From positions 32,001-96,000 of the IMG/VR virus record IMGVR_UViG_3300049893_001984: a stretch of DNA of 64,000 nucleotides. The stretch is one strand, 5' to 3'. A program made the translations under genes and the position numbers. The notes under the pieces are model-generated. The model saw nothing but the letters and a program-made list of their open reading frames with translations. It was not told the origin of the DNA and did not search any database. The stretch is from a virus. Positions 1-64,000 of this stretch are shown here, piece after piece (the first letter of the stretch is position 1; each line of letters opens with the position of its first letter).

Positions 1-2118
1 GTTAAGGTCTCCAACAAAAGGAGCGCCATCAATTGATGCAAATCCTTTGTTTGTGAGGATATTACCATCAGCCAGTACTGACTTATGGCAAATAAGCTCT
101 CCGCCAACGATCAGGTTGGCTTCATTAGCACCAGTAGGAGCAATAACAACCGACCCGCCTACTAACATCCCTGTTGACACGACCGTATTGGACTCGCTCA
201 TCTGAATTAGGCGCTGTTCACCTGTACCACCAGAACTCAAGACTGTGAACGCTCCACCTTCCAGGGCATTTATGATGTTGTCACCGCGAACGTAACACAC
301 GCCCTGTTCACCGGCGTCTATGGTAACTGGGTTACTACCAGTCATACCACCGGTCCCCAGGTAAGCCCCCTTACCATAAAGGTACAAAGGCGCCTTCTCG
401 CTCTTCAGAACAATACCCGATGCGTTCGCCTGCTCACCAGGCTGGGCCCAGTTACTAGCAGCTATACCACCTTCTGACCTGGACTCTAGGAGAATGCCGC
501 CGTCCTTCTTGTTGTTACCCGCGAGGCAGTGCAGATTCTTTTCGGCTTTAATGCGCACGTCACTCTTAGCAGCGGAGATATCAACCGCGTGACCAGCTCT
601 AACGACAGCGTCAAACGGAGCCAGGGTTATGCAGGATCTTCCTGGTTGCATAATTACATCGCCGACGCAGGACAGATGGATGTTTCCGCCTTTCATGGCT
701 ATCTGTGATCCGTACCCGTCTTCGATCACAATAGAGCCGTCGTCGAACTGTTTAATAAGAGACCTGCTTTGATAGTAACGTACGGAGTGACCTTGCCGTT
801 GGTCCACCACAAGAGTAGCAAAATCCGGTAGGCTAGCTATAAACTTGTGACCTATGTTTATAGAAGATGGGTTGACTTGCCCACGACTACCCAGGTCAGT
901 CAGCTCATTCTCATTGGGCACATACCAGTCATTCTCGTGTTCTACAAGCCCACGCATGTAGTACTTGTTATTCAGGTAAGCATGGTAGTCTGGCCATTGG
1001 GCAGTTCTATGCCCAGGATCGTTATCACTTGCCCAAGTGAACTCAGGCATATCGTGAGCTTGCCCGGATCCAAGTTGCCCAGCTGCCTTGTAGTTAGGGG
1101 ATTCACCCGCAGAGGAATCGCCCTCTGGATCGCTAGGCCCCTTCAGCTCCTTGGGTACAGGTATTCGTATATACTTTTCGAAACTGATCTCTTTAGCCGA
1201 ACGAATTGAATAAGCCCCGTTTATGTGCTTAACAATTTCCATAAGGCCAATGTACTTATCGCGGTCACTGTGCTTAGCCGTTGTCAGACTGCTGGGAGGA
1301 GCACATATAAACTCGTGCTCTATGTCTCCGAGGTAACCACCCAGCTTAAGGTGGCGGAAGATCATTGTCTGATCATCTTCCTTTGGTTCAAAGGGAGCTT
1401 CCTCGCTGCCCAGCTTAAGCACGCCATTCAATGATTTTGTGGCATTACCTGTTGAGGTGGATATACCCAACGCTTCCCATAGGAACGGCGTGGAACGCTC
1501 AACCACCCTATACTCACCCTCGTCAGCATGATGGTGGTACTCTCCACCGGCTGTGTGGGTCTCCAGATTATACCCTGTTATACGGGTAAGATCGTCACCC
1601 CAGAAGCACTCTAGTTTTGAACCGTCCGATGCTTTAAGCGTTGCCATAATTCGGCCGATAAAAAGCATAAGGCCAAGATCATTAGCAACGCCCCAGTCTC
1701 CAGGAATAATGTCAGCTGGTCTTCCAGCCGAGTGATTGGAGATGATTGACTTCTCACTAACAAAAGGTTTGAAGTGCATTGGATCTTCGTGGATACCAAC
1801 ACGCGATCTGAGCACCACCGATTCAGGAAGTATCATCCTTGGGTCAAACATGTTATGGGTGGCTGGTCCCATAATAAGTGCGTAAGTAAGACCTGGGATG
1901 AAGGCAAGAAGCACACGTGTTTTGATTGCGTACTGACCGGCTGGTCTGGCACCTAGAGGTACATTCCCACCTGACAACATATCAACCCCCAAGCAAGGAG
2001 GTCCGCCAGGTATATGCACTATGTAGGCACCAGTATGGGCGAATGAGTCTTCGATCGTTCCAAGTGAGAGCCTAAATTCCGTGATTGGATCTTTGTTGTA
2101 ATCTGAATCGCTGCTCAT
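1..2118 (-). CDS. Baseplate hub/spike (VgrG/gp5-like) protein, truncated at the left window edge; absent from the ORF track
   Basis: ATG at 2118 preceded by GAGG. The frame is open wherever I translated it (N-term MSSDSDYNKDPITEFRLSLGTIED...; last 120 nt ...ANLIVGGELICHKSVLADGNILTNKGFASIDGAPFVGDLN, beta-strand repeat character). Lies directly downstream of the sheath and tube genes. The middle was not translated codon by codon. Confidence 0.55.
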   Translation of the reverse strand, partial: MSSDSDYNKDPITEFRLSLGTIEDSFAHTGAYIVHIPGGPPCLGVDMLSGGNVPLGARPAGQYAIKTRVLLAFIPGLTYALIMGPATHNMFDPRMILPESVVLRSRVGIHEDPMHFKPFVSEKSIISNHSAGRPADIIPGDWGVANDLGLMLFIGRIMATLKASDGSKLECFWGDDLTRITGYNLETHTAGGEYHHHADEGEYRVVERSTPFLWEALGISTSTGNATKSLNGVLKLGSEEAPFEPKEDDQTMIFRHLKLGGYLGDIEHEFICAPPSSLTTAKHSDRDKYIGLMEIVKHINGAYSIRSAKEISFEKYIRIPVPKELKGPSDPEGDSSAGESPNYKAAGQLGSGQAHDMPEFTWASDNDPGHRTAQWPDYHAYLNNKYYMRGLVEHENDWYVPNENELTDLGSRGQVNPSSINIGHKFIASLPDFATLVVDQRQGHSVRYYQSRSLIKQFDDGSIVIEDGYGSQIAMKGGNIHLSCVGDVIMQPGRSCITLAPFDAVVRAGHAVDISAAKSDVRIKAEKNLHCLAGNNKKDGGILLESRSEGGIAASNWAQPGEQANASGIVLKSEKAPLYLYGKGAYLGTGGMTGSNPVTIDAGEQGVCYVRGDNIINALEGGAFTVLSSGGTGEQRLIQMSESNTVVSTGMLVGGSVVIAPTGANEANLIVGGELICHKSVLADGNILTNKGFASIDGAPFVGDLN

Positions 2119-2139
2119 TTGTACCTCGCACTAATGGAA

Positions 2140-2176
2140 AGAACCTCGGTGCATTGCTTTCAGCAACCGAGGTTCT
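2140..2176 (-). terminator. 11-bp stem hairpin between tube and hub genes (weak terminator or mRNA stabiliser)
   Basis: AGAACCTCGGT (2140-2150) / ACCGAGGTTCT (2166-2176) perfect inverted repeat; only a short T run follows on the minus strand. Confidence 0.5.
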
Positions 2177-2234
2177 ACCACAGCCTATGTATTACGGTAC
2201 ATCGTTTTCAGTACCGGGCCTTGCCTATCCTAAA

Positions 2235-2684
2235 TTACAGGTCAAGGCGTGCAAACATAATGGACAGATCCTCGTTGATAATCATGTCCTGGGCCGCAAC
2301 CACATAGGTAATGCTGTTAATAACCACACCGGAAGCCTTCAAGCTACCAACGCTCTGGCCAGTCGTACAACCAGCGGTGAAGTCCAGCGTCATGGTGTTG
2401 CCCTTCATATTACACACATCAGCGTACTTCTGAATAAACTCGCTGCTGATGCCTTTGTTACCGACAATACGCTTGATGGACATCGTACCAGCTGTTCTAC
2501 CTGCAATGAAGAACGTCTTGGCCGAGCCAACTTCGTAAACACGATTAATGTTCTGGGTGTAGGTGATGGTGACATTCTGCACCATGAGGTCTGCATTGCC
2601 TGTTCCACCTATGAGAAGTCGAGTGGAGTCAGCTGCAAGCGGATCACCAATATCTACCTCTCGTTTAAAGATGTCTCTGGCCAT
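2235..2684 (-). CDS. Tail tube protein
   Basis: 149 aa, beta-rich, immediately downstream of the sheath gene; YEVGS...AGRTAGTMSIKRI segment typical of contractile-tail tubes; strong SD (AAGGAG). Confidence 0.8.
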   Translation of the reverse strand: MARDIFKREVDIGDPLAADSTRLLIGGTGNADLMVQNVTITYTQNINRVYEVGSAKTFFIAGRTAGTMSIKRIVGNKGISSEFIQKYADVCNMKGNTMTLDFTAGCTTGQSVGSLKASGVVINSITYVVAAQDMIINEDLSIMFARLDL

Positions 2685-2715
2685 ATCTATTCTCCTTTTT
2701 AGCTATTTATTAGTT

Positions 2716-2744
2716 GAGTGGGCCGCATAAGGTACGGCCCACTC
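2716..2744 (-). other. 10-bp intergenic hairpin without U-tract between sheath and tube
   Basis: GAGTGGGCCG / CGGCCCACTC perfect inverted repeat with a 9-nt loop. Confidence 0.6.
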
Positions 2745-2762
2745 CAATATAGTTTGTTTGGT

Positions 2763-5522
2763 TTACGCGATAAGGTGCAGCTCAACATTGTTCAGCGGGA
2801 AGGGCAGGTCAACCGATATGCGTGCAACGATACGATCCAACAGTGTCGGATGTTGCTGCAGCTCTATGATAACCGCGTCCAACATCTGCGGCCCCAAGCG
2901 CGGAACAAGAATCGTATTCTTGAACTCTTCCACCAGGTCGATGATCTCGGTCTTGATAATACTAATCATCGTCGGCGTCACGTTACCTCTACCGATGAAC
3001 GGCTTGATACGGAGCAAGAAGTTCTTCGATATATTATCGAGGTTGGTCGTGATGTTCTGTTCTTTCTGCGTCAGGTCCGTCTGGTCACCCGTGGACAACT
3101 GGTGCCGAGTGAACACCGTGCCGTTCTTCTTGTCCTTGGTCACGATCCAGTAACCACTGTCGGCCAACACATTCAGCTGCGTGGCAGAGAAGTAGTCAAC
3201 CGTGCGGGACAGGTCGTCGAACCCGGTTATCTCGACGTTGGTCAACCCCTGGTGAGGGAGCGAGGCAGCCCGGAGGCCTGCCAGCGCCGCGCACAAGTGG
3301 AACCCTTCGAACACCATTCCAGCGTTGCCAACCTTATCCGGCCACACCAGGAAAGTACGTCGGCTGCGGAAGAGACCAGGCTTCTGAGCCAAGTCGGCCG
3401 CAATCTCGTTTCTAGTAAGAGTCCGGTGAATTTCGATCTTGGAGGCAGTGATAACCGGGGAAGCAGGCCCAGTAAGCAGGCGCAGCGTTTCCTCAGACAG
3501 AACCGCATCAATCTCGTATTCACTGTAGGACACGTTACCGAAACCATCGGTAGTGTAGAGCGCGCGCAACGTGTCACCGGCACGCACACCCTTTGTAATG
3601 AACTCACCACCAGCAAGGTCCACAATCGTATACTGTGTACCGCTGGTGTTGACGTCATCACTAATTGTAGCAAGGAGAGCCTGGTCCAGGGCATCTTTGC
3701 TGTAAACGTCCAGCACTTCAGTGGGGTCCTGGTTGATCCAGCAGATCCGCCAGCGGCCGTTGAAGGGGCTAGATTCGCTGTCACAGTGAGCACTGAAAGC
3801 ATCAAGCACTTCTTTGTTCTTAGTCAAAGGCACCAAGGAGTAAACATCCTCGTTACCCGTAAGGATATCAATTGCATCAAGCCAGTTTTCGAGGTCGTCA
3901 CCGCACACCCCAAGGTAGTAGCAGTCTTCGCCATTACCATTGAGGAGAGAGTTATACACGCCAAACACCAGCGGGTTGTCAGGATGAACCACTGCGCCAG
4001 GGGCGAAGACACTGTCAATGTCCCCCACGCTGTTGATAGACCCGAGCACGTTGCAATTTGTAGACAAGCGATCCCGGTGCTGCACGAAAACCTTACCAGC
4101 TTCCACCGGAAGGTTAACCGGAACGTTCGCAACAGCCCAACTATCGTCTGTGGCTTCAATTCCGTCCTTAATGCAGATCTCAGTATCGCTCTGAGTGTAG
4201 TTAACCAGCGGAGCAGAACCGATACGGTTCTCGCTGACTTCAATGTTCTTCTTGATATACAGCGTAGGAGCAAGAGCAGGCGCAGCACCTTGAATTCCGC
4301 CGCAGAACCCTCTGAGATCGTCAGGAAGGTTATTAGCCAGCGTAACCGTTCGCACAGCACCCTCAGCTGCAGCAACCACAGCGACGTCCCACTTGTCGCC
4401 AATGTACAATCCACCGCCACCGATCGTGAAGGTGATAGTCACACCAAGGGAACCGATCGCCACAGCCACACCGGACGTTGTAACGTCAGTCGGGCCGCTA
4501 AGATCGATGCCAGTCGTAGTGGAGACAGTGATCTGCGGTTTCAGTACATCAGAGAACTTACCACCACGCGTAACCTCAACCACGTAAGTAGTGTCGGAAT
4601 CTCCTACATACGTACCAGCCGCAGTCACGGTTGGAGCCGTATAAGGCATGGTGACAGTCACAGTCCATTCCTGGCCTGCAACGAAGTCATCAGCAGTGTT
4701 GGACCAAGTAACTGTCAGTCCACGGGTACCAATGGTCGTAGGGGAAGCGAAGGCCGCAGGCGTATTACCTGTGGACTCGTCGTTTCCGCTGGCTGTAGTA
4801 ACGTCGAACAAGGCAACACCAGGAGCACCACCGAGGGTGAACGTAATGGTGTAAACCTCGCTGGCGTTGCCGTCAGCATAGGCGTTAAAAGAAGCCGCAG
4901 ACGCAGCTTCAGTAATGTCATTTGCAGTACCCGCTGTCTGAGTAATGACAGCAGCCGCAGCCTGGCTGGCCAGATTGGCGGCGTAAGCATCCGGAGTGGC
5001 GTCGATCGAGGAGCTGATAAGATCAGCAACCAGGCCGGTAATAGTGGAGGTGAACTCCATAGTGGCGCTGGAGCAGTCAAGACCAGACACCTTGAGGACG
5101 TCGCCAACCTTCACATCACGCAGGAAAGCTCCAGAGCGTGTGAAAGAGTTAGCGGTCTTCAGCACAAGGCTGGCAAACCGAACACGGTTCTTAGCAGGGG
5201 TAACGCCGTTGGTCGTAGTGACCACCGCCAACCCACCACTGCCAGACGTGTAATAACGGAGCAAGGCGTCTTCCATAAACACCTTGGTATAGTTGAAATC
5301 AACCTCGGCACCGGCTTCACGCCCAGGCCACGGATAACAAGTTTCCGTGGTATAGTCGTAAACATCCGTTACCTTAGTCCCGGCTTTTTCATCGGAATCC
5401 GTATACCGATGCAAGTCGTACTGATGTCCTATAATACAGGCGTTCTGCGGCTGTGCCAAAGCAACAGGCTGAGACGCAAATTCCTGGAAAACAAGAACCT
5501 GAGGCAATACATAGTTAGGCAT
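2763..5522 (-). CDS. Tail sheath protein
   Basis: 919 aa; N-term MPNYVLPQVLVFQEF; C-terminal sheath domain (CAALAGLRAASLPHQGLTNVEI ... FTRHQLST ... DRIVARISVDLPFPLNNVELHLIA); long Thr/Ala-rich beta insertions; upstream of the tube gene. Confidence 0.9.
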   Translation of the reverse strand: MPNYVLPQVLVFQEFASQPVALAQPQNACIIGHQYDLHRYTDSDEKAGTKVTDVYDYTTETCYPWPGREAGAEVDFNYTKVFMEDALLRYYTSGSGGLAVVTTTNGVTPAKNRVRFASLVLKTANSFTRSGAFLRDVKVGDVLKVSGLDCSSATMEFTSTITGLVADLISSSIDATPDAYAANLASQAAAAVITQTAGTANDITEAASAASFNAYADGNASEVYTITFTLGGAPGVALFDVTTASGNDESTGNTPAAFASPTTIGTRGLTVTWSNTADDFVAGQEWTVTVTMPYTAPTVTAAGTYVGDSDTTYVVEVTRGGKFSDVLKPQITVSTTTGIDLSGPTDVTTSGVAVAIGSLGVTITFTIGGGGLYIGDKWDVAVVAAAEGAVRTVTLANNLPDDLRGFCGGIQGAAPALAPTLYIKKNIEVSENRIGSAPLVNYTQSDTEICIKDGIEATDDSWAVANVPVNLPVEAGKVFVQHRDRLSTNCNVLGSINSVGDIDSVFAPGAVVHPDNPLVFGVYNSLLNGNGEDCYYLGVCGDDLENWLDAIDILTGNEDVYSLVPLTKNKEVLDAFSAHCDSESSPFNGRWRICWINQDPTEVLDVYSKDALDQALLATISDDVNTSGTQYTIVDLAGGEFITKGVRAGDTLRALYTTDGFGNVSYSEYEIDAVLSEETLRLLTGPASPVITASKIEIHRTLTRNEIAADLAQKPGLFRSRRTFLVWPDKVGNAGMVFEGFHLCAALAGLRAASLPHQGLTNVEITGFDDLSRTVDYFSATQLNVLADSGYWIVTKDKKNGTVFTRHQLSTGDQTDLTQKEQNITTNLDNISKNFLLRIKPFIGRGNVTPTMISIIKTEIIDLVEEFKNTILVPRLGPQMLDAVIIELQQHPTLLDRIVARISVDLPFPLNNVELHLIA

Positions 5523-5541
5523 GAGGTAGCTCTCCTTAAAA

Positions 5542-6252
5542 CTACTTTGGTCTTACGTCTACAGCAATTGACTTTAACCAAGGCGCTTCCATGTCAACGC
5601 GCCAAGATTTAGAGTATGCATAGTTTACAACAACCGGCACAACAAAGTGTTCCGCAGATTCATCTAGAATAGCGGGATCTTCCATCGTAATCTCGTCAAA
5701 AGTCATAAAGTTTAGTGCACGTCTTATAACAGGACCAAACTCCATGAGATGATGGAAAACTTCGTCAGCTAACAAGTCCGACTCTGCGGCTGAAAAGGCA
5801 ACGCAGTATATAGTGTGCGTTCCTCTTACAAGCCTAGAGTGGAACTCCCCAGGAACGCGAACAAGCTTTTTAGTATTCTTATCATAAATAGCGCCGGTAG
5901 TCATCCCGTTATCTATACATCTCTTTTCTGGGACTTGCTTTCCACGCTTTACGTAGATTGCAGCTCTACGCTGTATGTCTTGTGCAATATAACGGTAAAC
6001 AGGCTCAATCTGTATCGTTGTGAGCTTAGCGTCTTTGTTCCAGACAAGGTCCTCCAGCTGTCTTTTGTGCTGGCGTGTCTCGTGGTTTATAAACTCGTTA
6101 GAGCCTTCAAACTCTAGCTGCTGCGGGTTAGAGAAATGCTCCTGCAGCATACGTACAAACAAACCAGTCAGGATATTACCAGTAAACCGCGTAGTGCATA
6201 GACTACTGGCTGTGTCCAGTCCGATGTTTGTCGTGTTCAGGCTTAGATTCAC
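5542..6252 (-). CDS. Putative tail completion/terminator protein
   Basis: 236 aa directly upstream of the sheath gene; beta-rich C-half; GTG start with upstream GAGGAAGAG. Call rests on synteny. Confidence 0.4.
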   Translation of the reverse strand: MNLSLNTTNIGLDTASSLCTTRFTGNILTGLFVRMLQEHFSNPQQLEFEGSNEFINHETRQHKRQLEDLVWNKDAKLTTIQIEPVYRYIAQDIQRRAAIYVKRGKQVPEKRCIDNGMTTGAIYDKNTKKLVRVPGEFHSRLVRGTHTIYCVAFSAAESDLLADEVFHHLMEFGPVIRRALNFMTFDEITMEDPAILDESAEHFVVPVVVNYAYSKSWRVDMEAPWLKSIAVDVRPK

Positions 6253-6352
6253 GTTTAGGCTCTTCCTCTTCGTATAACTTATCTATCATACTTATACGGT
6301 TGAAGAAAGGGTTCTTAACTTTCTTCTTCTGCTCTTCAGCTTTGTTTTCCAT
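6203..6352 (-). CDS. Small hypothetical protein (49 aa, MENKAEEQKKKVKNPFFNR...), below the ORF-track cutoff
   Basis: ATG at 6352, TAG at 6203-6205; fills the gap between neighbours but overlaps both. Confidence 0.3.
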   Translation of the reverse strand: MENKAEEQKKKVKNPFFNRISMIDKLYEEEEPKRESKPEHDKHRTGHSQ

Positions 6353-6530
6353 CTTCACGACTTCCTAACCAGTAAAGGATAGCCTGGCTCAACTTATCTG
6401 GATCTTCGACACCAACAGCGTTAGCCATCGCCTCCTTGGTTATACCGAGCTCGTTAAGTGCAACATCCAGCCCGAAGTCAAAGGCCCTTATTCTATTGTC
6501 AATCAGAATTGCTTCTGCTTCTTTAGTCAT
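6336..6530 (-). CDS. Small putative virion protein with AFxxG...G helical module
   Basis: 64 aa; SD GAGG; two KEA motifs; AFDFGLDVALNELGIT module shared with other head ORFs. Confidence 0.6.
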   Translation of the reverse strand: MTKEAEAILIDNRIRAFDFGLDVALNELGITKEAMANAVGVEDPDKLSQAILYWLGSREDGKQS

Positions 6531-6566
6531 GTTAGTTTCCTCGCATTGGTCAGTGTAGTCAATACT

Positions 6567-7487
6567 TTACCAATCGCCATCTATATCTATCCCAATAGAA
6601 GCTGAGCTCAAGCTGCTGTAAGAAGAAGAACTGGAGGAGCCACCGTACTCTGGGATCAGATATATGATCTCTGAAACTGGGGCTAGTCGTAGTTCAACTT
6701 CGTAAATAAGCGGTATACCGCCTAGTTCGGCTACATGCTTAATCGAGTTTACGAAATAACGCTCGCCGTTGTCCCGTCTAACCCAAACATCGTTAGTGTC
6801 TAGATGAGGGTAAGCTACGCAACGCCCCATCCTTGTTATGTCATTATGTATACCAGAGTTATCAGAGAACTTAAACTCCCGAGTAGGGGCTGTCAGCGTC
6901 ATCGTCATATCAACTGCTTTGAAGTAACCACCAACAAAACCAGTGCTAAAGCAAGTTTCACACCACGACTGCGGTTCTCGTGTATCGTATTCCTGACAAA
7001 GTTCGCAGGGCTGACCCCACCTTCTTCGTTTATGGACAAACCCTACGCAGGTCTTGTTAGTACCCTTGCGCTGCTGCAGGTATTCCTTACGCACTATCTC
7101 TTTGGCAACTAGCCAGTCACGTTTACTCCAAAGACCATTCGCTTGTTGCGGTTGTGATACATAAGCAGTGTTATTCTGGTTTGGGAGTAAGAGTCTTACA
7201 CGATAATAGAAGTCTGAGGTCTGGTCGTAATATCTTTGCTCTGGATCTATTAAGGTGCATTCGTCTACCACAGGCGTTGTCTGCACCATCTTCCATTCGC
7301 TTGTTCCAGCCCTGCCAAAATCAACGTAAAAGTGAAAGGGCCCTGGGGCCTTAAACCCAGGCTTAAGCCCCCAGGATATACGTGTTCCGCCTAATGGTTG
7401 CGTAACAACCTGTATACGTGAGAATACGTCGCAGCTTCCAAGGCGTACCGGATCACCCTCATTAAATATGGGAATATTAAGCCCCAT
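6567..7487 (-). CDS. Putative neck/head-closure protein with Cys-rich Zn site
   Basis: 306 aa; CELC...CETCFSTGFVGGY; located between head and tail genes; Ser-rich C-terminus. Confidence 0.5.
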   Translation of the reverse strand: MGLNIPIFNEGDPVRLGSCDVFSRIQVVTQPLGGTRISWGLKPGFKAPGPFHFYVDFGRAGTSEWKMVQTTPVVDECTLIDPEQRYYDQTSDFYYRVRLLLPNQNNTAYVSQPQQANGLWSKRDWLVAKEIVRKEYLQQRKGTNKTCVGFVHKRRRWGQPCELCQEYDTREPQSWCETCFSTGFVGGYFKAVDMTMTLTAPTREFKFSDNSGIHNDITRMGRCVAYPHLDTNDVWVRRDNGERYFVNSIKHVAELGGIPLIYEVELRLAPVSEIIYLIPEYGGSSSSSSYSSLSSASIGIDIDGDW

Positions 7488-8139
7488 GGTGCCGCCTCTT
7501 CATAATGTTCATTAGGTTTTCACGGACCTTCTTTTGGTGTGGGGTTACGATCCTTACACCCTCTTCGTCAGACGGTTGAGCTGTGTCATCACGGCGAGGT
7601 GCGGCATTGGTTTTTGCTTTGCGTAAAGCATCGCGCATTCCATTCAGCCCATCAACAACCTCACGTGGCTGCAACTCCTGCATCATCTTGTCGTTAGGCG
7701 GCGGAAGAGGCGGAGGCGGCATGACTTGCTGAGGCGGCGGCAAGCCAGCCCCAAGCGGTGGATTTGGGTCTGGTGGCGGGGGAGGCGGCATTGCCCCAGG
7801 AGGCGGCATTGCCCCAGGTGGGGGCATCCCACCTGGGGGTGGGCCACCTGCTCCAGGTGGGATGCCCCCTGCGCCTGGAGGAGGCGGACCATCGGCCCTC
7901 TTCCTCATAGCGTACGCACTCTCCTTGTACAGCTTCTCTTTTTCTTTCGCCGGATCGTTATAGTGTTTTGCTGCGTACCCAACCACAGGCGCTACTGCTG
8001 CGGCACCCATTACATATTTAAGAGGGGTTGGCACAACATCACCAGCAACAACACGACCGACAGACCTTATGGCCTTGTTCTCCTCTGGGTTCATCCCCAG
8101 AATCTGCATAATTCTATCGGCCAACATATGGTTACTCAT
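7477..8139 (-). CDS. Pro/Gly/Met-rich putative internal head protein
   Basis: 220 aa; hydrophobic segment followed by KESA/KRA motifs and MPPPGA repeats. Confidence 0.6.
   Translation of the reverse strand: MSNHMLADRIMQILGMNPEENKAIRSVGRVVAGDVVPTPLKYVMGAAAVAPVVGYAAKHYNDPAKEKEKLYKESAYAMRKRADGPPPPGAGGIPPGAGGPPPGGMPPPGAMPPPGAMPPPPPPDPNPPLGAGLPPPQQVMPPPPLPPPNDKMMQELQPREVVDGLNGMRDALRKAKTNAAPRRDDTAQPSDEEGVRIVTPHQKKVRENLMNIMKRRHHGA
7781..7834. repeat. 18-nt tandem repeat (2 exact + 1 degenerate copy) encoding MPPPGA
   Basis: GGAGGCGGCATTGCCCCA at 7781 and 7799; degenerate copy at 7817. Confidence 0.85.
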
Positions 8140-8141
8140 AA

Positions 8142-9041
8142 CTACCTCTGAGGATTAAACCGGTAGCCGCCAAGGTCTGCGAAAGCACCCAGGATGTTAA
8201 TTTCGATCTTCTTCTGTTTAACAAAGTCCTGGTACGCTTTCCATCGTTCCTGTCCCATCTTTAGGTAATCAGGCCATTTCTTAGTGTCAGCCACAGAGAC
8301 TCCACCAGCGTTATAATCCAAATCGTTTCTACGCATCCAGTGTGCAACTAGAATCAGGAGTTGACCCACTGTAGCCTCCAGCCAGTGATACCGGTACGGG
8401 AACGTGACAGCAGTAAACTCACCTATAGGCGGCGGGACTTCGTTCCAATAGTCTATGGGTCTACGCATAGCCCAGGCTATTTCGTGTTCTTTGAAATCAA
8501 CCGTATCAATCAGGAAGTTTATCTCTGGGCAGGTATCTCTAACAGCCAAGCGTACTTCGAACATCGTAAGAGGACCTGGATCGTTCTTGAATTCAAGGTT
8601 AGGCATAACCTCGTAGTAAAACGGGTAGATCTTCTTTCTGACGCCCATCTCGTAGATAGTAGCAGTGCCTACCCATATACCTGCGTATGAAGTTGCAGTA
8701 GCGTCAAAGTTTATCTTAACAATACCTTGCGCGGCGTCTTGATCTGAAACTATTTCAGCCATGCCTTGGTGCATAGGCAGGTGAGACCATTCCATTTCTT
8801 TAATGGTGATCATGACTCCATTGGTAGGACATTCTATAGTAGAAGTGCTGGAGTTCTCTGAGCAGGAAGAGGAGCTTGAAGTTGCCCCAAGTCCATATTG
8901 AGTAAGGTCAACGGGTGTTCCAGTCTTTACGTCAACCAGCTGGAAGTAAACAGAGTCTACTGTGCCCTGGCCAACGGATAGGACCTTAAGCTCATTCAGG
9001 CATGCGCCCAGGTGATCCAGGCAGTCGTTTGCAAAAGCCAT
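8142..9041 (-). CDS. Putative head-tail adaptor (neck) protein
   Basis: 299 aa; C-terminal WMRRNDLDYNAGGVSV motif and helical adaptor character; N-terminal beta domain with a poly-Ser loop; synteny. Confidence 0.5.
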   Translation of the reverse strand: MAFANDCLDHLGACLNELKVLSVGQGTVDSVYFQLVDVKTGTPVDLTQYGLGATSSSSSCSENSSTSTIECPTNGVMITIKEMEWSHLPMHQGMAEIVSDQDAAQGIVKINFDATATSYAGIWVGTATIYEMGVRKKIYPFYYEVMPNLEFKNDPGPLTMFEVRLAVRDTCPEINFLIDTVDFKEHEIAWAMRRPIDYWNEVPPPIGEFTAVTFPYRYHWLEATVGQLLILVAHWMRRNDLDYNAGGVSVADTKKWPDYLKMGQERWKAYQDFVKQKKIEINILGAFADLGGYRFNPQR

Positions 9042-9053
9042 AAAGAGCCCCCA

Positions 9054-9094
9054 ATAAAAAGCCGCCCTGGCAGGAATTCATCCGTCCGGGCGGC
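9054..9094 (-). terminator. Rho-independent terminator
   Basis: GCCGCCC (9061-9067) / GGGCGGC (9088-9094) stem followed by TTTTTAT on the minus strand. Confidence 0.65.
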
Positions 9095-9118
9095 ATTATC
9101 CTGTTTTACAAATACATA

Positions 9119-9493
9119 CTACTGGCGAAGCGGAGAAGAGATGGGCTTTGATCCATCGCCCAAGAACACGTTACCCTTGTTACGGGCGTTACGCATCTTG
9201 GATAACTTCTCTTCTTTGACAACCTCCGGATCTTTAACTTCTTCCTTGGTAACAACTTCTTCTTTAACTGCAACTTCTTGTTTTTGTGTAACCTTTTCCG
9301 GGTTAGTAACAGTAACAGTAACGGAAAGCGGATCTTCCTTCTGGTGAAACACAGCGTCAACAATCTCAACCTTGCTTTCGCTGATAGTTGAACTGCTTTC
9401 TTTTACTTCTTCCACCTGAGGCACCGGTTTTCTGGTGCCGTATCTATTCCGCTTAAAATCACGTTTGTGCGGTTTTTCGTACGCGATCGACAT
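9119..9493 (-). CDS. Hypothetical charged low-complexity protein
   Basis: 124 aa, K/E/V rich; SD AAGGGAG. Confidence 0.6.
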   Translation of the reverse strand: MSIAYEKPHKRDFKRNRYGTRKPVPQVEEVKESSSTISESKVEIVDAVFHQKEDPLSVTVTVTNPEKVTQKQEVAVKEEVVTKEEVKDPEVVKEEKLSKMRNARNKGNVFLGDGSKPISSPLRQ

Positions 9494-9508
9494 CGTTCTC
9501 CCTTTCGG

Positions 9509-9982
9509 TTACGGCACGTTTATCACAATCGCCTTATTTGCACCCAGGCTACCTGCAGCTCCAGGGGCTGGCAATGTGAGTGAAACAGCGACACCGTCCC
9601 TGTCAATTAGAGTACCACCATTCAGCTCAAGAGAGCCTGTGGTTTTGTAATCAAGGTCAGCGGAGGTGTCACCTGAGACCGTCGTATAGTTGAAGGTCAA
9701 AGTTGCACTCCCTGTACCAGACGCATAAGTAGCGTAGCGGTCAGTCGTACCAGTTTCTAGCAGTATTCTAGGCGTCCCTGTCACATTCACAATTTCGCTA
9801 AAAGTAACGAGAATCGGGACAACCGTAGCGGCACTGGTTATGGTTCCGTTTGCCGTCGAAGAGGTTACGTTACTCACGACAGCAATCTTCCAAGCATCAG
9901 CCTCCCGATAATGGCGAGTTGATGGTCTGCGGCGAGCAGGCTGAGAAAACCTAGAGGTGCGGCGAGGTCTATAGTTGGGCAT
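9509..9982 (-). CDS. Ig-like domain protein with Arg-rich N-terminus (possible head decoration)
   Basis: 157 aa; ILVTFSEIVNVTGTPRILLETG...YASGTGSATLTFNYT...DLDY resembles bacterial Ig-like repeats. Confidence 0.55.
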   Translation of the reverse strand: MPNYRPRRTSRFSQPARRRPSTRHYREADAWKIAVVSNVTSSTANGTITSAATVVPILVTFSEIVNVTGTPRILLETGTTDRYATYASGTGSATLTFNYTTVSGDTSADLDYKTTGSLELNGGTLIDRDGVAVSLTLPAPGAAGSLGANKAIVINVP

Positions 9983-9991
9983 GGTTCCCCC

Positions 9992-10471
9992 TTAACTGGC
10001 ATGCTGCTCTAGAATACTCACGAGCCCAGTGCCTGAGAAAGCGCTTACGTATACTTTATAATAGGAAGGCGGTATGTCTTTAATAACCCACAGTTCCGAG
10101 AACGTCAGAACCTTAGTGGTGACCCGCACCCATGTTCCTCTATTAGCTCTGCTAGCGAGGGTGGGTGCGGGTGTCACCGGATTAGTAATAATGGGTGTTC
10201 GTTCTATTTCTGCTTTTTTCCAGAGTTCAAGAGTTACCGAAGTAACGCCGTCTCCTACTATAACCGACAAGTCCAACTGGGCATTACGCCCATACTGCGC
10301 GATATCGTTGGTCGTGTCGTTTATCTGACCAGCACCGTGCGTGTAGGTGTTAAGGACTGGAACTAACTCGTCATCAAGGAAGTCAGCCGTGGAATCCACA
10401 GCTATAGCCTCCCGGAAGAACGCAAGTCCTGTAACAAAGTCCGCTCCCTGAACTGCTCGCTTGCCAGCCAT
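9992..10471 (-). CDS. Hypothetical beta-sandwich virion protein
   Basis: 159 aa, beta-rich, in the head gene cluster; SD GGAG. Confidence 0.55.
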   Translation of the reverse strand: MAGKRAVQGADFVTGLAFFREAIAVDSTADFLDDELVPVLNTYTHGAGQINDTTNDIAQYGRNAQLDLSVIVGDGVTSVTLELWKKAEIERTPIITNPVTPAPTLASRANRGTWVRVTTKVLTFSELWVIKDIPPSYYKVYVSAFSGTGLVSILEQHAS

Positions 10472-10496
10472 TTGTCTACTCCTATTACGCTACTTA

Positions 10497-10838
10497 TTAA
10501 GCCAAGACACTGGCCAGGGCCGCTTCACGAATTTCAGGATCACCGGACAGGAAGTAAGAAGCTTCCTTAACAGCCGTTTCTGCCAACTGCGCTGTTTCCG
10601 CCTGATGCACTCCCAGCATGTTCTTCAAGGCATAGTTTGCCTGTTTAATCACGTTATTCGTATTGCTGGCGCTCATCTGCTTTACATACGCCGCAGTCTC
10701 CAGCGCAGCATCCAAGCTTTCATTATCCGGGATGTTGACACCGAGCTCCGCGCACTTCTGAATAAAGACAGGCGCGTAAATCTTTTGAATGAGAACCGCT
10801 TCCTGCGGGGTAAGTTCGTTACTCATGGCTAGCTCCAA
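10497..10838 (-). CDS. Putative head-associated protein
   Basis: 113 aa directly after the MCP gene; KQA and KEAS motifs; FIQKCAELGV helical module. Confidence 0.6.
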   Translation of the reverse strand: MELAMSNELTPQEAVLIQKIYAPVFIQKCAELGVNIPDNESLDAALETAAYVKQMSASNTNNVIKQANYALKNMLGVHQAETAQLAETAVKEASYFLSGDPEIREAALASVLA

Positions 10839-10859
10839 TTGCTGTTTTATTTTTCACCA

Positions 10860-10895
10860 CAAAGAAAAGGGACCAGGCCAGTGACCTGGTCCCTT
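10860..10895 (-). terminator. Terminator downstream of the major capsid gene
   Basis: AAGGGACCAGG (10867-10877) / CCTGGTCCCTT (10885-10895) 11-bp stem followed by TTCTTTG on the minus strand. Confidence 0.75.
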
Positions 10896-10904
10896 GCACA
10901 CAAC

Positions 10905-11840
10905 TTAGTAGAAGTCCACGCGACCAACAGCAGCCACGTTGGCAATAGCCGCGCCGATGGACTCGTACGCGAAGAACTCAAGCATGTACGCACGCCGATC
11001 AATGTACATGGTCGTGTCTTCGAGCACGTAGAACTTGCCATGGAACTTCGGTTCGGCAAACAGGAAGACCGTGTCGTCCGGAACCAGGTCGCGCTTGATA
11101 GTGATGATCCAGCGACGGCCCATGAGCTCCTGTTCAGAGAACCCAGTCTTGAACAGTTCCTGAGACATGTCACCGCCGACCTCATCACGTCCAAACTTAA
11201 CGATATCCCAAATCGTCACGTTGTTGATGAGAACGGTTGCCACGTTCAGGTGGTACGGCGTCTTAGGCAGCGTCTTCATGGCCTCAGCCAGGTTGTCACG
11301 GGTAACGCCACCAGTGATCGAGCGCCACTGAACCGTATTCGTTTCAGTGACTGTAGAACCAGCGGAACCGCCCAGAAGGCTGTTCACAACCGCGATGTAC
11401 TTACCATCTTCCTCGGCCAGCATGTCCTTCACGCTGTTGTCAGACAGCACCTGGCGGATGTCGATGTTGTACGTGCGCAGTTCATCCACGTCCTTAATGA
11501 ACTTCGGAGTAAGGATGCGGTCGAACATAACCCGGAAGCGGGGTCCCTTGATGTACCGATTGGACGGCATCGTACCAAAAGGCACGCTGACGGCCGCAGG
11601 ACTATCCGGTTCCTTGTCCACAACCTTCACCGGCTTGTCCGTATCAACCTGGCGATCAAGTTCATCGTTGGTGATAGTGACGGGCGGGAGAATGCGGCGG
11701 AAGAAGCCGTCTTCGCGGATCTTGAGGCGGATATAATCATTCACCGCATCTTCGGCCTGCTTCTGAATACCAGAATCCTTAGACGTGAGCTTGTCCAGGA
11801 CGGTGTTGTTAATCATTTTAACTGTAGGATCGTTACTCAT
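10905..11840 (-). CDS. Major capsid protein (HK97 fold, inferred)
   Basis: 311 aa; strong codon bias and SD GGAGG; follows the protease, scaffold and decoration genes; own terminator; DGFFRRILPP, MLAEEDGKYI and YESIGAAIANVAAV segments fit HK97-type MCPs. Confidence 0.85.
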   Translation of the reverse strand: MSNDPTVKMINNTVLDKLTSKDSGIQKQAEDAVNDYIRLKIREDGFFRRILPPVTITNDELDRQVDTDKPVKVVDKEPDSPAAVSVPFGTMPSNRYIKGPRFRVMFDRILTPKFIKDVDELRTYNIDIRQVLSDNSVKDMLAEEDGKYIAVVNSLLGGSAGSTVTETNTVQWRSITGGVTRDNLAEAMKTLPKTPYHLNVATVLINNVTIWDIVKFGRDEVGGDMSQELFKTGFSEQELMGRRWIITIKRDLVPDDTVFLFAEPKFHGKFYVLEDTTMYIDRRAYMLEFFAYESIGAAIANVAAVGRVDFY

Positions 11841-11955
11841 TTTAACCTCCGTTTTAGCTTATACGGGATGCACTTCATGGCAGATGCCCGCTTCTTTGTT
11901 ACATGGAACTATAGTTTTCTCTACAGAACCAATCTTTGTCAATCAGTTGCTTTAC

Positions 11956-12357
11956 TTACTTGCCCTTCTTTTTGTCTCTTTGTGCGCGTTGCCAAGCTAG
12001 AAGCGCGAGTCCGGAAAGTCCTGGAGGGGGCGCTTCAGGAATTGGCTTGCTGCTGGGGTAAACAGAGAACCCACTGCTTCCGGTTCTCGGTTTTGGTTCT
12101 GGGACGTATTTACTTCCTTCCCAGTTTGGCGTTGGTGCCATAGACACCGTTCCGCCTGCGACAGAAGGCTTGTCCCCGCTGAAAATAGGGTTGTTCAGTT
12201 TTGCGCGCAAACCTTCAGGAAATATACTGGCAACACCTTTACCTGTTGCAGCTAGCGTCCCTCTAGCAACGTCATATAGAGCCCCAAGAGGAACCATGCC
12301 CTCTTTTTGGAGCCCGCTATTAGTGGCTTCTTTAATCAGATATTTAAGGTGGTTCAT
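11956..12357 (-). CDS. Putative internal head protein with N-terminal tag MNHLKYLIKEA
   Basis: 133 aa; shared tag; basic C-terminus; sits between the decoration and MCP genes. Confidence 0.65.
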   Translation of the reverse strand: MNHLKYLIKEATNSGLQKEGMVPLGALYDVARGTLAATGKGVASIFPEGLRAKLNNPIFSGDKPSVAGGTVSMAPTPNWEGSKYVPEPKPRTGSSGFSVYPSSKPIPEAPPPGLSGLALLAWQRAQRDKKKGK

Positions 12358-12377
12358 AGCTACAACCTCGTCGTAGG

Positions 12378-12415
12378 GTTAAGGGTGGTTATGCTTAGCC
12401 ATAACCACCCTTAAC
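12378..12415. other. Perfect 16-bp intergenic hairpin with no U-tract
   Basis: GTTAAGGGTGGTTATG (12378-12393) / CATAACCACCCTTAAC (12400-12415), 6-nt loop. Confidence 0.8.
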
Positions 12416-12421
12416 ACTAGT

Positions 12422-12931
12422 TTAGTACTTCGGAATAAAGACCGGCCAGAAGCGAACCACACTCTTGCGATAGGAGTTCGTGAACGGAGCCGTAATATCC
12501 GAGACTATTCCAACGATGGTCTTAGCGTAAGAACCAGTGTTAACCACTTCAAGCTTTCCAGGAGTGGCGCCAGCCGGATCCGAACCAAGCGCAGCGTTCG
12601 GAACGAAGCCTGTTCCGGCGTATTCCGTGCTTTCCAGTTCATAACCACCGGTAGCAACGAGACACATCCATTTTCCACCAGAGATGTTACCGACGTCCGA
12701 ATTGGTATCGAAGTCGTTAAGATTCTGGAAAACAAACATCGGCATTGCAAAGTTAGCAGCGCCAAGAACGCCCTTCGCGCTCGAGTTAAGGGCAACCACC
12801 ATACCCGCGTTCATAGCGGTGACAGACGCGTCCATGGTGACAGCTTTGTCGAGAGCATAGGGTGACGGCCAACCCTTAACAGGGTTAAGCTCGTGGTCGA
12901 ACATTTGGGCGGGTGTAAGAGTACCTGGCAT
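12422..12931 (-). CDS. Putative head decoration/cement protein
   Basis: 169 aa, small-residue beta-rich, strongly biased codons, upstream of the MCP gene; SD GGAGG. Confidence 0.55.
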   Translation of the reverse strand: MPGTLTPAQMFDHELNPVKGWPSPYALDKAVTMDASVTAMNAGMVVALNSSAKGVLGAANFAMPMFVFQNLNDFDTNSDVGNISGGKWMCLVATGGYELESTEYAGTGFVPNAALGSDPAGATPGKLEVVNTGSYAKTIVGIVSDITAPFTNSYRKSVVRFWPVFIPKY

Positions 12932-13007
12932 TTTGAATTCCTCCGTTTTCGTTTATAGCGGCATCCTATAATAGGTTTTCCGCGTTTAGTGTTATTTGCT
13001 TTTATTC

Positions 13008-13358
13008 TTACTGAATAAGTCCGAAATCGCGCAAGAACTTATCGTCAGCAGCACTACCTTTTTCCGCTTTTTCAGTTGAAGCCGACTTGGAAATCATCGG
13101 TTCACCCAAGGGAGCAACCATGGAAGTTTTGCGGTGGAACTCAGCCGCAGTCTTCTCAAGACTCTCTAGAGCACGCAAGGGGTCTTGCAATGAAACTATA
13201 GCCTGAGAGCGCTGATTCTCAAGCAGGAAACCAGCCTTAATCAGAGCGTCGACAGTGCTCGGCGCTTTATTAGCAATCGATCTTTCAAGCTCAGCAGCCT
13301 TTGCAAGCAAAGGTTGTGTAGCTTTCACGTACTCAACGTATTTCTTTTCAACACTCAT
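13008..13358 (-). CDS. Putative scaffold-associated helical protein
   Basis: 116 aa, helical; KTAA and KSAS motifs; SD GGAGG. Confidence 0.5.
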   Translation of the reverse strand: MSVEKKYVEYVKATQPLLAKAAELERSIANKAPSTVDALIKAGFLLENQRSQAIVSLQDPLRALESLEKTAAEFHRKTSMVAPLGEPMISKSASTEKAEKGSAADDKFLRDFGLIQ

Positions 13359-13402
13359 TTTATACCTCCGGGATGTTTTGTCAGGTGTTGACCTAACTTA
13401 GT

Positions 13403-14428
13403 TTAAGCACCAGGCATGCCGGGAGGCATTCCGCCAGGAGCTTCTCCGCCGCCACCACCATGTTCGGCTTCAATCTGCTGAATGGCCTGAGCGAGTTCCT
13501 CAGGAGTTACGCCAGCTTCCTGCAAAGCCTGAGCAAGCTGTTCAAGATGCTCGTCAGCTCCGCCGCCTTCGCCACCTTCGCCGCCCATCATATGCGGGTT
13601 ACCAGCCTCATCAGAGGCGGTTTCCTCTGCACTACCCGCTGCCATAGCGTCGTTGGACATAGGAGCGCCTTCGCCAGGCTGTTCGTCTCCGTCAGGTTCG
13701 CCAGCTCTCTTCATGTGAACCTTGTTCAAGCCTGCAATGTGCCCCGCAAGAAACTGAACATACCGTTCGGCATCCTCCTCAGCACTCTTGATGATAGATT
13801 CTACCACGCTTTGCGCGACTTGAGTCTGGGCTGTTTCAGCCTCGGCTGACTTGGAAAACCCCAACTGCTCAGCCAGATGGCAAGCTGCCGCGTAACCAGC
13901 CTCGGCGTCTTCTCTGTACTGTTCAGCCGCAGCCTCTTTGCTAAGCCCCTGTTCTTCCGTGCAACCCTCTTCATGTGAAGACTGCTTCTCCAGCTCAGCC
14001 AGCAAGTCAGCACCTAGTGCCGCCGCTGCAGAGAAAGAGGAGTACTTTTCGCTGAAGGTAGAGTTGCTCGGATGACCGGAAGATTCCTGAGGCTTGTCCT
14101 TACCCGACTTAGGGTGAGCGACATTGCCCTTAACTTCCCCGGCTTCCATCTTCTGCGTTCCAATGGAATCGGCCGGATCTTTTCCGTCGACAGAGTTGGC
14201 GTCTTCCTGCCCGCTGACATTGCTATTAGTATCAGCCGCGTCACCCTTATTCTCAGCGGAACGGGCACCTTCACGCGCCTTCATTGTACCGTCATCCGCA
14301 TCCATGACCGGGTGGGTCGTGGGTTTGGAGGGATCGGTAGCCTGCTTAATAGAGGCACGCTTCTCGGTGCGGACTTCTGTCAGAAACTTGTCCATAAGGT
14401 CAAGCACATCAACGTTCATCTTACTCAT
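13403..14428 (-). CDS. Putative prohead scaffold protein
   Basis: 341 aa, acidic and low complexity; many KxA motifs (KRAS, KQAT, KEAA, KSAE x2, KRAG); lies between protease and MCP. Confidence 0.55.
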   Translation of the reverse strand: MSKMNVDVLDLMDKFLTEVRTEKRASIKQATDPSKPTTHPVMDADDGTMKAREGARSAENKGDAADTNSNVSGQEDANSVDGKDPADSIGTQKMEAGEVKGNVAHPKSGKDKPQESSGHPSNSTFSEKYSSFSAAAALGADLLAELEKQSSHEEGCTEEQGLSKEAAAEQYREDAEAGYAAACHLAEQLGFSKSAEAETAQTQVAQSVVESIIKSAEEDAERYVQFLAGHIAGLNKVHMKRAGEPDGDEQPGEGAPMSNDAMAAGSAEETASDEAGNPHMMGGEGGEGGGADEHLEQLAQALQEAGVTPEELAQAIQQIEAEHGGGGGEAPGGMPPGMPGA

Positions 14429-14464
14429 TTTATGTCTCCTACGTTATGCCCCGTTTGTGAGCGT

Positions 14465-15916
14465 TTACACTTTAATGTAGTTACGCATTACAAGCAAGGT
14501 GTTAGTTATTGGATCGTTACCCGTGAGACTAGCAAACGACAGCTGATACTTTACGTACTCCTTGGCCAGCTCAGCCGCTTTCACGGAGCAAGAAGCGGTT
14601 TTAACTGATCCAAGGTTCTTAAAAGCAGGCTCATCTCCACGTACCGTGGCGGCTAAAACCCTGCGCTGAACTTTATTCTCTGCGATAGAGTAGTCGTTTT
14701 GCAACTCCTCGGCTACCTTTACCGCCGACAAAGGGTATACATTAGTTGGGCTGTAAGCACAACTATCTATACAAGTTTCCAAGTCGAAGTTGCTTATATT
14801 AGAGTACATACCAGGAAGCAAAGCTTCAACCTCTGAAGCTTCTTTATAACTCCCTTGGCCTGTAAGGGTAAGGAAATCCATTACAGATAACGGAATCTTA
14901 GCAGAACCAAGAGCGCTAAGGGCGTGGGCAGTCTTGTGCGACTTCAACTCTTCCATAGCTTTACTTGGTATGTTCTTGGTGCAACAGCCCAAGGCTAGCT
15001 TGTTTGCCAGGTGCTTGTTGTCAGCACCAGCAGCTACGGCTTCGATCTTCTTCTCAATCTCAGCCAGCTTTTTGGCGGCAGAGAGCTTAACGGCGGCGTA
15101 CTTGGAAGATACGCCAAGGAGTTCGACTGGAGCCGATACCCCCAGCTCTTCTGCCAGCTCAGCTCCGCCAATTGGCCGCTCCAAAACAGAAGCAACCTTC
15201 TGCAGGGACCAAGCTATTCGGTCTGCAGGGCGGACTACCTTTGATATATCAAAGAAGGTGGGCTGGTCGTTAATAGCAAAAACCTGGTGCCCACTCTTAA
15301 TAATAGAAGTCATGTGGTCTCGCAGGTGCTCGCAGTATTCCCCGCGATGCTTTGCTTTGTTACCACAGATAGAACAAATATCGTAAGGAACCTTGGCAGC
15401 CATCGAGAATGGGATGTCTTTACCAGAAGCAAGCTTCTGCAAGTCACCTTCCCACTCTTTATCGTGAGGAACCTTTATGACAAGTTCGCCGCGATGCATG
15501 TCTTTATTATAAGCAGCCGCCTTTATCTGTCCGATAGACTTGGCAGGGTCGTCGTTCTTGTGATGCTTATAGACATGCCCGTGCTTCATAAACGTGCTGT
15601 CGTGCCGACCTATTAGGCCGTCAACCATGTCGTAGTACCCAGGCTGACCCGGCTTAGGGAAAGGGATGGTGAAGCGAGCTTGTTTCTCGTTGAACCCGTC
15701 ACCATTCCTGTTATTGCCGAACATCTCCATAGCACCAAGGGAGATCAAATGAATAAGGCTGTGACCAGGCTCTGGCCGAAGCTCGGCCATCTTAGGAGTG
15801 AACAATGCAGCACGTTTCTGCATCCACGATCGATCTACGCCCCTGGAATGCACATCCATAAGACGTGCAACCGGGGTTCCAAAATCGAATGAGTCGCTGG
15901 TTATAACCTTGATCAT
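14465..15916 (-). CDS. Prohead maturation protease (HK97/assemblin-type fold, inferred) with Cys/His Zn site
   Basis: 483 aa; GNNRNGDGF, YKHHKN (candidate His), PFSMAAKV (candidate Ser), CSIC...CEH; canonical position upstream of scaffold and MCP. Confidence 0.7.
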   Translation of the reverse strand: MIKVITSDSFDFGTPVARLMDVHSRGVDRSWMQKRAALFTPKMAELRPEPGHSLIHLISLGAMEMFGNNRNGDGFNEKQARFTIPFPKPGQPGYYDMVDGLIGRHDSTFMKHGHVYKHHKNDDPAKSIGQIKAAAYNKDMHRGELVIKVPHDKEWEGDLQKLASGKDIPFSMAAKVPYDICSICGNKAKHRGEYCEHLRDHMTSIIKSGHQVFAINDQPTFFDISKVVRPADRIAWSLQKVASVLERPIGGAELAEELGVSAPVELLGVSSKYAAVKLSAAKKLAEIEKKIEAVAAGADNKHLANKLALGCCTKNIPSKAMEELKSHKTAHALSALGSAKIPLSVMDFLTLTGQGSYKEASEVEALLPGMYSNISNFDLETCIDSCAYSPTNVYPLSAVKVAEELQNDYSIAENKVQRRVLAATVRGDEPAFKNLGSVKTASCSVKAAELAKEYVKYQLSFASLTGNDPITNTLLVMRNYIKV

Positions 15917-15927
15917 GTTTAACCCCG

Positions 15928-16569
15928 TTAGTAAGTCATGTGGACCTTGTCAACACGCTTATCTCCTGTGCTTGCGATTGTTGCAAGCCTTCTTTGCATG
16001 TTGTCAATGTAGCTAGATAGGTACTGGGACCTCGGTATGTTAGGCAGGTCACCTATAGCTGGGCCTGTGTGATGGTTGTGTATATACGCGCCAGGTGATC
16101 GCAGCTGATAGGCAGGCTCAGCAACATGGCTAAGGCTGATAGGCCCTGGCATTATACCTGGTTTTACCACCCTTTCAGAAACGAGCTTATTAACAGTCTT
16201 ACGCGCATCAGATTTCGCCGTTTGTAAGGGATCTCCGCCATAATTATTCCACCCTGTGGCCATGTTTTTATTAAGCGCCTCAAGGCCTGGCTTCAAGGAT
16301 AGCGTAGCGCTACGGTCTCCAGCAGCAGGTGCCATGGTGTGGCTCACCATGTTCATAACGCTTTTAACTCTATCGGATGGAAGGCTAGATATTGCGTCTA
16401 ACTCTCTTTCTCTGCGCCACTGTGGGCCGTACCTGTGATGTTCGTCTCTATACTGGATTGGAACTGGTTTACCTTTGTTAGCTTCGCTCATAAGACGAGA
16501 GCGCATGGCGTGAAATATGACATTATCAGGGTTTAGCGCCGTTTTGATAAGATAGCCTAGATGGTTCAT
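15928..16569 (-). CDS. Putative internal head protein with N-terminal tag MNHLGYLIKTA
   Basis: 213 aa; shared tag; tightly coupled to its neighbours. Confidence 0.65.
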   Translation of the reverse strand: MNHLGYLIKTALNPDNVIFHAMRSRLMSEANKGKPVPIQYRDEHHRYGPQWRRERELDAISSLPSDRVKSVMNMVSHTMAPAAGDRSATLSLKPGLEALNKNMATGWNNYGGDPLQTAKSDARKTVNKLVSERVVKPGIMPGPISLSHVAEPAYQLRSPGAYIHNHHTGPAIGDLPNIPRSQYLSSYIDNMQRRLATIASTGDKRVDKVHMTY

Positions 16570-16570
16570 C

Positions 16571-17869
16571 CTACATGCTCCTTTGTTTCAAGGCATCCCT
16601 GAGTTGCTGCATCTGTTCCTGATTAAGTATAACCGCGTTCTGATGTAACCCACTCTCATAAGCAGGCACTGGCCGTTTAATAAAAGAAGTGACCGGCGAC
16701 CTTCTGATTAATTGAGCCTTTTCAACCATATTTGCCCCTGGGCTGAGGAACATGGCATTCCCTTCGCCAGCAGACAGTATGTTTCCTGGGAGTCGGTATA
16801 CACCACCGTCACCAGGGCCTAGTTTACGCGGAGAAAATAGGGGACCTGTAACTGAGGCTTTCTTCAGCGTAGGAAGCTTCTTAATTAACTCATCCCGTTC
16901 CTGTGCTTTGCGCTGCGCCTCTTCTTCCTGATCCTGGGCGTTAAGTCTTGCCCGGACAGCAGCTTCGCCACCTTCTGACTTACGCCACAAAGCGCGTGCA
17001 GCGAACGGAATACCGCTCAGAACGGCACCGCCTGCCATACCTAAGGCAGGTCCGAGCCATTTATACTTCGGAGCCTGGTAAGCCGCTTGAGGCGGGGCGT
17101 CTTTCTTGCCCTTACCACTATCGCCGGGTTTAAACGCTCTTGCCTCATTGTTAATGGCTGCCACTGCGCCAGGACCATACCGTCCTACCAGATCATCCCT
17201 GATCTTCATTGCTTCAGGGCTTGGTTTACCAAACCACTTATTTTCAGAGAAGGCTTCAGCTATTAGCTCAGGGCTTTTAAACCCAATTGAATTGACTACA
17301 TTTTGGGCTAGCTCTCCGCGTAGCTTCATTAAGCGGCCCATATGAGCTTCGGCTTGAGCTGGCGTGTAATGAGGGTACTTATGCTTTATCAAAACTTCTG
17401 CTGGGGCTTGGAAATGCTGCTTAAACTTATACTTTTCAAGTTCGGACAATCGGTCCTGGAACTTGCTGTCCATAAACAATTTCTTAGCAACATCACCGCT
17501 AACCGGTGCGTACTTCTTAGCGAGATGGTGGCCATACACGCCGCCAGCAATAGCAGCGCCTCCACGAATAGCCGCCTCGCCCAAGGTCTGGGGAATAGGA
17601 ATAAGCGTTCGCCCTACGCCAGTACTTATGTATCCAGACGTAGAAGTGTCCTCATCGCTAGCCCGCGAATCTGCCAACTCATGAAGCCGAGCAGCGTGGC
17701 GACGTGCAATTTCTTCTTGAGCGGCTAGTGTCTCAAACTTACTACGCGTTTTAGCCAGCTCTTCGTGATTAGGATTTGCAGCAGGAGGGGCCTCAGCTAA
17801 TGCACCTGCGGCCTGCTTTTGCATCTTAGCCGTTATGCACATTCGTGCTAGTTTTTCACTGATGTCCAT
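16571..17869 (-). CDS. Putative internal head/ejection protein
   Basis: 432 aa; QKQAA and KKAS motifs; two Gly-rich hydrophobic helices. Confidence 0.6.
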   Translation of the reverse strand: MDISEKLARMCITAKMQKQAAGALAEAPPAANPNHEELAKTRSKFETLAAQEEIARRHAARLHELADSRASDEDTSTSGYISTGVGRTLIPIPQTLGEAAIRGGAAIAGGVYGHHLAKKYAPVSGDVAKKLFMDSKFQDRLSELEKYKFKQHFQAPAEVLIKHKYPHYTPAQAEAHMGRLMKLRGELAQNVVNSIGFKSPELIAEAFSENKWFGKPSPEAMKIRDDLVGRYGPGAVAAINNEARAFKPGDSGKGKKDAPPQAAYQAPKYKWLGPALGMAGGAVLSGIPFAARALWRKSEGGEAAVRARLNAQDQEEEAQRKAQERDELIKKLPTLKKASVTGPLFSPRKLGPGDGGVYRLPGNILSAGEGNAMFLSPGANMVEKAQLIRRSPVTSFIKRPVPAYESGLHQNAVILNQEQMQQLRDALKQRSM

Positions 17870-17878
17870 AACTTCTCC

Positions 17879-19270
17879 TTAGTCTGATTTGGCCTTAGGC
17901 TTTGAGGAGGCGCCTGCTATAGGGGACATTAGCGGGATGTCTTCCTGCATGTCGCGCAAACGTTTCTCAATCTGAGATAGCTGGTGGGCCTCAAAAGGTT
18001 CCATTACACCTTCCTGCTGGATAACCTTATGCAGAACTCCACGCATCAAAGCAGGATGCTGACTTGCCAAAGGCGCAAACTGAGCCACGTGGTTGTACGC
18101 ACCATATACTTGGTGCGGCTCGTACGCAGACAGTATAGGGTCATTCGCCACAAAATCATTCAGCATTGTTTTAGTCTTTGCAGCCTGTAGTTCTGCTTCA
18201 TGCGTGGGGTCAAATACATCATTAATAGCGTCCATACGTGTCTCTACGCCTTTAGGCTTAAGCCCCAAAGCAGAAGTCACGCTAGACCCAACGCCACTAA
18301 TAATGGGTCCCTTAAGATCTTCAACATCAAGCGCGGACTTGGCCATACTCTCTTCAGCATCTTCATCGGAAGCGAGTAAAGAACCAAGCAAGGAGGAAGG
18401 TTTTGTGTTTTGTCGCCTTGCTGCTTGTTTAATGGGAGAACGTGCCGCCGCAGAGGCTGCTTCAGCACGGGCGTTAGCTGCTTTCTCACTTTGTTCAAAT
18501 AGAGTGTAGGCTTCGTCGATCACGCGTTTGATCTGACCGTAAGGCTTTTTAGCCTCGTCAAAAGTCATGTGACGACGAGGGTACTCCTCGGCTCGCTTCT
18601 CTTTTAGTTTCCCGACCGCGTAGATCATGTCCATGCAGGTCTTGCCTACGCTGCCGAATGTAGCAACCGCTCTTTTCTCAACCTCAGAGAACGGAGAGTG
18701 CCCGATCGTGTGGAAATATTCAGATGCTTCTTGAGCCAAGGAAGCGACCTTCAAGAACTGGGCTCTATATTCACCGTCGGCGTAGTTAGCTAACTTCTCT
18801 AACCCCTTGGCCTTATCTATGCTCTTTCCGTCAGCCCATTCTTTATCTCTGTCGTATGCGCTCGGTTTAAGAGACCACTCAGTGGGAAGATCGTTGCGGG
18901 CGTAGGATTTCTTGGTGAAGTCAGTGCGCTCAGCAGCAAGGGCGTCAGAGTGCAGCTCAAAAGCCGCAGACTTCTCAGACTCCCACATTGGCTTTTCAGG
19001 ATACATACGCTCAAGAATAGCAGCGGGGTCAGCGAGCGGGAAGTTCTCCGCCCGATCCACTCCGCTAGCTTGCTTCATGTGTGCAAGCGTGCGCGAAACA
19101 TTGAATGCCTCGCACGCACGCTTTATAAGCTGCGGGTTAAACTTGTTAAGGCTAGCCACCTTATGGATAGCATCGGTTGGGTGCGTGCCGCTGTTGCTGT
19201 CACGAATAGCGGATTCAATAGCCTTGACGATTCTTTCTTCGTCAACCTTGCTCAACTTCTCTATACTCAT
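17879..19270 (-). CDS. Putative internal head protein
   Basis: 463 aa, helical; KQAS, KSAA, KQAA and KSAL motifs. Confidence 0.65.
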   Translation of the reverse strand: MSIEKLSKVDEERIVKAIESAIRDSNSGTHPTDAIHKVASLNKFNPQLIKRACEAFNVSRTLAHMKQASGVDRAENFPLADPAAILERMYPEKPMWESEKSAAFELHSDALAAERTDFTKKSYARNDLPTEWSLKPSAYDRDKEWADGKSIDKAKGLEKLANYADGEYRAQFLKVASLAQEASEYFHTIGHSPFSEVEKRAVATFGSVGKTCMDMIYAVGKLKEKRAEEYPRRHMTFDEAKKPYGQIKRVIDEAYTLFEQSEKAANARAEAASAAARSPIKQAARRQNTKPSSLLGSLLASDEDAEESMAKSALDVEDLKGPIISGVGSSVTSALGLKPKGVETRMDAINDVFDPTHEAELQAAKTKTMLNDFVANDPILSAYEPHQVYGAYNHVAQFAPLASQHPALMRGVLHKVIQQEGVMEPFEAHQLSQIEKRLRDMQEDIPLMSPIAGASSKPKAKSD

Positions 19271-20121
19271 GATCCGCCTCCGCCTGTAAGTTCCGGAACT
19301 GGCGCTTGATATCTCGGGAGCACTGCTCCACCCATCAATTCACTGGCTCTAGGTTCGTCCACAATAAGTTCAGCACGTGCAGAGATGATAGTCGTCTTGC
19401 AATGGTCAAGCAAGTGGTTGAGTTGTGTCATCATCTCGTCTTTTTGAGCTGGCGATTCATTCTTCTGCTCAATCTCCTTCAACTTCAGACAAGCATCCAG
19501 GAGCGCCCCTGAGTTGAAGTTGTTAGGTTGGACCTTATGAGCAGTTATCCACCCCAGCTTAAGCATCCTATCCTTAAAGTTATTCTGGAGGAAAGCGTAT
19601 GAATCTTCTGACATATTGCGGTTGTCAATAAACTCACAAAAAACCTTCCATCCTCCACAGTACGCCAACGTCTTATAGAGAAAGTCGTAATCTCTCTCAT
19701 GTATACCATTAGTAACAGCCGGTATCAGTATCTGGTTAAGTATGTAACCTCGTGATCCCAGCTTAGGTCTTACGTCGTAGAAGTACTTCTCGTACGTTCG
19801 TATAACCTCTACATGATGACCAACGTACTCAGAAAGCTCCTCATGGGATACATCTGTGAGCAAACCAGCTTCAATAATCCACCGCTCACTTTGAGGGTTC
19901 GCATAGAGTATATAGGCGCTGGTTAGATGCGGGTAATCCTGCTTGAGGTACGGAAGATCAGCTTCTGTGGACTTTCTCCAGCGCTTGAAGAACCTCCATC
20001 CATCCCGCACATGGCTATCCCTAACAGCACGGCCAGGATCCCGTTTTTCTACTACAAGGGACCGGACTTGCGACCAACGCCAGTCCGGTCCGTTGTCTAG
20101 AAACCTAATTATTTCTTCCAT
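19267..20121 (-). CDS. Hypothetical protein (possible helix-turn-helix)
   Basis: 284 aa, globular composition; ATGA overlap with the next gene; VSHEELSEYVGHHVEVIRTY is HTH-like. Confidence 0.6.
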   Translation of the reverse strand: MEEIIRFLDNGPDWRWSQVRSLVVEKRDPGRAVRDSHVRDGWRFFKRWRKSTEADLPYLKQDYPHLTSAYILYANPQSERWIIEAGLLTDVSHEELSEYVGHHVEVIRTYEKYFYDVRPKLGSRGYILNQILIPAVTNGIHERDYDFLYKTLAYCGGWKVFCEFIDNRNMSEDSYAFLQNNFKDRMLKLGWITAHKVQPNNFNSGALLDACLKLKEIEQKNESPAQKDEMMTQLNHLLDHCKTTIISARAELIVDEPRASELMGGAVLPRYQAPVPELTGGGGS

Positions 20122-20126
20122 TTTCC

Positions 20127-22406
20127 TTATCCGTTAGCCAGGTCAACTTCGGAGTTGGCGTCGTTATCCGGCTCAATAGTCTTCTGCTTCAAGAACAACG
20201 ACAGCTCGCCCAGGTTCTTAAACACATTACGAAGGTTGTCCTCGAGCTCAACCATGTCCTGACGGCCATAGCGGTCTTTGAACTTATCGTTATGCCAATA
20301 GAACATAAACAGGATTCTACCAACCCGGTCAAGGCCCAACAGCAAATCACCGATGTAGCTGTCGATCGTGGAGTCGGTATCAACCGTCTTAACCAACCCA
20401 GAGATGACAGACGTATCGAGAATTTCCTTCTGGCCCATCTGGCTGGCCTGTTGTGCGTTGTTACGGGCATCTTCGTCAATATACATGCTCCGCGTATAGT
20501 TATCACGGTTTCCAGAGGAGTTGATAGTGCCAAGCCCCTGAAGCATGGTTTGCGGATAATGCGTTTTGACCTGAAGCCCAGGTTCGGACCCGTACAGCGG
20601 GTCAGGGAAACTTGCCTGATTAGGCACATCGCCGCTGGCTGTATAGGTGAATGCGTATTTCAAGAAATGAATGTCGCTCTTGCTTCGCCCGCCCTGCACC
20701 TGGCTAACAAGGTAATCAACGCTGTCCTCAGACAAACCCTTATTCTCAATAAGGTCCTGATACAGGGCTGATTTTGTCAGTCTGGCACTATGCTGCCCGT
20801 CCAGAACAACAGTATACCGTACCCCGTCGCTACGAACCTGCAGCTGATGGTAACCTTCCTTCAACTCAGCGGATTTGTAGATGTCAGCAACGATGTTAGA
20901 AGGATTGCAAAGGTTCAGTTTGGGCTGGAACCAGTTGTAACCCTTGCTCTTCTCGTTCTTAAGCTTGATGACCTTGACCTTCTTGCCAATATAGAAAGCG
21001 CTTCCAAGGTGTTCAATGGAATCGTTATCCTTGTCGGTCAGATGGATCGTGGTGTCGTGATTACCGCAACAGAATCTAGGGGTCGTGCCATAAATGCCCT
21101 GCCGCTCGTAGTTTACACGGGGGCTGAACACCTGCGTAGCGTCTGTATGGGTTCTGACAGTGAAGTCGGTCGTGCCTTCGCTGTCAGTCCACTTGGAGTC
21201 AATACACATAGGCATCGTGCCGGTACCGTCTTCCCGTACCAGAACAAAGAAGTCGCCCATGGAAAGGCTACTGGGGCCAGACAACCCTTCAAACTTCTTC
21301 TGCCAATCAGAGAAGTGCTGCTTGGAGGTCATGATGTCATGAGGCGCGAAGAGGCCGTAATCCTTCGTGTCCCAGTCTATCACAAGGGCCAGGTTTGAAC
21401 CTCTACCAGGCTCCAATGCATGCTTGGGCCCGATAATTACCAAGGCTTCAATAGTGTCGCTCTTGGAGTTGACGACGTCGTAAAACCCTGTCTGACCTGG
21501 GTTTGTGTGGGCAGCTGCAATCTGTGTCTTGTACAGTCTGCTCTTTTCGCCGTCTTTACGTTTATCTCTGACAACGAAGCCGCTACACAAGACCTTGGAC
21601 TTCTCGGCCTCTGTGAGCTCTTCTTCGCCGTTGCTGCCATTGAAGGATGTGATAACGCGCACCTTGGGGAAGGTGTGCTCACCTTTACGCATCTTCTTCT
21701 GCAGCTCTTCCTGATCCACAAGGTCCTGAGCGAGCTTAGTGCTGAGCAGTTCGTCAGGGTCGTAGAACTTCAAAATAGCATCAGCAAAGTCATGATCCTT
21801 GCGCATAGTCTGCACAAGATTAATAGCTGCCTTCTTGCCCAGGATCTTAAGGGCGGCAGGGATTGTGAACTTCTCTTCAAGAGAAGCAAACTTCTCAGAT
21901 CGCGGGCTAGTCAGGAAAGCGGAGTCCATAAAATCCTGCATGTCAGGATCCATGCGCGCTCGTATTTCCTTGAAGCTCGGGCGCTTAGCTGAGGCGTACT
22001 TTGACCCGATATAAGGCGTGCGTGCCAGGATATCAAAGTCAGGCTGCCTCAGGCCCAGGCGATGCCTAGGCGTTTTCTCTGTAGACCCGAGGATCTGGGG
22101 TCTACGGTTAAGAATATAGTTAACCCATTCCTCCGTAAGCGGAACGAAGGCGTCCTGACTCTTGATAAACAAGAGTTCATGACCTTTGAGTTCTCCATTG
22201 ATGAAGAACACAGGGGCATACACTAGCTCCGAGCCTACTTTAAAGCCGTAAACACCTACGGCATGGGTTTCCTCGTCATTCTTGTCAATCAACTGGAAAC
22301 CCAAAATGTAGTCGAGAAGGGTCGGAGCCTTGTCACGCATGCGGGCGTAGGCAAGGTCCGAAAATGTCTTCTCATAATTACTTTCTGTAGATTTAGGACC
22401 CGGCAT
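20127..22406 (-). CDS. Large putative virion core protein
   Basis: 759 aa; KYAS, KFAS, KLAQ, KSAE, KSAL and KYAF motifs separating globular segments. Confidence 0.65.
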   Translation of the reverse strand: MPGPKSTESNYEKTFSDLAYARMRDKAPTLLDYILGFQLIDKNDEETHAVGVYGFKVGSELVYAPVFFINGELKGHELLFIKSQDAFVPLTEEWVNYILNRRPQILGSTEKTPRHRLGLRQPDFDILARTPYIGSKYASAKRPSFKEIRARMDPDMQDFMDSAFLTSPRSEKFASLEEKFTIPAALKILGKKAAINLVQTMRKDHDFADAILKFYDPDELLSTKLAQDLVDQEELQKKMRKGEHTFPKVRVITSFNGSNGEEELTEAEKSKVLCSGFVVRDKRKDGEKSRLYKTQIAAAHTNPGQTGFYDVVNSKSDTIEALVIIGPKHALEPGRGSNLALVIDWDTKDYGLFAPHDIMTSKQHFSDWQKKFEGLSGPSSLSMGDFFVLVREDGTGTMPMCIDSKWTDSEGTTDFTVRTHTDATQVFSPRVNYERQGIYGTTPRFCCGNHDTTIHLTDKDNDSIEHLGSAFYIGKKVKVIKLKNEKSKGYNWFQPKLNLCNPSNIVADIYKSAELKEGYHQLQVRSDGVRYTVVLDGQHSARLTKSALYQDLIENKGLSEDSVDYLVSQVQGGRSKSDIHFLKYAFTYTASGDVPNQASFPDPLYGSEPGLQVKTHYPQTMLQGLGTINSSGNRDNYTRSMYIDEDARNNAQQASQMGQKEILDTSVISGLVKTVDTDSTIDSYIGDLLLGLDRVGRILFMFYWHNDKFKDRYGRQDMVELEDNLRNVFKNLGELSLFLKQKTIEPDNDANSEVDLANG

Positions 22407-22449
22407 TTTCTACCCCTTTCAGCTAGTGTGTTATTTGGTATCAAACCTA

Positions 22450-23163
22450 TTAACGGAACATGCCACCCATCGGCATACCGCCAAACCCACCGCTGTACAT
22501 ACCGCCGCCACCAGACCTGGCCAAGTTGCCCATCATTTCATTCATTTCAAGATTACGCTGCTGGTTCTTCAGCGCCATCTGATTGACCTGCTGCATGGTG
22601 CGCGGGTCCTGTCCACCCCACGAGGTGGTGCTACCCATACCAGCGCCGGGGGCTGTGTTCATCCACCGATTATACAGGTGACCGAGCCCAGCTGCTCCAA
22701 CCAAGCCACCAGCGCCAAGCCCGAGCATGAGGGGCCAACCGGCTTGTTTCTTGAAGAACTCTGCGCGAACACGCCCAACAGGCAGCTTGTTGTCATTAGC
22801 CACTTTAGCAAACAACTGATGCGGTATCTTGTTGACGTTACCGGCGTAACCATGGTGGGCAGCCAGAAGCTCGAGCTGGTGAACAGCCAAAGCAGTGTCA
22901 GACGCCATTTTTGGCATCTCCACTTCATTGTTAGGAACTCTACCCTTATCAGTTGCTGGTGCAGTTATGTTGGTGTCGTGCTTAGGAACGTCCATTTTAG
23001 ACGTGAGTGAACTGTTAGGCTTTGTAATCTTCGGAGCACTTTTAGCCCCTTCAGACTGCTTTGCCTCTGGCGCCGCACCTTCATTAGCCTTTTTCTGCAT
23101 CCAATAGGACAGGAGGCTCTTAAGTTGAATGTTTTCGGCTTGTTTTCTCATGCTCTTACTCAT
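22450..23163 (-). CDS. Putative internal head protein with Gly-rich hydrophobic helix
   Basis: 237 aa; KKQA followed by GWPLMLGLGAGGLVGAAGLGHLY; GGM-rich tail. Confidence 0.6.
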   Translation of the reverse strand: MSKSMRKQAENIQLKSLLSYWMQKKANEGAAPEAKQSEGAKSAPKITKPNSSLTSKMDVPKHDTNITAPATDKGRVPNNEVEMPKMASDTALAVHQLELLAAHHGYAGNVNKIPHQLFAKVANDNKLPVGRVRAEFFKKQAGWPLMLGLGAGGLVGAAGLGHLYNRWMNTAPGAGMGSTTSWGGQDPRTMQQVNQMALKNQQRNLEMNEMMGNLARSGGGGMYSGGFGGMPMGGMFR

Positions 23164-23187
23164 TTTAAAGTCTCCATTGACTAAGGG

Positions 23188-25032
23188 TTAGTAACCAACG
23201 CCATCAGGCGGTTTACCAAACTCGGTGCCTTGTGCCAGTGCTGGTATATACGAAGTTCCGTGCACATTGGAATCTCTGCCGCGATGGGTTGACTCAAGCA
23301 ACCCTTTCTTAGACTGCCATCCGCCCAACCTGACCATCCAATCATCAGCGTGCGACAGTGTTTCCATCGCGCGCTGCATTTCAGGTTGAAACGATGGCGG
23401 GTCCACGTGCGCCTTAACAGTTCCGAACTTATGCTCGTCTAAAGTCTTTATTACACTTGGTGTTATCTTTGTTCCTATAGAGTAATGTAACGCCGGTTGC
23501 TCTAGATACAAGCCTCTGGCTTGTTTAGGCTCCAGTGTTTTATGTCCAAAACGAGGTTTGTAGTCGCGGACAAGATTATCGTACTCAACGACGTCATCAG
23601 GAACTGTGTCATGTGGGCCGTCAATATCAGTAACCTGTACGTGATTTATAAGCCCCCTCGATAACAATTCCACGTTCCGTCTATGTGCAGCGAGTCCTGA
23701 CTCCTTTAGTGTTTTGTGCAGGTAATCAGTGAAGTAACGTCTCCCTTCACCAATCCCTTTGTGACGGACAATGTCTGCTGGGTTAGGTATGCCTGTAGAC
23801 ATAATGTCACCAGCTTCCACTTCATCACCTTTCTTTACGTGAATATTTTCATCCGCAGGTGCCCAGTGCTGTGTGTTACCCACATAAATGTAGTTACCGC
23901 CTTGGGGGGCTGGCTCAATCCTCTCTACCCTGCCTTCTACCTGTGAAATGGCGGCTGCCCCTGCAAACGTTTTAGGAACTTGGACTAACTGAGTAATAAG
24001 GTCTAAGCCTTGCTTCGTCTGCTTCTTTACACCAGATACAAGACCGCCTCCATGCTTTGTTCCAAGTTGGCCCTGTCCGATCGGTTCACTTATTGCCTGC
24101 GCGGCTGCGATTCCGGGGTTATCACCGATTGGTGAAAATCCGTTTCTTTCGTGAATGCCAACACACTTCTGGCAAACACCGTGAGAAGACTGACATGAGA
24201 TAGGTGAGCGTACAACTATTTTCTTGTCGCCAAGCGTCTGAAGGTGCTTCGGAGTCAATATAGTTCCAGCCGCAAGTCCACCTGCTGGAAAAGCTAGAAC
24301 AGCCCCCTCATTCTCGGGGTCGCTAGCACTAACTGGCATACCATTAACTGTTCCACAATCCTTCTCGGTAATCATGAGCCGGTGTGCGGCCAAGGCCATC
24401 TGTTTACCAAGGAACCCCGCTTTAGGGGTGGCAAACTTAGTGGCAACGCTGCCCTTTCTAGCGCCGTAAGAACCAGCCCAGTACTGAACAGGGTCAAGCC
24501 CCTCGGCATAGCTGGAAAGAATGGGGATGGGGATAGGCTGATCCTTATGGTCAGCCACCATCAAATCTCCAGCTGTCATAGACCGAAACTGTGCTTTATT
24601 ACCGCGTGACCCGGAGTGGACCTGGACTGCCAATGAGTTATTGTTCTTGAAGTGTTCTTCAAAGTTGGCCTTTTCTACAGGATCCACATACGGGACTACA
24701 GTAGACACAATTTCCTTATCTTTGGCAGTCTGGTCTATTGGTTTGGTTAAAATATTATTTATCTTACCCTGCAACTCATCGCGTAACTTCTTTACGCCCT
24801 CTGGCGGCTTAAGGTTAGAAAGGGAGAAAGAAGTCTCTCTCCCGTGCGTAGTTATGATCTTTGTGGCTATGTTATGCAGCTTCTGATTGATCTCTGAGTA
24901 TTTGTCTGGATAACGTTCGGCCACCTGGGTCATCAAATTCTTGAGACCCTTTTTATCAATAACGCGGCTGCTGTCCCGAAGGTCTTCGGGCAGTGCCTCG
25001 TTAAGCATAAGCTGGCCTACAGTCATTTCCAT
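23188..25032 (-). CDS. rpoC: DNA-directed RNA polymerase beta' C-terminal part (phage multisubunit RNAP)
   Basis: 614 aa; bridge helix GARKG...AGFLGKQM; DCGT; RSPISC...GVCQKCVG Zn site; trigger-loop GIAAAQAISEPIGQGQLGTKHGGG. Confidence 0.9.
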   Translation of the reverse strand: MEMTVGQLMLNEALPEDLRDSSRVIDKKGLKNLMTQVAERYPDKYSEINQKLHNIATKIITTHGRETSFSLSNLKPPEGVKKLRDELQGKINNILTKPIDQTAKDKEIVSTVVPYVDPVEKANFEEHFKNNNSLAVQVHSGSRGNKAQFRSMTAGDLMVADHKDQPIPIPILSSYAEGLDPVQYWAGSYGARKGSVATKFATPKAGFLGKQMALAAHRLMITEKDCGTVNGMPVSASDPENEGAVLAFPAGGLAAGTILTPKHLQTLGDKKIVVRSPISCQSSHGVCQKCVGIHERNGFSPIGDNPGIAAAQAISEPIGQGQLGTKHGGGLVSGVKKQTKQGLDLITQLVQVPKTFAGAAAISQVEGRVERIEPAPQGGNYIYVGNTQHWAPADENIHVKKGDEVEAGDIMSTGIPNPADIVRHKGIGEGRRYFTDYLHKTLKESGLAAHRRNVELLSRGLINHVQVTDIDGPHDTVPDDVVEYDNLVRDYKPRFGHKTLEPKQARGLYLEQPALHYSIGTKITPSVIKTLDEHKFGTVKAHVDPPSFQPEMQRAMETLSHADDWMVRLGGWQSKKGLLESTHRGRDSNVHGTSYIPALAQGTEFGKPPDGVGY

Positions 25033-26696
25033 TAATGCATCGCTCCCATGGATCCAGGTACGGTACCTAAGTGTTTAGCACCCGGAGCCGTCCTACCAAT
25101 TGTGGTAGTTTCCTTCGAAGTTCCACCAGGCCCGCTGCTCTCGGTTGTAGTTGATGTGCCAGTGACCGGCGTGTTTCGCATCCTCTGTTTATCTTTGTAA
25201 GCCCGCTCAGCCTCAGATCTAAGGCCTGGATTGCTTAACCTGCTGAGGTCAGGCTTTTGTGTTATGTTACTTCCTATAGGCTTGTTGTTTATCTCCGTCG
25301 TCGTTGTGGTCGACTTAGCCGCTGGCGCTTGTGTTTCCGGTGGAGATGACATAGGCGCCGTTGCTGCCGCTGGTTCTTGTGTGGCTGCGGGTGCCTGCAA
25401 AGGAGCGGAAGGGGCTGCTTGCGCTCCAGCCATACCGCCAGTCATACCAGTAGCAGTACTACCCGCCATACCTCCAGTCATGCTAGCAGCTGTACCACCA
25501 GCCATACCGCCAGTCATGCCAGTAGTCGTACTACCGGCTGCACTACCCGCCGTACTACCAGCCGTACCACCAGCTGTGCTTCCCCCAGGACCTTCCGGCT
25601 TAGGTACAGCCGCATCAGCAGGTTTACTAGCCGTCGCACCTGAATTCGTCGGTGCTCCTGCCATACCAGACATACCACCCATCGCAGCGCTCATGCCAAT
25701 ACTCTTACCCTTTGCCTGGTTATTAGCCAATGGGGGGGTTGGCACTACGCTTTCTCTAGGATGCCCTTCATGCTCTTTCTCTGAGATCCCAGGGCGGGTA
25801 TACCGTTCTTTCAGTGCAGTTTTCAACTCAGGGAACTTTGCGGCCAACCGCTCTTTCTCTTTCTGGCTAGCTCCACCGTACATACGAAGAACCTGTCCTG
25901 GGTCCATATTATTGGCCAAAGCAGTTTCAATCTTTTGATCTATGCCACTTCTGCGTGCGTCACGCATCTTCAGCATTTCATCTCTTCCGCCTTCGTTCCA
26001 TGAGCGATCTATCTTCTCGGCGGCAGTATGCGGATCTTTACCGAACAGACCCTGCCAGGCCATTGAACCTAAGCCTTTTACAGTTCCTGTAATGGGAGAC
26101 AACCAACCGCCACCCATCGTTGTGTCTTTGTATGTCTTCTGTCCAGCTTCGAACGCGTCTCTAAAATCCCCATCACCCCAAAGAAACCCAGCCAGCTTGC
26201 TCATTGCTTCTGCGTCTTCTTTGTCGAAACCATTTTCAGCGCAAAATCTGTCAATGCCAAACTGAAAAGCGGCCATCTTGTTGGCTAAAACTATTGGGTT
26301 TAAAGGAGCTGAAACAGCTCCAGTAACTGGATCTTGAACGATGACCGGCTGTCCACCGTTAAGATCCTGCATTTTTGCTTGCTCGTAAAGCATTTGTCGC
26401 TGACGTTCTTTAATAATCTCTTTTTGCATCTTATATGTATCTTCGTACATCTTAGCTGCTTGGTCGTGCATCTGCGCAACATTAGCTACCTGCTGCTGAG
26501 TCGTGTCCATGCCTACTGCTTTATTGGCCATAACCTGCATACCAGTTCCGAGGCCAGTTTGTACGGCCAAGGTGGGGCCTTGCTCTTTAGTGATGCTCCA
26601 AATAGCAGCGGGTGCCTTTCGCACGTTTTTAATAATATCACGTACGAAAGCTTCCTTGGTAAGGTTTAGCTTTGAGATCTCGTATGGGTTATGCAT
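25032..26696 (-). CDS. Putative internal head protein, low-complexity C-terminus
   Basis: 554 aa; TKEAF and NKMAAFQFG motifs; GMTGGMAG repeats. Confidence 0.6.
   Translation of the reverse strand: MHNPYEISKLNLTKEAFVRDIIKNVRKAPAAIWSITKEQGPTLAVQTGLGTGMQVMANKAVGMDTTQQQVANVAQMHDQAAKMYEDTYKMQKEIIKERQRQMLYEQAKMQDLNGGQPVIVQDPVTGAVSAPLNPIVLANKMAAFQFGIDRFCAENGFDKEDAEAMSKLAGFLWGDGDFRDAFEAGQKTYKDTTMGGGWLSPITGTVKGLGSMAWQGLFGKDPHTAAEKIDRSWNEGGRDEMLKMRDARRSGIDQKIETALANNMDPGQVLRMYGGASQKEKERLAAKFPELKTALKERYTRPGISEKEHEGHPRESVVPTPPLANNQAKGKSIGMSAAMGGMSGMAGAPTNSGATASKPADAAVPKPEGPGGSTAGGTAGSTAGSAAGSTTTGMTGGMAGGTAASMTGGMAGSTATGMTGGMAGAQAAPSAPLQAPAATQEPAAATAPMSSPPETQAPAAKSTTTTTEINNKPIGSNITQKPDLSRLSNPGLRSEAERAYKDKQRMRNTPVTGTSTTTESSGPGGTSKETTTIGRTAPGAKHLGTVPGSMGAMH
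25429..25536. repeat. 36-nt tandem repeat x3 encoding xxxxMTGGMAGx
   Basis: Core GCCATACC(G/T)CCAGTCAT at 25429, 25465 and 25501. Confidence 0.85.
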
Positions 26697-26896
26697 CTTG
26701 CATTCAATCCTATACCAAGGCCCTTTAATACATTAACGAAGTCGGGCTCCCCGGCACTACATGTATATATACTACCCTTATCTAGCTTCTGCACAACGAG
26801 TATCGGGTTATTGAAATCATCGTAAACTACAATGGAGCGTAAGTCATTCAAAATGACCGGCTCCGATAGGTCGGAGCCGGTTGTCCGTGTGTGCAC
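26666..26896 (-). CDS. Small hypothetical protein
   Basis: 76 aa; GTG start with SD GAGGTG; fills the intergenic gap. Confidence 0.55.
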   Translation of the reverse strand: MHTRTTGSDLSEPVILNDLRSIVVYDDFNNPILVVQKLDKGSIYTCSAGEPDFVNVLKGLGIGLNARCITHTRSQS

Positions 26897-26918
26897 GATT
26901 ACACCTCTCTAAACCGGG

Positions 26919-27806
26919 TTAACCGCGTATAGCTCTCAGTATGTTCTTGATAGTTTTACGCCGGTCCTGGTCATGCTCGTAGGAAGCTTGAACCTGCATT
27001 CCGCCAGGAGCAGGCTGGCCACCTGCACTAGGGTCTGCCGGAGGAGCAGCGCCCATTGACGGGTCTCCGCCAACCATAGGAGTAGGTCCAGCCATATCAG
27101 GGGAAACCCCTGCCCCAATTGGGGCTGGCGCACCGCCAGGTTGATCTTGTCCACCAGCCGAGTCCTGACTCCCACCACTAGACTGGGGGGCAGAACCGCC
27201 TCCAATAGGGAGACCAAGTGCGCCAGCAATCTGCAGCATAATCTCTTTCATGGAGCGCACTTCTTTTTCTACGGCTTCCATGCGTATGTCGTTCTTGGCG
27301 CCCTTACCAGCTCCTTTAGCTCCGCCAGAGTTGGGGTCGTTAGGTGCACCTCCGCCTCCACCCTGCTGTCCGCCCATTGCTTGAGCTGCTTGCATAATTA
27401 GCTGCTGAAGATCCTGAGGCTGAAGCATAATAGGGGCGCCCGGTCCGCCACCTATCGCTGCCGGGTCTCCACCTTGGCTGGGGTCGGCTGGGGCTCCGCC
27501 GCCTTGACTGGGGTCGGGGGGCATCCCACCTGCTGAGGGGTCTTGGGGCGGCGGACCTCCAGGACCAGGAGGCGGCCCACCACCCATAGGGCCAGGAGCA
27601 CCACCACCAGGAGGCATGCCAGCAGGAGGCGGTCCTCCGGCCCCCATTGGGACGAACGCCCTTTTCTGGAGAGTTTCAGCTGTCTTTGCCGCGTTTGTTG
27701 CTGTTGCTGCCACAGCTGCCGCTGCAGCCTGCTTTGTGTGCTGCTGTGCGTAAGCCATTCGTGCTGCGAGTCTGGCTTTTTGGAATACATCGAATTCGCC
27801 TTTCAT
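26919..27806 (-). CDS. Pro/Gly-rich putative internal head protein
   Basis: 295 aa; KQAA and KRAF motifs, then GP/DPSxGG low-complexity blocks and a central coiled coil. Confidence 0.6.
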   Translation of the reverse strand: MKGEFDVFQKARLAARMAYAQQHTKQAAAAAVAATATNAAKTAETLQKRAFVPMGAGGPPPAGMPPGGGAPGPMGGGPPPGPGGPPPQDPSAGGMPPDPSQGGGAPADPSQGGDPAAIGGGPGAPIMLQPQDLQQLIMQAAQAMGGQQGGGGGAPNDPNSGGAKGAGKGAKNDIRMEAVEKEVRSMKEIMLQIAGALGLPIGGGSAPQSSGGSQDSAGGQDQPGGAPAPIGAGVSPDMAGPTPMVGGDPSMGAAPPADPSAGGQPAPGGMQVQASYEHDQDRRKTIKNILRAIRG

Positions 27807-27809
27807 GTC

Positions 27810-28061
27810 TTACCTTTCAAAACGGTTTAAGTTTCTGGCAATCCCTGCTCTAACTGGCGCGCGGCGCGCACCAGGTTTCTCGTTTGCAACAAGCTGATCT
27901 ATCGTCTTCTGCTTATCTGCATCCCACACATCCTCTATTGGATTACCATTACTGTCTTTGGCCGTCTGGGTCAAGGTATGATCCATAGCGGCACGACGAG
28001 CCTTCCAAGCCTCAGCCTGTTTCTGTAGTGCCATGCTTATAAGGTATCGGCAGTGGTTCAT
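27810..28061 (-). CDS. Small protein with N-terminal tag variant MNHCRYLISMA
   Basis: 83 aa; tag followed by LQKQAE; ATGA overlap with the upstream gene. Confidence 0.6.
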   Translation of the reverse strand: MNHCRYLISMALQKQAEAWKARRAAMDHTLTQTAKDSNGNPIEDVWDADKQKTIDQLVANEKPGARRAPVRAGIARNLNRFER

Positions 28062-28654
28062 TCTTGTCTTCCGCTAGCGCGCAGGGATTCAGCTATGAGC
28101 TTAGCTCGCTCTTCCTTACCATATCGTTGGGCGAGGTAACCAAGGCCTCCGCCAGCAGCAGTGCCTATCAAGGCGCCAATGCCTGGACGGCTAGAGTGAA
28201 GTTCGCCTAAAACTGCACCCAAGCTGCCCCCTGTTCCAGCGCCAAGGGCTGGTATTAGCCAAGGATTACGTGAACTTTCAGCTGCTTCGCCTAAAGCCAT
28301 AATTTCCTCTGGCTTATACTTGTGTTTCTTGTCTATACGCCCTTTGAGATGGTCGTTATATAGCGTGTCTACGTTATGGTCTTGTAGTTTGTTTTCTAGA
28401 TAACCAATACCAGCGCCAATACCTCCACCTACAGCCGCTCCAAGCCATGGCTTAGGATTGTCAAAACCATGGCTGGCGATGGCGCCTAACCCAGCACCTG
28501 CAAGTGAATTACCTCCAATGGTTAAAGCACGGGATAGGGGAGGGTTCATTTTATTCCGCATATACTCAGCAGCAGCGCCTTCGTCCAAATACAGGTCTGG
28601 TTCGTGAACAAACCCACTAACTGCGGATTTAATTAGATAGGACAAGTGTTTCAT
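28058..28654 (-). CDS. Glycine-zipper protein with N-terminal tag MKHLSYLIKSA
   Basis: 198 aa; two paired GxxxG hydrophobic hairpins. Confidence 0.65.
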   Translation of the reverse strand: MKHLSYLIKSAVSGFVHEPDLYLDEGAAAEYMRNKMNPPLSRALTIGGNSLAGAGLGAIASHGFDNPKPWLGAAVGGGIGAGIGYLENKLQDHNVDTLYNDHLKGRIDKKHKYKPEEIMALGEAAESSRNPWLIPALGAGTGGSLGAVLGELHSSRPGIGALIGTAAGGGLGYLAQRYGKEERAKLIAESLRASGRQE

Positions 28655-28656
28655 TG

Positions 28657-31600
28657 TTAACCTTTCACCACGACCTTATCGTGGATATCAATATCGCCAC
28701 GCTGGTATGCGGCTATAACATCCGCCTTTGAGCGGAAAACCCTGGGCGGCTTATCGTTCTTTGAATTGCTAGCCAAATACAGACCCATCAGGAACTCATT
28801 GCGCGGCAAATAATGTACACCAAAGTCACGCGTAGACTTCAGGTTAACACTTGGCAGCATTTTCTCTCGTGCTTCTTTTACCGCTTCTTCAGTCACAGGT
28901 ACATGATAATTCATAGCGTCGCCGTCAAAATCAGCGTTGAATCCATTACACACGACTGGAGGAAGCTGCAAAGTGTGGCCTTTACTAAGTTTAGGGAACG
29001 CTGCCATGAAGCCATACCTGTGGTAAGTTGGCGCACGGTTAATCATAACCGGTCGCTCTTTCATCTCTTCCAACATCGTCTTACGAGCCAGGTCTGTCTG
29101 GTTGGCAACTGATTTAGCTGCCTCAACGGCGGGCAAACCTTGCCGAATAAGGCGGCGTACAATAAACGGACGGTAGATCGTCCAAGCCTTAGGCTCCGGC
29201 AACCCCACCTCATCCATACTCAGGTCAGGGTTAGGTGTGATAGCTGCGCGGCCAACCATGTCCACAGGCATACCAAGGACACGGCGCTGGAACATACCCA
29301 TCTTGGGGCTGTTTCCAAAGACGTGGGCCAACAGACCCTTAACCTTCTTCTCCTGCGTCTTCTCCTGCACAGGGTCACCCAAGCCTGACACAGCCTTAAC
29401 AGCGTTATAAAGCTGCAACCGTTCTTCGTTAAGGTGCTCATCGCCAACCTGACCAGACAGGTCCTTAAGGGCCTGGTTAGAGGTCATGAGATCCTTGTAC
29501 AGAAGGTTAGCGTCGGCAACCAAAGGAAGATCCTTGAACTTGGTGATTGGCCTGAAGTTAGGGGGTATCACCGGAACCTTATTCATCATAAGTTCCTTGG
29601 GGTGTGTACCTTCCTTCTTCAAGGTCTCCAAGTAACCCAGGACCTTTACAGCGTTATCACGCTTACTCTTGGCACCGTCTTTAATAATGCTCTTATAGCG
29701 TTCAATTTCACCATCAACGTTTATGCGCCCCAACGCAGCTTGAATAGCTTTTGGTCCAGTTGCACCACCAAGCTGTTCTTGCCCGCCCAGGATTGCCTCA
29801 AACTTCTTTCCAGTCAGTCCAAGCATGCGCCTAACCGGTTCTTCAAACACAGGGTTAGGCATGGGTTCGTGCAGGTTGATGTGTCCCCATCTATTACCAC
29901 CGTGGCCACCAGTAATAGTACGGTCAAACAGGCCACCAGGAATCTCAGTCATGTCGTTCTGATCGACAGTCTTGTTTTCCTTGATCTCACCACTGCTCAT
30001 CTCGTCTACATGCTTGTCTGTAAGAGCGAACAGATGCAGCTTGTTGCCGTCCTTTTCCACGTTTATGCCTGCGCCCTTCAGGTGGGCTAGGAACTTATTG
30101 TAGATCAGCGGTTCCTTAGGTGAAGGAGGGGTAAGCCCCATACGGAAGGCTTTCCAGTAGTCGTCATTGCGCTGACCACGGATAACCTGTGCTTCCCTAA
30201 GAACGTTAGGAACGCCGTGAGACAGCAGGGAGAAAGTCTCCATCTGGGAGATTCTCTTCGCACCCTCATCGCCGCCCCTGGCGGGAAGGCCCTCACTTGT
30301 GTACCCACCAACGTCTCTACCTTTACCTTTACCTTCTGCCAGGTGGTGCAGCTTCATCATGAAACGCTCACCAGTCAGAACCCCAGGTATTGACTTCCCT
30401 GTTTCAGGATCAACCAGGTCCTCTGTGTCCTTAAGCCCATGCTTAGCCAGCTCTTCTTGTACGTGGTCAACGCTAGCCTTACCTTTAAGACCAAACCCAG
30501 GCAGAAGAACAGGTTGTCCTGTCTTACGAGCGATCTTACCGAGCAGCGCTTCATACACCTGGCTGGGGTTGATACGGGAGATGATACCCAGGGAGTTAAG
30601 GATCAGTTCCAAGGGTTTGCCGTCTTTGGAGTGAGGCATCTGGTGGTCAGGGATAACCCGGCTGATAACACCCTTATCACCGAAGAACCCGGCCAGCTTA
30701 TCGCCCTCTTGGGCAGGGGCATGGCTCTTGACAGTGATGTTCCAATCACCGTTCTTGTTCTGTGTGACGTCGGTTACAACACCATCGTGTACGTGATCCC
30801 ATTCCATGGCTCCGTTGGAGAACATGGGTTTATGCCCTTTATGCACAGCGTCCTGCTGGCTGCGTCTAAGGGACAAGAACAGAGGATCTCCATGCTTAAC
30901 GACCGTGCCAACCTTCACCACACCGTTTTCATCGATAGGCTTCAGCTGGTTTGGTTTATAGGCCCCAGGATATAGTGACAGAAACTGTTTTCTGCCTAAC
31001 ACTGTTTCACCCGGAGTGTGTTCTAGCACGCGCTGATACATGTGCTCACTACGCAGGCGCTGGGCGGCTGACTCACTGATGATCACACCGTCTTCGAAGG
31101 CCAAACCCTTGTACGGCATATAGCCAGTACGCAGGTTAGTGCCCATGGCTATCTGGCCTTTGTCGTCCGTGTAGTTACTCTTGGCCAGGAGCTGGCCTTT
31201 GCCAACTGCGTCGCCAATCTTAACAACGGGCGTGTTGTGCAGGAACGTGTTATGGACGATCAACCCACCGCACACTGCAAAGTTCTCGGAGCCTTCCACA
31301 CAGAGGTCATAAACGAAGTCTTCGTTAGGGTGTGGGGTGATGTCCGTAATCAAATCCCACATAACATCGGACCTGCCCCACTTGCCGTAGGTGCCAGAAC
31401 CTTCTCTCAACCTATCCTTAGCTACAAATCCCAAAGAAGCGGTTTTGTATCTAAACATTGAAGCCGACTCAAACTCCTTGTACATAGCCTTTCTACCAGC
31501 TTTAGTTACTGGCACAGACTCAAAAGGAGATGCCCTGAACTTCTTCTTGAGTTTACTGGCAAACCTGGCTTGTTTGTCTGCGTAGAAGAACCAGCTATCC

Positions 31601-34600
31601 AACTTTCCAAGGTGTCTGCTAATTACTCTCAGACTGTAAACATCGCGCCAATTGGTATTTTCCAGGCGCTGCTCTTTATGTGCTCTGGTAGTGAAAATAC
31701 CAAGAGAAGCTAGTAAATCACACAGGTCGTCACGCAGCTGCTTGGAGACAGACGCGGCCCCTAGTTGTATGGCTCCATTGCTATCCGACCAAACACAACC
31801 ATCCCCGCCAAAGTACCCGCTGATAAGGCCTTGTTTAAATTCATTAGAGGCCGACAAGTACTTTTCAGGTATCCGCTTGTTGTGGGCAAGGTGACCGAAC
31901 GAGCTAGTAAGCCAATCGCACAAGGCGTGATCCGTCAAACACACAGAACCGCCATTGCGATAAGGCTCTCTACCGTTGGTTACTTTTCTAAGCAGGCTAA
32001 TAACTTCTTCAGCCCTATTGTCTGGCTGAACTGCAATTATTACCAACCCAGGTTGAGAAGGTGGGCAATGTCCTTCTGACAAGTAAAGTCCAGCGAACAA
32101 ACCCATATCATGTGACATTGTAACCTGCACCGGAACTTCAGGAAGCATGGCTACAGGCGAGCGTGTCTGCCCGATCACGCAATCCAGCGGATAGATTGGT
32201 GAAAGCTCACCCTTATCATTCAAAGTTATAAGGCTGTGGTCTTCTGTGACCGTAACGTGCCTACCTGAACTAAATGTCACAGTAAACAAGCGCTTATCGT
32301 TACTGTGTTTCAAATATCCAGTTACGATCATCCAAGCTGAAGCCTGTGTTTTAGGATCAACAGACAGAACACGGTCCCCAGCTTCCCAGCGGTACTGTTC
32401 AATGGGTCCACGCCAAAGCTCTTCATTCTCTTTTCTAATAATGATCTGCGTGTTGCCTGTCACACTTTTGCGGTTGAATGGAAAATTATCATAAATTTCG
32501 TGCAACTCTTCTTTGCCATCAGCGTATTTAACAGTGATGCCCTTCCTGTCCATCTTGCTGACAACACCATCCCCCTTAGACTTAATCGCCCCTACGTGTT
32601 CGGCATAATGGTCAGCGAACGACTTACCTTCCTCAGTAGTAGGCTGTACCAGTGGTGCTTCCGGCTTCTCCAAAGGAAGTGCCTGCAGAGCGAACTTGGC
32701 ACCCATCAACAAGCGGCCACCCTTGATGCTGTTAATCATGGGTACCATGTTGGACGAAGCGGTGAACATACGAGTGGGGTGAGGCAGTTCATAATCAGCC
32801 TCGCCCTTCTTAACGTAGATCAACTGTTTGGCCTTGCTCATGGCACGCACAGTGTCACCTTCCCTTTCGTGTTCACCGGGGAAAGCAACAACTGACTTTG
32901 CAGCCTGTTCGGCTGAAACCATCTCCGTCTTACCGGTTCTCATATTCTTCATAGGCGAGTAGAGTCGGCCATCGGAGCCTTTAACAGTTCCATGGGCAAT
33001 ACGACTATCTACGCCGATGTTTCCCGACTCAGGGGCTCGAATCGGGTCGAAAAATCCGAAGTGTGAAGGCTGCACATTGCGTGATTCGTCAGGCACAGCA
33101 TCCGCCGAGCTGATACCGCCTTCACCCAGGCGAAGCACTCTTAGATGCTGGTCAAAGATTTCGAGCGGATTGGTTTCTTCGAGGTTCTGCCCCATTCCAG
33201 ACCGAAGCAGTACACCTCGCAGCTGGGGCGTAAGTGCGCCAGACGGCATGTGTTTCAAGTGTCCGCGCAGCGTGGACTTCCACAGCAGCTTACGACCAAT
33301 CATCCCGGCGTCACGCTGAACACGCTCGGCAAAGAAATCCTCAGGGCCGTGCATTGTCTGATAAGCCAAGGAGTCGCGGTCGTCAGTGTCCTCAAGACCC
33401 TTGTGCACGTTAAGCAGCTTCTGGCTAGTGCGCAGAAGCATAGGTACATCGGCATTCTTGTGCGGATGACCCAGGGTTGATTGTGTTACTTCTGGATCCA
33501 GCTCCATCTTATTAAAGACAGCAGCGATCCCTTGCCCGTGGGTGTTACCTGTGGGCAACGGTTTAAACTCTGTTTCGTTCTCTTCTTCTGGCTCACCTTC
33601 AGCCGCACTCTTTATTACCGTCTTGTTTAGTAGCGCTTTCTCAAGTGCTTTAATTGAGGCATTTTCAAGGCAGTAACGGTGAAAATGTCCGCGCTGGTAA
33701 GCGACAGGTGGGGGTGGTCCAAAGGGCTTATGGCAAAGACCACAGATGCGGTGCGGGTCGTGCTTGTTAAAGGCTGCCTCTTTAACTTCGCCATCCTCAT
33801 CCTTATTCTCTTCAGAGACACTGGCTTCGCCGCGCGTGCCTACCAACTTGGCGTAAGCACGCTGCACGGCTCGCGGATCATCGGCTTCAATATTCTGCTT
33901 GAGCAGGTCCTTACCCCAGTGCTTCTCAATCTCTTTATCCTGTACGCCCATAGCCTTCAGGATCGGGTACATTTTGAGCGTAGACTGGCCGACTCCCAAA
34001 CGGAAGATGCCTGTGGAGGGCTCCATGTAAACACGGAAGGAGGGCCCTGTACCGTTCTTGACGTTTACATGGGCCTCCAACTCACCGTTCTCTTTAACAC
34101 GGGTGTAAACCCCTGACTTCAACCGCATCTGGTTCGCCACGGTGTATTCGTTACCGCTGTAGATAAATGTACCGCGATGTGTGGCATATGGGACGTGCGC
34201 GATAACGCCGCCCTTCTTGTCTACGACCTTATTTGTAGCTTTATCAATTAGATGCCATTCACCGCCAAGTCGCCGCTCAAGCGACTGACCTTTAAGAATA
34301 GCCTCTTTCTGCTGCTCAATAGAAACCTTGTCTGGGTCCATGTATTTAAGCCCATGGATCTCCAGACGATAGCGCGTGTTCTCTATCGGGTACTTTTGAG
34401 ATATGGCTTTGTGGACATTGTCGAAGATGGTTGAACGCATTTTATCTGCGTCACCAAAATTTCGATAAGAGACTGGTTCTTGTGAGGCGGGCGCCAAAGT
34501 GCTGCCCAGCAAACTAGTCGGCTGGGCTGCACTAGGCTTTTCTTCAGGCTTCGGTTGGCTTGCTCCGCCTGGGTTTACAAGAATGTTCTCGAGCGGGGAA

Positions 34601-34608
34601 GTTGCCAT
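28657..34608 (-). CDS. rpoBC: DNA-directed RNA polymerase beta-beta'(N-terminal) fusion, intein-containing
   Basis: 1983 aa. beta motifs: GTFIYSGNEY..NQMRL, GDKLAGFFGDKG, LNSLGIISRIN, KLHHLAEGK, KRISQME. beta' motifs: WGHINL, VPVIPPNFRP, LGMPVDMVGRAAI, INRAPTYHR, and catalytic NADFDGD at 28918-28938. Confidence 0.95.
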   Translation of the reverse strand: MATSPLENILVNPGGASQPKPEEKPSAAQPTSLLGSTLAPASQEPVSYRNFGDADKMRSTIFDNVHKAISQKYPIENTRYRLEIHGLKYMDPDKVSIEQQKEAILKGQSLERRLGGEWHLIDKATNKVVDKKGGVIAHVPYATHRGTFIYSGNEYTVANQMRLKSGVYTRVKENGELEAHVNVKNGTGPSFRVYMEPSTGIFRLGVGQSTLKMYPILKAMGVQDKEIEKHWGKDLLKQNIEADDPRAVQRAYAKLVGTRGEASVSEENKDEDGEVKEAAFNKHDPHRICGLCHKPFGPPPPVAYQRGHFHRYCLENASIKALEKALLNKTVIKSAAEGEPEEENETEFKPLPTGNTHGQGIAAVFNKMELDPEVTQSTLGHPHKNADVPMLLRTSQKLLNVHKGLEDTDDRDSLAYQTMHGPEDFFAERVQRDAGMIGRKLLWKSTLRGHLKHMPSGALTPQLRGVLLRSGMGQNLEETNPLEIFDQHLRVLRLGEGGISSADAVPDESRNVQPSHFGFFDPIRAPESGNIGVDSRIAHGTVKGSDGRLYSPMKNMRTGKTEMVSAEQAAKSVVAFPGEHEREGDTVRAMSKAKQLIYVKKGEADYELPHPTRMFTASSNMVPMINSIKGGRLLMGAKFALQALPLEKPEAPLVQPTTEEGKSFADHYAEHVGAIKSKGDGVVSKMDRKGITVKYADGKEELHEIYDNFPFNRKSVTGNTQIIIRKENEELWRGPIEQYRWEAGDRVLSVDPKTQASAWMIVTGYLKHSNDKRLFTVTFSSGRHVTVTEDHSLITLNDKGELSPIYPLDCVIGQTRSPVAMLPEVPVQVTMSHDMGLFAGLYLSEGHCPPSQPGLVIIAVQPDNRAEEVISLLRKVTNGREPYRNGGSVCLTDHALCDWLTSSFGHLAHNKRIPEKYLSASNEFKQGLISGYFGGDGCVWSDSNGAIQLGAASVSKQLRDDLCDLLASLGIFTTRAHKEQRLENTNWRDVYSLRVISRHLGKLDSWFFYADKQARFASKLKKKFRASPFESVPVTKAGRKAMYKEFESASMFRYKTASLGFVAKDRLREGSGTYGKWGRSDVMWDLITDITPHPNEDFVYDLCVEGSENFAVCGGLIVHNTFLHNTPVVKIGDAVGKGQLLAKSNYTDDKGQIAMGTNLRTGYMPYKGLAFEDGVIISESAAQRLRSEHMYQRVLEHTPGETVLGRKQFLSLYPGAYKPNQLKPIDENGVVKVGTVVKHGDPLFLSLRRSQQDAVHKGHKPMFSNGAMEWDHVHDGVVTDVTQNKNGDWNITVKSHAPAQEGDKLAGFFGDKGVISRVIPDHQMPHSKDGKPLELILNSLGIISRINPSQVYEALLGKIARKTGQPVLLPGFGLKGKASVDHVQEELAKHGLKDTEDLVDPETGKSIPGVLTGERFMMKLHHLAEGKGKGRDVGGYTSEGLPARGGDEGAKRISQMETFSLLSHGVPNVLREAQVIRGQRNDDYWKAFRMGLTPPSPKEPLIYNKFLAHLKGAGINVEKDGNKLHLFALTDKHVDEMSSGEIKENKTVDQNDMTEIPGGLFDRTITGGHGGNRWGHINLHEPMPNPVFEEPVRRMLGLTGKKFEAILGGQEQLGGATGPKAIQAALGRINVDGEIERYKSIIKDGAKSKRDNAVKVLGYLETLKKEGTHPKELMMNKVPVIPPNFRPITKFKDLPLVADANLLYKDLMTSNQALKDLSGQVGDEHLNEERLQLYNAVKAVSGLGDPVQEKTQEKKVKGLLAHVFGNSPKMGMFQRRVLGMPVDMVGRAAITPNPDLSMDEVGLPEPKAWTIYRPFIVRRLIRQGLPAVEAAKSVANQTDLARKTMLEEMKERPVMINRAPTYHRYGFMAAFPKLSKGHTLQLPPVVCNGFNADFDGDAMNYHVPVTEEAVKEAREKMLPSVNLKSTRDFGVHYLPRNEFLMGLYLASNSKNDKPPRVFRSKADVIAAYQRGDIDIHDKVVVKG
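31249..32466 (-). mobile_element. Intein (406 aa) with LAGLIDADG homing endonuclease in the RNAP beta region
   Basis: Starts SVTGNTQI (Ser1, residue 715) and ends VYDLCVEGSENFAVCGGLIVHN, followed by Thr+1; block B VTVTEDHSL; LAGLIDADG-like FAGLYLSEG and ISGYFGGDG. Excision restores FPFNRK-TFLHNTPVV. Confidence 0.92.
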
Positions 34609-34641
34609 CGTCTGTTTTTACCTTTACATGGTCTGGTCAGC

Positions 34642-35595
34642 TTAGTTTGCCTCTTCAGCAAGATCGGGAGGGGCGACTTGAACAGGCGGAGGGCTTGCTC
34701 TGAGTCTTGCTTTTAGCATACGCCTCAGCTCCTTTAGCTTGTATCGCTCAGGATCATTGTCCTCAATGTAACCCTTAGCCGCCTGGTGAGCACCATATCC
34801 AAGCAGGGATGCAATACCAAGGTAAGGCCCAGCCATCTCAACTAGTTCCCCGGCAGCTGCCTTTGTATACGCTTGAGCTAAAGCATCCACAAGCTCACCA
34901 GCTGAACTCGCCTTGTTTAACCCTTTACTTGAGGCGTACTCCATTTTAAGCGCATTTTCAAATTCCTGCTTTGCTTTGGACAGGTGTTTATCCAGAACAG
35001 CGGAATGTGAGTCTATGGCTTTTTCAGAGGCATCCTGGTACCCCTTCTTCAGTTCTCTAGCTCCGGTCAATGCAGCTGCCGGATAGAACCATGGAAGGGA
35101 TGTGGGATTACTATTTGGCCTAGTTGCATGTGTAAACTTTTCATCGATAAGGCGTGCACCATATGCCTTTGCATCTTGTGCCGTTTCCAGCACCGGGCTA
35201 ACCATGGTGTCCCATATGATACCGGCATTCTTTGACAACAGCCGCTCATCGAGCCACTCTGCTGTCTTGCGTTGAGGCTCTGCTTTGCTTCCAGGTACGG
35301 AAGGCATCGTAATAGTCATATCGCGGCCAGGAGGCGCATCAGAGCCAGACCGTACAGGTAGAAGGCTTTCTATGCCGCTGTCCTGAACTTTTTGCTGTCT
35401 TATTCTTTGACCAGCAGCGTAACTCGCTTCACGTACCTTATCTATAATGGCCATCGCCTTAGCCGTGGCCTCTTCTTGTGAGGACGGTATGTGCTGATGC
35501 AGCACAGCCTCCTGTTCCTTAAGCTTCTGTTTCCAGGCTGGGCTTTCCATCAGTTCGTTGGCTACTTTTGCAAATTCGCCCATTATCCACCTCAC
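34642..35595 (-). CDS. Putative internal head/ejection protein
   Basis: 317 aa; KTAE, KNAG, KASS and KAAA motifs; hydrophobic helix MAGPYLGIASLLGYGA. Confidence 0.6.
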   Translation of the reverse strand: MRWIMGEFAKVANELMESPAWKQKLKEQEAVLHQHIPSSQEEATAKAMAIIDKVREASYAAGQRIRQQKVQDSGIESLLPVRSGSDAPPGRDMTITMPSVPGSKAEPQRKTAEWLDERLLSKNAGIIWDTMVSPVLETAQDAKAYGARLIDEKFTHATRPNSNPTSLPWFYPAAALTGARELKKGYQDASEKAIDSHSAVLDKHLSKAKQEFENALKMEYASSKGLNKASSAGELVDALAQAYTKAAAGELVEMAGPYLGIASLLGYGAHQAAKGYIEDNDPERYKLKELRRMLKARLRASPPPVQVAPPDLAEEAN

Positions 35596-35963
35596 GCCTT
35601 CGGCATATATGTATAGTTTAGAATCCAGCGGATAAACACACGCCAGCTCTTTATGCTTTCGTCGTATGTTTCCCTCTCGAAGGATATCTCTGCGTAGCCA
35701 TTACCAACCAGCTGGCATATGTCTTGGTAATAGTCCAGATCTTCCTCTTTTGAGAGGTCAAGTACATCGACATGTACATCACGACCCTGCTTCGGACGTT
35801 TTGAATCAATGTCGTCTTCTTTTATGTCTGGTATTGATTTTCCTTTAAAAGGAACACCGTCAATACCAGGAAGGATCATGTCCTGGTGTCTTGTCTTGTA
35901 GGGATCAACCAGAACAGCAGGTATTACTCGCCGTCTATTAATTTCCGCTTCAGGCAGTGACAC
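35592..35963 (-). CDS. Hypothetical protein
   Basis: 123 aa, globular; translationally coupled to its neighbours. Confidence 0.6.
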   Translation of the reverse strand: MSLPEAEINRRRVIPAVLVDPYKTRHQDMILPGIDGVPFKGKSIPDIKEDDIDSKRPKQGRDVHVDVLDLSKEEDLDYYQDICQLVGNGYAEISFERETYDESIKSWRVFIRWILNYTYMPKA

Positions 35964-36366
35964 CCTTACTCCTTGCCGCCATGCGGCTATGAATTTCTTG
36001 TGTCAGTTTCTTGTAGTTTTCGATCAACTCTTGTTTACGCAAATGCGTTATGTCTTCAGCCAGAGGCTTATCGGCCAAGCCTTCAGCTGCTCCGGTAATT
36101 CCACCTGCCACAAGAGGTGCACCAACTGCACCAATTGCGCCATAGTTGGCAGCGGAACCAAGTATACTCTTAGCTTTATCAAGAGCAGCCCCGCCCCTCT
36201 CAACAGCCATTCCACCTACGGCTAGAGGGAACCCTATCGGGCTATTGAAGGTGAAGTCATCCGCCTTCTTCTTAAACTCGTCTGGCGTAATACCTGCGTC
36301 AGCCAGACCATGTAGAAAGCCGACCTTGTACGCGTCGGCTTTCTTTCTCAGCTCACTATTATTCAT
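35950..36366 (-). CDS. Putative internal head protein with AYxxGF...GITPDE module and Gly-rich helices
   Basis: 138 aa; two KKAD motifs. Confidence 0.6.
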   Translation of the reverse strand: MNNSELRKKADAYKVGFLHGLADAGITPDEFKKKADDFTFNSPIGFPLAVGGMAVERGGAALDKAKSILGSAANYGAIGAVGAPLVAGGITGAAEGLADKPLAEDITHLRKQELIENYKKLTQEIHSRMAARSKGVTA

Positions 36367-36393
36367 CGCAGTTTCCCTTACATGTAACTTAAA

Positions 36394-37572
36394 TTAGTCT
36401 TCAAGCATACGGTTGATAAGGCTACTGCATTCCTCTCCGAGTTTACCTTCGTAAGAAGCACCCTTCTGAAGGACGTCAGCGACCTGCTCACCGTTCAATC
36501 CCATCTCCTGGCAGGCAAACAGAAGCCCATCAGTGAAAGGGGTGCCGAGGCTGGCCTTCTTTTCTTCCTTCTTTTCTTCCTTCTTGTCGTCTTCTTTGTC
36601 CTTACCCTTCATCGCTTTGTGGGCAAGGTAGCCAGCTCCGCCAACCGCAGCGGCTCCAGCCGCTCCAATGCCAATCTTCCCGGCAGTGCTGGTGTTGTTC
36701 CACTTATCCTTAACGTAATTACCAGCGTCAGAAACAGCGCCTTTAGTCTTTTCCCAGAGGCTTGGTTTCTTAGGGCCACTACTGACACCAGCGTACCGTT
36801 CAACTGTATTAGGACCACCACCGGCACCTGCATATTCCTCGGTAGTCATAGCGAATTTGAACAGGTGGTTGTACTTGTTTCGGATGTAAGCAGCCTGCTT
36901 CTTTGCTTCTTGCTCGGGCTTTTTACCGAAAAGCTTATCATAACCGAGATAGCCGAGCCCACCAAGTGCAGCTGCGCCTCCGATCAGGCCAGCTTTTCCG
37001 CCAGCGCCCCTGTTCCAAGTGTTCTTAATCCAGTTACCGGCCCTGTTCATCGCTCCAGGCCCAGCGGCAGGGGCAGCCGGTGAGACCATTCCAGCATACC
37101 GTTCAACTGTATTAGGACCACCACCGGCACCTGCATATTCCATCGTGGACATTGCAGGTTTTGCAGAAACGGGAGCGGCTCCACCTGCATATTCCATAGT
37201 TGACAGTCCGGACCCTTTATTGGAAGGCTGAAGAGCGTAGGGGCCGAGGTCTTTAACCGTAGGGTTAGCGCCTGGCCTAGAGGCAAGAGCGAGGTCTCCG
37301 GTATCTCTAACATTAGAGGTAGGGATAGCACCTGGTCTAGAGGCAAGGGCGAGATCGTCTTTTGGCATTTTATTGTTTCCTTTCGGGGTAGGCCCGCGCT
37401 TTATCACTTGTGTTTTGTCTGACACATCAGGATAAATAGCGCCATTAGGTAACGTCTGCAATTGGTTATACTTTTCTGGATTCCACTTAAGTGTTTCTGC
37501 GTAAGGGTCAGCTGCTTGTTTGGCCAAAATGCCGGACAGCTTTCCTATACTTTTTATATCAATTTTAGCCAT
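36394..37572 (-). CDS. Mosaic repeat-containing putative internal head protein
   Basis: 392 aa; KQAA x2, KFAM and KKAS motifs; duplicated EYAGAGGGPNTVERYAG and DLALASRPGA; two Gly-rich hydrophobic helices. Confidence 0.65.
   Translation of the reverse strand: MAKIDIKSIGKLSGILAKQAADPYAETLKWNPEKYNQLQTLPNGAIYPDVSDKTQVIKRGPTPKGNNKMPKDDLALASRPGAIPTSNVRDTGDLALASRPGANPTVKDLGPYALQPSNKGSGLSTMEYAGGAAPVSAKPAMSTMEYAGAGGGPNTVERYAGMVSPAAPAAGPGAMNRAGNWIKNTWNRGAGGKAGLIGGAAALGGLGYLGYDKLFGKKPEQEAKKQAAYIRNKYNHLFKFAMTTEEYAGAGGGPNTVERYAGVSSGPKKPSLWEKTKGAVSDAGNYVKDKWNNTSTAGKIGIGAAGAAAVGGAGYLAHKAMKGKDKEDDKKEEKKEEKKASLGTPFTDGLLFACQEMGLNGEQVADVLQKGASYEGKLGEECSSLINRMLED
36788..37141. repeat. 51-nt direct repeat (36788-36838 and 37091-37141; one synonymous mismatch)
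   Basis: CCAGC(G/A)TACCGTTCAACTGTATTAGGACCACCACCGGCACCTGCATATTCC. Confidence 0.9.
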
Positions 37573-37587
37573 TATCAGCTCCTTAGT

Positions 37588-38331
37588 TTATTGCTGCTGC
37601 TGCGGACCACTAAATGCACCCATGAGAGAGTTTGCGGCCATACCAGTAGCCGCTTGTCCGCCAATATTCATAGCTTGATTACCAGCCCAACCTCGCCAGG
37701 TTGTCGGTGAAGTTGCTCCAGGCGCTACTGAGCCTACGCCTGTCAAGCTTTTTGCTGTGTTGCCAACCCAGCCAGCCGCCCTACCAAGGTAGGGTAGAGC
37801 CCTGGCGCCCCAGGTAGCCGCAGTTGCTAGAATCGGAGCCCATGCTTCCTTTTCCATACCACGTGACTGAGCAAGCTTCATGAGCAAAATAGCCTCTTTT
37901 TCAGATCGTACCATAGACGCGGCCTTAATGAAGGCCTTGTTCTCTTGAGCTTGTTTACTGAAGGCAATCAAGTCACCCAGGTAAGAAACCTTAGCAGAAG
38001 AGGGTCTGTTAGACAAGCGTGCACATGCTTCCTTCACCGCATCAAGCTGCTTCTTCTGGCGCTTTTTGAATTGGTCGCCTTTTTCGTACTTCTTAACGTC
38101 TTTAGCTTGAAACTTCTTTCTGGCTGGAAGGTCTTGGTACTTAGTCTCAGCCTCCTCGGGCTCTTCTGGTTCTTTCATCTGGCTCTCCTTTGTACTTTCT
38201 TCAACTTTGTCTGGAAGTGATTTTATATCCTTGGTGTGGTGCGCCCATCTACGAGCGGTACCTTTGGGCAGTTCGCCTTTAGCCTCTGCTGCAAACATAA
38301 ACCTCTGTTGTGCCTTGGACTTAAATGGCAT
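37588..38331 (-). CDS. Putative internal head protein (MPFKSKAQ N-terminal module)
   Basis: 247 aa; dense KEAC/KQAQ/KAAS/KLAQ/KEAW motifs; amphipathic C-terminal peptide. Confidence 0.6.
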   Translation of the reverse strand: MPFKSKAQQRFMFAAEAKGELPKGTARRWAHHTKDIKSLPDKVEESTKESQMKEPEEPEEAETKYQDLPARKKFQAKDVKKYEKGDQFKKRQKKQLDAVKEACARLSNRPSSAKVSYLGDLIAFSKQAQENKAFIKAASMVRSEKEAILLMKLAQSRGMEKEAWAPILATAATWGARALPYLGRAAGWVGNTAKSLTGVGSVAPGATSPTTWRGWAGNQAMNIGGQAATGMAANSLMGAFSGPQQQQ

Positions 38332-38333
38332 TT

Positions 38334-39080
38334 TTAGCCCTCGCTGTATAAGGCCCTATCTATGGCTGTCTCTGCTCGAGATGCAATGTGGCTTCCTTCT
38401 TTGCCAAGTATAGCATCTTTCAATCCACTCAAGCCATAAGATATACCAGTAACAGGGTGCATGATACCGTGAAGCGTTTGAAGTGGAAGCCCTAAGAGGC
38501 CATACTTTTCCCGGATCTCTTTCTGTTTATTGTCAAAACTGTTTATATCTCCCTTTAACCCTTCCTTAAAGCTACTAAAGTAGCCCCTTCTACCCATTTT
38601 GTACTCAGGGTCGTGCAGAGGGTTAGTGGCCAGGGAGCCTGCGTCAAAAATAGTGGATAATGCTGTGGCTGAAGGCAGGACTGGATGCAAGAGGGCATGT
38701 GAAACGGACATAGGGGCCCCAACCAGTTTTGCTGCCCCGTAGTTTAGTGCCCCGTGGCCTAGCCCAAACTTTAGAGCAGCCCCAGCACTAGTCGGAAAAC
38801 TGCTTGGATTTCTACCTTGCCCTGCATGAGAGTAAGCTTCGCTGGACAAGACTTGTTCGTTCTTCAGAAGCTTTTCACGTTCTTTGTCTAAATAAGGCGT
38901 AAGCCGGTCAGACTTTACTTTACCAGAGTCCAGGGCATTTCTTGCCTTTTCTTTGGCGATTGAATCAAGCTCTTCGTGTACATCATCTGGACCTATATCG
39001 CCCCTGTTGATTCTATCCAACAGTTCACGCATACGAGGGTCAGCTCGCCGCCGCATAATCTCTACAAGTGATTCCGGCAT
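38334..39080 (-). CDS. Putative membrane-associated virion protein
   Basis: 248 aa; Gly/Leu-rich hydrophobic segments; SD GAGGA. Confidence 0.55.
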   Translation of the reverse strand: MPESLVEIMRRRADPRMRELLDRINRGDIGPDDVHEELDSIAKEKARNALDSGKVKSDRLTPYLDKEREKLLKNEQVLSSEAYSHAGQGRNPSSFPTSAGAALKFGLGHGALNYGAAKLVGAPMSVSHALLHPVLPSATALSTIFDAGSLATNPLHDPEYKMGRRGYFSSFKEGLKGDINSFDNKQKEIREKYGLLGLPLQTLHGIMHPVTGISYGLSGLKDAILGKEGSHIASRAETAIDRALYSEG

Positions 39081-39099
39081 AACTTATTCCTCGAAACAA

Positions 39100-39126
39100 G
39101 ACAACCCAGGTATATCCTGGGCTGTC
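39100..39126 (-). terminator. Intergenic hairpin / weak terminator
   Basis: Minus strand GACAGCCCAGG-ATATA-CCTGGGTTGTC (one G.U pair) followed by TTGTTT. Confidence 0.55.
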
Positions 39127-39167
39127 TCATCTTCTTATAAAAACGCCTTGTGTTCAATACTGATTAT

Positions 39168-39623
39168 CTACTCTTCCGGACTCTCAAGATTTGAGTCAAG
39201 TTCTTTACCCTCAAGCTGGTAACTGAGTTCGAGCCATGCCTCAATGTTGTTAGAGCTCTTACCCTGCTGCTCATAGTGTTTCATGACTTCTCTGAAGCGC
39301 GAGATGAAACTCGCTTTTACTTTGCCCTGCCACGCTCGGATCTCAAACTCACCGTCATCGTTACGACACACCTTCTTTTCAAGCCAGCGCTGAATAGAGA
39401 CTACCTGCAGGCTTCCAGTTTCATCAGCGGCGGTGTACGGTTGAAAGTTCGGCGGTACAAGCGGTTGTCCTGATCCGTTAAAAGGGAACAACAGAATAGG
39501 TTGCCGGAACAAAGCGTTAAGCATCCCAACAGACGCGCGCGACAACTTCAGCTCCATCTTTTTCTCCTCCGAGGGCTTGAACCTCTTGGCCATTCGTAGA
39601 CTTCTTATCTTGCGGTTACCCAT
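39168..39623 (-). CDS. Hypothetical protein
   Basis: 151 aa; the second Met (MAKRFKP) is a plausible alternative start. Confidence 0.55.
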   Translation of the reverse strand: MGNRKIRSLRMAKRFKPSEEKKMELKLSRASVGMLNALFRQPILLFPFNGSGQPLVPPNFQPYTAADETGSLQVVSIQRWLEKKVCRNDDGEFEIRAWQGKVKASFISRFREVMKHYEQQGKSSNNIEAWLELSYQLEGKELDSNLESPEE

Positions 39624-39665
39624 GCCGGAGATGGTAGCGCTGTCGTTATATCCGTCAAGCAGCTT

Positions 39666-40493
39666 TCACTTCTTGGGAATAAGCTTTGGCTTTTTCTTGG
39701 GTCCTCGCCACTCAACCTCTTGATACCATCTTCTCCCATTACGCAGAGCGAAAATTGTTTGCACGCCCTCGGTAGCAAAACCAGCATGGATTTCATCGTT
39801 TTCGTGAACCATGGTCTCACCGTACTGCCATTCAGTTTGACCTTTTGCTCCCTTGTCTACGCACACTATTTTCCACTTACCATCCACCCGTTTAACTTTG
39901 GCTTCAATGGTATCCAGTGTCGTATTTATGCAGACAAGCTTTGTTTTGTCGTAAAGGTTTATAACAGATTTTATATCATCAACATGCAAGGAGGATGACC
40001 AATTGCCAACTGATGGGAACATGGTTGGAAGATCGATTAACATCTCGGCGTTAAATTTCGTAGCATGGGCAATACCTAAAGCATGCCCAATCTCGTGGAG
40101 CAAAACTCCGTCCAGAACATCGTCATCTACTTCGTTTCTAATTTCAATTCTAGCTGCTTGCATCACGGATGTGTCTTCAGCAATGCAAGGGGTGGTGTAT
40201 CCCACAATGAAGAAAGGATACTGCCACTGTGCGTCTCGCTTAACTAAAATATGCGCATCACCACAAGGAGCTTCAGTGAACTGTACTACTCCGAACGTCT
40301 CTTTCTGCCAAGTAGCGAACGCCTTGGCTGCTGCCTCATGCAGCTTGTCATTAGGGTCGTGGCTCTCGACACGCCACGTAAGTTGTTGCGGTTCTTTCCA
40401 GCGAAGAGGTTTACCTTCCTCATTTACGAAGTACTCAAAGGCACTAGCGAATCCAGAAGACAGTGCCAGCACTACTGTAATCACTGTTTTCAT
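39666..40493 (-). CDS. Secreted matrixin-like Zn metallopeptidase (metzincin)
   Basis: 275 aa; signal-peptide-like MKTVITVVLALSSGFASA; HEIGHALGIAH (40065-40097); Met-turn PTMFP. Confidence 0.85.
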   Translation of the reverse strand: MKTVITVVLALSSGFASAFEYFVNEEGKPLRWKEPQQLTWRVESHDPNDKLHEAAAKAFATWQKETFGVVQFTEAPCGDAHILVKRDAQWQYPFFIVGYTTPCIAEDTSVMQAARIEIRNEVDDDVLDGVLLHEIGHALGIAHATKFNAEMLIDLPTMFPSVGNWSSSLHVDDIKSVINLYDKTKLVCINTTLDTIEAKVKRVDGKWKIVCVDKGAKGQTEWQYGETMVHENDEIHAGFATEGVQTIFALRNGRRWYQEVEWRGPKKKPKLIPKK

Positions 40494-40508
40494 ATAAACT
40501 CCATTGCG

Positions 40509-41171
40509 TTACACCGAAGCAGCCGCCGTAGCTGCTGCCTCAGCCTCTGTGTCAGCTGTATCGTACGCACTCTGCACCAATGTGACCCTCGAAGCACACG
40601 CAGCAGCTGAAGCCTCGGCCGATGTAAGGCTAGAGAGGGCAACCGCCGCTGCATTCGTTTTATCTGTCAGATCGGCTTGAGCTGCAGCCAAATCGTCTTG
40701 TAGACCCGTGTTGTTGGGGTCTGCATCCAACGCTGCTTGAGCCGCTGCAACAGCAGCGGTAGCACTGACAACCTGCGCATCTGCAGCATCTTTACTCGCT
40801 TCAGCCGCTACGACCAAAGTATCTGCCGCGTCCTTTTCTGCTTGTGCTATTGTTAACCTGGCCTGAATTTGTGACGCCTTTTGGGCCGCCTGAGCTGCCC
40901 TGTGCCGGAATGTTGCTTTATCCAGGGCGGATGCTATATCCGTCGCCAGGTCAGGGTACTCCGGTACAAGCGCCAAGAGTTGAGTCCAGGACATGGACAA
41001 GCGTTCTAACGGTGTCTTCTTGACAATAGTCCCGTTTTCTGCAAACACGACTTCTCGCTCCCAATGAATCATGGGGACAAGATTAACTGTCGAAAAAACC
41101 GTAAATTGAGCAGTCCGCTCTGTCTTAGCATAAGTCGTGTTGACTGTTTCAGTCCCAATGCTAACAGCCAT
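40509..41171 (-). CDS. Putative fibre-associated protein with Ala-rich coiled coil
   Basis: 220 aa directly downstream of the large fibre gene; compact N-domain, then about 130 aa Ala/Asp/Gln helix. Confidence 0.55.
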   Translation of the reverse strand: MAVSIGTETVNTTYAKTERTAQFTVFSTVNLVPMIHWEREVVFAENGTIVKKTPLERLSMSWTQLLALVPEYPDLATDIASALDKATFRHRAAQAAQKASQIQARLTIAQAEKDAADTLVVAAEASKDAADAQVVSATAAVAAAQAALDADPNNTGLQDDLAAAQADLTDKTNAAAVALSSLTSAEASAAACASRVTLVQSAYDTADTEAEAAATAAASV

Positions 41172-41182
41172 GGTTCTCTCCT

Positions 41183-44100
41183 TTAACCAACTCTTTGAAC
41201 GGTAAGGGTCGTGTTACCGTCTGCGACCAGTGTACTGCCAGAATCCTGGCGAGCAACAAGTTCAAAGAAATCATTTGCAGCACAGTTTACAACCGCAGAA
41301 AAGCTGACGTACGTCGTTTGCGAGGCCGCAGTGTTAGCCTGGGTATCGCTTGCACATGGAACGACTGAATTGTTCCACAATATGTAGCCTCTTCTATTAC
41401 CCGTAGAATTTGTTCCGAATGATATAAATCCAATCACCAGGTAACGACCAGCGATCGGAACAGTAATCCTGGTGTTATTAGTGGTAGGATCGTGCATAGC
41501 ATGAGTGTCAAAATTCTCAGTCGCACTTGATCCAAACGCTATAGTGGTATCAGACCCGCTTGTTATGTTTACTGTGGTGGCGTTCAAGCGGCATTGACAG
41601 GCTACATCGCTGGTAACCAAGTCAACAACAGTACCACCATTCTCCGATACTCTAAACTTATTCGGAGTAGAATCGTAGTAAAGCTTGCCCTGTGAGGACG
41701 CTGAGCCATTCTTTCCGTTGGTGGCTATATTATCAAAATTCCATGCACCATACTTATCAATAGTAGCCCTTGTCGAACTGGAGTTGAATTCAGCTGTCTT
41801 AAACCGGATAGACCCTCCACTTACTGAAGAAGAGCCACCAACACCACTTTCGATAGATAAAACACCACCTACCCCGCTATTCCCAGCGGTTACACTGGCT
41901 GTTCCTCCGTTTCCAGCGCGCAGGAACAGGTCGCCACCAGCTCCAGCAGCTGCAGTGGTTGATCCGCCGCCAGTTCCTGCTTGCAATATAACTTGTCCGC
42001 CAAAACCTCCGGTGCCTCCAGCAGACGACGCAGCACCACCAGTTCCTGCTATAAAGCTAAAGCCGCCACCCGAGCCGCCAGCTCCCGTAGAAACAGCACC
42101 GCCTGTTCCGCTGTTTATTGTAACGTCATTACCTAAACCACCTGAACCTGTAGTGTTTGATCCGCCGCTACCACATATAAGGCTCAAAGCACCACCAGCT
42201 CCGCTTGTACCTCCAACAGTTGTTCCACCTGAACCGGTGGTCAAAGTGAGTGCTCCACCGGCTCCAGAGGTACCTGCTCCAGACGTGTTTCCCGCAGTGC
42301 CCGAAGTAATGTTTACAGCGCCGCCACTACCAGCAGTGCCGCTAGCCGTGCCGCCTCCAGCACCAGCGGTTAGGTAAGCTGCACCACCGTTGCCAGCATT
42401 GAAAGTAGAGGTTGCGGTAGAACCATTGCCAGCAATAAGCCTAGCTAATCCGCCTGTACCTGCACTGGCATTAGACCCAACAGTATTACCTCCGTTACCA
42501 GCCGTAATAACTGCCGCGCCGCCTTGATTACTGATTCCAGCACCAGAAGCGGCTCCAGCGTTTCCAGCTGTGATATTTATGGCTCCGCCCAGGCCACATG
42601 TTCCAGTTGTAGTGGATCCACCATTTCCGGAACGAAGTGTCAACGCGCCTCCAGCAGTAGCGGTTGCTCCGTCAGAAGTGCGCCAAACCGTGGTTGTGGG
42701 ATTTGTCGTTGTATTCCCGCCGCCTACAACAAAATCAGTGTAATATGCAAATCCTGTTGCTCCGATCATGACCTGTGCGGCAGCAGAAGTTGTAGAGCCA
42801 TAGCCAAGTGCGATAGACCCAGTATGGCCGCTGGCAATAGTGCAACTCTCGCCTATGCACACAGCTTCTGAAGTGCTGACGTTCAATGTATTGCCAACCA
42901 ACACATTGCGCTGCGCTATGGTGTCACCAATTCTTAAATCGTAACCAACAAGTGTATTAGTAGAATTATTCGACGTTCCCAAGTTAATGGTGTTACCAAT
43001 TACCGTATTGCCAGTACCACTAACAACCCCAGTCAGGACATGCGACTGGCCAATAAACGTATTAGCACCACCGGTCCCGCCCCAGCCTGGGACCACAAAG
43101 TACGCCTTTGACAGTGCATCAAGACTAGCCGTAGTGACAGTTAGGGTGCCCGGAAGACCGCCTCCAGATCCGGCCCCCATAATAATCTTTAATGCTCCAC
43201 CGGTTCGAGAAGAGAGCGATTGTGCTGCTCCAGTGGTGATGTTTACTGCACCGCCAGCCGCATTTCCGGAGCCTTGGGCTGAGCCTGCTCCAGCAGTGAT
43301 ATTGACTGCACCACCATCGCCTGCTCCATTTGGAGAAGAGCTGACGCCAGCAGAGGCGGTGACCGCAACCGCTGTCCCGGTAGCAGGGCCAGACGCAGCC
43401 GCGTTTGCAACAACGCCTGTTGCAGTGATTGTACCAGTGGTCGTCGCAGAAAGAGTAGCACCAGCACCAACAACCATTGCAGCAGTTGTGTTAGTTCCGC
43501 TAGTGAGTGCGCTAAATGCGGCTCCGCTGGATGGGGTAGCCCAAGTAGGCACACCACCAGAAACAGTCAAAACCTGGCCAGCAGTTCCAACTGCAAGTTT
43601 AGAAAAGGCTGTCGTGGTGCTAGCGTAAATAAGATCGCCCACTGCGTAGGAAGCGAAGCCAGTGCCGCCGTTGGTTGCTGCAAGTGTTCCTGTCACGCTG
43701 CTTGTATTGGACAGGGTTATGGCAGACCAAGAAGGTACGCCGCCAGAAACAACCAAAACCTGTCCAGCGGTGCCAATGGCTAGTTTGCTTAACGTATTAG
43801 TCGCCGAGCAGTAGAGCGTATCTCCTGTTGTAAACGTATTGAAGCTCGTTCCACCACTTGTTACCGGCAGCGCTGTTGTTAGCGCCAAACTGCCTACAGA
43901 AAGCGTTCCTGCACTAAACGTGAAGGTGGAACTGCTACCAAGGGTGGAATCACCTGTCCAATAAGCAACTCGAGTATTTACGCCTGTTCCCGCAGATGCC
44001 CCAGAAAAGCGAACCCAGGCGCCGCCTAGGTATCCCTCAATCCCTGGCGCACTTGAGTTGTACCGTATCATCCCATTAATAGGGGTTACAGGACTTGCAC

Positions 44101-45478
44101 TGTCCAGAAGCAAGGCCCGTGTAATTTGGACATAATCAGGGTGTGACCACTTGAGCGCCAAAGAAGGAGTCGGTTCTCCGTCGTAAAGCTCTCTTTCATA
44201 GAAGAAAACAGAGTCAGTGAGGATAGAAGAGCCATTACCAGCGGACGCTTTTCCATTCCCCTTTAAAGTAAAACGAGCCAACGAGTCCCCTGTGACGTAC
44301 GGAGCAAAAGCTACGTCTGTGGCTGCCGCCACCATAGGAACGAGTTGCCCGTCCGATTGTATGGTACATACATTACGGGTATTGGCGTAGCTGTATACGG
44401 CAAGGGCTCGACCACTGCCGTAGATATGCACATCGTCCCATATACTCAGATGATAGACAGCGTCCTTAGACCAAGCTATCTCCGTATAACCAGCGCCACC
44501 TGTCGTGGATTCAAGCGAAATTACCTGGTCGCCTTCTTTAGTCAGACCTATCTGCGCGGTTGACGAAACTCTACCGGTTGTGGCCCAGTCTAATACAGAA
44601 TTGCTACCAGGGTCCAGAAGCTGACGATTTTCCCAGGTCAAAGCGGAGTTGTTAGAAGTATCCTGTAAAGTACGACCAAAAAGGTCAATAGATCCTACGG
44701 GGGTGGCAGTGCCATCTCCGGCAGTTATCACTCCATCTGTTTGCACTATGACCCGATTGAACGAGTCTCCGGTCACAAAAGTTGCATAGGCAGGGTCGGT
44801 TGAAACACCTCTAGTTAGCAGCAAATAACTTGTAAAAGTCAGGTCGCTGCTTCCAGTTAAGGCCGACGCGCCTGACCAATAAGCAACTTGATTGGCTGCG
44901 CCAGATCCAGTGATTGAGCCACCAGTAGTAAACGAGACCCAGCTGGATCCGTTGTAACCCTCAAAATCAGAGCCTGTCCAGCGAATCTGACCAGCAGCAT
45001 CGGTAGCTGCGCTGGTCCCTATCTGAATTTTACTTGTGCTTGTATTTATGAGCCCAGGGGTTGTCCAATCCAAGGCAGTGCTGGCATCGCTAGCTTTAAG
45101 CTGCCGTGCTGTCCATTCCAAAGAGCTTACAGCACCTGAATCTTTGAGTAACCGGTTCTCCCAGTCAAAGGCGACGTTAGCACCTGAATCTGTAAGGGTT
45201 CTATCGTTTGTACCGGTTCCACCGTTGGCGACAGGCAGAATGCCAGTAAGACCGCTACCAATACTGGGAAGGTCACCAGTAACGAGGGCTCTCCACGTAG
45301 GGGCACCAGACGCTCCATTCGGGGAGGCAAAAACTCTGTTTGCTGCTTGTGATTGTGTGAGCCCACCGGGGGTCACGGCAAGCGTAGTTGACGCACCGTA
45401 AGTTTCAGCGGTAGTCGCTAGCTCAACTGTGCCCCTCTGCGTGGTAGTGGATTCTGTAACTTGTTTTCCGCTAATCAT
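41183..45478 (-). CDS. Long tail fibre / adhesin with Gly-rich beta repeats and C1q/TNF-like C-terminal domain
   Basis: The track starts at GTG 45523; ATG 45478 after AAGGAG is preferred (1431 aa). 16 GGxxxIxAGxG-type repeats; YadA-head-like IG/VG repeats; C-terminal ITVPIAGRYLVIGFISF...SAVVNCAANDFFEL. Confidence 0.75.
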   Translation of the reverse strand: MISGKQVTESTTTQRGTVELATTAETYGASTTLAVTPGGLTQSQAANRVFASPNGASGAPTWRALVTGDLPSIGSGLTGILPVANGGTGTNDRTLTDSGANVAFDWENRLLKDSGAVSSLEWTARQLKASDASTALDWTTPGLINTSTSKIQIGTSAATDAAGQIRWTGSDFEGYNGSSWVSFTTGGSITGSGAANQVAYWSGASALTGSSDLTFTSYLLLTRGVSTDPAYATFVTGDSFNRVIVQTDGVITAGDGTATPVGSIDLFGRTLQDTSNNSALTWENRQLLDPGSNSVLDWATTGRVSSTAQIGLTKEGDQVISLESTTGGAGYTEIAWSKDAVYHLSIWDDVHIYGSGRALAVYSYANTRNVCTIQSDGQLVPMVAAATDVAFAPYVTGDSLARFTLKGNGKASAGNGSSILTDSVFFYERELYDGEPTPSLALKWSHPDYVQITRALLLDSASPVTPINGMIRYNSSAPGIEGYLGGAWVRFSGASAGTGVNTRVAYWTGDSTLGSSSTFTFSAGTLSVGSLALTTALPVTSGGTSFNTFTTGDTLYCSATNTLSKLAIGTAGQVLVVSGGVPSWSAITLSNTSSVTGTLAATNGGTGFASYAVGDLIYASTTTAFSKLAVGTAGQVLTVSGGVPTWATPSSGAAFSALTSGTNTTAAMVVGAGATLSATTTGTITATGVVANAAASGPATGTAVAVTASAGVSSSPNGAGDGGAVNITAGAGSAQGSGNAAGGAVNITTGAAQSLSSRTGGALKIIMGAGSGGGLPGTLTVTTASLDALSKAYFVVPGWGGTGGANTFIGQSHVLTGVVSGTGNTVIGNTINLGTSNNSTNTLVGYDLRIGDTIAQRNVLVGNTLNVSTSEAVCIGESCTIASGHTGSIALGYGSTTSAAAQVMIGATGFAYYTDFVVGGGNTTTNPTTTVWRTSDGATATAGGALTLRSGNGGSTTTGTCGLGGAINITAGNAGAASGAGISNQGGAAVITAGNGGNTVGSNASAGTGGLARLIAGNGSTATSTFNAGNGGAAYLTAGAGGGTASGTAGSGGAVNITSGTAGNTSGAGTSGAGGALTLTTGSGGTTVGGTSGAGGALSLICGSGGSNTTGSGGLGNDVTINSGTGGAVSTGAGGSGGGFSFIAGTGGAASSAGGTGGFGGQVILQAGTGGGSTTAAAGAGGDLFLRAGNGGTASVTAGNSGVGGVLSIESGVGGSSSVSGGSIRFKTAEFNSSSTRATIDKYGAWNFDNIATNGKNGSASSQGKLYYDSTPNKFRVSENGGTVVDLVTSDVACQCRLNATTVNITSGSDTTIAFGSSATENFDTHAMHDPTTNNTRITVPIAGRYLVIGFISFGTNSTGNRRGYILWNNSVVPCASDTQANTAASQTTYVSFSAVVNCAANDFFELVARQDSGSTLVADGNTTLTVQRVG

Positions 45479-45567
45479 GAGTAGGGCGCTCCTTCCTTTT
45501 CCATCACTAAACCAGCCCCGCACTGCGCGGGGCCGGTTTATAGTGAAGGTTACGGACTACTGCAATA

Positions 45568-46953
45568 TTACTGCAGGAGCGAGTTATACACGACATCGAT
45601 TTTATCGGTAGTAGCCAACTGGTAACCAGCCACCGAGCCGTTCCAACGTATTGTATCGCCAGACACAATGTCGTTGAACTGACGGGCCGTCGCAGTGTCG
45701 CCAGCGCCGATATATGCTTCTCCAGAGTTGTTTTCAGTGACATAAACCTTTACGCCGTTAACAAAAATACTTACACCGCTGTCAAGTGCTGGCGTCTTGG
45801 TCAACGTGGTTGCCGTAGCCTTGTCATTGTCAGTGGTGGTAGCAAGTGCCGTAAGGTTGGATTTGTCCTTGATCGGCTCAGCCGCGTATACACCAGCCGA
45901 GGTTACACCGATGGAGTTGTTTCTCGGCTTAACAGAGATATTGGTGGTGTTATCCTGGATACCATTGCCCGCAAGGGAGGTTGTGTCCAGCTTGAGCTCA
46001 CCAGAGCCGTTAAAGTCTATCAAGCTTTGAGTAGCATCAACCTTGATAAACAGCTCGTTGTTACCATCCTGGTCAATACCCTTGTTTTCATCGCAGATGT
46101 CGCCAAGCTTCGCCGCCGTAACCGCGTTGGCATTGATCTTGGCAGTCGTAATACCAAGGTCTTTGACCTGAACAGCATTCGTTGCTATTTCAACAGTAGA
46201 GTCGTCAACATTAACTTTGATACCGCTGGCAGTAAGACCGACAGCTCCGGATCCATCGCGCTTAACAATCACGCTATTAGGGCTAACCGTCAGCGAGTTG
46301 TCACCAGTAGCAAAGTCAATCGTGTTACCAGACTGTGTGAGACCGGCACCAGCAACAATCGCAGCTGCGCCAGTGAACTGCACCCACAGATCTGTACCTG
46401 CGCCATTGTCGTCGAAGACAAACCCGTTGTTCTCGTAGTAGCTGGCTTCACCAACCACAAGCAGGGCGTCACCATCAACAGGGCTATACAGCGTGGGGGT
46501 GTTGGACGAGCCGGAGAAGGTTGCAACCTTGGTCTCGTCCGTACCGTCAGTCAACGGGGAGAAAAGGGTGCCATCACCAACCACAACACGAGTATTAGCT
46601 GCAACAAACCCGCCAGACCCTGAAACGATCTTGAGCCAGGCTGTCCCGCTATACTCAACCAGGTCGCCAGCCACCACAGCGAGAGAGCCGGTAGTCAACG
46701 TGCCGCTGTCTGTGACAACGTAAGAATCGCCGCCAGCAGGGGTTAGTGCGTTTATCTGGGCAACCGTGCGGTTACCGAGATAGCTCCTAACCGCAACAGG
46801 AGACTTCCAGTTAAGGCCGACAATGGCGGCATCAACGTCGGCTTTACGAGCCGCATCGTTGGCGGCCGTAGGCGCGGCGAGGTTGGTGATTTTCTTGCTG
46901 TTAAGATTGAGGTCATCGCTAAAGCGAAGTTGTTTGCCTTCAATTCTGGGCAT
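45568..46953 (-). CDS. Fibre protein (paralog of 48613..50229)
   Basis: 461 aa; IEGKQL N-terminus; KITNLAAPTAANDAARKADVD stalk motif; LNWKSPV; shared C-terminal NG...GD...NGSVAGYQL domain. Confidence 0.7.
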   Translation of the reverse strand: MPRIEGKQLRFSDDLNLNSKKITNLAAPTAANDAARKADVDAAIVGLNWKSPVAVRSYLGNRTVAQINALTPAGGDSYVVTDSGTLTTGSLAVVAGDLVEYSGTAWLKIVSGSGGFVAANTRVVVGDGTLFSPLTDGTDETKVATFSGSSNTPTLYSPVDGDALLVVGEASYYENNGFVFDDNGAGTDLWVQFTGAAAIVAGAGLTQSGNTIDFATGDNSLTVSPNSVIVKRDGSGAVGLTASGIKVNVDDSTVEIATNAVQVKDLGITTAKINANAVTAAKLGDICDENKGIDQDGNNELFIKVDATQSLIDFNGSGELKLDTTSLAGNGIQDNTTNISVKPRNNSIGVTSAGVYAAEPIKDKSNLTALATTTDNDKATATTLTKTPALDSGVSIFVNGVKVYVTENNSGEAYIGAGDTATARQFNDIVSGDTIRWNGSVAGYQLATTDKIDVVYNSLLQ

Positions 46954-46965
46954 GGGTTACTCTCC

Positions 46966-47913
46966 TTATACGGTCGCTTGCCTTACTAGATACGTTAAGT
47001 CTATGCTGTCAATAGAGTTGTCGAGGCCAAACCCGGCAACCACTCCATTAAAGTATAGCTTATCGTTGTGCTGTATTGCTGTTAGCGCACGTGCACTAAC
47101 GTTACTATCGCCTGTGAAATAAAATTCGCCGGTCTTGTCTCCATCACTCACGGCCATTGGCACGCCATTAAGATAAACGTCAATAGTTGAACTAGCAATA
47201 GGGAACCCCGAAACAACAATTCCAGTGTCCTGTTCATTCAAGGCTGGTACCGTGTTTGGAATCAGATCCCTATCTCCGAGATAAGACACCGGCAAATCCC
47301 CCATAGATGCAACAGTTGGTAACACAACTCCAGCAGAGTTAACAAGATATAGGAACGTAAACTTGTCAACAGCCTGTAATTCGTAACCCGCCACACTTCC
47401 ATTCCAATAAAGCTCATCGCCAATCGTTATGTTGCTTAAGTTAACAGCAGTTAAACCACCGTCGTTACTGAAGTAACAGGCGTTGCTTGTCCTTTCAGCC
47501 TCATTTTTAGCCATGCGCTGAACTGCCCCGTTAAGAACTACAGAGATAAAACTGTCATATTTTGGTTGCTCCAAGATCGGAGTTGCGCAAGCCAAATCAC
47601 CGTCTGCTGTCGTAGTAAGGGCATTCATATCCACATTAAGGATAGAAAATTTTGCGTCGGTTGCAGTTACGTTAGCCGTACCAATCGGAACTAGCCCTAT
47701 GAAGTGTTCAACCTCGACCAAGAGAGCATCCAGGTCTGCTTGCAACTGGGCTATTAAGGCTGGGCGCTGAGAAAGTGCGATCGTACTCTCAAGCACACCA
47801 GGTACAAATATTTCTTCGTTTGTTGCTAAAAACTTTCCGTTTGGAAGGATATAATGCAACCGGCGAGGAGCCCCTAGATTTTTAATTCTAGTGCGGAGTA
47901 AACCTATAGCCAT
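46966..47913 (-). CDS. Fibre-associated protein with two copies of the shared C-terminal domain
   Basis: 315 aa; SD GAGG; paralog of 48016..48597. Confidence 0.65.
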   Translation of the reverse strand: MAIGLLRTRIKNLGAPRRLHYILPNGKFLATNEEIFVPGVLESTIALSQRPALIAQLQADLDALLVEVEHFIGLVPIGTANVTATDAKFSILNVDMNALTTTADGDLACATPILEQPKYDSFISVVLNGAVQRMAKNEAERTSNACYFSNDGGLTAVNLSNITIGDELYWNGSVAGYELQAVDKFTFLYLVNSAGVVLPTVASMGDLPVSYLGDRDLIPNTVPALNEQDTGIVVSGFPIASSTIDVYLNGVPMAVSDGDKTGEFYFTGDSNVSARALTAIQHNDKLYFNGVVAGFGLDNSIDSIDLTYLVRQATV

Positions 47914-48015
47914 ATGGCACCTCTTTCAGATACACACTAAAATAAACCGCTTGAGTGTTTGACATATAGTACTTACACTCTACACGAGTGGCGAATCAAA
48001 ACTGTGAGGTTTATT
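47914..48015. promoter_or_regulatory. Divergent intergenic control region
   Basis: AT-rich 102 bp between divergent starts; TTGACA at 47959 (+); ACTATA at 47965-47970 (-); inverted repeat GAGTGT (47953-58) / ACACTC (47975-80). Confidence 0.45.
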
Positions 48016-48597
48016 ATGGCCGGATCTTCAACCGTTATCACTAATATTTCTGGCGTAACCAGATACTTCGGGTGGTTTCCGCCTCACGGAAAGACCATTG
48101 AGAATGGTGCATCTCTGTCCACAAGAGGTGTTCTTGAAGCAGAATTGGCATCGCTTAAAACTGATGTTAAGTTGAAATCGTTTTTAAAAGACCTTCAAAA
48201 TGGGTTTATTGAGGTCAACTACAACCTTATCAACTCCGATGGGTCAGGTCAAGGCGGAACAGGTGTGCCAAGTGACGCTGTCGAGGTTATTCCGACCTCT
48301 GATAAAGACCTTGTACCGCTGACGACAGCAAACCTTAATTACGTATGGACTGGCCTTATAATTTCACAAACCCCTGCTGGTGACGGGTTTGTGGATGTAA
48401 AACTTAACGGAGTGTCTTACCCGTTGAGCGACGGTGACCGTTCAAAAGTGTTCTATTTTTCAAACGACAATGGGGCGACCGGCAGACCGATTCAAAACAT
48501 AACTGCCGGGGATAAGCTTTATGTGAATTGTATCATCTTGGGGTTTACGTTGGACCCCTTAGATAGGGTTGACTTCCTATACAACGTAACAGTCTAA
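48016..48597 (+). CDS. Fibre-associated protein, one copy of the shared domain
   Basis: The track starts at TTG 47959; ATG 48016 after GAGG is preferred (193 aa). Confidence 0.7.
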   Translation: MAGSSTVITNISGVTRYFGWFPPHGKTIENGASLSTRGVLEAELASLKTDVKLKSFLKDLQNGFIEVNYNLINSDGSGQGGTGVPSDAVEVIPTSDKDLVPLTTANLNYVWTGLIISQTPAGDGFVDVKLNGVSYPLSDGDRSKVFYFSNDNGATGRPIQNITAGDKLYVNCIILGFTLDPLDRVDFLYNVTV

Positions 48598-48612
48598 TAA
48601 AAGGAGCCGCCT

Positions 48613-50229
48613 ATGGCCTCACTAATTCGTGGTAAACAGATATCGACCGGTTCAAACGGCATTAAGGCCGTTAATGTTGATACGTCGGAAATTCCTACAC
48701 TCGCAGCGAACAACACGTTCACTGGGACAAACATCTTTAACACAGCAGCTGTCACGGTTAGCGGAACCGCTACATTGACAGTTCCAACGCCTACGTCTGG
48801 TGGGCACGCTGTCAACAAAACGTATCTGGATCAGCGCCTCAATGGGTTGGACTGGAAAGAGTCGGTGCGCGTTGCAACGACCGCTAATGTTGACCTCTCT
48901 AGCATGCCAGCGATCGTTGACGGCGTAACACTGGCTAGCGGCAACAGATTCCTGGCCAAAGACCAGACGACTGCCTCTGAAAATGGTATCTATATTTTCA
49001 ATGGCAACGGATCGGCGGCTACCCGTGCTACAGATGCGGACGAGAACGCAGAGGTAACTGCCAACCTTGCTGTTATGGCATCGGAAGGTACGGCTAACGG
49101 CGATATCGGGTTTACGCTGACGACAAATGATCCAATTGTGGTCGGCACTACTGCGCTTACGTTTGTGCAGTTTAGCTCCATGGCTAACGTCACGGCTGGC
49201 GACGGTTTGTCTCGTACAGGCAACGAGCTGGACGTGGTGACTGACGACGCCACGTTGACAATTAACGGTGGTGTTACGTCCGGTGGTGCGGTGAAGATTA
49301 AGGACCTTGGTGTTGGCACTACACAGCTGGCTGCGAACGCTGTGACTACGGCCAAAATCCTGGACTCTAATGTCACCTCTGCCAAACTTGCCACGGATGC
49401 AGTCATAACGATTAAGATCGCTGACAATAACGTAACTACGGCAAAAATTGCCGATGCGAATGTCACGGATGTTAAGCTGGCTACCGACTCTGTGACTACG
49501 GCAAAAATTGCCGCCCTTAACGTGACGGCAGCTAAACTGGCCGTAGATTCAGTCACTACGACCAAGATCGCAGACCTCAACGTAACCACGGCCAAGATCA
49601 ATGATGATGCAGTTACAACGGTCAAGATTCTTGACTCGAATGTGACGGCAAACAAGCTTGCCGCTGACTCAGTTACGACGGCCAAGATTCTTGATTCAAA
49701 TGTAACTGCAAACAAACTGGCCACTGACTCTGTAACTACTGCGAAGATTGTTGATCTAAACGTCACTACGTTAAAGATCAATGATGCGGCAGTTACGCCA
49801 GCTAAGCTGGCCACTTCTGTTGCGGGTAACGGGCTTACTGGCGGAGGTGGCTCTGCGCTCTCAGTCGTTGCAAACGGAGACTCTATCAGCGTTTCCGGGT
49901 CTGGTGTTAAGGCCGCTGTGTTTAACACTGGTAACAGAAACATGACTGCCTCTGTTACAACGGCGGATAACCAGGTGGCTTGCGCTACGACGCTGGCGGT
50001 CACGCCTGCGGGTGACGGTGGTATCAATGTGTACGTTAACGGACTTCTGTATGAAGTTGGTAACGGAGTTAAGACCAAAGACTGTTACTTCTCTGACGAT
50101 GGTGGTACAAACGCGAAGTCATATGCACTCGCTGCTTCCGGTGATACACTGTACTGGGTTGGGTCAGTTGCTGGTTTCCAATTGGATGCAACAGACCGCA
50201 TTACCTTCGAACACGCTGCCATTGTCTAA
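48613..50229 (+). CDS. Fibre protein with 17 x 10-aa VTxxK repeats
   Basis: 538 aa; SD AAGGAG; IRGKQI N-terminus; LDWKESVRVAT; shared C-terminal domain. Confidence 0.75.
   Translation: MASLIRGKQISTGSNGIKAVNVDTSEIPTLAANNTFTGTNIFNTAAVTVSGTATLTVPTPTSGGHAVNKTYLDQRLNGLDWKESVRVATTANVDLSSMPAIVDGVTLASGNRFLAKDQTTASENGIYIFNGNGSAATRATDADENAEVTANLAVMASEGTANGDIGFTLTTNDPIVVGTTALTFVQFSSMANVTAGDGLSRTGNELDVVTDDATLTINGGVTSGGAVKIKDLGVGTTQLAANAVTTAKILDSNVTSAKLATDAVITIKIADNNVTTAKIADANVTDVKLATDSVTTAKIAALNVTAAKLAVDSVTTTKIADLNVTTAKINDDAVTTVKILDSNVTANKLAADSVTTAKILDSNVTANKLATDSVTTAKIVDLNVTTLKINDAAVTPAKLATSVAGNGLTGGGGSALSVVANGDSISVSGSGVKAAVFNTGNRNMTASVTTADNQVACATTLAVTPAGDGGINVYVNGLLYEVGNGVKTKDCYFSDDGGTNAKSYALAASGDTLYWVGSVAGFQLDATDRITFEHAAIV
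49312..49821 (+). repeat. 30-nt period degenerate coding repeat (17 units, VTTAKIxDxN-type)
   Basis: VGTTQLAANA / VTTAKILDSN / VTSAKLATDA ... VTPAKLATSV, counted from the translation. Confidence 0.9.
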
Positions 50230-50240
50230 AGGAGTTAACC

Positions 50241-50657
50241 GTGGCCCAGAAGATGAGGAGCAAACAAGCGGTTCGGTCGGAATTTTCGACCGACCCGCTT
50301 ACGGCGTCATCCGACTCAAGTGAGGGTATCGCTAGTACCACTTATGTAGCCAAGACTACGCCGTGCACCCTCACCCTACCTGCTGTAACTGGCACATACG
50401 TGGTTACGCTACACACAGAGTTTTCGAACTCTTCAGCTAATCGTGATGTAGCAGCTGCTATTTACGATATAGGAGCCAGCACTGCTCTAGCTGAGGGTCA
50501 AGCTAGGCCAACAAGCGTAGGTTCACTTTACACCGTTAACGCTATTGCCTTTGTAGCGTTAACAGGAACCTCTAAGTCAATAGGCGTGTACCTTAAAACA
50601 GCGAATGGAACTTTGACCGCTAAAAATGCAAGGCTATGCGCCTGGAGGATTTCATAA
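50241..50657 (+). CDS. Small beta-sandwich virion protein
   Basis: 138 aa; GTG start with SD GGAG. Confidence 0.6.
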   Translation: MAQKMRSKQAVRSEFSTDPLTASSDSSEGIASTTYVAKTTPCTLTLPAVTGTYVVTLHTEFSNSSANRDVAAAIYDIGASTALAEGQARPTSVGSLYTVNAIAFVALTGTSKSIGVYLKTANGTLTAKNARLCAWRIS

Positions 50658-51799
50658 TGCCCGACGTTGATTACGTTTACAGTATTCAAAACGATGTTGC
50701 TGGCGGTATTGTAAACCTTGAAAAACTGAAAACAGAGATTCAAGAGTCTGCTATATCAATAGCCTTGCATTATCTAGGTACAAGCGGAGATGATCTCCAT
50801 ATCTACTTTAGAGATGAGTTGACTGCTGGTGACTTGCTTATTCTCGACGGTGGAACTACTAATCCAGCAGGAGGCCTATTAGCCGCGCATGACGGGACGC
50901 CAACAGCTGAATCACAGGTAACAGGTGTGCGTCTTGTTGATCCAGACGGTATCCCTCAGCCAGCTATATTTAGTTCTGACGGTAACCTCAAGGTTGTTAG
51001 TGCGTCGCCGATATCCACTAGGCATAACGCGTTCACATTTAACTTCTGCGACAAGACTACGTGGTACGAAGGTTCTATACAGGTCACGAATGCAACCCTT
51101 ACCAATTCTGGCAACGACCGGTTGTTCACATCCGCTCACGACAACTGGATTGATATGACACACGGTAAGGTGACGTTTGAGGACGATATTGTTGCTAAGA
51201 ACTCAAACAAGTGGCTGGTGGAAGTTAAGGTCGACGGTGTTACCAAGACGCAGTCAACTTTTGGCAATGGTAACGATGGAGATTATCAGGTTAACTTTGC
51301 AGACGGATCGATCACGTTTAACGCTGATGTAACTGGCACAGTCACCGCCTCTTATTGGTATGCTGACACTGGTGTTTTCACGTATAAGCCAACCGCTGGT
51401 AACGTTGCCATTATTGAGACCGTTGAAGTTCAGTTCTCAAAAAATATAGACCTCAACCAGGCCATGGTGTTCCAGATCTATGGTTATGCTGGTGTGTTTG
51501 CTCCCGGTCTTGGTCTTCCTTCGACAACGCTTATCCCTATTCTTACAAACAAGTACAAGCGTGCAGACGATTATATCAATGAGTCAAACGGCTCATTCGA
51601 CCCTATACCAGCTTTTGGTGGTACAACTCGGGGGTTCACCTCGGATAGGATTATTCTGCGCTGGGATTATAAAATGGTTAGTCGTATCGACCTTCGGTCT
51701 GACTACGGGATGGAAATCAGAATGTATCCTGAACTGCACACGCCTTTTGGCGGTGAGTCTGCGACACTGGCTATCTATGGAACAATGGAAGCGCTGTAA
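50657..51799 (+). CDS. Hypothetical beta-rich virion protein
   Basis: ATG 50657 (TAATG overlap, SD GGAGG) is preferred over the track start 50636; 380 aa. Confidence 0.65.
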   Translation: MPDVDYVYSIQNDVAGGIVNLEKLKTEIQESAISIALHYLGTSGDDLHIYFRDELTAGDLLILDGGTTNPAGGLLAAHDGTPTAESQVTGVRLVDPDGIPQPAIFSSDGNLKVVSASPISTRHNAFTFNFCDKTTWYEGSIQVTNATLTNSGNDRLFTSAHDNWIDMTHGKVTFEDDIVAKNSNKWLVEVKVDGVTKTQSTFGNGNDGDYQVNFADGSITFNADVTGTVTASYWYADTGVFTYKPTAGNVAIIETVEVQFSKNIDLNQAMVFQIYGYAGVFAPGLGLPSTTLIPILTNKYKRADDYINESNGSFDPIPAFGGTTRGFTSDRIILRWDYKMVSRIDLRSDYGMEIRMYPELHTPFGGESATLAIYGTMEAL

Positions 51800-51817
51800 C
51801 TCATAACTGTAACTGTA

Positions 51818-52429
51818 TTAAAAACATGACCCCTCGAGAAGCCAGTGATCGAGGGGTTTTTTATTTAGTTTGATACGGCGAGCCGTCCACCCAGGTTTCA
51901 ACCCGAGCGCTGAAACGAAGAATTCGGGCTTCCTAGGCTTAACATGGGGAGCCCGGTCTACGGCGTTATCAATAATGATAACCTTGGCCTTAGGCAGAAG
52001 GACCCGCTTAAGCTCACGTAGAACAGAGGTAAGAACTGAATCATCGATCATGTGCTGAAACACTAGGCTTGAGAACAAAAAGTCTATGTGCGGGTTATTA
52101 AACGGCAATGAAAACGGCCGCGTGGCATGAATAGGGGTCACAGCGGGTGATAAGCTTGCAGCCTTCTTCAACGCCCCTTCTACGAGGTCAACCGCCCATA
52201 TGTGCTTAGACCTCTTACAGAGGAACGGTATGAACCTCCCGATCCCACATCCAAAATCCATCGTGTTTGAATAGATAGTTTTCGGATCAAACATTGGTGC
52301 TAAATAGTTCTCTATGGTTTTCTTTTGCTCTAGGTGGTCCAGGTCAATGTGGCCCACGTACGCTTCCCCTTGATCAGAGAAGCGCTTATTCCAATAGTCC
52401 TGTTGTTCGTCCAGGGTGTTTAGAGCCAT
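51818..52429 (-). CDS. Class I SAM-dependent methyltransferase
   Basis: Motif I MDFGCGIGRF, AVDLVE, FSSLVFQH, LKRVLLP..KVIIID; probable start ATG 52429 (MALNT). Confidence 0.85.
   Translation of the reverse strand: MALNTLDEQQDYWNKRFSDQGEAYVGHIDLDHLEQKKTIENYLAPMFDPKTIYSNTMDFGCGIGRFIPFLCKRSKHIWAVDLVEGALKKAASLSPAVTPIHATRPFSLPFNNPHIDFLFSSLVFQHMIDDSVLTSVLRELKRVLLPKAKVIIIDNAVDRAPHVKPRKPEFFVSALGLKPGWTARRIKLNKKPLDHWLLEGSCF
51829..51866 (+). terminator. Rho-independent terminator closing the plus-strand island
   Basis: ACCCCTCGA / TCGAGGGGT stem followed by TTTTTTATTT. Confidence 0.8.
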
Positions 52430-53220
52430 TTGTGCGCACATTCCCGTATGGCAACCGTAACAGCTGACGGTTCTGGGTTCCAACCTGACTCGAGGACAAC
52501 ACAGGGGGTCTTAAGCGGGTTCCAGACTTTCTCGTACCTGGCTTTGTTGGTGCTCTTTATGGCGCTATTAACAGCGGCGTCTGACCAGACCAAATGGTTT
52601 GCCCCGCAAAGGCTTGCAAGATGCATAGGGCCACTTGAGGGCCCAACAACCATGCCACACGCGGCCATCATATCCATCAAGCGTGAAAGCGGTATGTTTC
52701 GACGATCCTCGGCCCACTTTGGGCAATAGGCTTTCGTTCCTATAGCTCCAATCCGATACTTCTTATGGATGGGAGCCAGCACTTCATCCCACTTCTCGAC
52801 TGGGTAGGAGTGGTCTTTGTGTTTACCGATAGGCTCTCTGGCGTGAATGAGGATGTCAAACCTATCCTCTTCCGTGCAGTGAGTTGAGTCGCCAAACTGG
52901 ATGAAGTTCTGCCGGTTGATCGTGATTGACGACGTGGGACGAACAATATGCCCGTCCACGCTAGCCAGCTCTTCTTTCAACGCCGTCAACGACTCCTTGT
53001 CTTCCTGGGTCGCTGGCGTAAACAAACAACAGTCTGACAGTCCTACTAGGGAGTGACCTATAAACTCCGTACAGAAGTCTTCATATAGGACTTCGTGCTC
53101 TTGCGGAGCGCAGACAACTATCTTGTCGTAATTTTGGGATAAGGCCCGTAGGTAGCCTTGCCACGACATGAGCTCCCAACCAAACTCACCAACCCACGGT
53201 CCTGCAACCAAAGTCTGCAC
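52420..53220 (-). CDS. GT-B glycosyltransferase, GT9/heptosyltransferase-like
   Basis: 266 aa; GEFGWELM N-terminus; MMAACGMVVGPSSGPMHLASLCG matches the GT9 (WaaC/WaaF) D/S-S-G-x-x-H-L-A signature. Confidence 0.7.
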   Translation of the reverse strand: MQTLVAGPWVGEFGWELMSWQGYLRALSQNYDKIVVCAPQEHEVLYEDFCTEFIGHSLVGLSDCCLFTPATQEDKESLTALKEELASVDGHIVRPTSSITINRQNFIQFGDSTHCTEEDRFDILIHAREPIGKHKDHSYPVEKWDEVLAPIHKKYRIGAIGTKAYCPKWAEDRRNIPLSRLMDMMAACGMVVGPSSGPMHLASLCGANHLVWSDAAVNSAIKSTNKARYEKVWNPLKTPCVVLESGWNPEPSAVTVAIRECAHKWL

Positions 53221-53231
53221 TTTTTGTCCCC

Positions 53232-53603
53232 TTATGGTTTTAACTTATCGTTCTGCTGCTGCCTAACCCACTCTGCGATCAGACGAACGTCTGACTTAAT
53301 CTGATTAAGGTCGTCGCCCAGGCGACGCTGTTCTGTCTTAAGCATTGTTATATCTTTATCATGTAAATCCACACTCCATTTTATGGCTCGTGTAGGCTCA
53401 CATCCGGTTTTGTCCAGGGAGTGAACGTGCGTCCTAAGCTCTTCTAGGTTTAATTGCATCGTTCTAATCGTCTGTTGCATATTACCATCTCGGTAGAAAT
53501 AACCTGCTACCAGAGAGGCTATGACGAAAAGCACACTCGCAACGGAAAACCACTGTTTTGACCATACGCTTTCTTCGTCTTTGTCTTGTCTTATGCTAGG
53601 CAT
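53232..53603 (-). CDS. Single-TM coiled-coil protein (holin/XhlA-like or spanin-like, unresolved)
   Basis: Probable start ATG 53603 after GGGAGG; TM WFSVASVLFVIASLVAGYFY followed by a heptad region. Confidence 0.55.
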   Translation of the reverse strand: MPSIRQDKDEESVWSKQWFSVASVLFVIASLVAGYFYRDGNMQQTIRTMQLNLEELRTHVHSLDKTGCEPTRAIKWSVDLHDKDITMLKTEQRRLGDDLNQIKSDVRLIAEWVRQQQNDKLKP

Positions 53604-53620
53604 GTTAACCTCCCATACAA

Positions 53621-53641
53621 GCGCACACAATGTATGTGCGC
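53621..53641 (-). other. 9-bp hairpin just upstream of the SD
   Basis: Minus strand GCGCACATA-CAT-TGTGTGCGC. Confidence 0.5.
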
Positions 53642-53664
53642 CGCCTCCATATATAGTTTATAGC

Positions 53665-55554
53665 TTATCCGCCACCTAACTGTTGCTGTAACATCTGCTG
53701 CCCGCCCTGTGATTGGGCTTGCTGCTTAATCGTCTTCATCTTCGATATTATAAGCGCATGTAGTGTCTCATTGCTCTTTTTAATCTGAAGAAGTTGACTC
53801 TTTCTTTGTTCGTAAGGCATACCTAGCATTTGGTAAGCTATTTGCTCTGCCTGTGCCATCATATCATCCGGCGTAATACCAGAACCGCCAGGTCCGCCTC
53901 CAGTTGGCATACCACCACCCATTGGCATCCCTCCACCAGGAGGCATTCCACCACCACCGGGTGGCATTCCACCGCCCTGACTAGGATCCATAGGAGGCAT
54001 GGCAGGTCCACCTGGTGTCCCAGGTTGAGCCATACCAGCCGAGCCCTGCGCCATGGTCTGCTGAAGCTCCTGACGCTGGGCAGCGCGTTCCTGGTACTTG
54101 GCCTGGGCCTCTTCCATAAACTCCTGCTCGTCGAACTTCTTCTTGGTTTCTTCTCGGAAGTTGATACCAAGGGGACGAAGAGAGGTGTCGTTGGAAATCT
54201 GACCGGACGCCGCAAGCTGAAGCTGTGTCTGCTTCTTCTCGAGATCGTCAGACAGGGTAACAGGCAAAAGTCTGCCTTTGAGGTTTTCCCAGTTCTGGAG
54301 CTCGCTGGTGCGCTTGAACATCCAATTAAGGAAGCCATTCATACCGTTAACAAGGTGCACCCAGGTTCTTTCAAACAAGCGCAAAGCCACCGGGGCAGCC
54401 TGTATCTGAAGGCTGCCTTTGTAGAGCTCAGCGGGGACACCTTGGCTGTTCAGGAACTCGTCGGTTGCCTTATCTATGAGGTCTGTAGGCGCCAAGTTCT
54501 TGGCATCAGCCCCCAACATCTTAAGGTCGATCGAGAACGGAAGGGCGTGTATGGTAGTAGGGTCTCTCCTGTGTTGCCTGAACATATTCATTACGCGGCT
54601 GTAGAAGTTGCCCACGTTCATATGCAACAACGGATCGGCCTCTCTGGAGGTTCCAGGGGTCGGTGTAATTACTCGGAAGGGTATGATGTAGTCCAAGGCT
54701 ATAGCTTCGTTGTACCGCTTCAAAACCTGTATGTACCACGCCTGCTTGAAGTTAGCCATAATCAACGGCAAACCCCAACCATGCATGCGCACACCAGCCA
54801 AGGTCTCATCCTTAACGTGATAGATGAAATCGTTGTTGAACCGGAAAAGCTTGTCGTGCTTGATTGCCTCGATGATTTCCCAGCTGGTTTCTTCTAGGTA
54901 GAAGGGGTTCCCCTTCTTGATCTCGTTTTTAAACAGGGCATTAATTTCCCACAGGTAAATCTTCTTACCAGAGACAGGGTGGTACATAATGCGTATTTCA
55001 TGCGGGGACCAATGGACAACCTTGATCTGGTCCTGGCCTAGGGAGCGTCTGTCTACACGAGTAAAATGACCTTTGTAGCTGCAGCTTTCGCAGGTTCCAA
55101 GAAACTGGTAGTTTTCCCACTGCCAGTTTATGGCATTCAAAGGACGTTCAAGGTGACACTTAGGGCACCGTAGATAACGACGAAACGGTACGTGCAGAGA
55201 AACAAAAGAGTTACCATAGGCCATATAATTGTCGCCTACGGTGGCCAGAACTTCCATGATCTTGATCTGGTTATTCAGGAACTCTTCGTACTTCTCCTTC
55301 TCGTCATCTGAGGCATCGGTCAGTTCTACTTCCGTTAGAAAGTATCTAACGACACGCTGCGCAGCCATACGATATGTGCCGTACGTCAGCCAAACGTATT
55401 CGGCCCAACGGAACACGTCGTAGATGCTCCTAGGCATCTGTGTTGACGCGTAGTCCAGGTAAGGATCCGGAAAGGCACCGGAGAACCTGTTATTGGACGC
55501 TGACCCCGTAGGTATAACTGGAAAGGCTGGGATTGTGGACTGTCCATCTGCCAT
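53665..55554 (-). CDS. Portal protein with Zn-ribbon insertion and Gly/Pro/Met-rich C-terminal region
   Basis: 629 aa; helical N-part, YMAYGNSFVSL, KVVHWSPHEI, GWGLPLIMANF, IIPFRVI, then helical crown/coiled coil; CPKC...CESC insert. Confidence 0.75.
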   Translation of the reverse strand: MADGQSTIPAFPVIPTGSASNNRFSGAFPDPYLDYASTQMPRSIYDVFRWAEYVWLTYGTYRMAAQRVVRYFLTEVELTDASDDEKEKYEEFLNNQIKIMEVLATVGDNYMAYGNSFVSLHVPFRRYLRCPKCHLERPLNAINWQWENYQFLGTCESCSYKGHFTRVDRRSLGQDQIKVVHWSPHEIRIMYHPVSGKKIYLWEINALFKNEIKKGNPFYLEETSWEIIEAIKHDKLFRFNNDFIYHVKDETLAGVRMHGWGLPLIMANFKQAWYIQVLKRYNEAIALDYIIPFRVITPTPGTSREADPLLHMNVGNFYSRVMNMFRQHRRDPTTIHALPFSIDLKMLGADAKNLAPTDLIDKATDEFLNSQGVPAELYKGSLQIQAAPVALRLFERTWVHLVNGMNGFLNWMFKRTSELQNWENLKGRLLPVTLSDDLEKKQTQLQLAASGQISNDTSLRPLGINFREETKKKFDEQEFMEEAQAKYQERAAQRQELQQTMAQGSAGMAQPGTPGGPAMPPMDPSQGGGMPPGGGGMPPGGGMPMGGGMPTGGGPGGSGITPDDMMAQAEQIAYQMLGMPYEQRKSQLLQIKKSNETLHALIISKMKTIKQQAQSQGGQQMLQQQLGGG

Positions 55555-55557
55555 TTG

Positions 55558-55773
55558 TTACTCCTTGTGGTCGTGAAGTCCGACCAGGGAATCGGCTATA
55601 TCTTTGAGCGGGGGAGTTTCCTCAGATGCACTTTTTGTATTGGCACTAGAGGCACAACCGGCGCAAACAGGAACATGCCCGATAAAAGCGGCAGCTTTTG
55701 AGGAGCAGCGGCTACACGTTGACCGTTTCTCTTCGGCTACATTTCGTTTTTCCATTTTAACCTCGCTCATCAA
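55558..55773 (-). CDS. Small Zn-finger protein
   Basis: 71 aa; CSRC...CAGC; KSAS motif. Confidence 0.6.
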   Translation of the reverse strand: MMSEVKMEKRNVAEEKRSTCSRCSSKAAAFIGHVPVCAGCASSANTKSASEETPPLKDIADSLVGLHDHKE

Positions 55774-56494
55774 TAAGAAAGACAGTCAGTGCCACCTTAC
55801 CATCTGGAAAGGGTGCATATACTATCGGATAGCAGTCAAATGACATGTCACCCAGTGTAACCTTAAGTGGATTCTGTAAATCACTAGGTGGTTCGTAAAA
55901 CAAACCTTCCTCATCGTACTGAAAGAGTATCAAAGAGTCATTGTGCCTAAAAGCTTTTTGGTACACAACGGAAAGCTTACCAAAACTTCCCTGGATTTGC
56001 ACCTTGATCCTCTGAAGGGGTTCCTTCTGCGAGGGGGCAGTACCAGCTATAGCTGTAACTATTGCCGCAGGTGTGGCGTTGGCTTCAACCTCTTTAATTT
56101 CCTTACTGTTATGGAAATCAACCTGCTTATCTTTACTTGCTGCTTCCTTCTTACTCTTCCTGTCTACGGTTGGCTTTATTTTTGCCGTGGTTCCAGACGC
56201 AAGTTCCTCTGCTTTTTCATAAGAAATCGGTTTACCCGACATGGCTGCCTGTTTTAACAGCTCAGCCGCTTTTTCGCTCACTTTGGTTATCTTTTGGTTC
56301 TCTGTCCCGTAACCTTCTATGACGTTAAAAGCCATTACACCGTCAAGTCTTCCAGAATAACCAGAGCTTTCGGAGTTTGATCTTTTAGCGTCGTCTATCT
56401 TAGGTACTATGACCGCGTTCGAGAAACCGTAGAGAGATCCATCTCTGTACTTTTTGGTTTCTTCGTCGCTTTCAACAAATGGGTTGGAACTCAT
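55757..56494 (-). CDS. Hypothetical protein
   Basis: 245 aa; SD GGAG; two globular segments joined by a charged linker. Confidence 0.6.
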   Translation of the reverse strand: MSSNPFVESDEETKKYRDGSLYGFSNAVIVPKIDDAKRSNSESSGYSGRLDGVMAFNVIEGYGTENQKITKVSEKAAELLKQAAMSGKPISYEKAEELASGTTAKIKPTVDRKSKKEAASKDKQVDFHNSKEIKEVEANATPAAIVTAIAGTAPSQKEPLQRIKVQIQGSFGKLSVVYQKAFRHNDSLILFQYDEEGLFYEPPSDLQNPLKVTLGDMSFDCYPIVYAPFPDGKVALTVFLIDERG

Positions 56495-56569
56495 TGTGCT
56501 ATCTTCTCCAGGTTAAACCAGCTGCATCGTATCTTCAGGCCCGTGATCCGTCTAGCTGATAGCTAAAGA

Positions 56570-56615
56570 AAAAGAATAACCAAGCGGGCCAAACCGGCCC
56601 GCTTGGTTACCTTTT
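56570..56615. terminator. Bidirectional terminator
   Basis: TAACCAAGCGGGCC (56577-90) / GGCCCGCTTGGTTA (56596-609) 14-bp stem; T-rich flanks on both strands. Confidence 0.8.
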
Positions 56616-56630
56616 GACATGCCATTCAAC

Positions 56631-58139
56631 CTACTTCACATTACCATTCACCTCCACGGGAGGATAAGGCAATATGCGCGCCCGGTATGAAGGCGAGGAC
56701 TGTGCCTTCATATATTTGTTATACGTTGTGGTGTGCAGCAGGTCCACGTCGTACCCAGGCCCAACCAGTTTGAACGAGTCAGGATGTGCACGTAAGTGCT
56801 GCATCCTACTGGGAAGAGAATCCAAATCTGCCCAACACTCGTCAACACCAGGAACAACCAAGGTGGCATCGTACATGTTCAAATTAGCGTGGTTTTGCCT
56901 ACCAGCCAAAACCGTCATGTACTGTACCGCCTGGTATGTGTCCCAGTCCAGGTTGTCCAACTCTGCCAGCGTCATTCGTTTTACTGCCTGAAGTGGTCCG
57001 AAGAGTGCTTTACCTCTAGAGACATTCTGACTGGCTCCACTTGGTATTCTAGGGTAAAGCTTGACGTAAAGACGAGGCCCGAACAGGCTCTGTATCCGTT
57101 CCTCGATGTCTTCAGAGCACGAAGATTCTGAGGTGACGAAGAATTCGTCTTCCCCAGGTCCGTACCTCACCTGGACATCGCCAGTCTGAGGGTCGTATGT
57201 TGCTTCCCCACGCACAGGCGTACATAACTCGCGTAATGGAAAATCACTGACTGCGAGTTGCCATAACGTCCTATCCTCAAGCGGATTAGGTCGGCGCGGT
57301 CTGTTGTTGACGGCACGGTACTCGCTGAGACGAGTATTATATGCCGTCTGCGAAGCTCGCATTATCTTGTAAGCTTCTTCTACAACTCTTTCAGCTGCTT
57401 CTATTTCCTGCTTGGAGGCGGAGAGGGCGCGAAGACGTTTTACCTCTTCTCTTCTCTCTGCGAGCTCTTCTTTAAGGCGTTTGCGTTCCGCACTTGTCTT
57501 ATCGTCCAAGTTATCCTTGAACAGCCGGTAACTTGACCGCTGAATTGGGTAACGGAGCGTAAAGTGGCTACCGGGTCTTGGCTCAGGGACCAGCAGCCTT
57601 GGTACGCGCAAATTAACATCGCCAGACCTGTTTACGTGCATTTCATCGAGATACACGCTAAGCGCGTATGACGCTTCCTGAAAGGCGCGGATGTGTTCGA
57701 TCTGCTTTGAATCGCGCGCGCGGGCGAAGTCAGTGAGGTCGGGAGAATATGGTCCCTGCCTAACTGAGGTGTCAACCAGCATATCTACTGGTACGAAACT
57801 CTCTTTTGTTGATCTTCCATTCTGTACAAGTTTACCGTCAGGTCTAGTAACAAGATACTGTGTCCCTACTCTCACAAGTCCGTCAACCTGCATGGGTTTT
57901 AGTATGTGGATGAGTGTTGGGCGGTTCGGATCATCAAGGGTCAACCCCCTGTGTATCAGGATACAACGGAGCCGGTGCAAGGGAACATACTGTTCGCTTC
58001 CGCCGTCTATGTCGTACCAGACAACTAGGGCCCTCCCAAACCTATCGTACTGTCCTCCTTTCAAGGTCTTGCCTAGCTCAATTACACTGTCAAGCGTGTC
58101 ATCTTGCATGATTTGTCCCTTACCAGACAGCCAGCTCAC
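56631..58139 (-). CDS. Hypothetical protein with central coiled coil
   Basis: 502 aa in the track; ATG MQDDT about 30 nt in is a likelier start; no family recognised. Confidence 0.6.
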   Translation of the reverse strand: MSWLSGKGQIMQDDTLDSVIELGKTLKGGQYDRFGRALVVWYDIDGGSEQYVPLHRLRCILIHRGLTLDDPNRPTLIHILKPMQVDGLVRVGTQYLVTRPDGKLVQNGRSTKESFVPVDMLVDTSVRQGPYSPDLTDFARARDSKQIEHIRAFQEASYALSVYLDEMHVNRSGDVNLRVPRLLVPEPRPGSHFTLRYPIQRSSYRLFKDNLDDKTSAERKRLKEELAERREEVKRLRALSASKQEIEAAERVVEEAYKIMRASQTAYNTRLSEYRAVNNRPRRPNPLEDRTLWQLAVSDFPLRELCTPVRGEATYDPQTGDVQVRYGPGEDEFFVTSESSCSEDIEERIQSLFGPRLYVKLYPRIPSGASQNVSRGKALFGPLQAVKRMTLAELDNLDWDTYQAVQYMTVLAGRQNHANLNMYDATLVVPGVDECWADLDSLPSRMQHLRAHPDSFKLVGPGYDVDLLHTTTYNKYMKAQSSPSYRARILPYPPVEVNGNVK

Positions 58140-58159
58140 ACGGTCGCATGTGAACCAAA

Positions 58160-58188
58160 TAAAAAACGACCATTCGATGGCCGTTTTT
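58160..58188 (-). terminator. Rho-independent terminator
   Basis: Minus strand ACGGCCAT-CGA-ATGGTCGT (one G.U pair) followed by TTTTTATTT. Confidence 0.7.
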
Positions 58189-58244
58189 GTGTCTCTACTG
58201 AAGTGACCCGAGCGGTCTTCGTCAGCAGCTGGTACTTTCGGGCG

Positions 58245-58571
58245 TCAGTCGGACCTTGGTCGGTCAATTAAGGTCCTAAACCGATTGTCATTTTCCCACA
58301 CCAGCTCAGTGCTTTCCGGGAGTTCGAACGACACCCCATTGGAAGCCTTGAGGTGGAACGTCTGCACAGGAGTGCTGAGCTGCAAAGGTGTACCATCAAT
58401 TTTAGGGTAACACCACCCAGCCCCTGTTCTTAACAGTAACGAGTAAAGCTCTCTCTTGAACGCATCCAGGTTTTCGGTGTCTCCGGATATGGGTGGATCC
58501 CCATTGTCAGGCACGACTACAAACGAATAGACATGGTTGACTTTACTCTCTTCACCCATTCCGTCGCTCAT
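58245..58571 (-). CDS. Hypothetical protein
   Basis: 108 aa; ATGA overlap; SD AGGAGG. Confidence 0.6.
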   Translation of the reverse strand: MSDGMGEESKVNHVYSFVVVPDNGDPPISGDTENLDAFKRELYSLLLRTGAGWCYPKIDGTPLQLSTPVQTFHLKASNGVSFELPESTELVWENDNRFRTLIDRPRSD

Positions 58572-59092
58572 GACTTACCTCCTTTCTCGGGTATGTTTCC
58601 AAACAGACCCACATACCGCTGCAGGTCAAGGTCAGGTGACAACAGCGGAGGGAACGCTATGCAATCGTCGTCTGGATGTAACTTACTTCCCTCTGGAGCA
58701 CAGCAAATTCCTGCCATTACATGCTCTACTTGCTGACTAGTCCCGTCAGGTGCAACCCTGCGAGCTTCTACAGTCAAAGCCTTTTTAACTGTAGGCTGGC
58801 TAGCGGCTATGTTTCCATCTTCGTAAAGAATTACGTATGAGACTACGACATCTCTTTCCTGCCTGTTTTCTATCCGGTTGTAGACGGAGCTGCCTCTGTT
58901 AACAGCAACGTTAACAGTGTGTATCAACGCCCCAGTTTGGTCGGACCAGTCAGAGACCTGTTTATCTATCGGAGCTTTACGGTCCAATAAAATCCAAGCA
59001 TCAGAGTCGACACGGCATTCCTTAAAGTGTTCCTCGAACAAACGTGTCTTACGCCTTTGGCTGCCCATTTTGCAGTTCCTTCTTAAGTTCAT
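58568..59092 (-). CDS. Hypothetical protein
   Basis: 174 aa; start uncertain (MGSQRR is the alternative). Confidence 0.55.
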   Translation of the reverse strand: MNLRRNCKMGSQRRKTRLFEEHFKECRVDSDAWILLDRKAPIDKQVSDWSDQTGALIHTVNVAVNRGSSVYNRIENRQERDVVVSYVILYEDGNIAASQPTVKKALTVEARRVAPDGTSQQVEHVMAGICCAPEGSKLHPDDDCIAFPPLLSPDLDLQRYVGLFGNIPEKGGKS

Positions 59093-60056
59093 CTCTTGTA
59101 ACTACGTGGACACCAACGTGATCAAACGCACAACTTCCAGCTGCAACAGCCAGCTTAGACGCGTCATCAAGTGACCACTTACACCCAAGGCCATAAGCTA
59201 GTGCAGCTAGCGCAGAATCACCGCAACCAGATGGATCGCCAAACACCCTACGTTGTGCTTCTATTTCCAAAATGTTGAACTGGGATTCATCACTATCAGG
59301 ATCTGGCGCGTCAAACAGCACCGCGCCATCTGGTCCACGTGTAACCAACAAAGACTTTGCCTTCATAGGACAAATGTGAGCTAGGAGGTCCAGCGGATCC
59401 TCCTCGTCACCAAACACGTCGTTCGTATGCCGCCTTATGACTTGCTGCAGTTCGTGTAAGTTAGGTTTTATACATACAGCAGCCCCGTACTTTAGAAAAT
59501 CTGTGCCCTTTGGATCAACAACGTAGGGCACCTTCATCGCCTCCAACTCCCACATAAAGGGTTCAGTTATCACCCCCTTAGCGTAGTCGGAGACTACAAC
59601 GAGGTCGTACGCCCTTTGCTCTTCTATTAAGTCAAGAAGGGTGGCGGCAAAGGAGATGTCAACTGCATGCTTATCTTCATTGTCAATCCGCACTGAGTGT
59701 CTGTTTCTAGGAAGAACAATCCGCTCTTTTCGTGTTGTCTTCCTATCGGTATCAATGAACAACCTGTCCCCCAGGTCAACGCGGCTTAGCAATGCCTGGA
59801 GAACCTTTCCATCGTGGTCATCACCTACTGCGCCGTACAGATCTACCTTGGCCCCAAGTGACTGCAGGTTGAGGGCTACGTTAGAGGCGCCTCCTGCTTT
59901 AAATTCCTGCTTCAGCTCAGTTACAACAGGTGTGAGCTCGTCTTCTGGAGATAGACATTTAGCTGTACAGTGTCTGTACACATCAAGTATTACGTCACCA
60001 ACAACCGCAACATAAGGCTTGCGCTTGGGTGACGAGAACAGATCACATAGACTCAT
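59049..60056 (-). CDS. hldE: PfkB-family sugar kinase, HldE/RfaE heptose-7-phosphate kinase domain
   Basis: 335 aa; VAVVGDVILDVY, AGGASNVALNL..LGA, LVVVSDYAKGVI, VVDPKG, IKPNLHE, VTRGPDG, GDPSGCGDS. No adenylyltransferase domain. Confidence 0.85.
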   Translation of the reverse strand: MSLCDLFSSPKRKPYVAVVGDVILDVYRHCTAKCLSPEDELTPVVTELKQEFKAGGASNVALNLQSLGAKVDLYGAVGDDHDGKVLQALLSRVDLGDRLFIDTDRKTTRKERIVLPRNRHSVRIDNEDKHAVDISFAATLLDLIEEQRAYDLVVVSDYAKGVITEPFMWELEAMKVPYVVDPKGTDFLKYGAAVCIKPNLHELQQVIRRHTNDVFGDEEDPLDLLAHICPMKAKSLLVTRGPDGAVLFDAPDPDSDESQFNILEIEAQRRVFGDPSGCGDSALAALAYGLGCKWSLDDASKLAVAAGSCAFDHVGVHVVTRDELKKELQNGQPKA

Positions 60057-60640
60057 ATTCCACCTGTTTCTAAAACTGCCTTACCGATCGCCACTACGTC
60101 TTGTTCTGGTGGATCAAATTTAAAGTCTATGCAAAGAGGGGCATCTTTCTTGTCTATTCCGCTAAGAAGAGGCTTGAGCACGCCACTCAAACCAGAGAGT
60201 CCAAACACATCAACATGGTCTGGCGTAGGTTTAACCTTTCCCAGGTCTACTTGTATGGGGTCCAGAATAGGGGCGGTAAACATCTTTGGTACGTAAAACT
60301 TCTTTTTGTCCCGGTTCACGAAGTTGAGTGAGCTCATCCACCTTTTAAACCACATGTAAGAGTTTGCATCCATCACCTCTAACATGTTGCTCCACCCAGG
60401 ACAACGTTTAAGCACTTCGTGCTCAAACTCAATCTGAGTGGAAAGTATCTCACCCTTCCTGTTCTTCATATCCTCGCCAGTAGCTGCTGCGAAGGACTCT
60501 GGAAGGGACTCTGCTACCTGCGCGTAGATGTAGACCGGGGCCAGAGAGAAGATGACAAATCCCTCTTCTCTCAGCTTTTCAAACGAGTCTACGCCAGTTA
60601 GCTTTGGCGCCTTTAAACTACATGGGGGTACAGGGTTCAT
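60053..60640 (-). CDS. Hypothetical protein
   Basis: 195 aa; ATGA overlap with the next gene. Confidence 0.6.
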   Translation of the reverse strand: MNPVPPCSLKAPKLTGVDSFEKLREEGFVIFSLAPVYIYAQVAESLPESFAAATGEDMKNRKGEILSTQIEFEHEVLKRCPGWSNMLEVMDANSYMWFKRWMSSLNFVNRDKKKFYVPKMFTAPILDPIQVDLGKVKPTPDHVDVFGLSGLSGVLKPLLSGIDKKDAPLCIDFKFDPPEQDVVAIGKAVLETGGI

Positions 60641-60654
60641 CTCTAACCTTGTGG

Positions 60655-61680
60655 TTAAGAAATTGGCTCTTCGTTGACAAGGAGATGTCCAACGTCGTTT
60701 ACAGTTACGTTAACAGCGGGCACACCTTCGTAGAGGCCAGGCATGCTTCCAGTGGTATCGCATACCACGAACGCCACCTGCTTTTCTTCTGCTAGCTGCA
60801 AAATGTTGCTTAGTATGCTAGCTTTCTTGGTCGTCCTTTCCTCGTCTGTCGGCACCTGCTTACCTTCGCCAAGCTCATACTTATTACCCAGGTCCTCAAT
60901 ATTGTCTACGAGAACAAGGAGGCTGGAGGATTCGTGTATGTGTTTGGTGTAATCGAAGAAGCTGGCGTAATCTTCGCCCTCACCACTTGGTGCAGCTTTT
61001 ATACGCGCAGGCAGCTCTTTGTACTTAGAGAAGAAATCTGATTCTATCTCTTTGAGAAGCTGTTGGGTGGCGTATGCGCTGCCGCGCAAAACAAGCATGC
61101 CACAAATAAACTTGTGGCCAATTGCCTTGTTCATCTCTGTACCAGGCAACTTGATGCCCTCTGGCCCCACAACCTTTATGACAGACTGAAGCTTGTTATT
61201 TCGTCTGCCCTGCTCTGCTTTGTAGTGTCTGCGTTTGTCTTTCATCAGTGGAAGCAAGTTTGTTTGAATGTGGGCTATGACGTCGCCCAGGTCAAACTTG
61301 TTCTGCATAGCTGCGGCGTGTATGCGCTTTGCCAAATCGTTAACAAGGGGTTTCTTGACCCCATCCTGCGCAAGTATCTCCGCCGTAATCCAATGACACG
61401 CACGATACAGGGCCAATAGGCCGTCTGCCATGCGTTTCAAATCTGGGCTTCCACGGAAAAGCTCCTCGAGCTCCTTCGTGTTCTGGTCGTACTGCGCATC
61501 GCGTTCTTTCCGCATGCGTTCAAGCTCAGCCTTAGGATCTATCGGCGTGTCTGTCTCAACAGGCCGACCGTCAGGTCCGACCAATCCGCTCTTTTGCGGC
61601 TGGGAAGCTGCGATTGCCTTGAGCATATTGTTTCCTTCCTGCATCAAGGCTCTCTCTTGGGGGCTAAGTTCCATTTTCAC
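60655..61680 (-). CDS. Hypothetical protein (helical N-half, alpha/beta C-half)
   Basis: 341 aa; LLVLVDNIEDL and VAFVVCD strands. Confidence 0.6.
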   Translation of the reverse strand: MKMELSPQERALMQEGNNMLKAIAASQPQKSGLVGPDGRPVETDTPIDPKAELERMRKERDAQYDQNTKELEELFRGSPDLKRMADGLLALYRACHWITAEILAQDGVKKPLVNDLAKRIHAAAMQNKFDLGDVIAHIQTNLLPLMKDKRRHYKAEQGRRNNKLQSVIKVVGPEGIKLPGTEMNKAIGHKFICGMLVLRGSAYATQQLLKEIESDFFSKYKELPARIKAAPSGEGEDYASFFDYTKHIHESSSLLVLVDNIEDLGNKYELGEGKQVPTDEERTTKKASILSNILQLAEEKQVAFVVCDTTGSMPGLYEGVPAVNVTVNDVGHLLVNEEPIS

Positions 61681-61695
61681 CTTTCTGGTTTTGGG

Positions 61696-62307
61696 TTAGC
61701 AAACCATGTCTGCACAAAACGAATCAAGCCTTATGCCGTTGTATAAGGTGCCAAGGCTCCTAGCGGCTATAAATGTAGCTGCGGAGTCATAGGCGTCTTC
61801 TGCTAATGCTTTTGTACTCGGCCAATCCTTGAACAAAGGCCATTCAGACATGGCTGCCTTTTTAGATCTTTCCTTCTTGAACTTCTGGCGCTCTGATGCC
61901 TTCATGCCCTTGCCTTTGCCAGCCTTTAGCTTTATGCCCAAGGCCTTTTCAACCTCACCAGCTCTAAACATTTCAAACGGTATCCCGTGCGTATAAAGCA
62001 ATGAACCGACCAACCCGGTTATCATGCCCATGCATCTTGTTGCTCTCGCCGACTTTGAACCCCCAGACGGCATCTCAGCGAAGATTGCTTTGGGTTTCCA
62101 CTTTATAAAAAGGTCAGTCAGCTTCCTCGTCATGTTGCATATGTCCACGACGTCCTTCTCAAACACGTCCTCATCTTCTTCACAATCTCTTTCACTGCTA
62201 ACCACTGTTGTTGCGTAAACCAGGACATCCCTAGCCGGTTCTAGCTTAAAAACCGTAACACCTGTTTTACGAAACCCAACGTCCAGGCCCATCACGAAAG
62301 TGGACAT
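61696..62307 (-). CDS. ruvC: RuvC-like Holliday junction resolvase
   Basis: 203 aa; MGLDVGFRKTG, AIFAE, EDAYDSAA acidic catalytic pattern. Confidence 0.85.
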   Translation of the reverse strand: MSTFVMGLDVGFRKTGVTVFKLEPARDVLVYATTVVSSERDCEEDEDVFEKDVVDICNMTRKLTDLFIKWKPKAIFAEMPSGGSKSARATRCMGMITGLVGSLLYTHGIPFEMFRAGEVEKALGIKLKAGKGKGMKASERQKFKKERSKKAAMSEWPLFKDWPSTKALAEDAYDSAATFIAARSLGTLYNGIRLDSFCADMVC

Positions 62308-63056
62308 TTTTCCCTCATGGTCTCTAGCAGGTAGTGAGTCAAAGCGCAGTCAACCCCGGCGTTGTGTGCCTTTGACCGATCGATCCCGCTTCTGCTGCCT
62401 AACTCATACGCGGCGTAACAGTATCTGTCCAGTGACCATTTTACGGTAGAGTAGACTTGCCCAATCCTGCTATAGAATTGTGACAAGTTCTCATCGGAAC
62501 GCATGTTCTCGTTAAGCTTTGCAGCCTTAACGATTATGCCCGTGTCCAGTATTTCGTTGGGTTCAAACTTCCAAGGTTGCCCTATTTCCTTGGTGTGCTT
62601 AAGCAAAAACTCGGCGTCAAACTTGAAGGCATTATGACCTACGAACATATTTCCACATTTACGGTTTGTATTTAAACCGTCCAACATCACGTCTAGTGCG
62701 TCCTCGTTTGGAATTCCAGCTTCCTTTAGGAATTCTGCGGTCAGGCCGTGGACCTCTGTTGCTTCAGGATGGATATCAACTTTTGTATGACAAACGTACA
62801 AACTACCGTACCTGTGAAGGACAGTGTTTATTACCGCAGCCCAGCCCCATTCCAAAACTTTATCATGAACAGGGCTAGTTCCGCTTGTTTCAGTATCGAA
62901 GACCATGTAGCTCTTGGGAAGCTTCTGGTTAGGACACCTTTTTTCAATTTCCCGTAGCACAGCCGAAACAGCACGTAACTCCTGCTCACTAGCTACGGGA
63001 ACCTGGTCCCTACTTGATGCGGCTTGCACGTGCGAAGTCCTCCGTGACACGGTCAA
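62292..63056 (-). CDS. DEDDh 3'-5' exonuclease (Pol III epsilon-like)
   Basis: ExoI VFDTETSG, ExoII VGHNAFKFD, ExoIII AHNAGVDC; true start probably downstream of the track start. Confidence 0.85.
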   Translation of the reverse strand: MTVSRRTSHVQAASSRDQVPVASEQELRAVSAVLREIEKRCPNQKLPKSYMVFDTETSGTSPVHDKVLEWGWAAVINTVLHRYGSLYVCHTKVDIHPEATEVHGLTAEFLKEAGIPNEDALDVMLDGLNTNRKCGNMFVGHNAFKFDAEFLLKHTKEIGQPWKFEPNEILDTGIIVKAAKLNENMRSDENLSQFYSRIGQVYSTVKWSLDRYCYAAYELGSRSGIDRSKAHNAGVDCALTHYLLETMREKCPLS

Positions 63057-63414
63057 GCAGTTCTGTATTCACATCCTGCATCGGAGCATCGCCCTCTCGG
63101 ATGGGGCGGACTTCGTCACACCAAACACGAAATTCTCCAAGAGTTGCGAACAGATAAGCACGCCCTATGTGCCCTATAGCCTCAGGATCAAGCTCTTTTA
63201 ATCGAGCAGATAGATCCTCAAGGGTGATATTACCTTGCACGCATTCTCGAACAAGCTGCCCCAGCATAGAAGCTGTTTGGGGTATCTTGTCCGAGGTTGT
63301 ATTGTCAAACGCCTGGAGCGATTTAACAATCAACCTACGCATGGCATAGGCCATATCACGTTCTGGGTTGAACCAACGTCGGTCTTCACCAGAGGGCGGG
63401 CGCATCTGCAACAT
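63010..63414 (-). CDS. Hypothetical helical protein
   Basis: 134 aa; SD AAGGAG. Confidence 0.6.
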   Translation of the reverse strand: MLQMRPPSGEDRRWFNPERDMAYAMRRLIVKSLQAFDNTTSDKIPQTASMLGQLVRECVQGNITLEDLSARLKELDPEAIGHIGRAYLFATLGEFRVWCDEVRPIREGDAPMQDVNTELLDRVTEDFARASRIK

Positions 63415-63425
63415 CTTGAAACTCC

Positions 63426-63998
63426 TTAGTTCTTCCTACGTGATTCCCTGGTTTCACAAACCAAGCAGATGGGAACTGTTCTACTTGGGTCAAAGTACGC
63501 ATGTTCATTTCCACAAGCCGAGCAAGGCCGTTCAACAAACTCGTATCTGTGCGTAGCTTGGGGGCAGGCATTTTTACCTTTATACCCCAAGGGACATACC
63601 CTGCATTTCATATCAGGATATTCACGAATGCAAGTTAATCTAGAGGTCCGTAGCTGCTTGTTGCTGGCTTTTGTAGATGTAGTGGCATCGAACTCCCTGA
63701 CTTCCGCTCTCTGCCCATCCTCATTCCAGCCTATCTCTCCTACAAATAACCCTTGTACAGCGTCTCGGTAAGATCTCTGGTCATTTCCAAATTCGTTGTC
63801 CTCACGTTTGAATCCTATATCCAACATGAACCGCCACATAACGAAGTCGTAAGCCATAGTCTGTTGCAGACTTAATCCTGCATACGGACCGCTTAAGATT
63901 CTCATATGTAGCTTAAGTTGTTGCGTACCCTTCTTTGAGCTCGGAGCCCTGTAGATGTCCTCTATGAAGATTAAGCACCAGTGTGGAGGCTCCGCTGC
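63426..63998 (-). CDS. Hypothetical Cys-rich protein (possible OB-fold plus Zn fingers), 5'-truncated by the window
   Basis: The frame stays open 31 codons upstream of the track ATG to the window edge (AAEPPHWCLIFIEDIYRAPSSKKGTQQLKLH-MRILSG); C-terminal CxxC motifs. Confidence 0.6.
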   Translation of the reverse strand, partial: AAEPPHWCLIFIEDIYRAPSSKKGTQQLKLHMRILSGPYAGLSLQQTMAYDFVMWRFMLDIGFKREDNEFGNDQRSYRDAVQGLFVGEIGWNEDGQRAEVREFDATTSTKASNKQLRTSRLTCIREYPDMKCRVCPLGYKGKNACPQATHRYEFVERPCSACGNEHAYFDPSRTVPICLVCETRESRRKN

Positions 63999-64000
63999 TG

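Follow-up and report, generated by a model that had tools for sequence, protein, structure and literature searches.

Tagged genes in the genome

Why do several genes of an uncultured phage open with nearly the same short peptide, when their products share nothing else? The phage genome (G000) is 192 kb, and the window analyzed here is a 64,000-nucleotide part of it. Four minus-strand genes in the window open with the tag pattern M-[NK]-H-[LC]-x-Y-L-I-[KS]-x-A (T1 to T4; Table 1). These N-termini had been picked out in a first-pass annotation, and all four were recovered in place. The annotation had described three tags as ending in K-x-A and the fourth as having KQA five residues later. This is the case, with T3 containing SMA at residues 9 to 11 and KQA at residues 14 to 16.

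A pattern search of the whole genome returned two further tags, the exact copy T0 and the variant T5. In T3 and T5 the tag ends in S-M-A and T-Q-A, respectively, instead of K-x-A. All six tags end in Ala, and Glu occurs only in T1, at P2. When all six frames of the window were scanned with looser patterns, only T1 to T4 turned up, every one at an ATG. Each of these ATGs has an in-frame stop 4 to 10 codons 5' and a Shine-Dalgarno-like purine run.

The tagged genes were said to be slotted between core genes, and those in the window are closely spaced within late head operons, which have terminators at their ends. The T1 open reading frame (ORF) is flanked by the decoration and capsid genes. The T2 ORF lies between the gene for a 432-aa head protein and the protease gene, in a slot that contains no gene in the sister genomes. 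The T4 ORF starts 2 nt past the RNA polymerase gene. Four of the six tagged genes are within head operons. The neighbors of T0 are tail and baseplate genes, and T5 is far from the head module.

Table 1. Positions of the tags and associated features (window coordinates unless marked as genome coordinates)
Feature	Position	Strand	Description
Hairpin, terminator-like, strong	10867..10895	-	After capsid gene; closes decoration-T1-capsid transcription unit
Major capsid protein, 311 aa	10905..11840	-	K27-Q-A29 at nt 11754-11762
Tag T1, MNHLKYLIKEA	12325..12357	-	N-terminus of 133-aa ORF 11956-12357
Scaffold-like protein, 341 aa	13403..14428	-	N-terminal EKRASIKQA; twin K-x-A in relatives
Prohead protease, 483 aa	14465..15916	-	N-terminal domain (residues 14-229) with predicted T4 gp21 fold
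Protease K240-V-A242	15191..15199	-	After RPADRIA, end of protease fold
Protease K34-R-A36	15809..15817	-	Conserved in 25/26 relatives
Tag T2, MNHLGYLIKTA	16537..16569	-	N-terminus of 213-aa ORF 15928-16569
Two head-module proteins, 432 aa and 463 aa	16571..19270	-	K-x-A near N-terminus
Portal, 759 aa	20127..22406	-	Internal HFLKYA, residues 580-585, nt 20652-20669
237-aa protein	22450..23163	-	MRKQA and MQKKA near N-terminus; Gly/Met-rich C-terminal tail
Low-complexity proteins, 554 aa and 295 aa	25032..27806	-	N-terminal LTKEA and HTKQA
Hairpin, terminator-like	26856..26881	-	After 295-aa gene; closes RNA polymerase-T4-T3-p295 unit
Tag T3, MNHCRYLISMA, then LQKQA	28029..28061	-	N-terminus of 83-aa ORF 27810-28061
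Tag T4, MKHLSYLIKSA	28622..28654	-	N-terminus of 198-aa ORF 28058-28654
Tag T0, MNHLKYLIKTA	genome 19667	-	243-aa protein; fifth exact copy, from whole-genome scan
Tag T5 variant, MYLKYLITQA	genome 182134	+	324-aa protein; sixth tag, from whole-genome scan

Properties of the tagged proteins

The tagged proteins of G000 span 83 to 324 aa. That they have nothing in common beyond the tag was borne out: with the tags trimmed, no significant pairwise similarity was found, and the best match (E 0.3) was a Gly-rich stretch of T0 and T4. Among the 19 tagged proteins (6 from G000 and 13 from the sister genomes described below) there were only three cross-genome homologue pairs and no pair within G000.

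The mature part had a pI above 9.5 in 16 of the 19 proteins, versus 15.6% of G000 ORFs. Most are soluble and strongly basic and do not contain hydrophobic segments. Gly-zipper or hydrophobic segments are present in T0, T4 (two Gly-zipper segments), and several tagged proteins of the sister genomes. PHROGs and Pfam searches of the tagged proteins returned only the Gly-zipper in T4 and a weak Gly-zipper match in G002 L074. The first 79 residues of T5, searched against a protein database, matched T5 alone. ESM Atlas gave only JAB-like leads for T5, all below threshold.

Selection on the peptide

The tag DNA had been described as differing at synonymous positions, with selection on the peptide. 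Nei-Gojobori counts over the tag codons agree (pS 0.91 versus pN 0.24), and across the eight conserved positions pN fell to 0.11. For the five exact copies, the 60 nt preceding the tag were unrelated to one another. The saturated synonymous sites and the unrelated upstream regions together show that selection acts on the tag peptide. They also exclude a shared DNA or ribosome-binding-site element as the source of the tag, a case that had been named as one that would refute the earlier proposal.

Tags in sister genomes and relatives

A pattern search of related phages recovered this kind of tag in three sister genomes and not in more distant relatives. The sister genomes contained four to five N-terminal tags each (13 in all) of the form M-x(4-6)-[YF]-L-[IV]-K-x-A. 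All were on the coding strand, and the control pattern gave zero to one match. The tagged genes sit at differing gene junctions from genome to genome, and the sister tags are carried by different, mostly unrelated and basic proteins. This is consistent with the exchangeable payload set that had been proposed.

The residues upstream of K-x-A are conserved within each genome, including an aromatic at P6. Residues 2 to 5 form a genome-specific "dialect," which is N-H-L in G000 and D-A-K-A in G001. The tagged gene L079 of G001 is syntenic with the T1 ORF, and the two products have only YLIKEAT in common. The retention of this string alone shows active selection on the tag.

The long tag was absent from G004, G005, and the 60%-identity clade, which contained only short N-termini ending in K-x-A. 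Many head proteins of distant relatives also have very short N-termini ending in K-x-A, with no common upstream sequence. No homologues of the tagged proteins were found by tblastn near the capsid gene of 65 relatives, and the exact G000-type motif was not found in the capsid-gene loci of 65 relatives. The MNHLxYLIK dialect gave seven single matches in unrelated contigs of IMG/VR, which is chance level.

K-x-A in head proteins

L-I-K-x-A, the ending of the tags, equals the motif that is both enriched and conserved among head proteins. Out of 400 gapped residue pairs, K-x-A ranked first for over-representation in the head-module proteins of 17 related genomes. It was observed 156 times in the N-terminal 44 residues versus 50.6 expected (z 14.8) and 641 times in the remainder versus 306 expected (z 19); these counts were taken from homologous proteins and are therefore not independent. 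L.K and M.K were enriched too, which gives the motif [LMIF]-x-K-x-A. K-x-A was not in the top gapped-pair lists for tail proteins. Its peak at residues 21 to 40, counted in relatives' loci long enough for placing the capsid gene, was 4.2% for head ORFs versus 0.3% for tail ORFs.

In the family alignment of the capsid protein, the invariant columns begin with K27 and A29. The AlphaFold model of this protein (pLDDT 53) was too poor for placing K27-A29 on the fold. The 432-aa head protein contains MQKQA, and relatives of the 463-aa protein contain MRxLSKEA. The 237-aa protein is probably an internal head protein, and the 554-aa and 295-aa proteins are probably internal head or ejection proteins. 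The portal sequence HFLKYA is kept in six genomes as aromatic-hydrophobic-hydrophobic-K-x-A, with Ser for Ala in one.

K-x-A is placed in the same way in Salmonella phage Arash, a cultured relative. Its capsid protein contains LVKEA, and its protease contains LTKQA and, after RPAD, KVA. Its scaffold contains 8 K.A versus 3 expected. We infer from these patterns that K-x-A is the cut site of the head-maturation protease. Its conservation in the capsid protein and protease could be structural.

Prohead protease

G000 encodes a gp21-family protease among its head genes. The model of residues 14 to 229 best matched T4 gp21 (5jbl_A; Z 9.0, rmsd 3.4 Å, 140 residues aligned). The next match was the varicella-zoster virus (VZV) protease (Z 5.7), and the HCMV protease gave Z 4.1. 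The gp21 match was found by a wide VIA search; Foldseek on the whole model was weak (probability 0.63). Neither the protease sequence nor its profile found a relative in the PDB, and PHROG 18299 gave a weak match. Residues that could supply a Ser-His-His catalytic triad are present in the alignment, in which H56, H119, S171, and S225 are invariant and H105 is near-invariant.

The predicted protease domain is followed by a low-confidence linker (residues 229 to 268) and then by a C-terminal half that is helical, resembles a scaffold, and contains many K-x-A motifs. The whole protein contains 14 K.A versus 4.5 expected, and its relatives contain 6 to 20. At the domain-linker boundary, K240 is near-invariant and A242 is invariant across 26 sequences, and Arash gp222 has the same pattern. 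K240-V-A242 is a candidate self-release site of the protease. K34-R-A36 is a candidate N-terminal self-processing site.

Proposed role of the tag

The tag is probably a short, cleavable N-terminal propeptide that works like the T4 capsid-targeting sequence (CTS), carried by fast-changing basic internal head or ejection proteins. The tagged proteins would be made late, along with the products of the head genes. M-x(4-6)-[YF]-L-[IV]-K-x-A would draw them into the assembling procapsid by binding either the scaffold core or the protease (the C-terminal half of the latter is helical and resembles a scaffold). After closure of the shell, the gp21-fold protease would cut after the Ala of L-x-K-x-A. 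The cut would free a mature, mostly strongly basic protein within the head. The freed cargo would travel with the DNA, and several members with Gly-zipper segments may have a role at the host envelope as ejection proceeds. Between related phages the cargo set changes fast, with the tag and the putative protease site retained. We infer packaging, cleavage, and injection of the tagged proteins, and also that the tag is sufficient for packaging.

The tag may instead be a pro-sequence only. It would then be a protease site near the N-terminus that leaves the protein in an inactive or unfolded state up to maturation, and the mature part itself would dock into the procapsid. This would fit the match of the tag core L-I-K-x-A to the general head motif and the very short K-x-A-ending N-termini in distant relatives, which have no upstream sequence in common. 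However, each cargo would require its own docking surface, because the mature parts are unrelated. The P6 aromatic, N-H-L in G000, and D-A-K-A in G001 are conserved despite saturated synonymous change, and this conservation upstream of K-x-A exceeds the needs of a cut site. We consider the pro-sequence explanation doubtful.

A non-capsid address or regulatory signal, with a coincidental K-x-A ending, is improbable. Such a signal could serve membrane insertion or anchoring of small Gly-zipper proteins, tail or baseplate assembly, or N-terminal degradation. The place of T0 among tail genes and the Gly-zipper or hydrophobic segments of T0, T4, and several sister-genome members are in its favor. 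The head-operon location of four of the six genes is against it, as is the soluble, strongly basic nature of most cargos. The end of the tag is also residue for residue the motif of the capsid protein, scaffold, and protease, and the tag is too short and too charged for a secretion signal.

It is very improbable that the tagged genes are old paralogues with diverged bodies or with 5' ends homogenized by gene conversion, as the per-genome dialect might reflect within-genome spread but the saturated synonymous sites with the peptide kept rule out recent conversion, the proteins of such different lengths have no detectable similarity, and the syntenic T1 and L079 keep YLIKEAT only.

Host-protease mimicry of the Prp/L27 type, of which staphylococcal phage 80alpha is an instance, was set aside because the motif follows the head proteins and the protease that the phage itself encodes.

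Significance

Returning to the CTS-like propeptide, a more specific proposal is that a clade of ~190-kb uncultured phages with a virion RNA polymerase evolved its own portable load-and-cleave tag. The tag would be read by the gp21-fold protease at L-x-K-x-A with a cut after Ala. This would be herpesvirus-like, including the release-type site before a scaffold-like domain. We advance this fuller proposal tentatively and regard its chances as a little short of even.

To our knowledge, short capsid-targeting tags have been experimentally established in very few phages. The T4 tag has since been used to load foreign proteins into heads. If the proposal is true, the tag described here would be a second, sequence-independent case of the T4 CTS principle. 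Another tag that is unrelated to that of T4 and has a different protease motif would mean that such a principle arises repeatedly in evolution. The injected proteins of uncultured phages, which probably include antidefense factors, could then be found by a simple sequence rule.

Every characterized phage relative that we know of cuts after Glu. Capsid maturation in tailed phages and in herpesviruses would be alike in one more respect if a gp21-fold protease cut after Ala and had a release-type site ahead of a scaffold-like domain. The protease would then link phage and herpesvirus maturation in specificity as well as in fold.

Comparison with known systems

(a) Phage T4. The T4 CTS is present on the internal proteins IPI-III and Alt and is cut by the prohead protease gp21 (Mullaney and Black 1996; PMC9026906, PMC3012670, PMC10229621). 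It is 10 aa long, with residues 4 and 7 used for targeting and residues 8 and 10 for processing (PMC9026906). The internal proteins are diverse, and the CTS is their only conserved part (PMC3012670). The parallel with this system had been drawn from the tags, and the K-x-A motif, the gp21-fold protease, the head operons, and the cargo of the sister genomes support it as a likeness of function. In both cases a peptide of ~10 residues lies at the extreme N-terminus of diverse, mostly basic proteins. In each, aromatic or hydrophobic residues precede a protease motif, putative in G000, in which P3 and P1 are fixed. Both genomes encode a gp21-fold protease, and the cargo set varies between related phages. 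The G000 tag has no sequence similarity to the CTS. T4 cuts after Glu in L/I-x-E, whereas the cut here would be after Ala in L-x-K-x-A, and the likeness is therefore functional and not one of homology. The G000 protease also differs from gp21 in its long helical C-terminal half and Cys cluster.

(b) Herpesviruses. Herpesvirus proteases cut after Ala, and the pseudorabies virus sites are YLQA-T and VQA-S (PMC4498786). The G000 protease would share Ala at P1 with assemblin. It also shares the order of protease domain, linker, and scaffold-like C-terminal part, with a conserved candidate site at the end of the protease domain (K240-x-A242). The structural similarity to the VZV and HCMV proteases is weak, and T4 gp21 is a far better match. 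The phage motif differs in that P3 is fixed as Lys and P5 as hydrophobic. We know of no short cargo tags in herpesviruses.

(c) phiKZ, 201phi2-1, and SPN3US. These phages also have virion RNA polymerase genes among the head genes, and many of their internal or ejection proteins are processed by a gp21-like protease (PMC5694885, PMC9026906). The SPN3US paralogues gp53 and gp54 have identical N-termini (PMC5694885, PMC9026906). A processed ejection protein of SPN3US has a transmembrane segment (PMC5694885). In contrast to the G000 tag, the propeptides are mostly >100 residues, cleavage is after Glu (S/A/G-x-E), and there is no single short tag common to unrelated proteins (PMC5694885, PMC9026906).

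(d) Phage Arash. Gly-zipper proteins of the Arash head module were annotated as structural after virion mass spectrometry (PMC10585845). That paper gives virion protein lists and reports no processing sites (PMC10585845).

(e) Phage P1. The DarB signal is longer than nine and at most 30 residues, and it was described for DarB, not as a tag of unrelated proteins and not as cleaved by a protease (PMC9024508). It resembles the role proposed here in that an N-terminal peptide suffices to bring a reporter into the capsid (PMC9024508).

Genome and late module

The source record is an IMG/VR viral record of 192,334 bases with an estimated completeness of 92%, and the window covers its bases 32001-96000. 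Its late module lies on the minus strand at 10.4 to 34.6 kb of the window. Even the nearest cultured relatives are distant. They are Salmonella phage Arash (capsid identity 31%) and three Vibrio phages. We retrieved 65 related loci from IMG/VR with capsid identities of 56 to 78%.

Features of the late module, the tagged proteins (T0 to T5) and other loci (window coordinates unless stated)
Feature	Coordinates	Strand	Remark
Capsid protein	10905-11840	-	late module
T1	11956-12357	-	tagged
Hairpin region	12358-12421	-	between decoration gene and T1
Decoration protein	12422-12931	-	late module
Small helical protein		-	late module
Scaffold-like protein	13403-14428	-	late module
Protease	14465-15916	-	late module; 483 aa
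Protease Cys cluster	15332-15397	-	residues 174-195
T2	15928-16569	-	tagged
Two head proteins		-	late module
Portal	20127-22406	-	late module
Portal motif	20652-20669	-	residues 580-585
Several low-complexity proteins		-	late module
Three of the head module	22450-23163 and 25032-27806	-	mostly low-complexity
RNA polymerase genes (two)	23188-25032 and 28657-34608	-	late module
T3	27810-28061	-	tagged
T4	28058-28654	-	tagged
T0	genome 19667	-	tagged; 243 aa
K-x-A-rich protein and its neighbor	G000:C1:166456-168367	+	outside the window; 434 aa and 221 aa
T5	G000:C1:182134-183108	+	tagged; 324 aa
Arash gp221	L004:15436-15987	+	Arash locus

The RNA polymerase genes alternate with head genes, and one product of 1983 aa has an apparent intein-like insertion. 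RNA polymerase beta and beta-prime subunits rank among the most abundant proteins of Arash virions (PMC10585845). The phage family thus packages its polymerase, and the same is likely for the present phage. The three mostly low-complexity head-module proteins contain Gly/Met-rich or Gly/Pro/Ala/Thr-rich stretches, e.g., GGMYSGGFGGMPMGGMFR at the C terminus of p237 (237 aa). Each has K-x-A near its N terminus. A perfect 11-bp hairpin without a T-run (GGGTGGTTATG...CATAACCACCC) lies between the decoration gene and T1 and may stabilize the RNA of the capsid operon or serve in its processing.

A shared N-terminal tag

T1 to T4 begin with precisely the peptides read in the first-pass annotation, which follow M-[NK]-H-[LC]-x-Y-L-I-[KS]-x-A. 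A six-frame pattern search of the whole genome (G000) retrieved two further copies. T0 carries a fifth exact copy amid tail genes. T5 carries a sixth, the variant MYLKYLITQA. In every case, the tag opens with the first ATG past an in-frame stop 4 to 10 codons upstream, with a purine-rich ribosome-binding site before it. The tag is the only feature common to the six proteins. No pair among them has significant similarity once the tag is trimmed, and the upstream DNA is unrelated among the five exact copies. Synonymous sites of the tag are saturated, with a pS of 0.91 versus a pN of 0.24, or 0.11 over eight conserved positions. The unrelated upstream DNA and these values exclude a shared DNA element and indicate that the peptide is under purifying selection. 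The annotation had thus been right that the carriers share nothing else and that selection acts on the peptide.

T5 includes HVERTLHTHPD. It has no Pfam match, and the ESM Atlas gave only sub-threshold JAB/MPN-like leads (scores up to 0.79). Its homologue in the sister genome G001 is likewise tagged (BLASTP E 2e-23).

Sister genomes and cargo

The exact tag form of G000 was not found elsewhere in IMG/VR. Sister genomes were scanned with a DNA pattern for [YF]-L-[IVM]-K-x-A beside a control pattern. The three closest genomes contained 6 (G001), 5 (G002), and 5 (G003) matches, all on the coding strand, versus 0 to 1 for the control. Four to five matches per genome sit 5 to 7 codons past a start codon. 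The tags are MDAKAYLIKQA, MNAKAYLIKQA, MDYRGYLIKQA, and MDKKCAAYLIKEA in G001; MSPHVFLIKEA, MMDCHLFLIKEA, MDKAGAFLIKQA, and MRDAESFLIKQA in G002; and MNARAYLVKRA, MMNSAREYLVKSA, MNSVRTYLIKLA, and MTQAHEYLIKAA in G003. Two remoter genomes contain the pattern inside the portal only. Read from these N-terminal matches, the general tag is M-x(4-6)-[YF]-L-[IV]-K-x-A, with first residues that form a genome-specific "dialect."

Only three cross-genome pairs among the 19 tagged proteins are homologous: T5 and G001 L088, G001 L071 and G003 L073, and, weakly, T0 and G002 L074. YLIKEAT is the sole sequence common to T1 and its syntenic G001 counterpart. Tagged genes occupy junctions of the conserved head module that differ by genome, and the same slots are empty elsewhere. 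Such a distribution fits an exchangeable cargo set, as was proposed from the window. The pI exceeds 9.5 in 16 of the 19 mature parts, compared with 15.6% of G000 ORFs. Several tagged proteins contain Gly-zipper segments.

K-x-A in head proteins

K-x-A ends the tag and also the N-terminal regions of many G000 head proteins. Examples are GIQKQA (capsid protein), SIKQA (scaffold), MQKQA (p432), LTKEA (p554), HTKQA (p295), and MRKQA and MQKKA (p237). At residues 21 to 40, profiled in relatives' loci long enough for placing the capsid gene, the pair occurs at 4.2% and 4.0% of positions in head-module ORFs and ~0.3% in tail ORFs. Among all 400 gapped residue pairs, it ranks first for over-representation in the head-module proteins of 17 diverse genomes. 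The counts were 156 versus 50.6 expected in the N-terminal 44 residues (z 14.8) and 641 versus 306 in the remainder (z 19); homologous proteins were used, so they measure conservation, not independent events. K-x-A is missing from the top gapped-pair lists of tail proteins of the 17 genomes. The reverse pair, A-x-K, is less enriched and outside the top lists. L-x-K and M-x-K are enriched as well, so the motif is [LMIF]-x-K-x-A. The first invariant columns of the capsid alignment are K27 and A29, between a variable-length N terminus and a conserved DAVNDY block; the predicted capsid model was too poor for use. Arash encodes LVKEA in its capsid protein, LTKQA plus KVA after RPAD in its protease, and 8 K-x-A versus 3 expected in its scaffold. 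By sequence, this layout is the same as in G000.

The portal contains an internal HFLKYA that resembles the tag core. Five relatives have YIVKLA, FYVKQA, FFVKHA, YFVKYA, and FFIKYS. In most of these portals, another [LF]-L-[IV]-K-x-A precedes the motif by ~12 residues, and the stretch after the motif is rich in Pro and Gly and poorly conserved. Possible roles of the motif are a protease site in the portal C-terminal part and a shared docking element. The 434-aa protein has the genome's strongest excess of K-x-A (17 versus 3.3 expected). It is followed by a 221-aa protein whose tail is rich in Met, Pro, and Gly. The two genes are remote from the head module, and their products are possible additional substrates of the protease or internal proteins.

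Prohead protease

PDB sequence searches with the protease gave no match. In its AlphaFold model (pLDDT 79), an N-terminal mixed domain (residues 14 to 229) is joined by a disordered linker to a C-terminal half that is helical. Clearly the best match in an exhaustive structural search was phage T4 gp21 (5jbl_A; Z 9.0, rmsd 3.4 A, 140/165 residues). The varicella-zoster virus protease came next (Z 5.7), and the cytomegalovirus protease was lower (Z 4.1). The protease contains 14 K-x-A versus 4.5 expected, and its relatives contain 6 to 20. Two are conserved in the alignment, K34-R-A36 and K240-x-A242. The second comes straight after RPADRIA, where the protease fold ends, and a variable low-confidence linker comes next. 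These protease results agree with the positional profile, the pair counts, and the capsid alignment above. Studied phage relatives of gp21 cleave after Glu (PMC9026906, PMC5694885). Herpesvirus proteases cleave after Ala, e.g., YLQA-T and VQA-S in pseudorabies virus, and a site ending the protease domain frees the protease from the C-terminal scaffold part (PMC4498786). K240-x-A242 matches that release site in position, which makes L-x-K-x-A, cut after Ala, the most likely specificity.

The gp21-fold domain contains a conserved Cys cluster (C174, C181, C184, and C195, with one CxxC). The cluster resembles a small insertion for zinc binding, which is not known from T4 gp21. Residues ~115 to 243 matched gp19 of Bacillus phage G and a hypothetical protein of ~200 cluster-C-type mycobacteriophages, e.g., Cali and I3 (tblastn, E 6e-6 to 1e-3), so the family extends well past the G000 clade.

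Proposed role of the tag

Prohead proteases of the gp21 family have their substrates inside the procapsid, e.g., core proteins and N-terminal propeptides (PMC5694885). A conserved putative cut site lying 11 residues into six unrelated proteins would thus place those proteins inside the procapsid. The tag is all that they have in common, and it is conserved beyond a minimal site (aromatic at P6, genome-specific residues 2 to 5). Most simply, the tag would carry the protein in and then be cut off. Late operons are closed by terminators, and tagged genes are tightly packed within them (decoration-T1-capsid and polymerase-T4-T3-p295). The basic cargo is consistent with DNA-associated internal proteins, and the Gly-zipper cargo with ejection proteins working at the envelope. 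In SPN3US, one of the processed ejection proteins likewise contains a membrane segment (PMC5694885). Gly-zipper proteins of the Arash head module are annotated as structural following virion mass spectrometry. Arash gp221, so annotated, begins with MNHNEELLKGL..GLLKAA, contains hydrophobic segments rich in Gly and Ala, and faintly resembles the G000 tag plus Gly-zipper cargo.

The tag might instead be a mere pro-sequence that has no part in targeting, as short N termini of distant relatives end in K-x-A with no common upstream part. An address to a non-capsid destination is suggested by the place of T0 within the tail module and by hydrophobic segments in the cargo, but the tag ends in a head-protein motif and the cargo is mostly soluble and basic. 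The saturated synonymous sites contradict paralogy or gene conversion, as does the absence of similarity between the protein bodies.

Comparison with known systems

Import into the procapsid followed by removal, as proposed for the tag, is how the capsid targeting sequence (CTS) of phage T4 works. The interest of the proposed tag system lies in its testability in Arash and in the protease specificity. Literature searches for capsid targeting sequences retrieved only T4, P1 DarB, and long giant-phage propeptides. The T4 CTS has 10 residues, with 4 and 7 for targeting and 8 and 10 for processing (PMC9026906). Among the diverse internal proteins of T4, the CTS alone is conserved (PMC3012670). The T4 parallel drawn in the first-pass annotation holds for the proposed working but not for the sequence, which has no likeness to the CTS, or for the cut, which falls after Glu in T4 and would fall after Ala here. 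We infer that the G000 tag has the mode of action of the T4 CTS without being related to it by descent.
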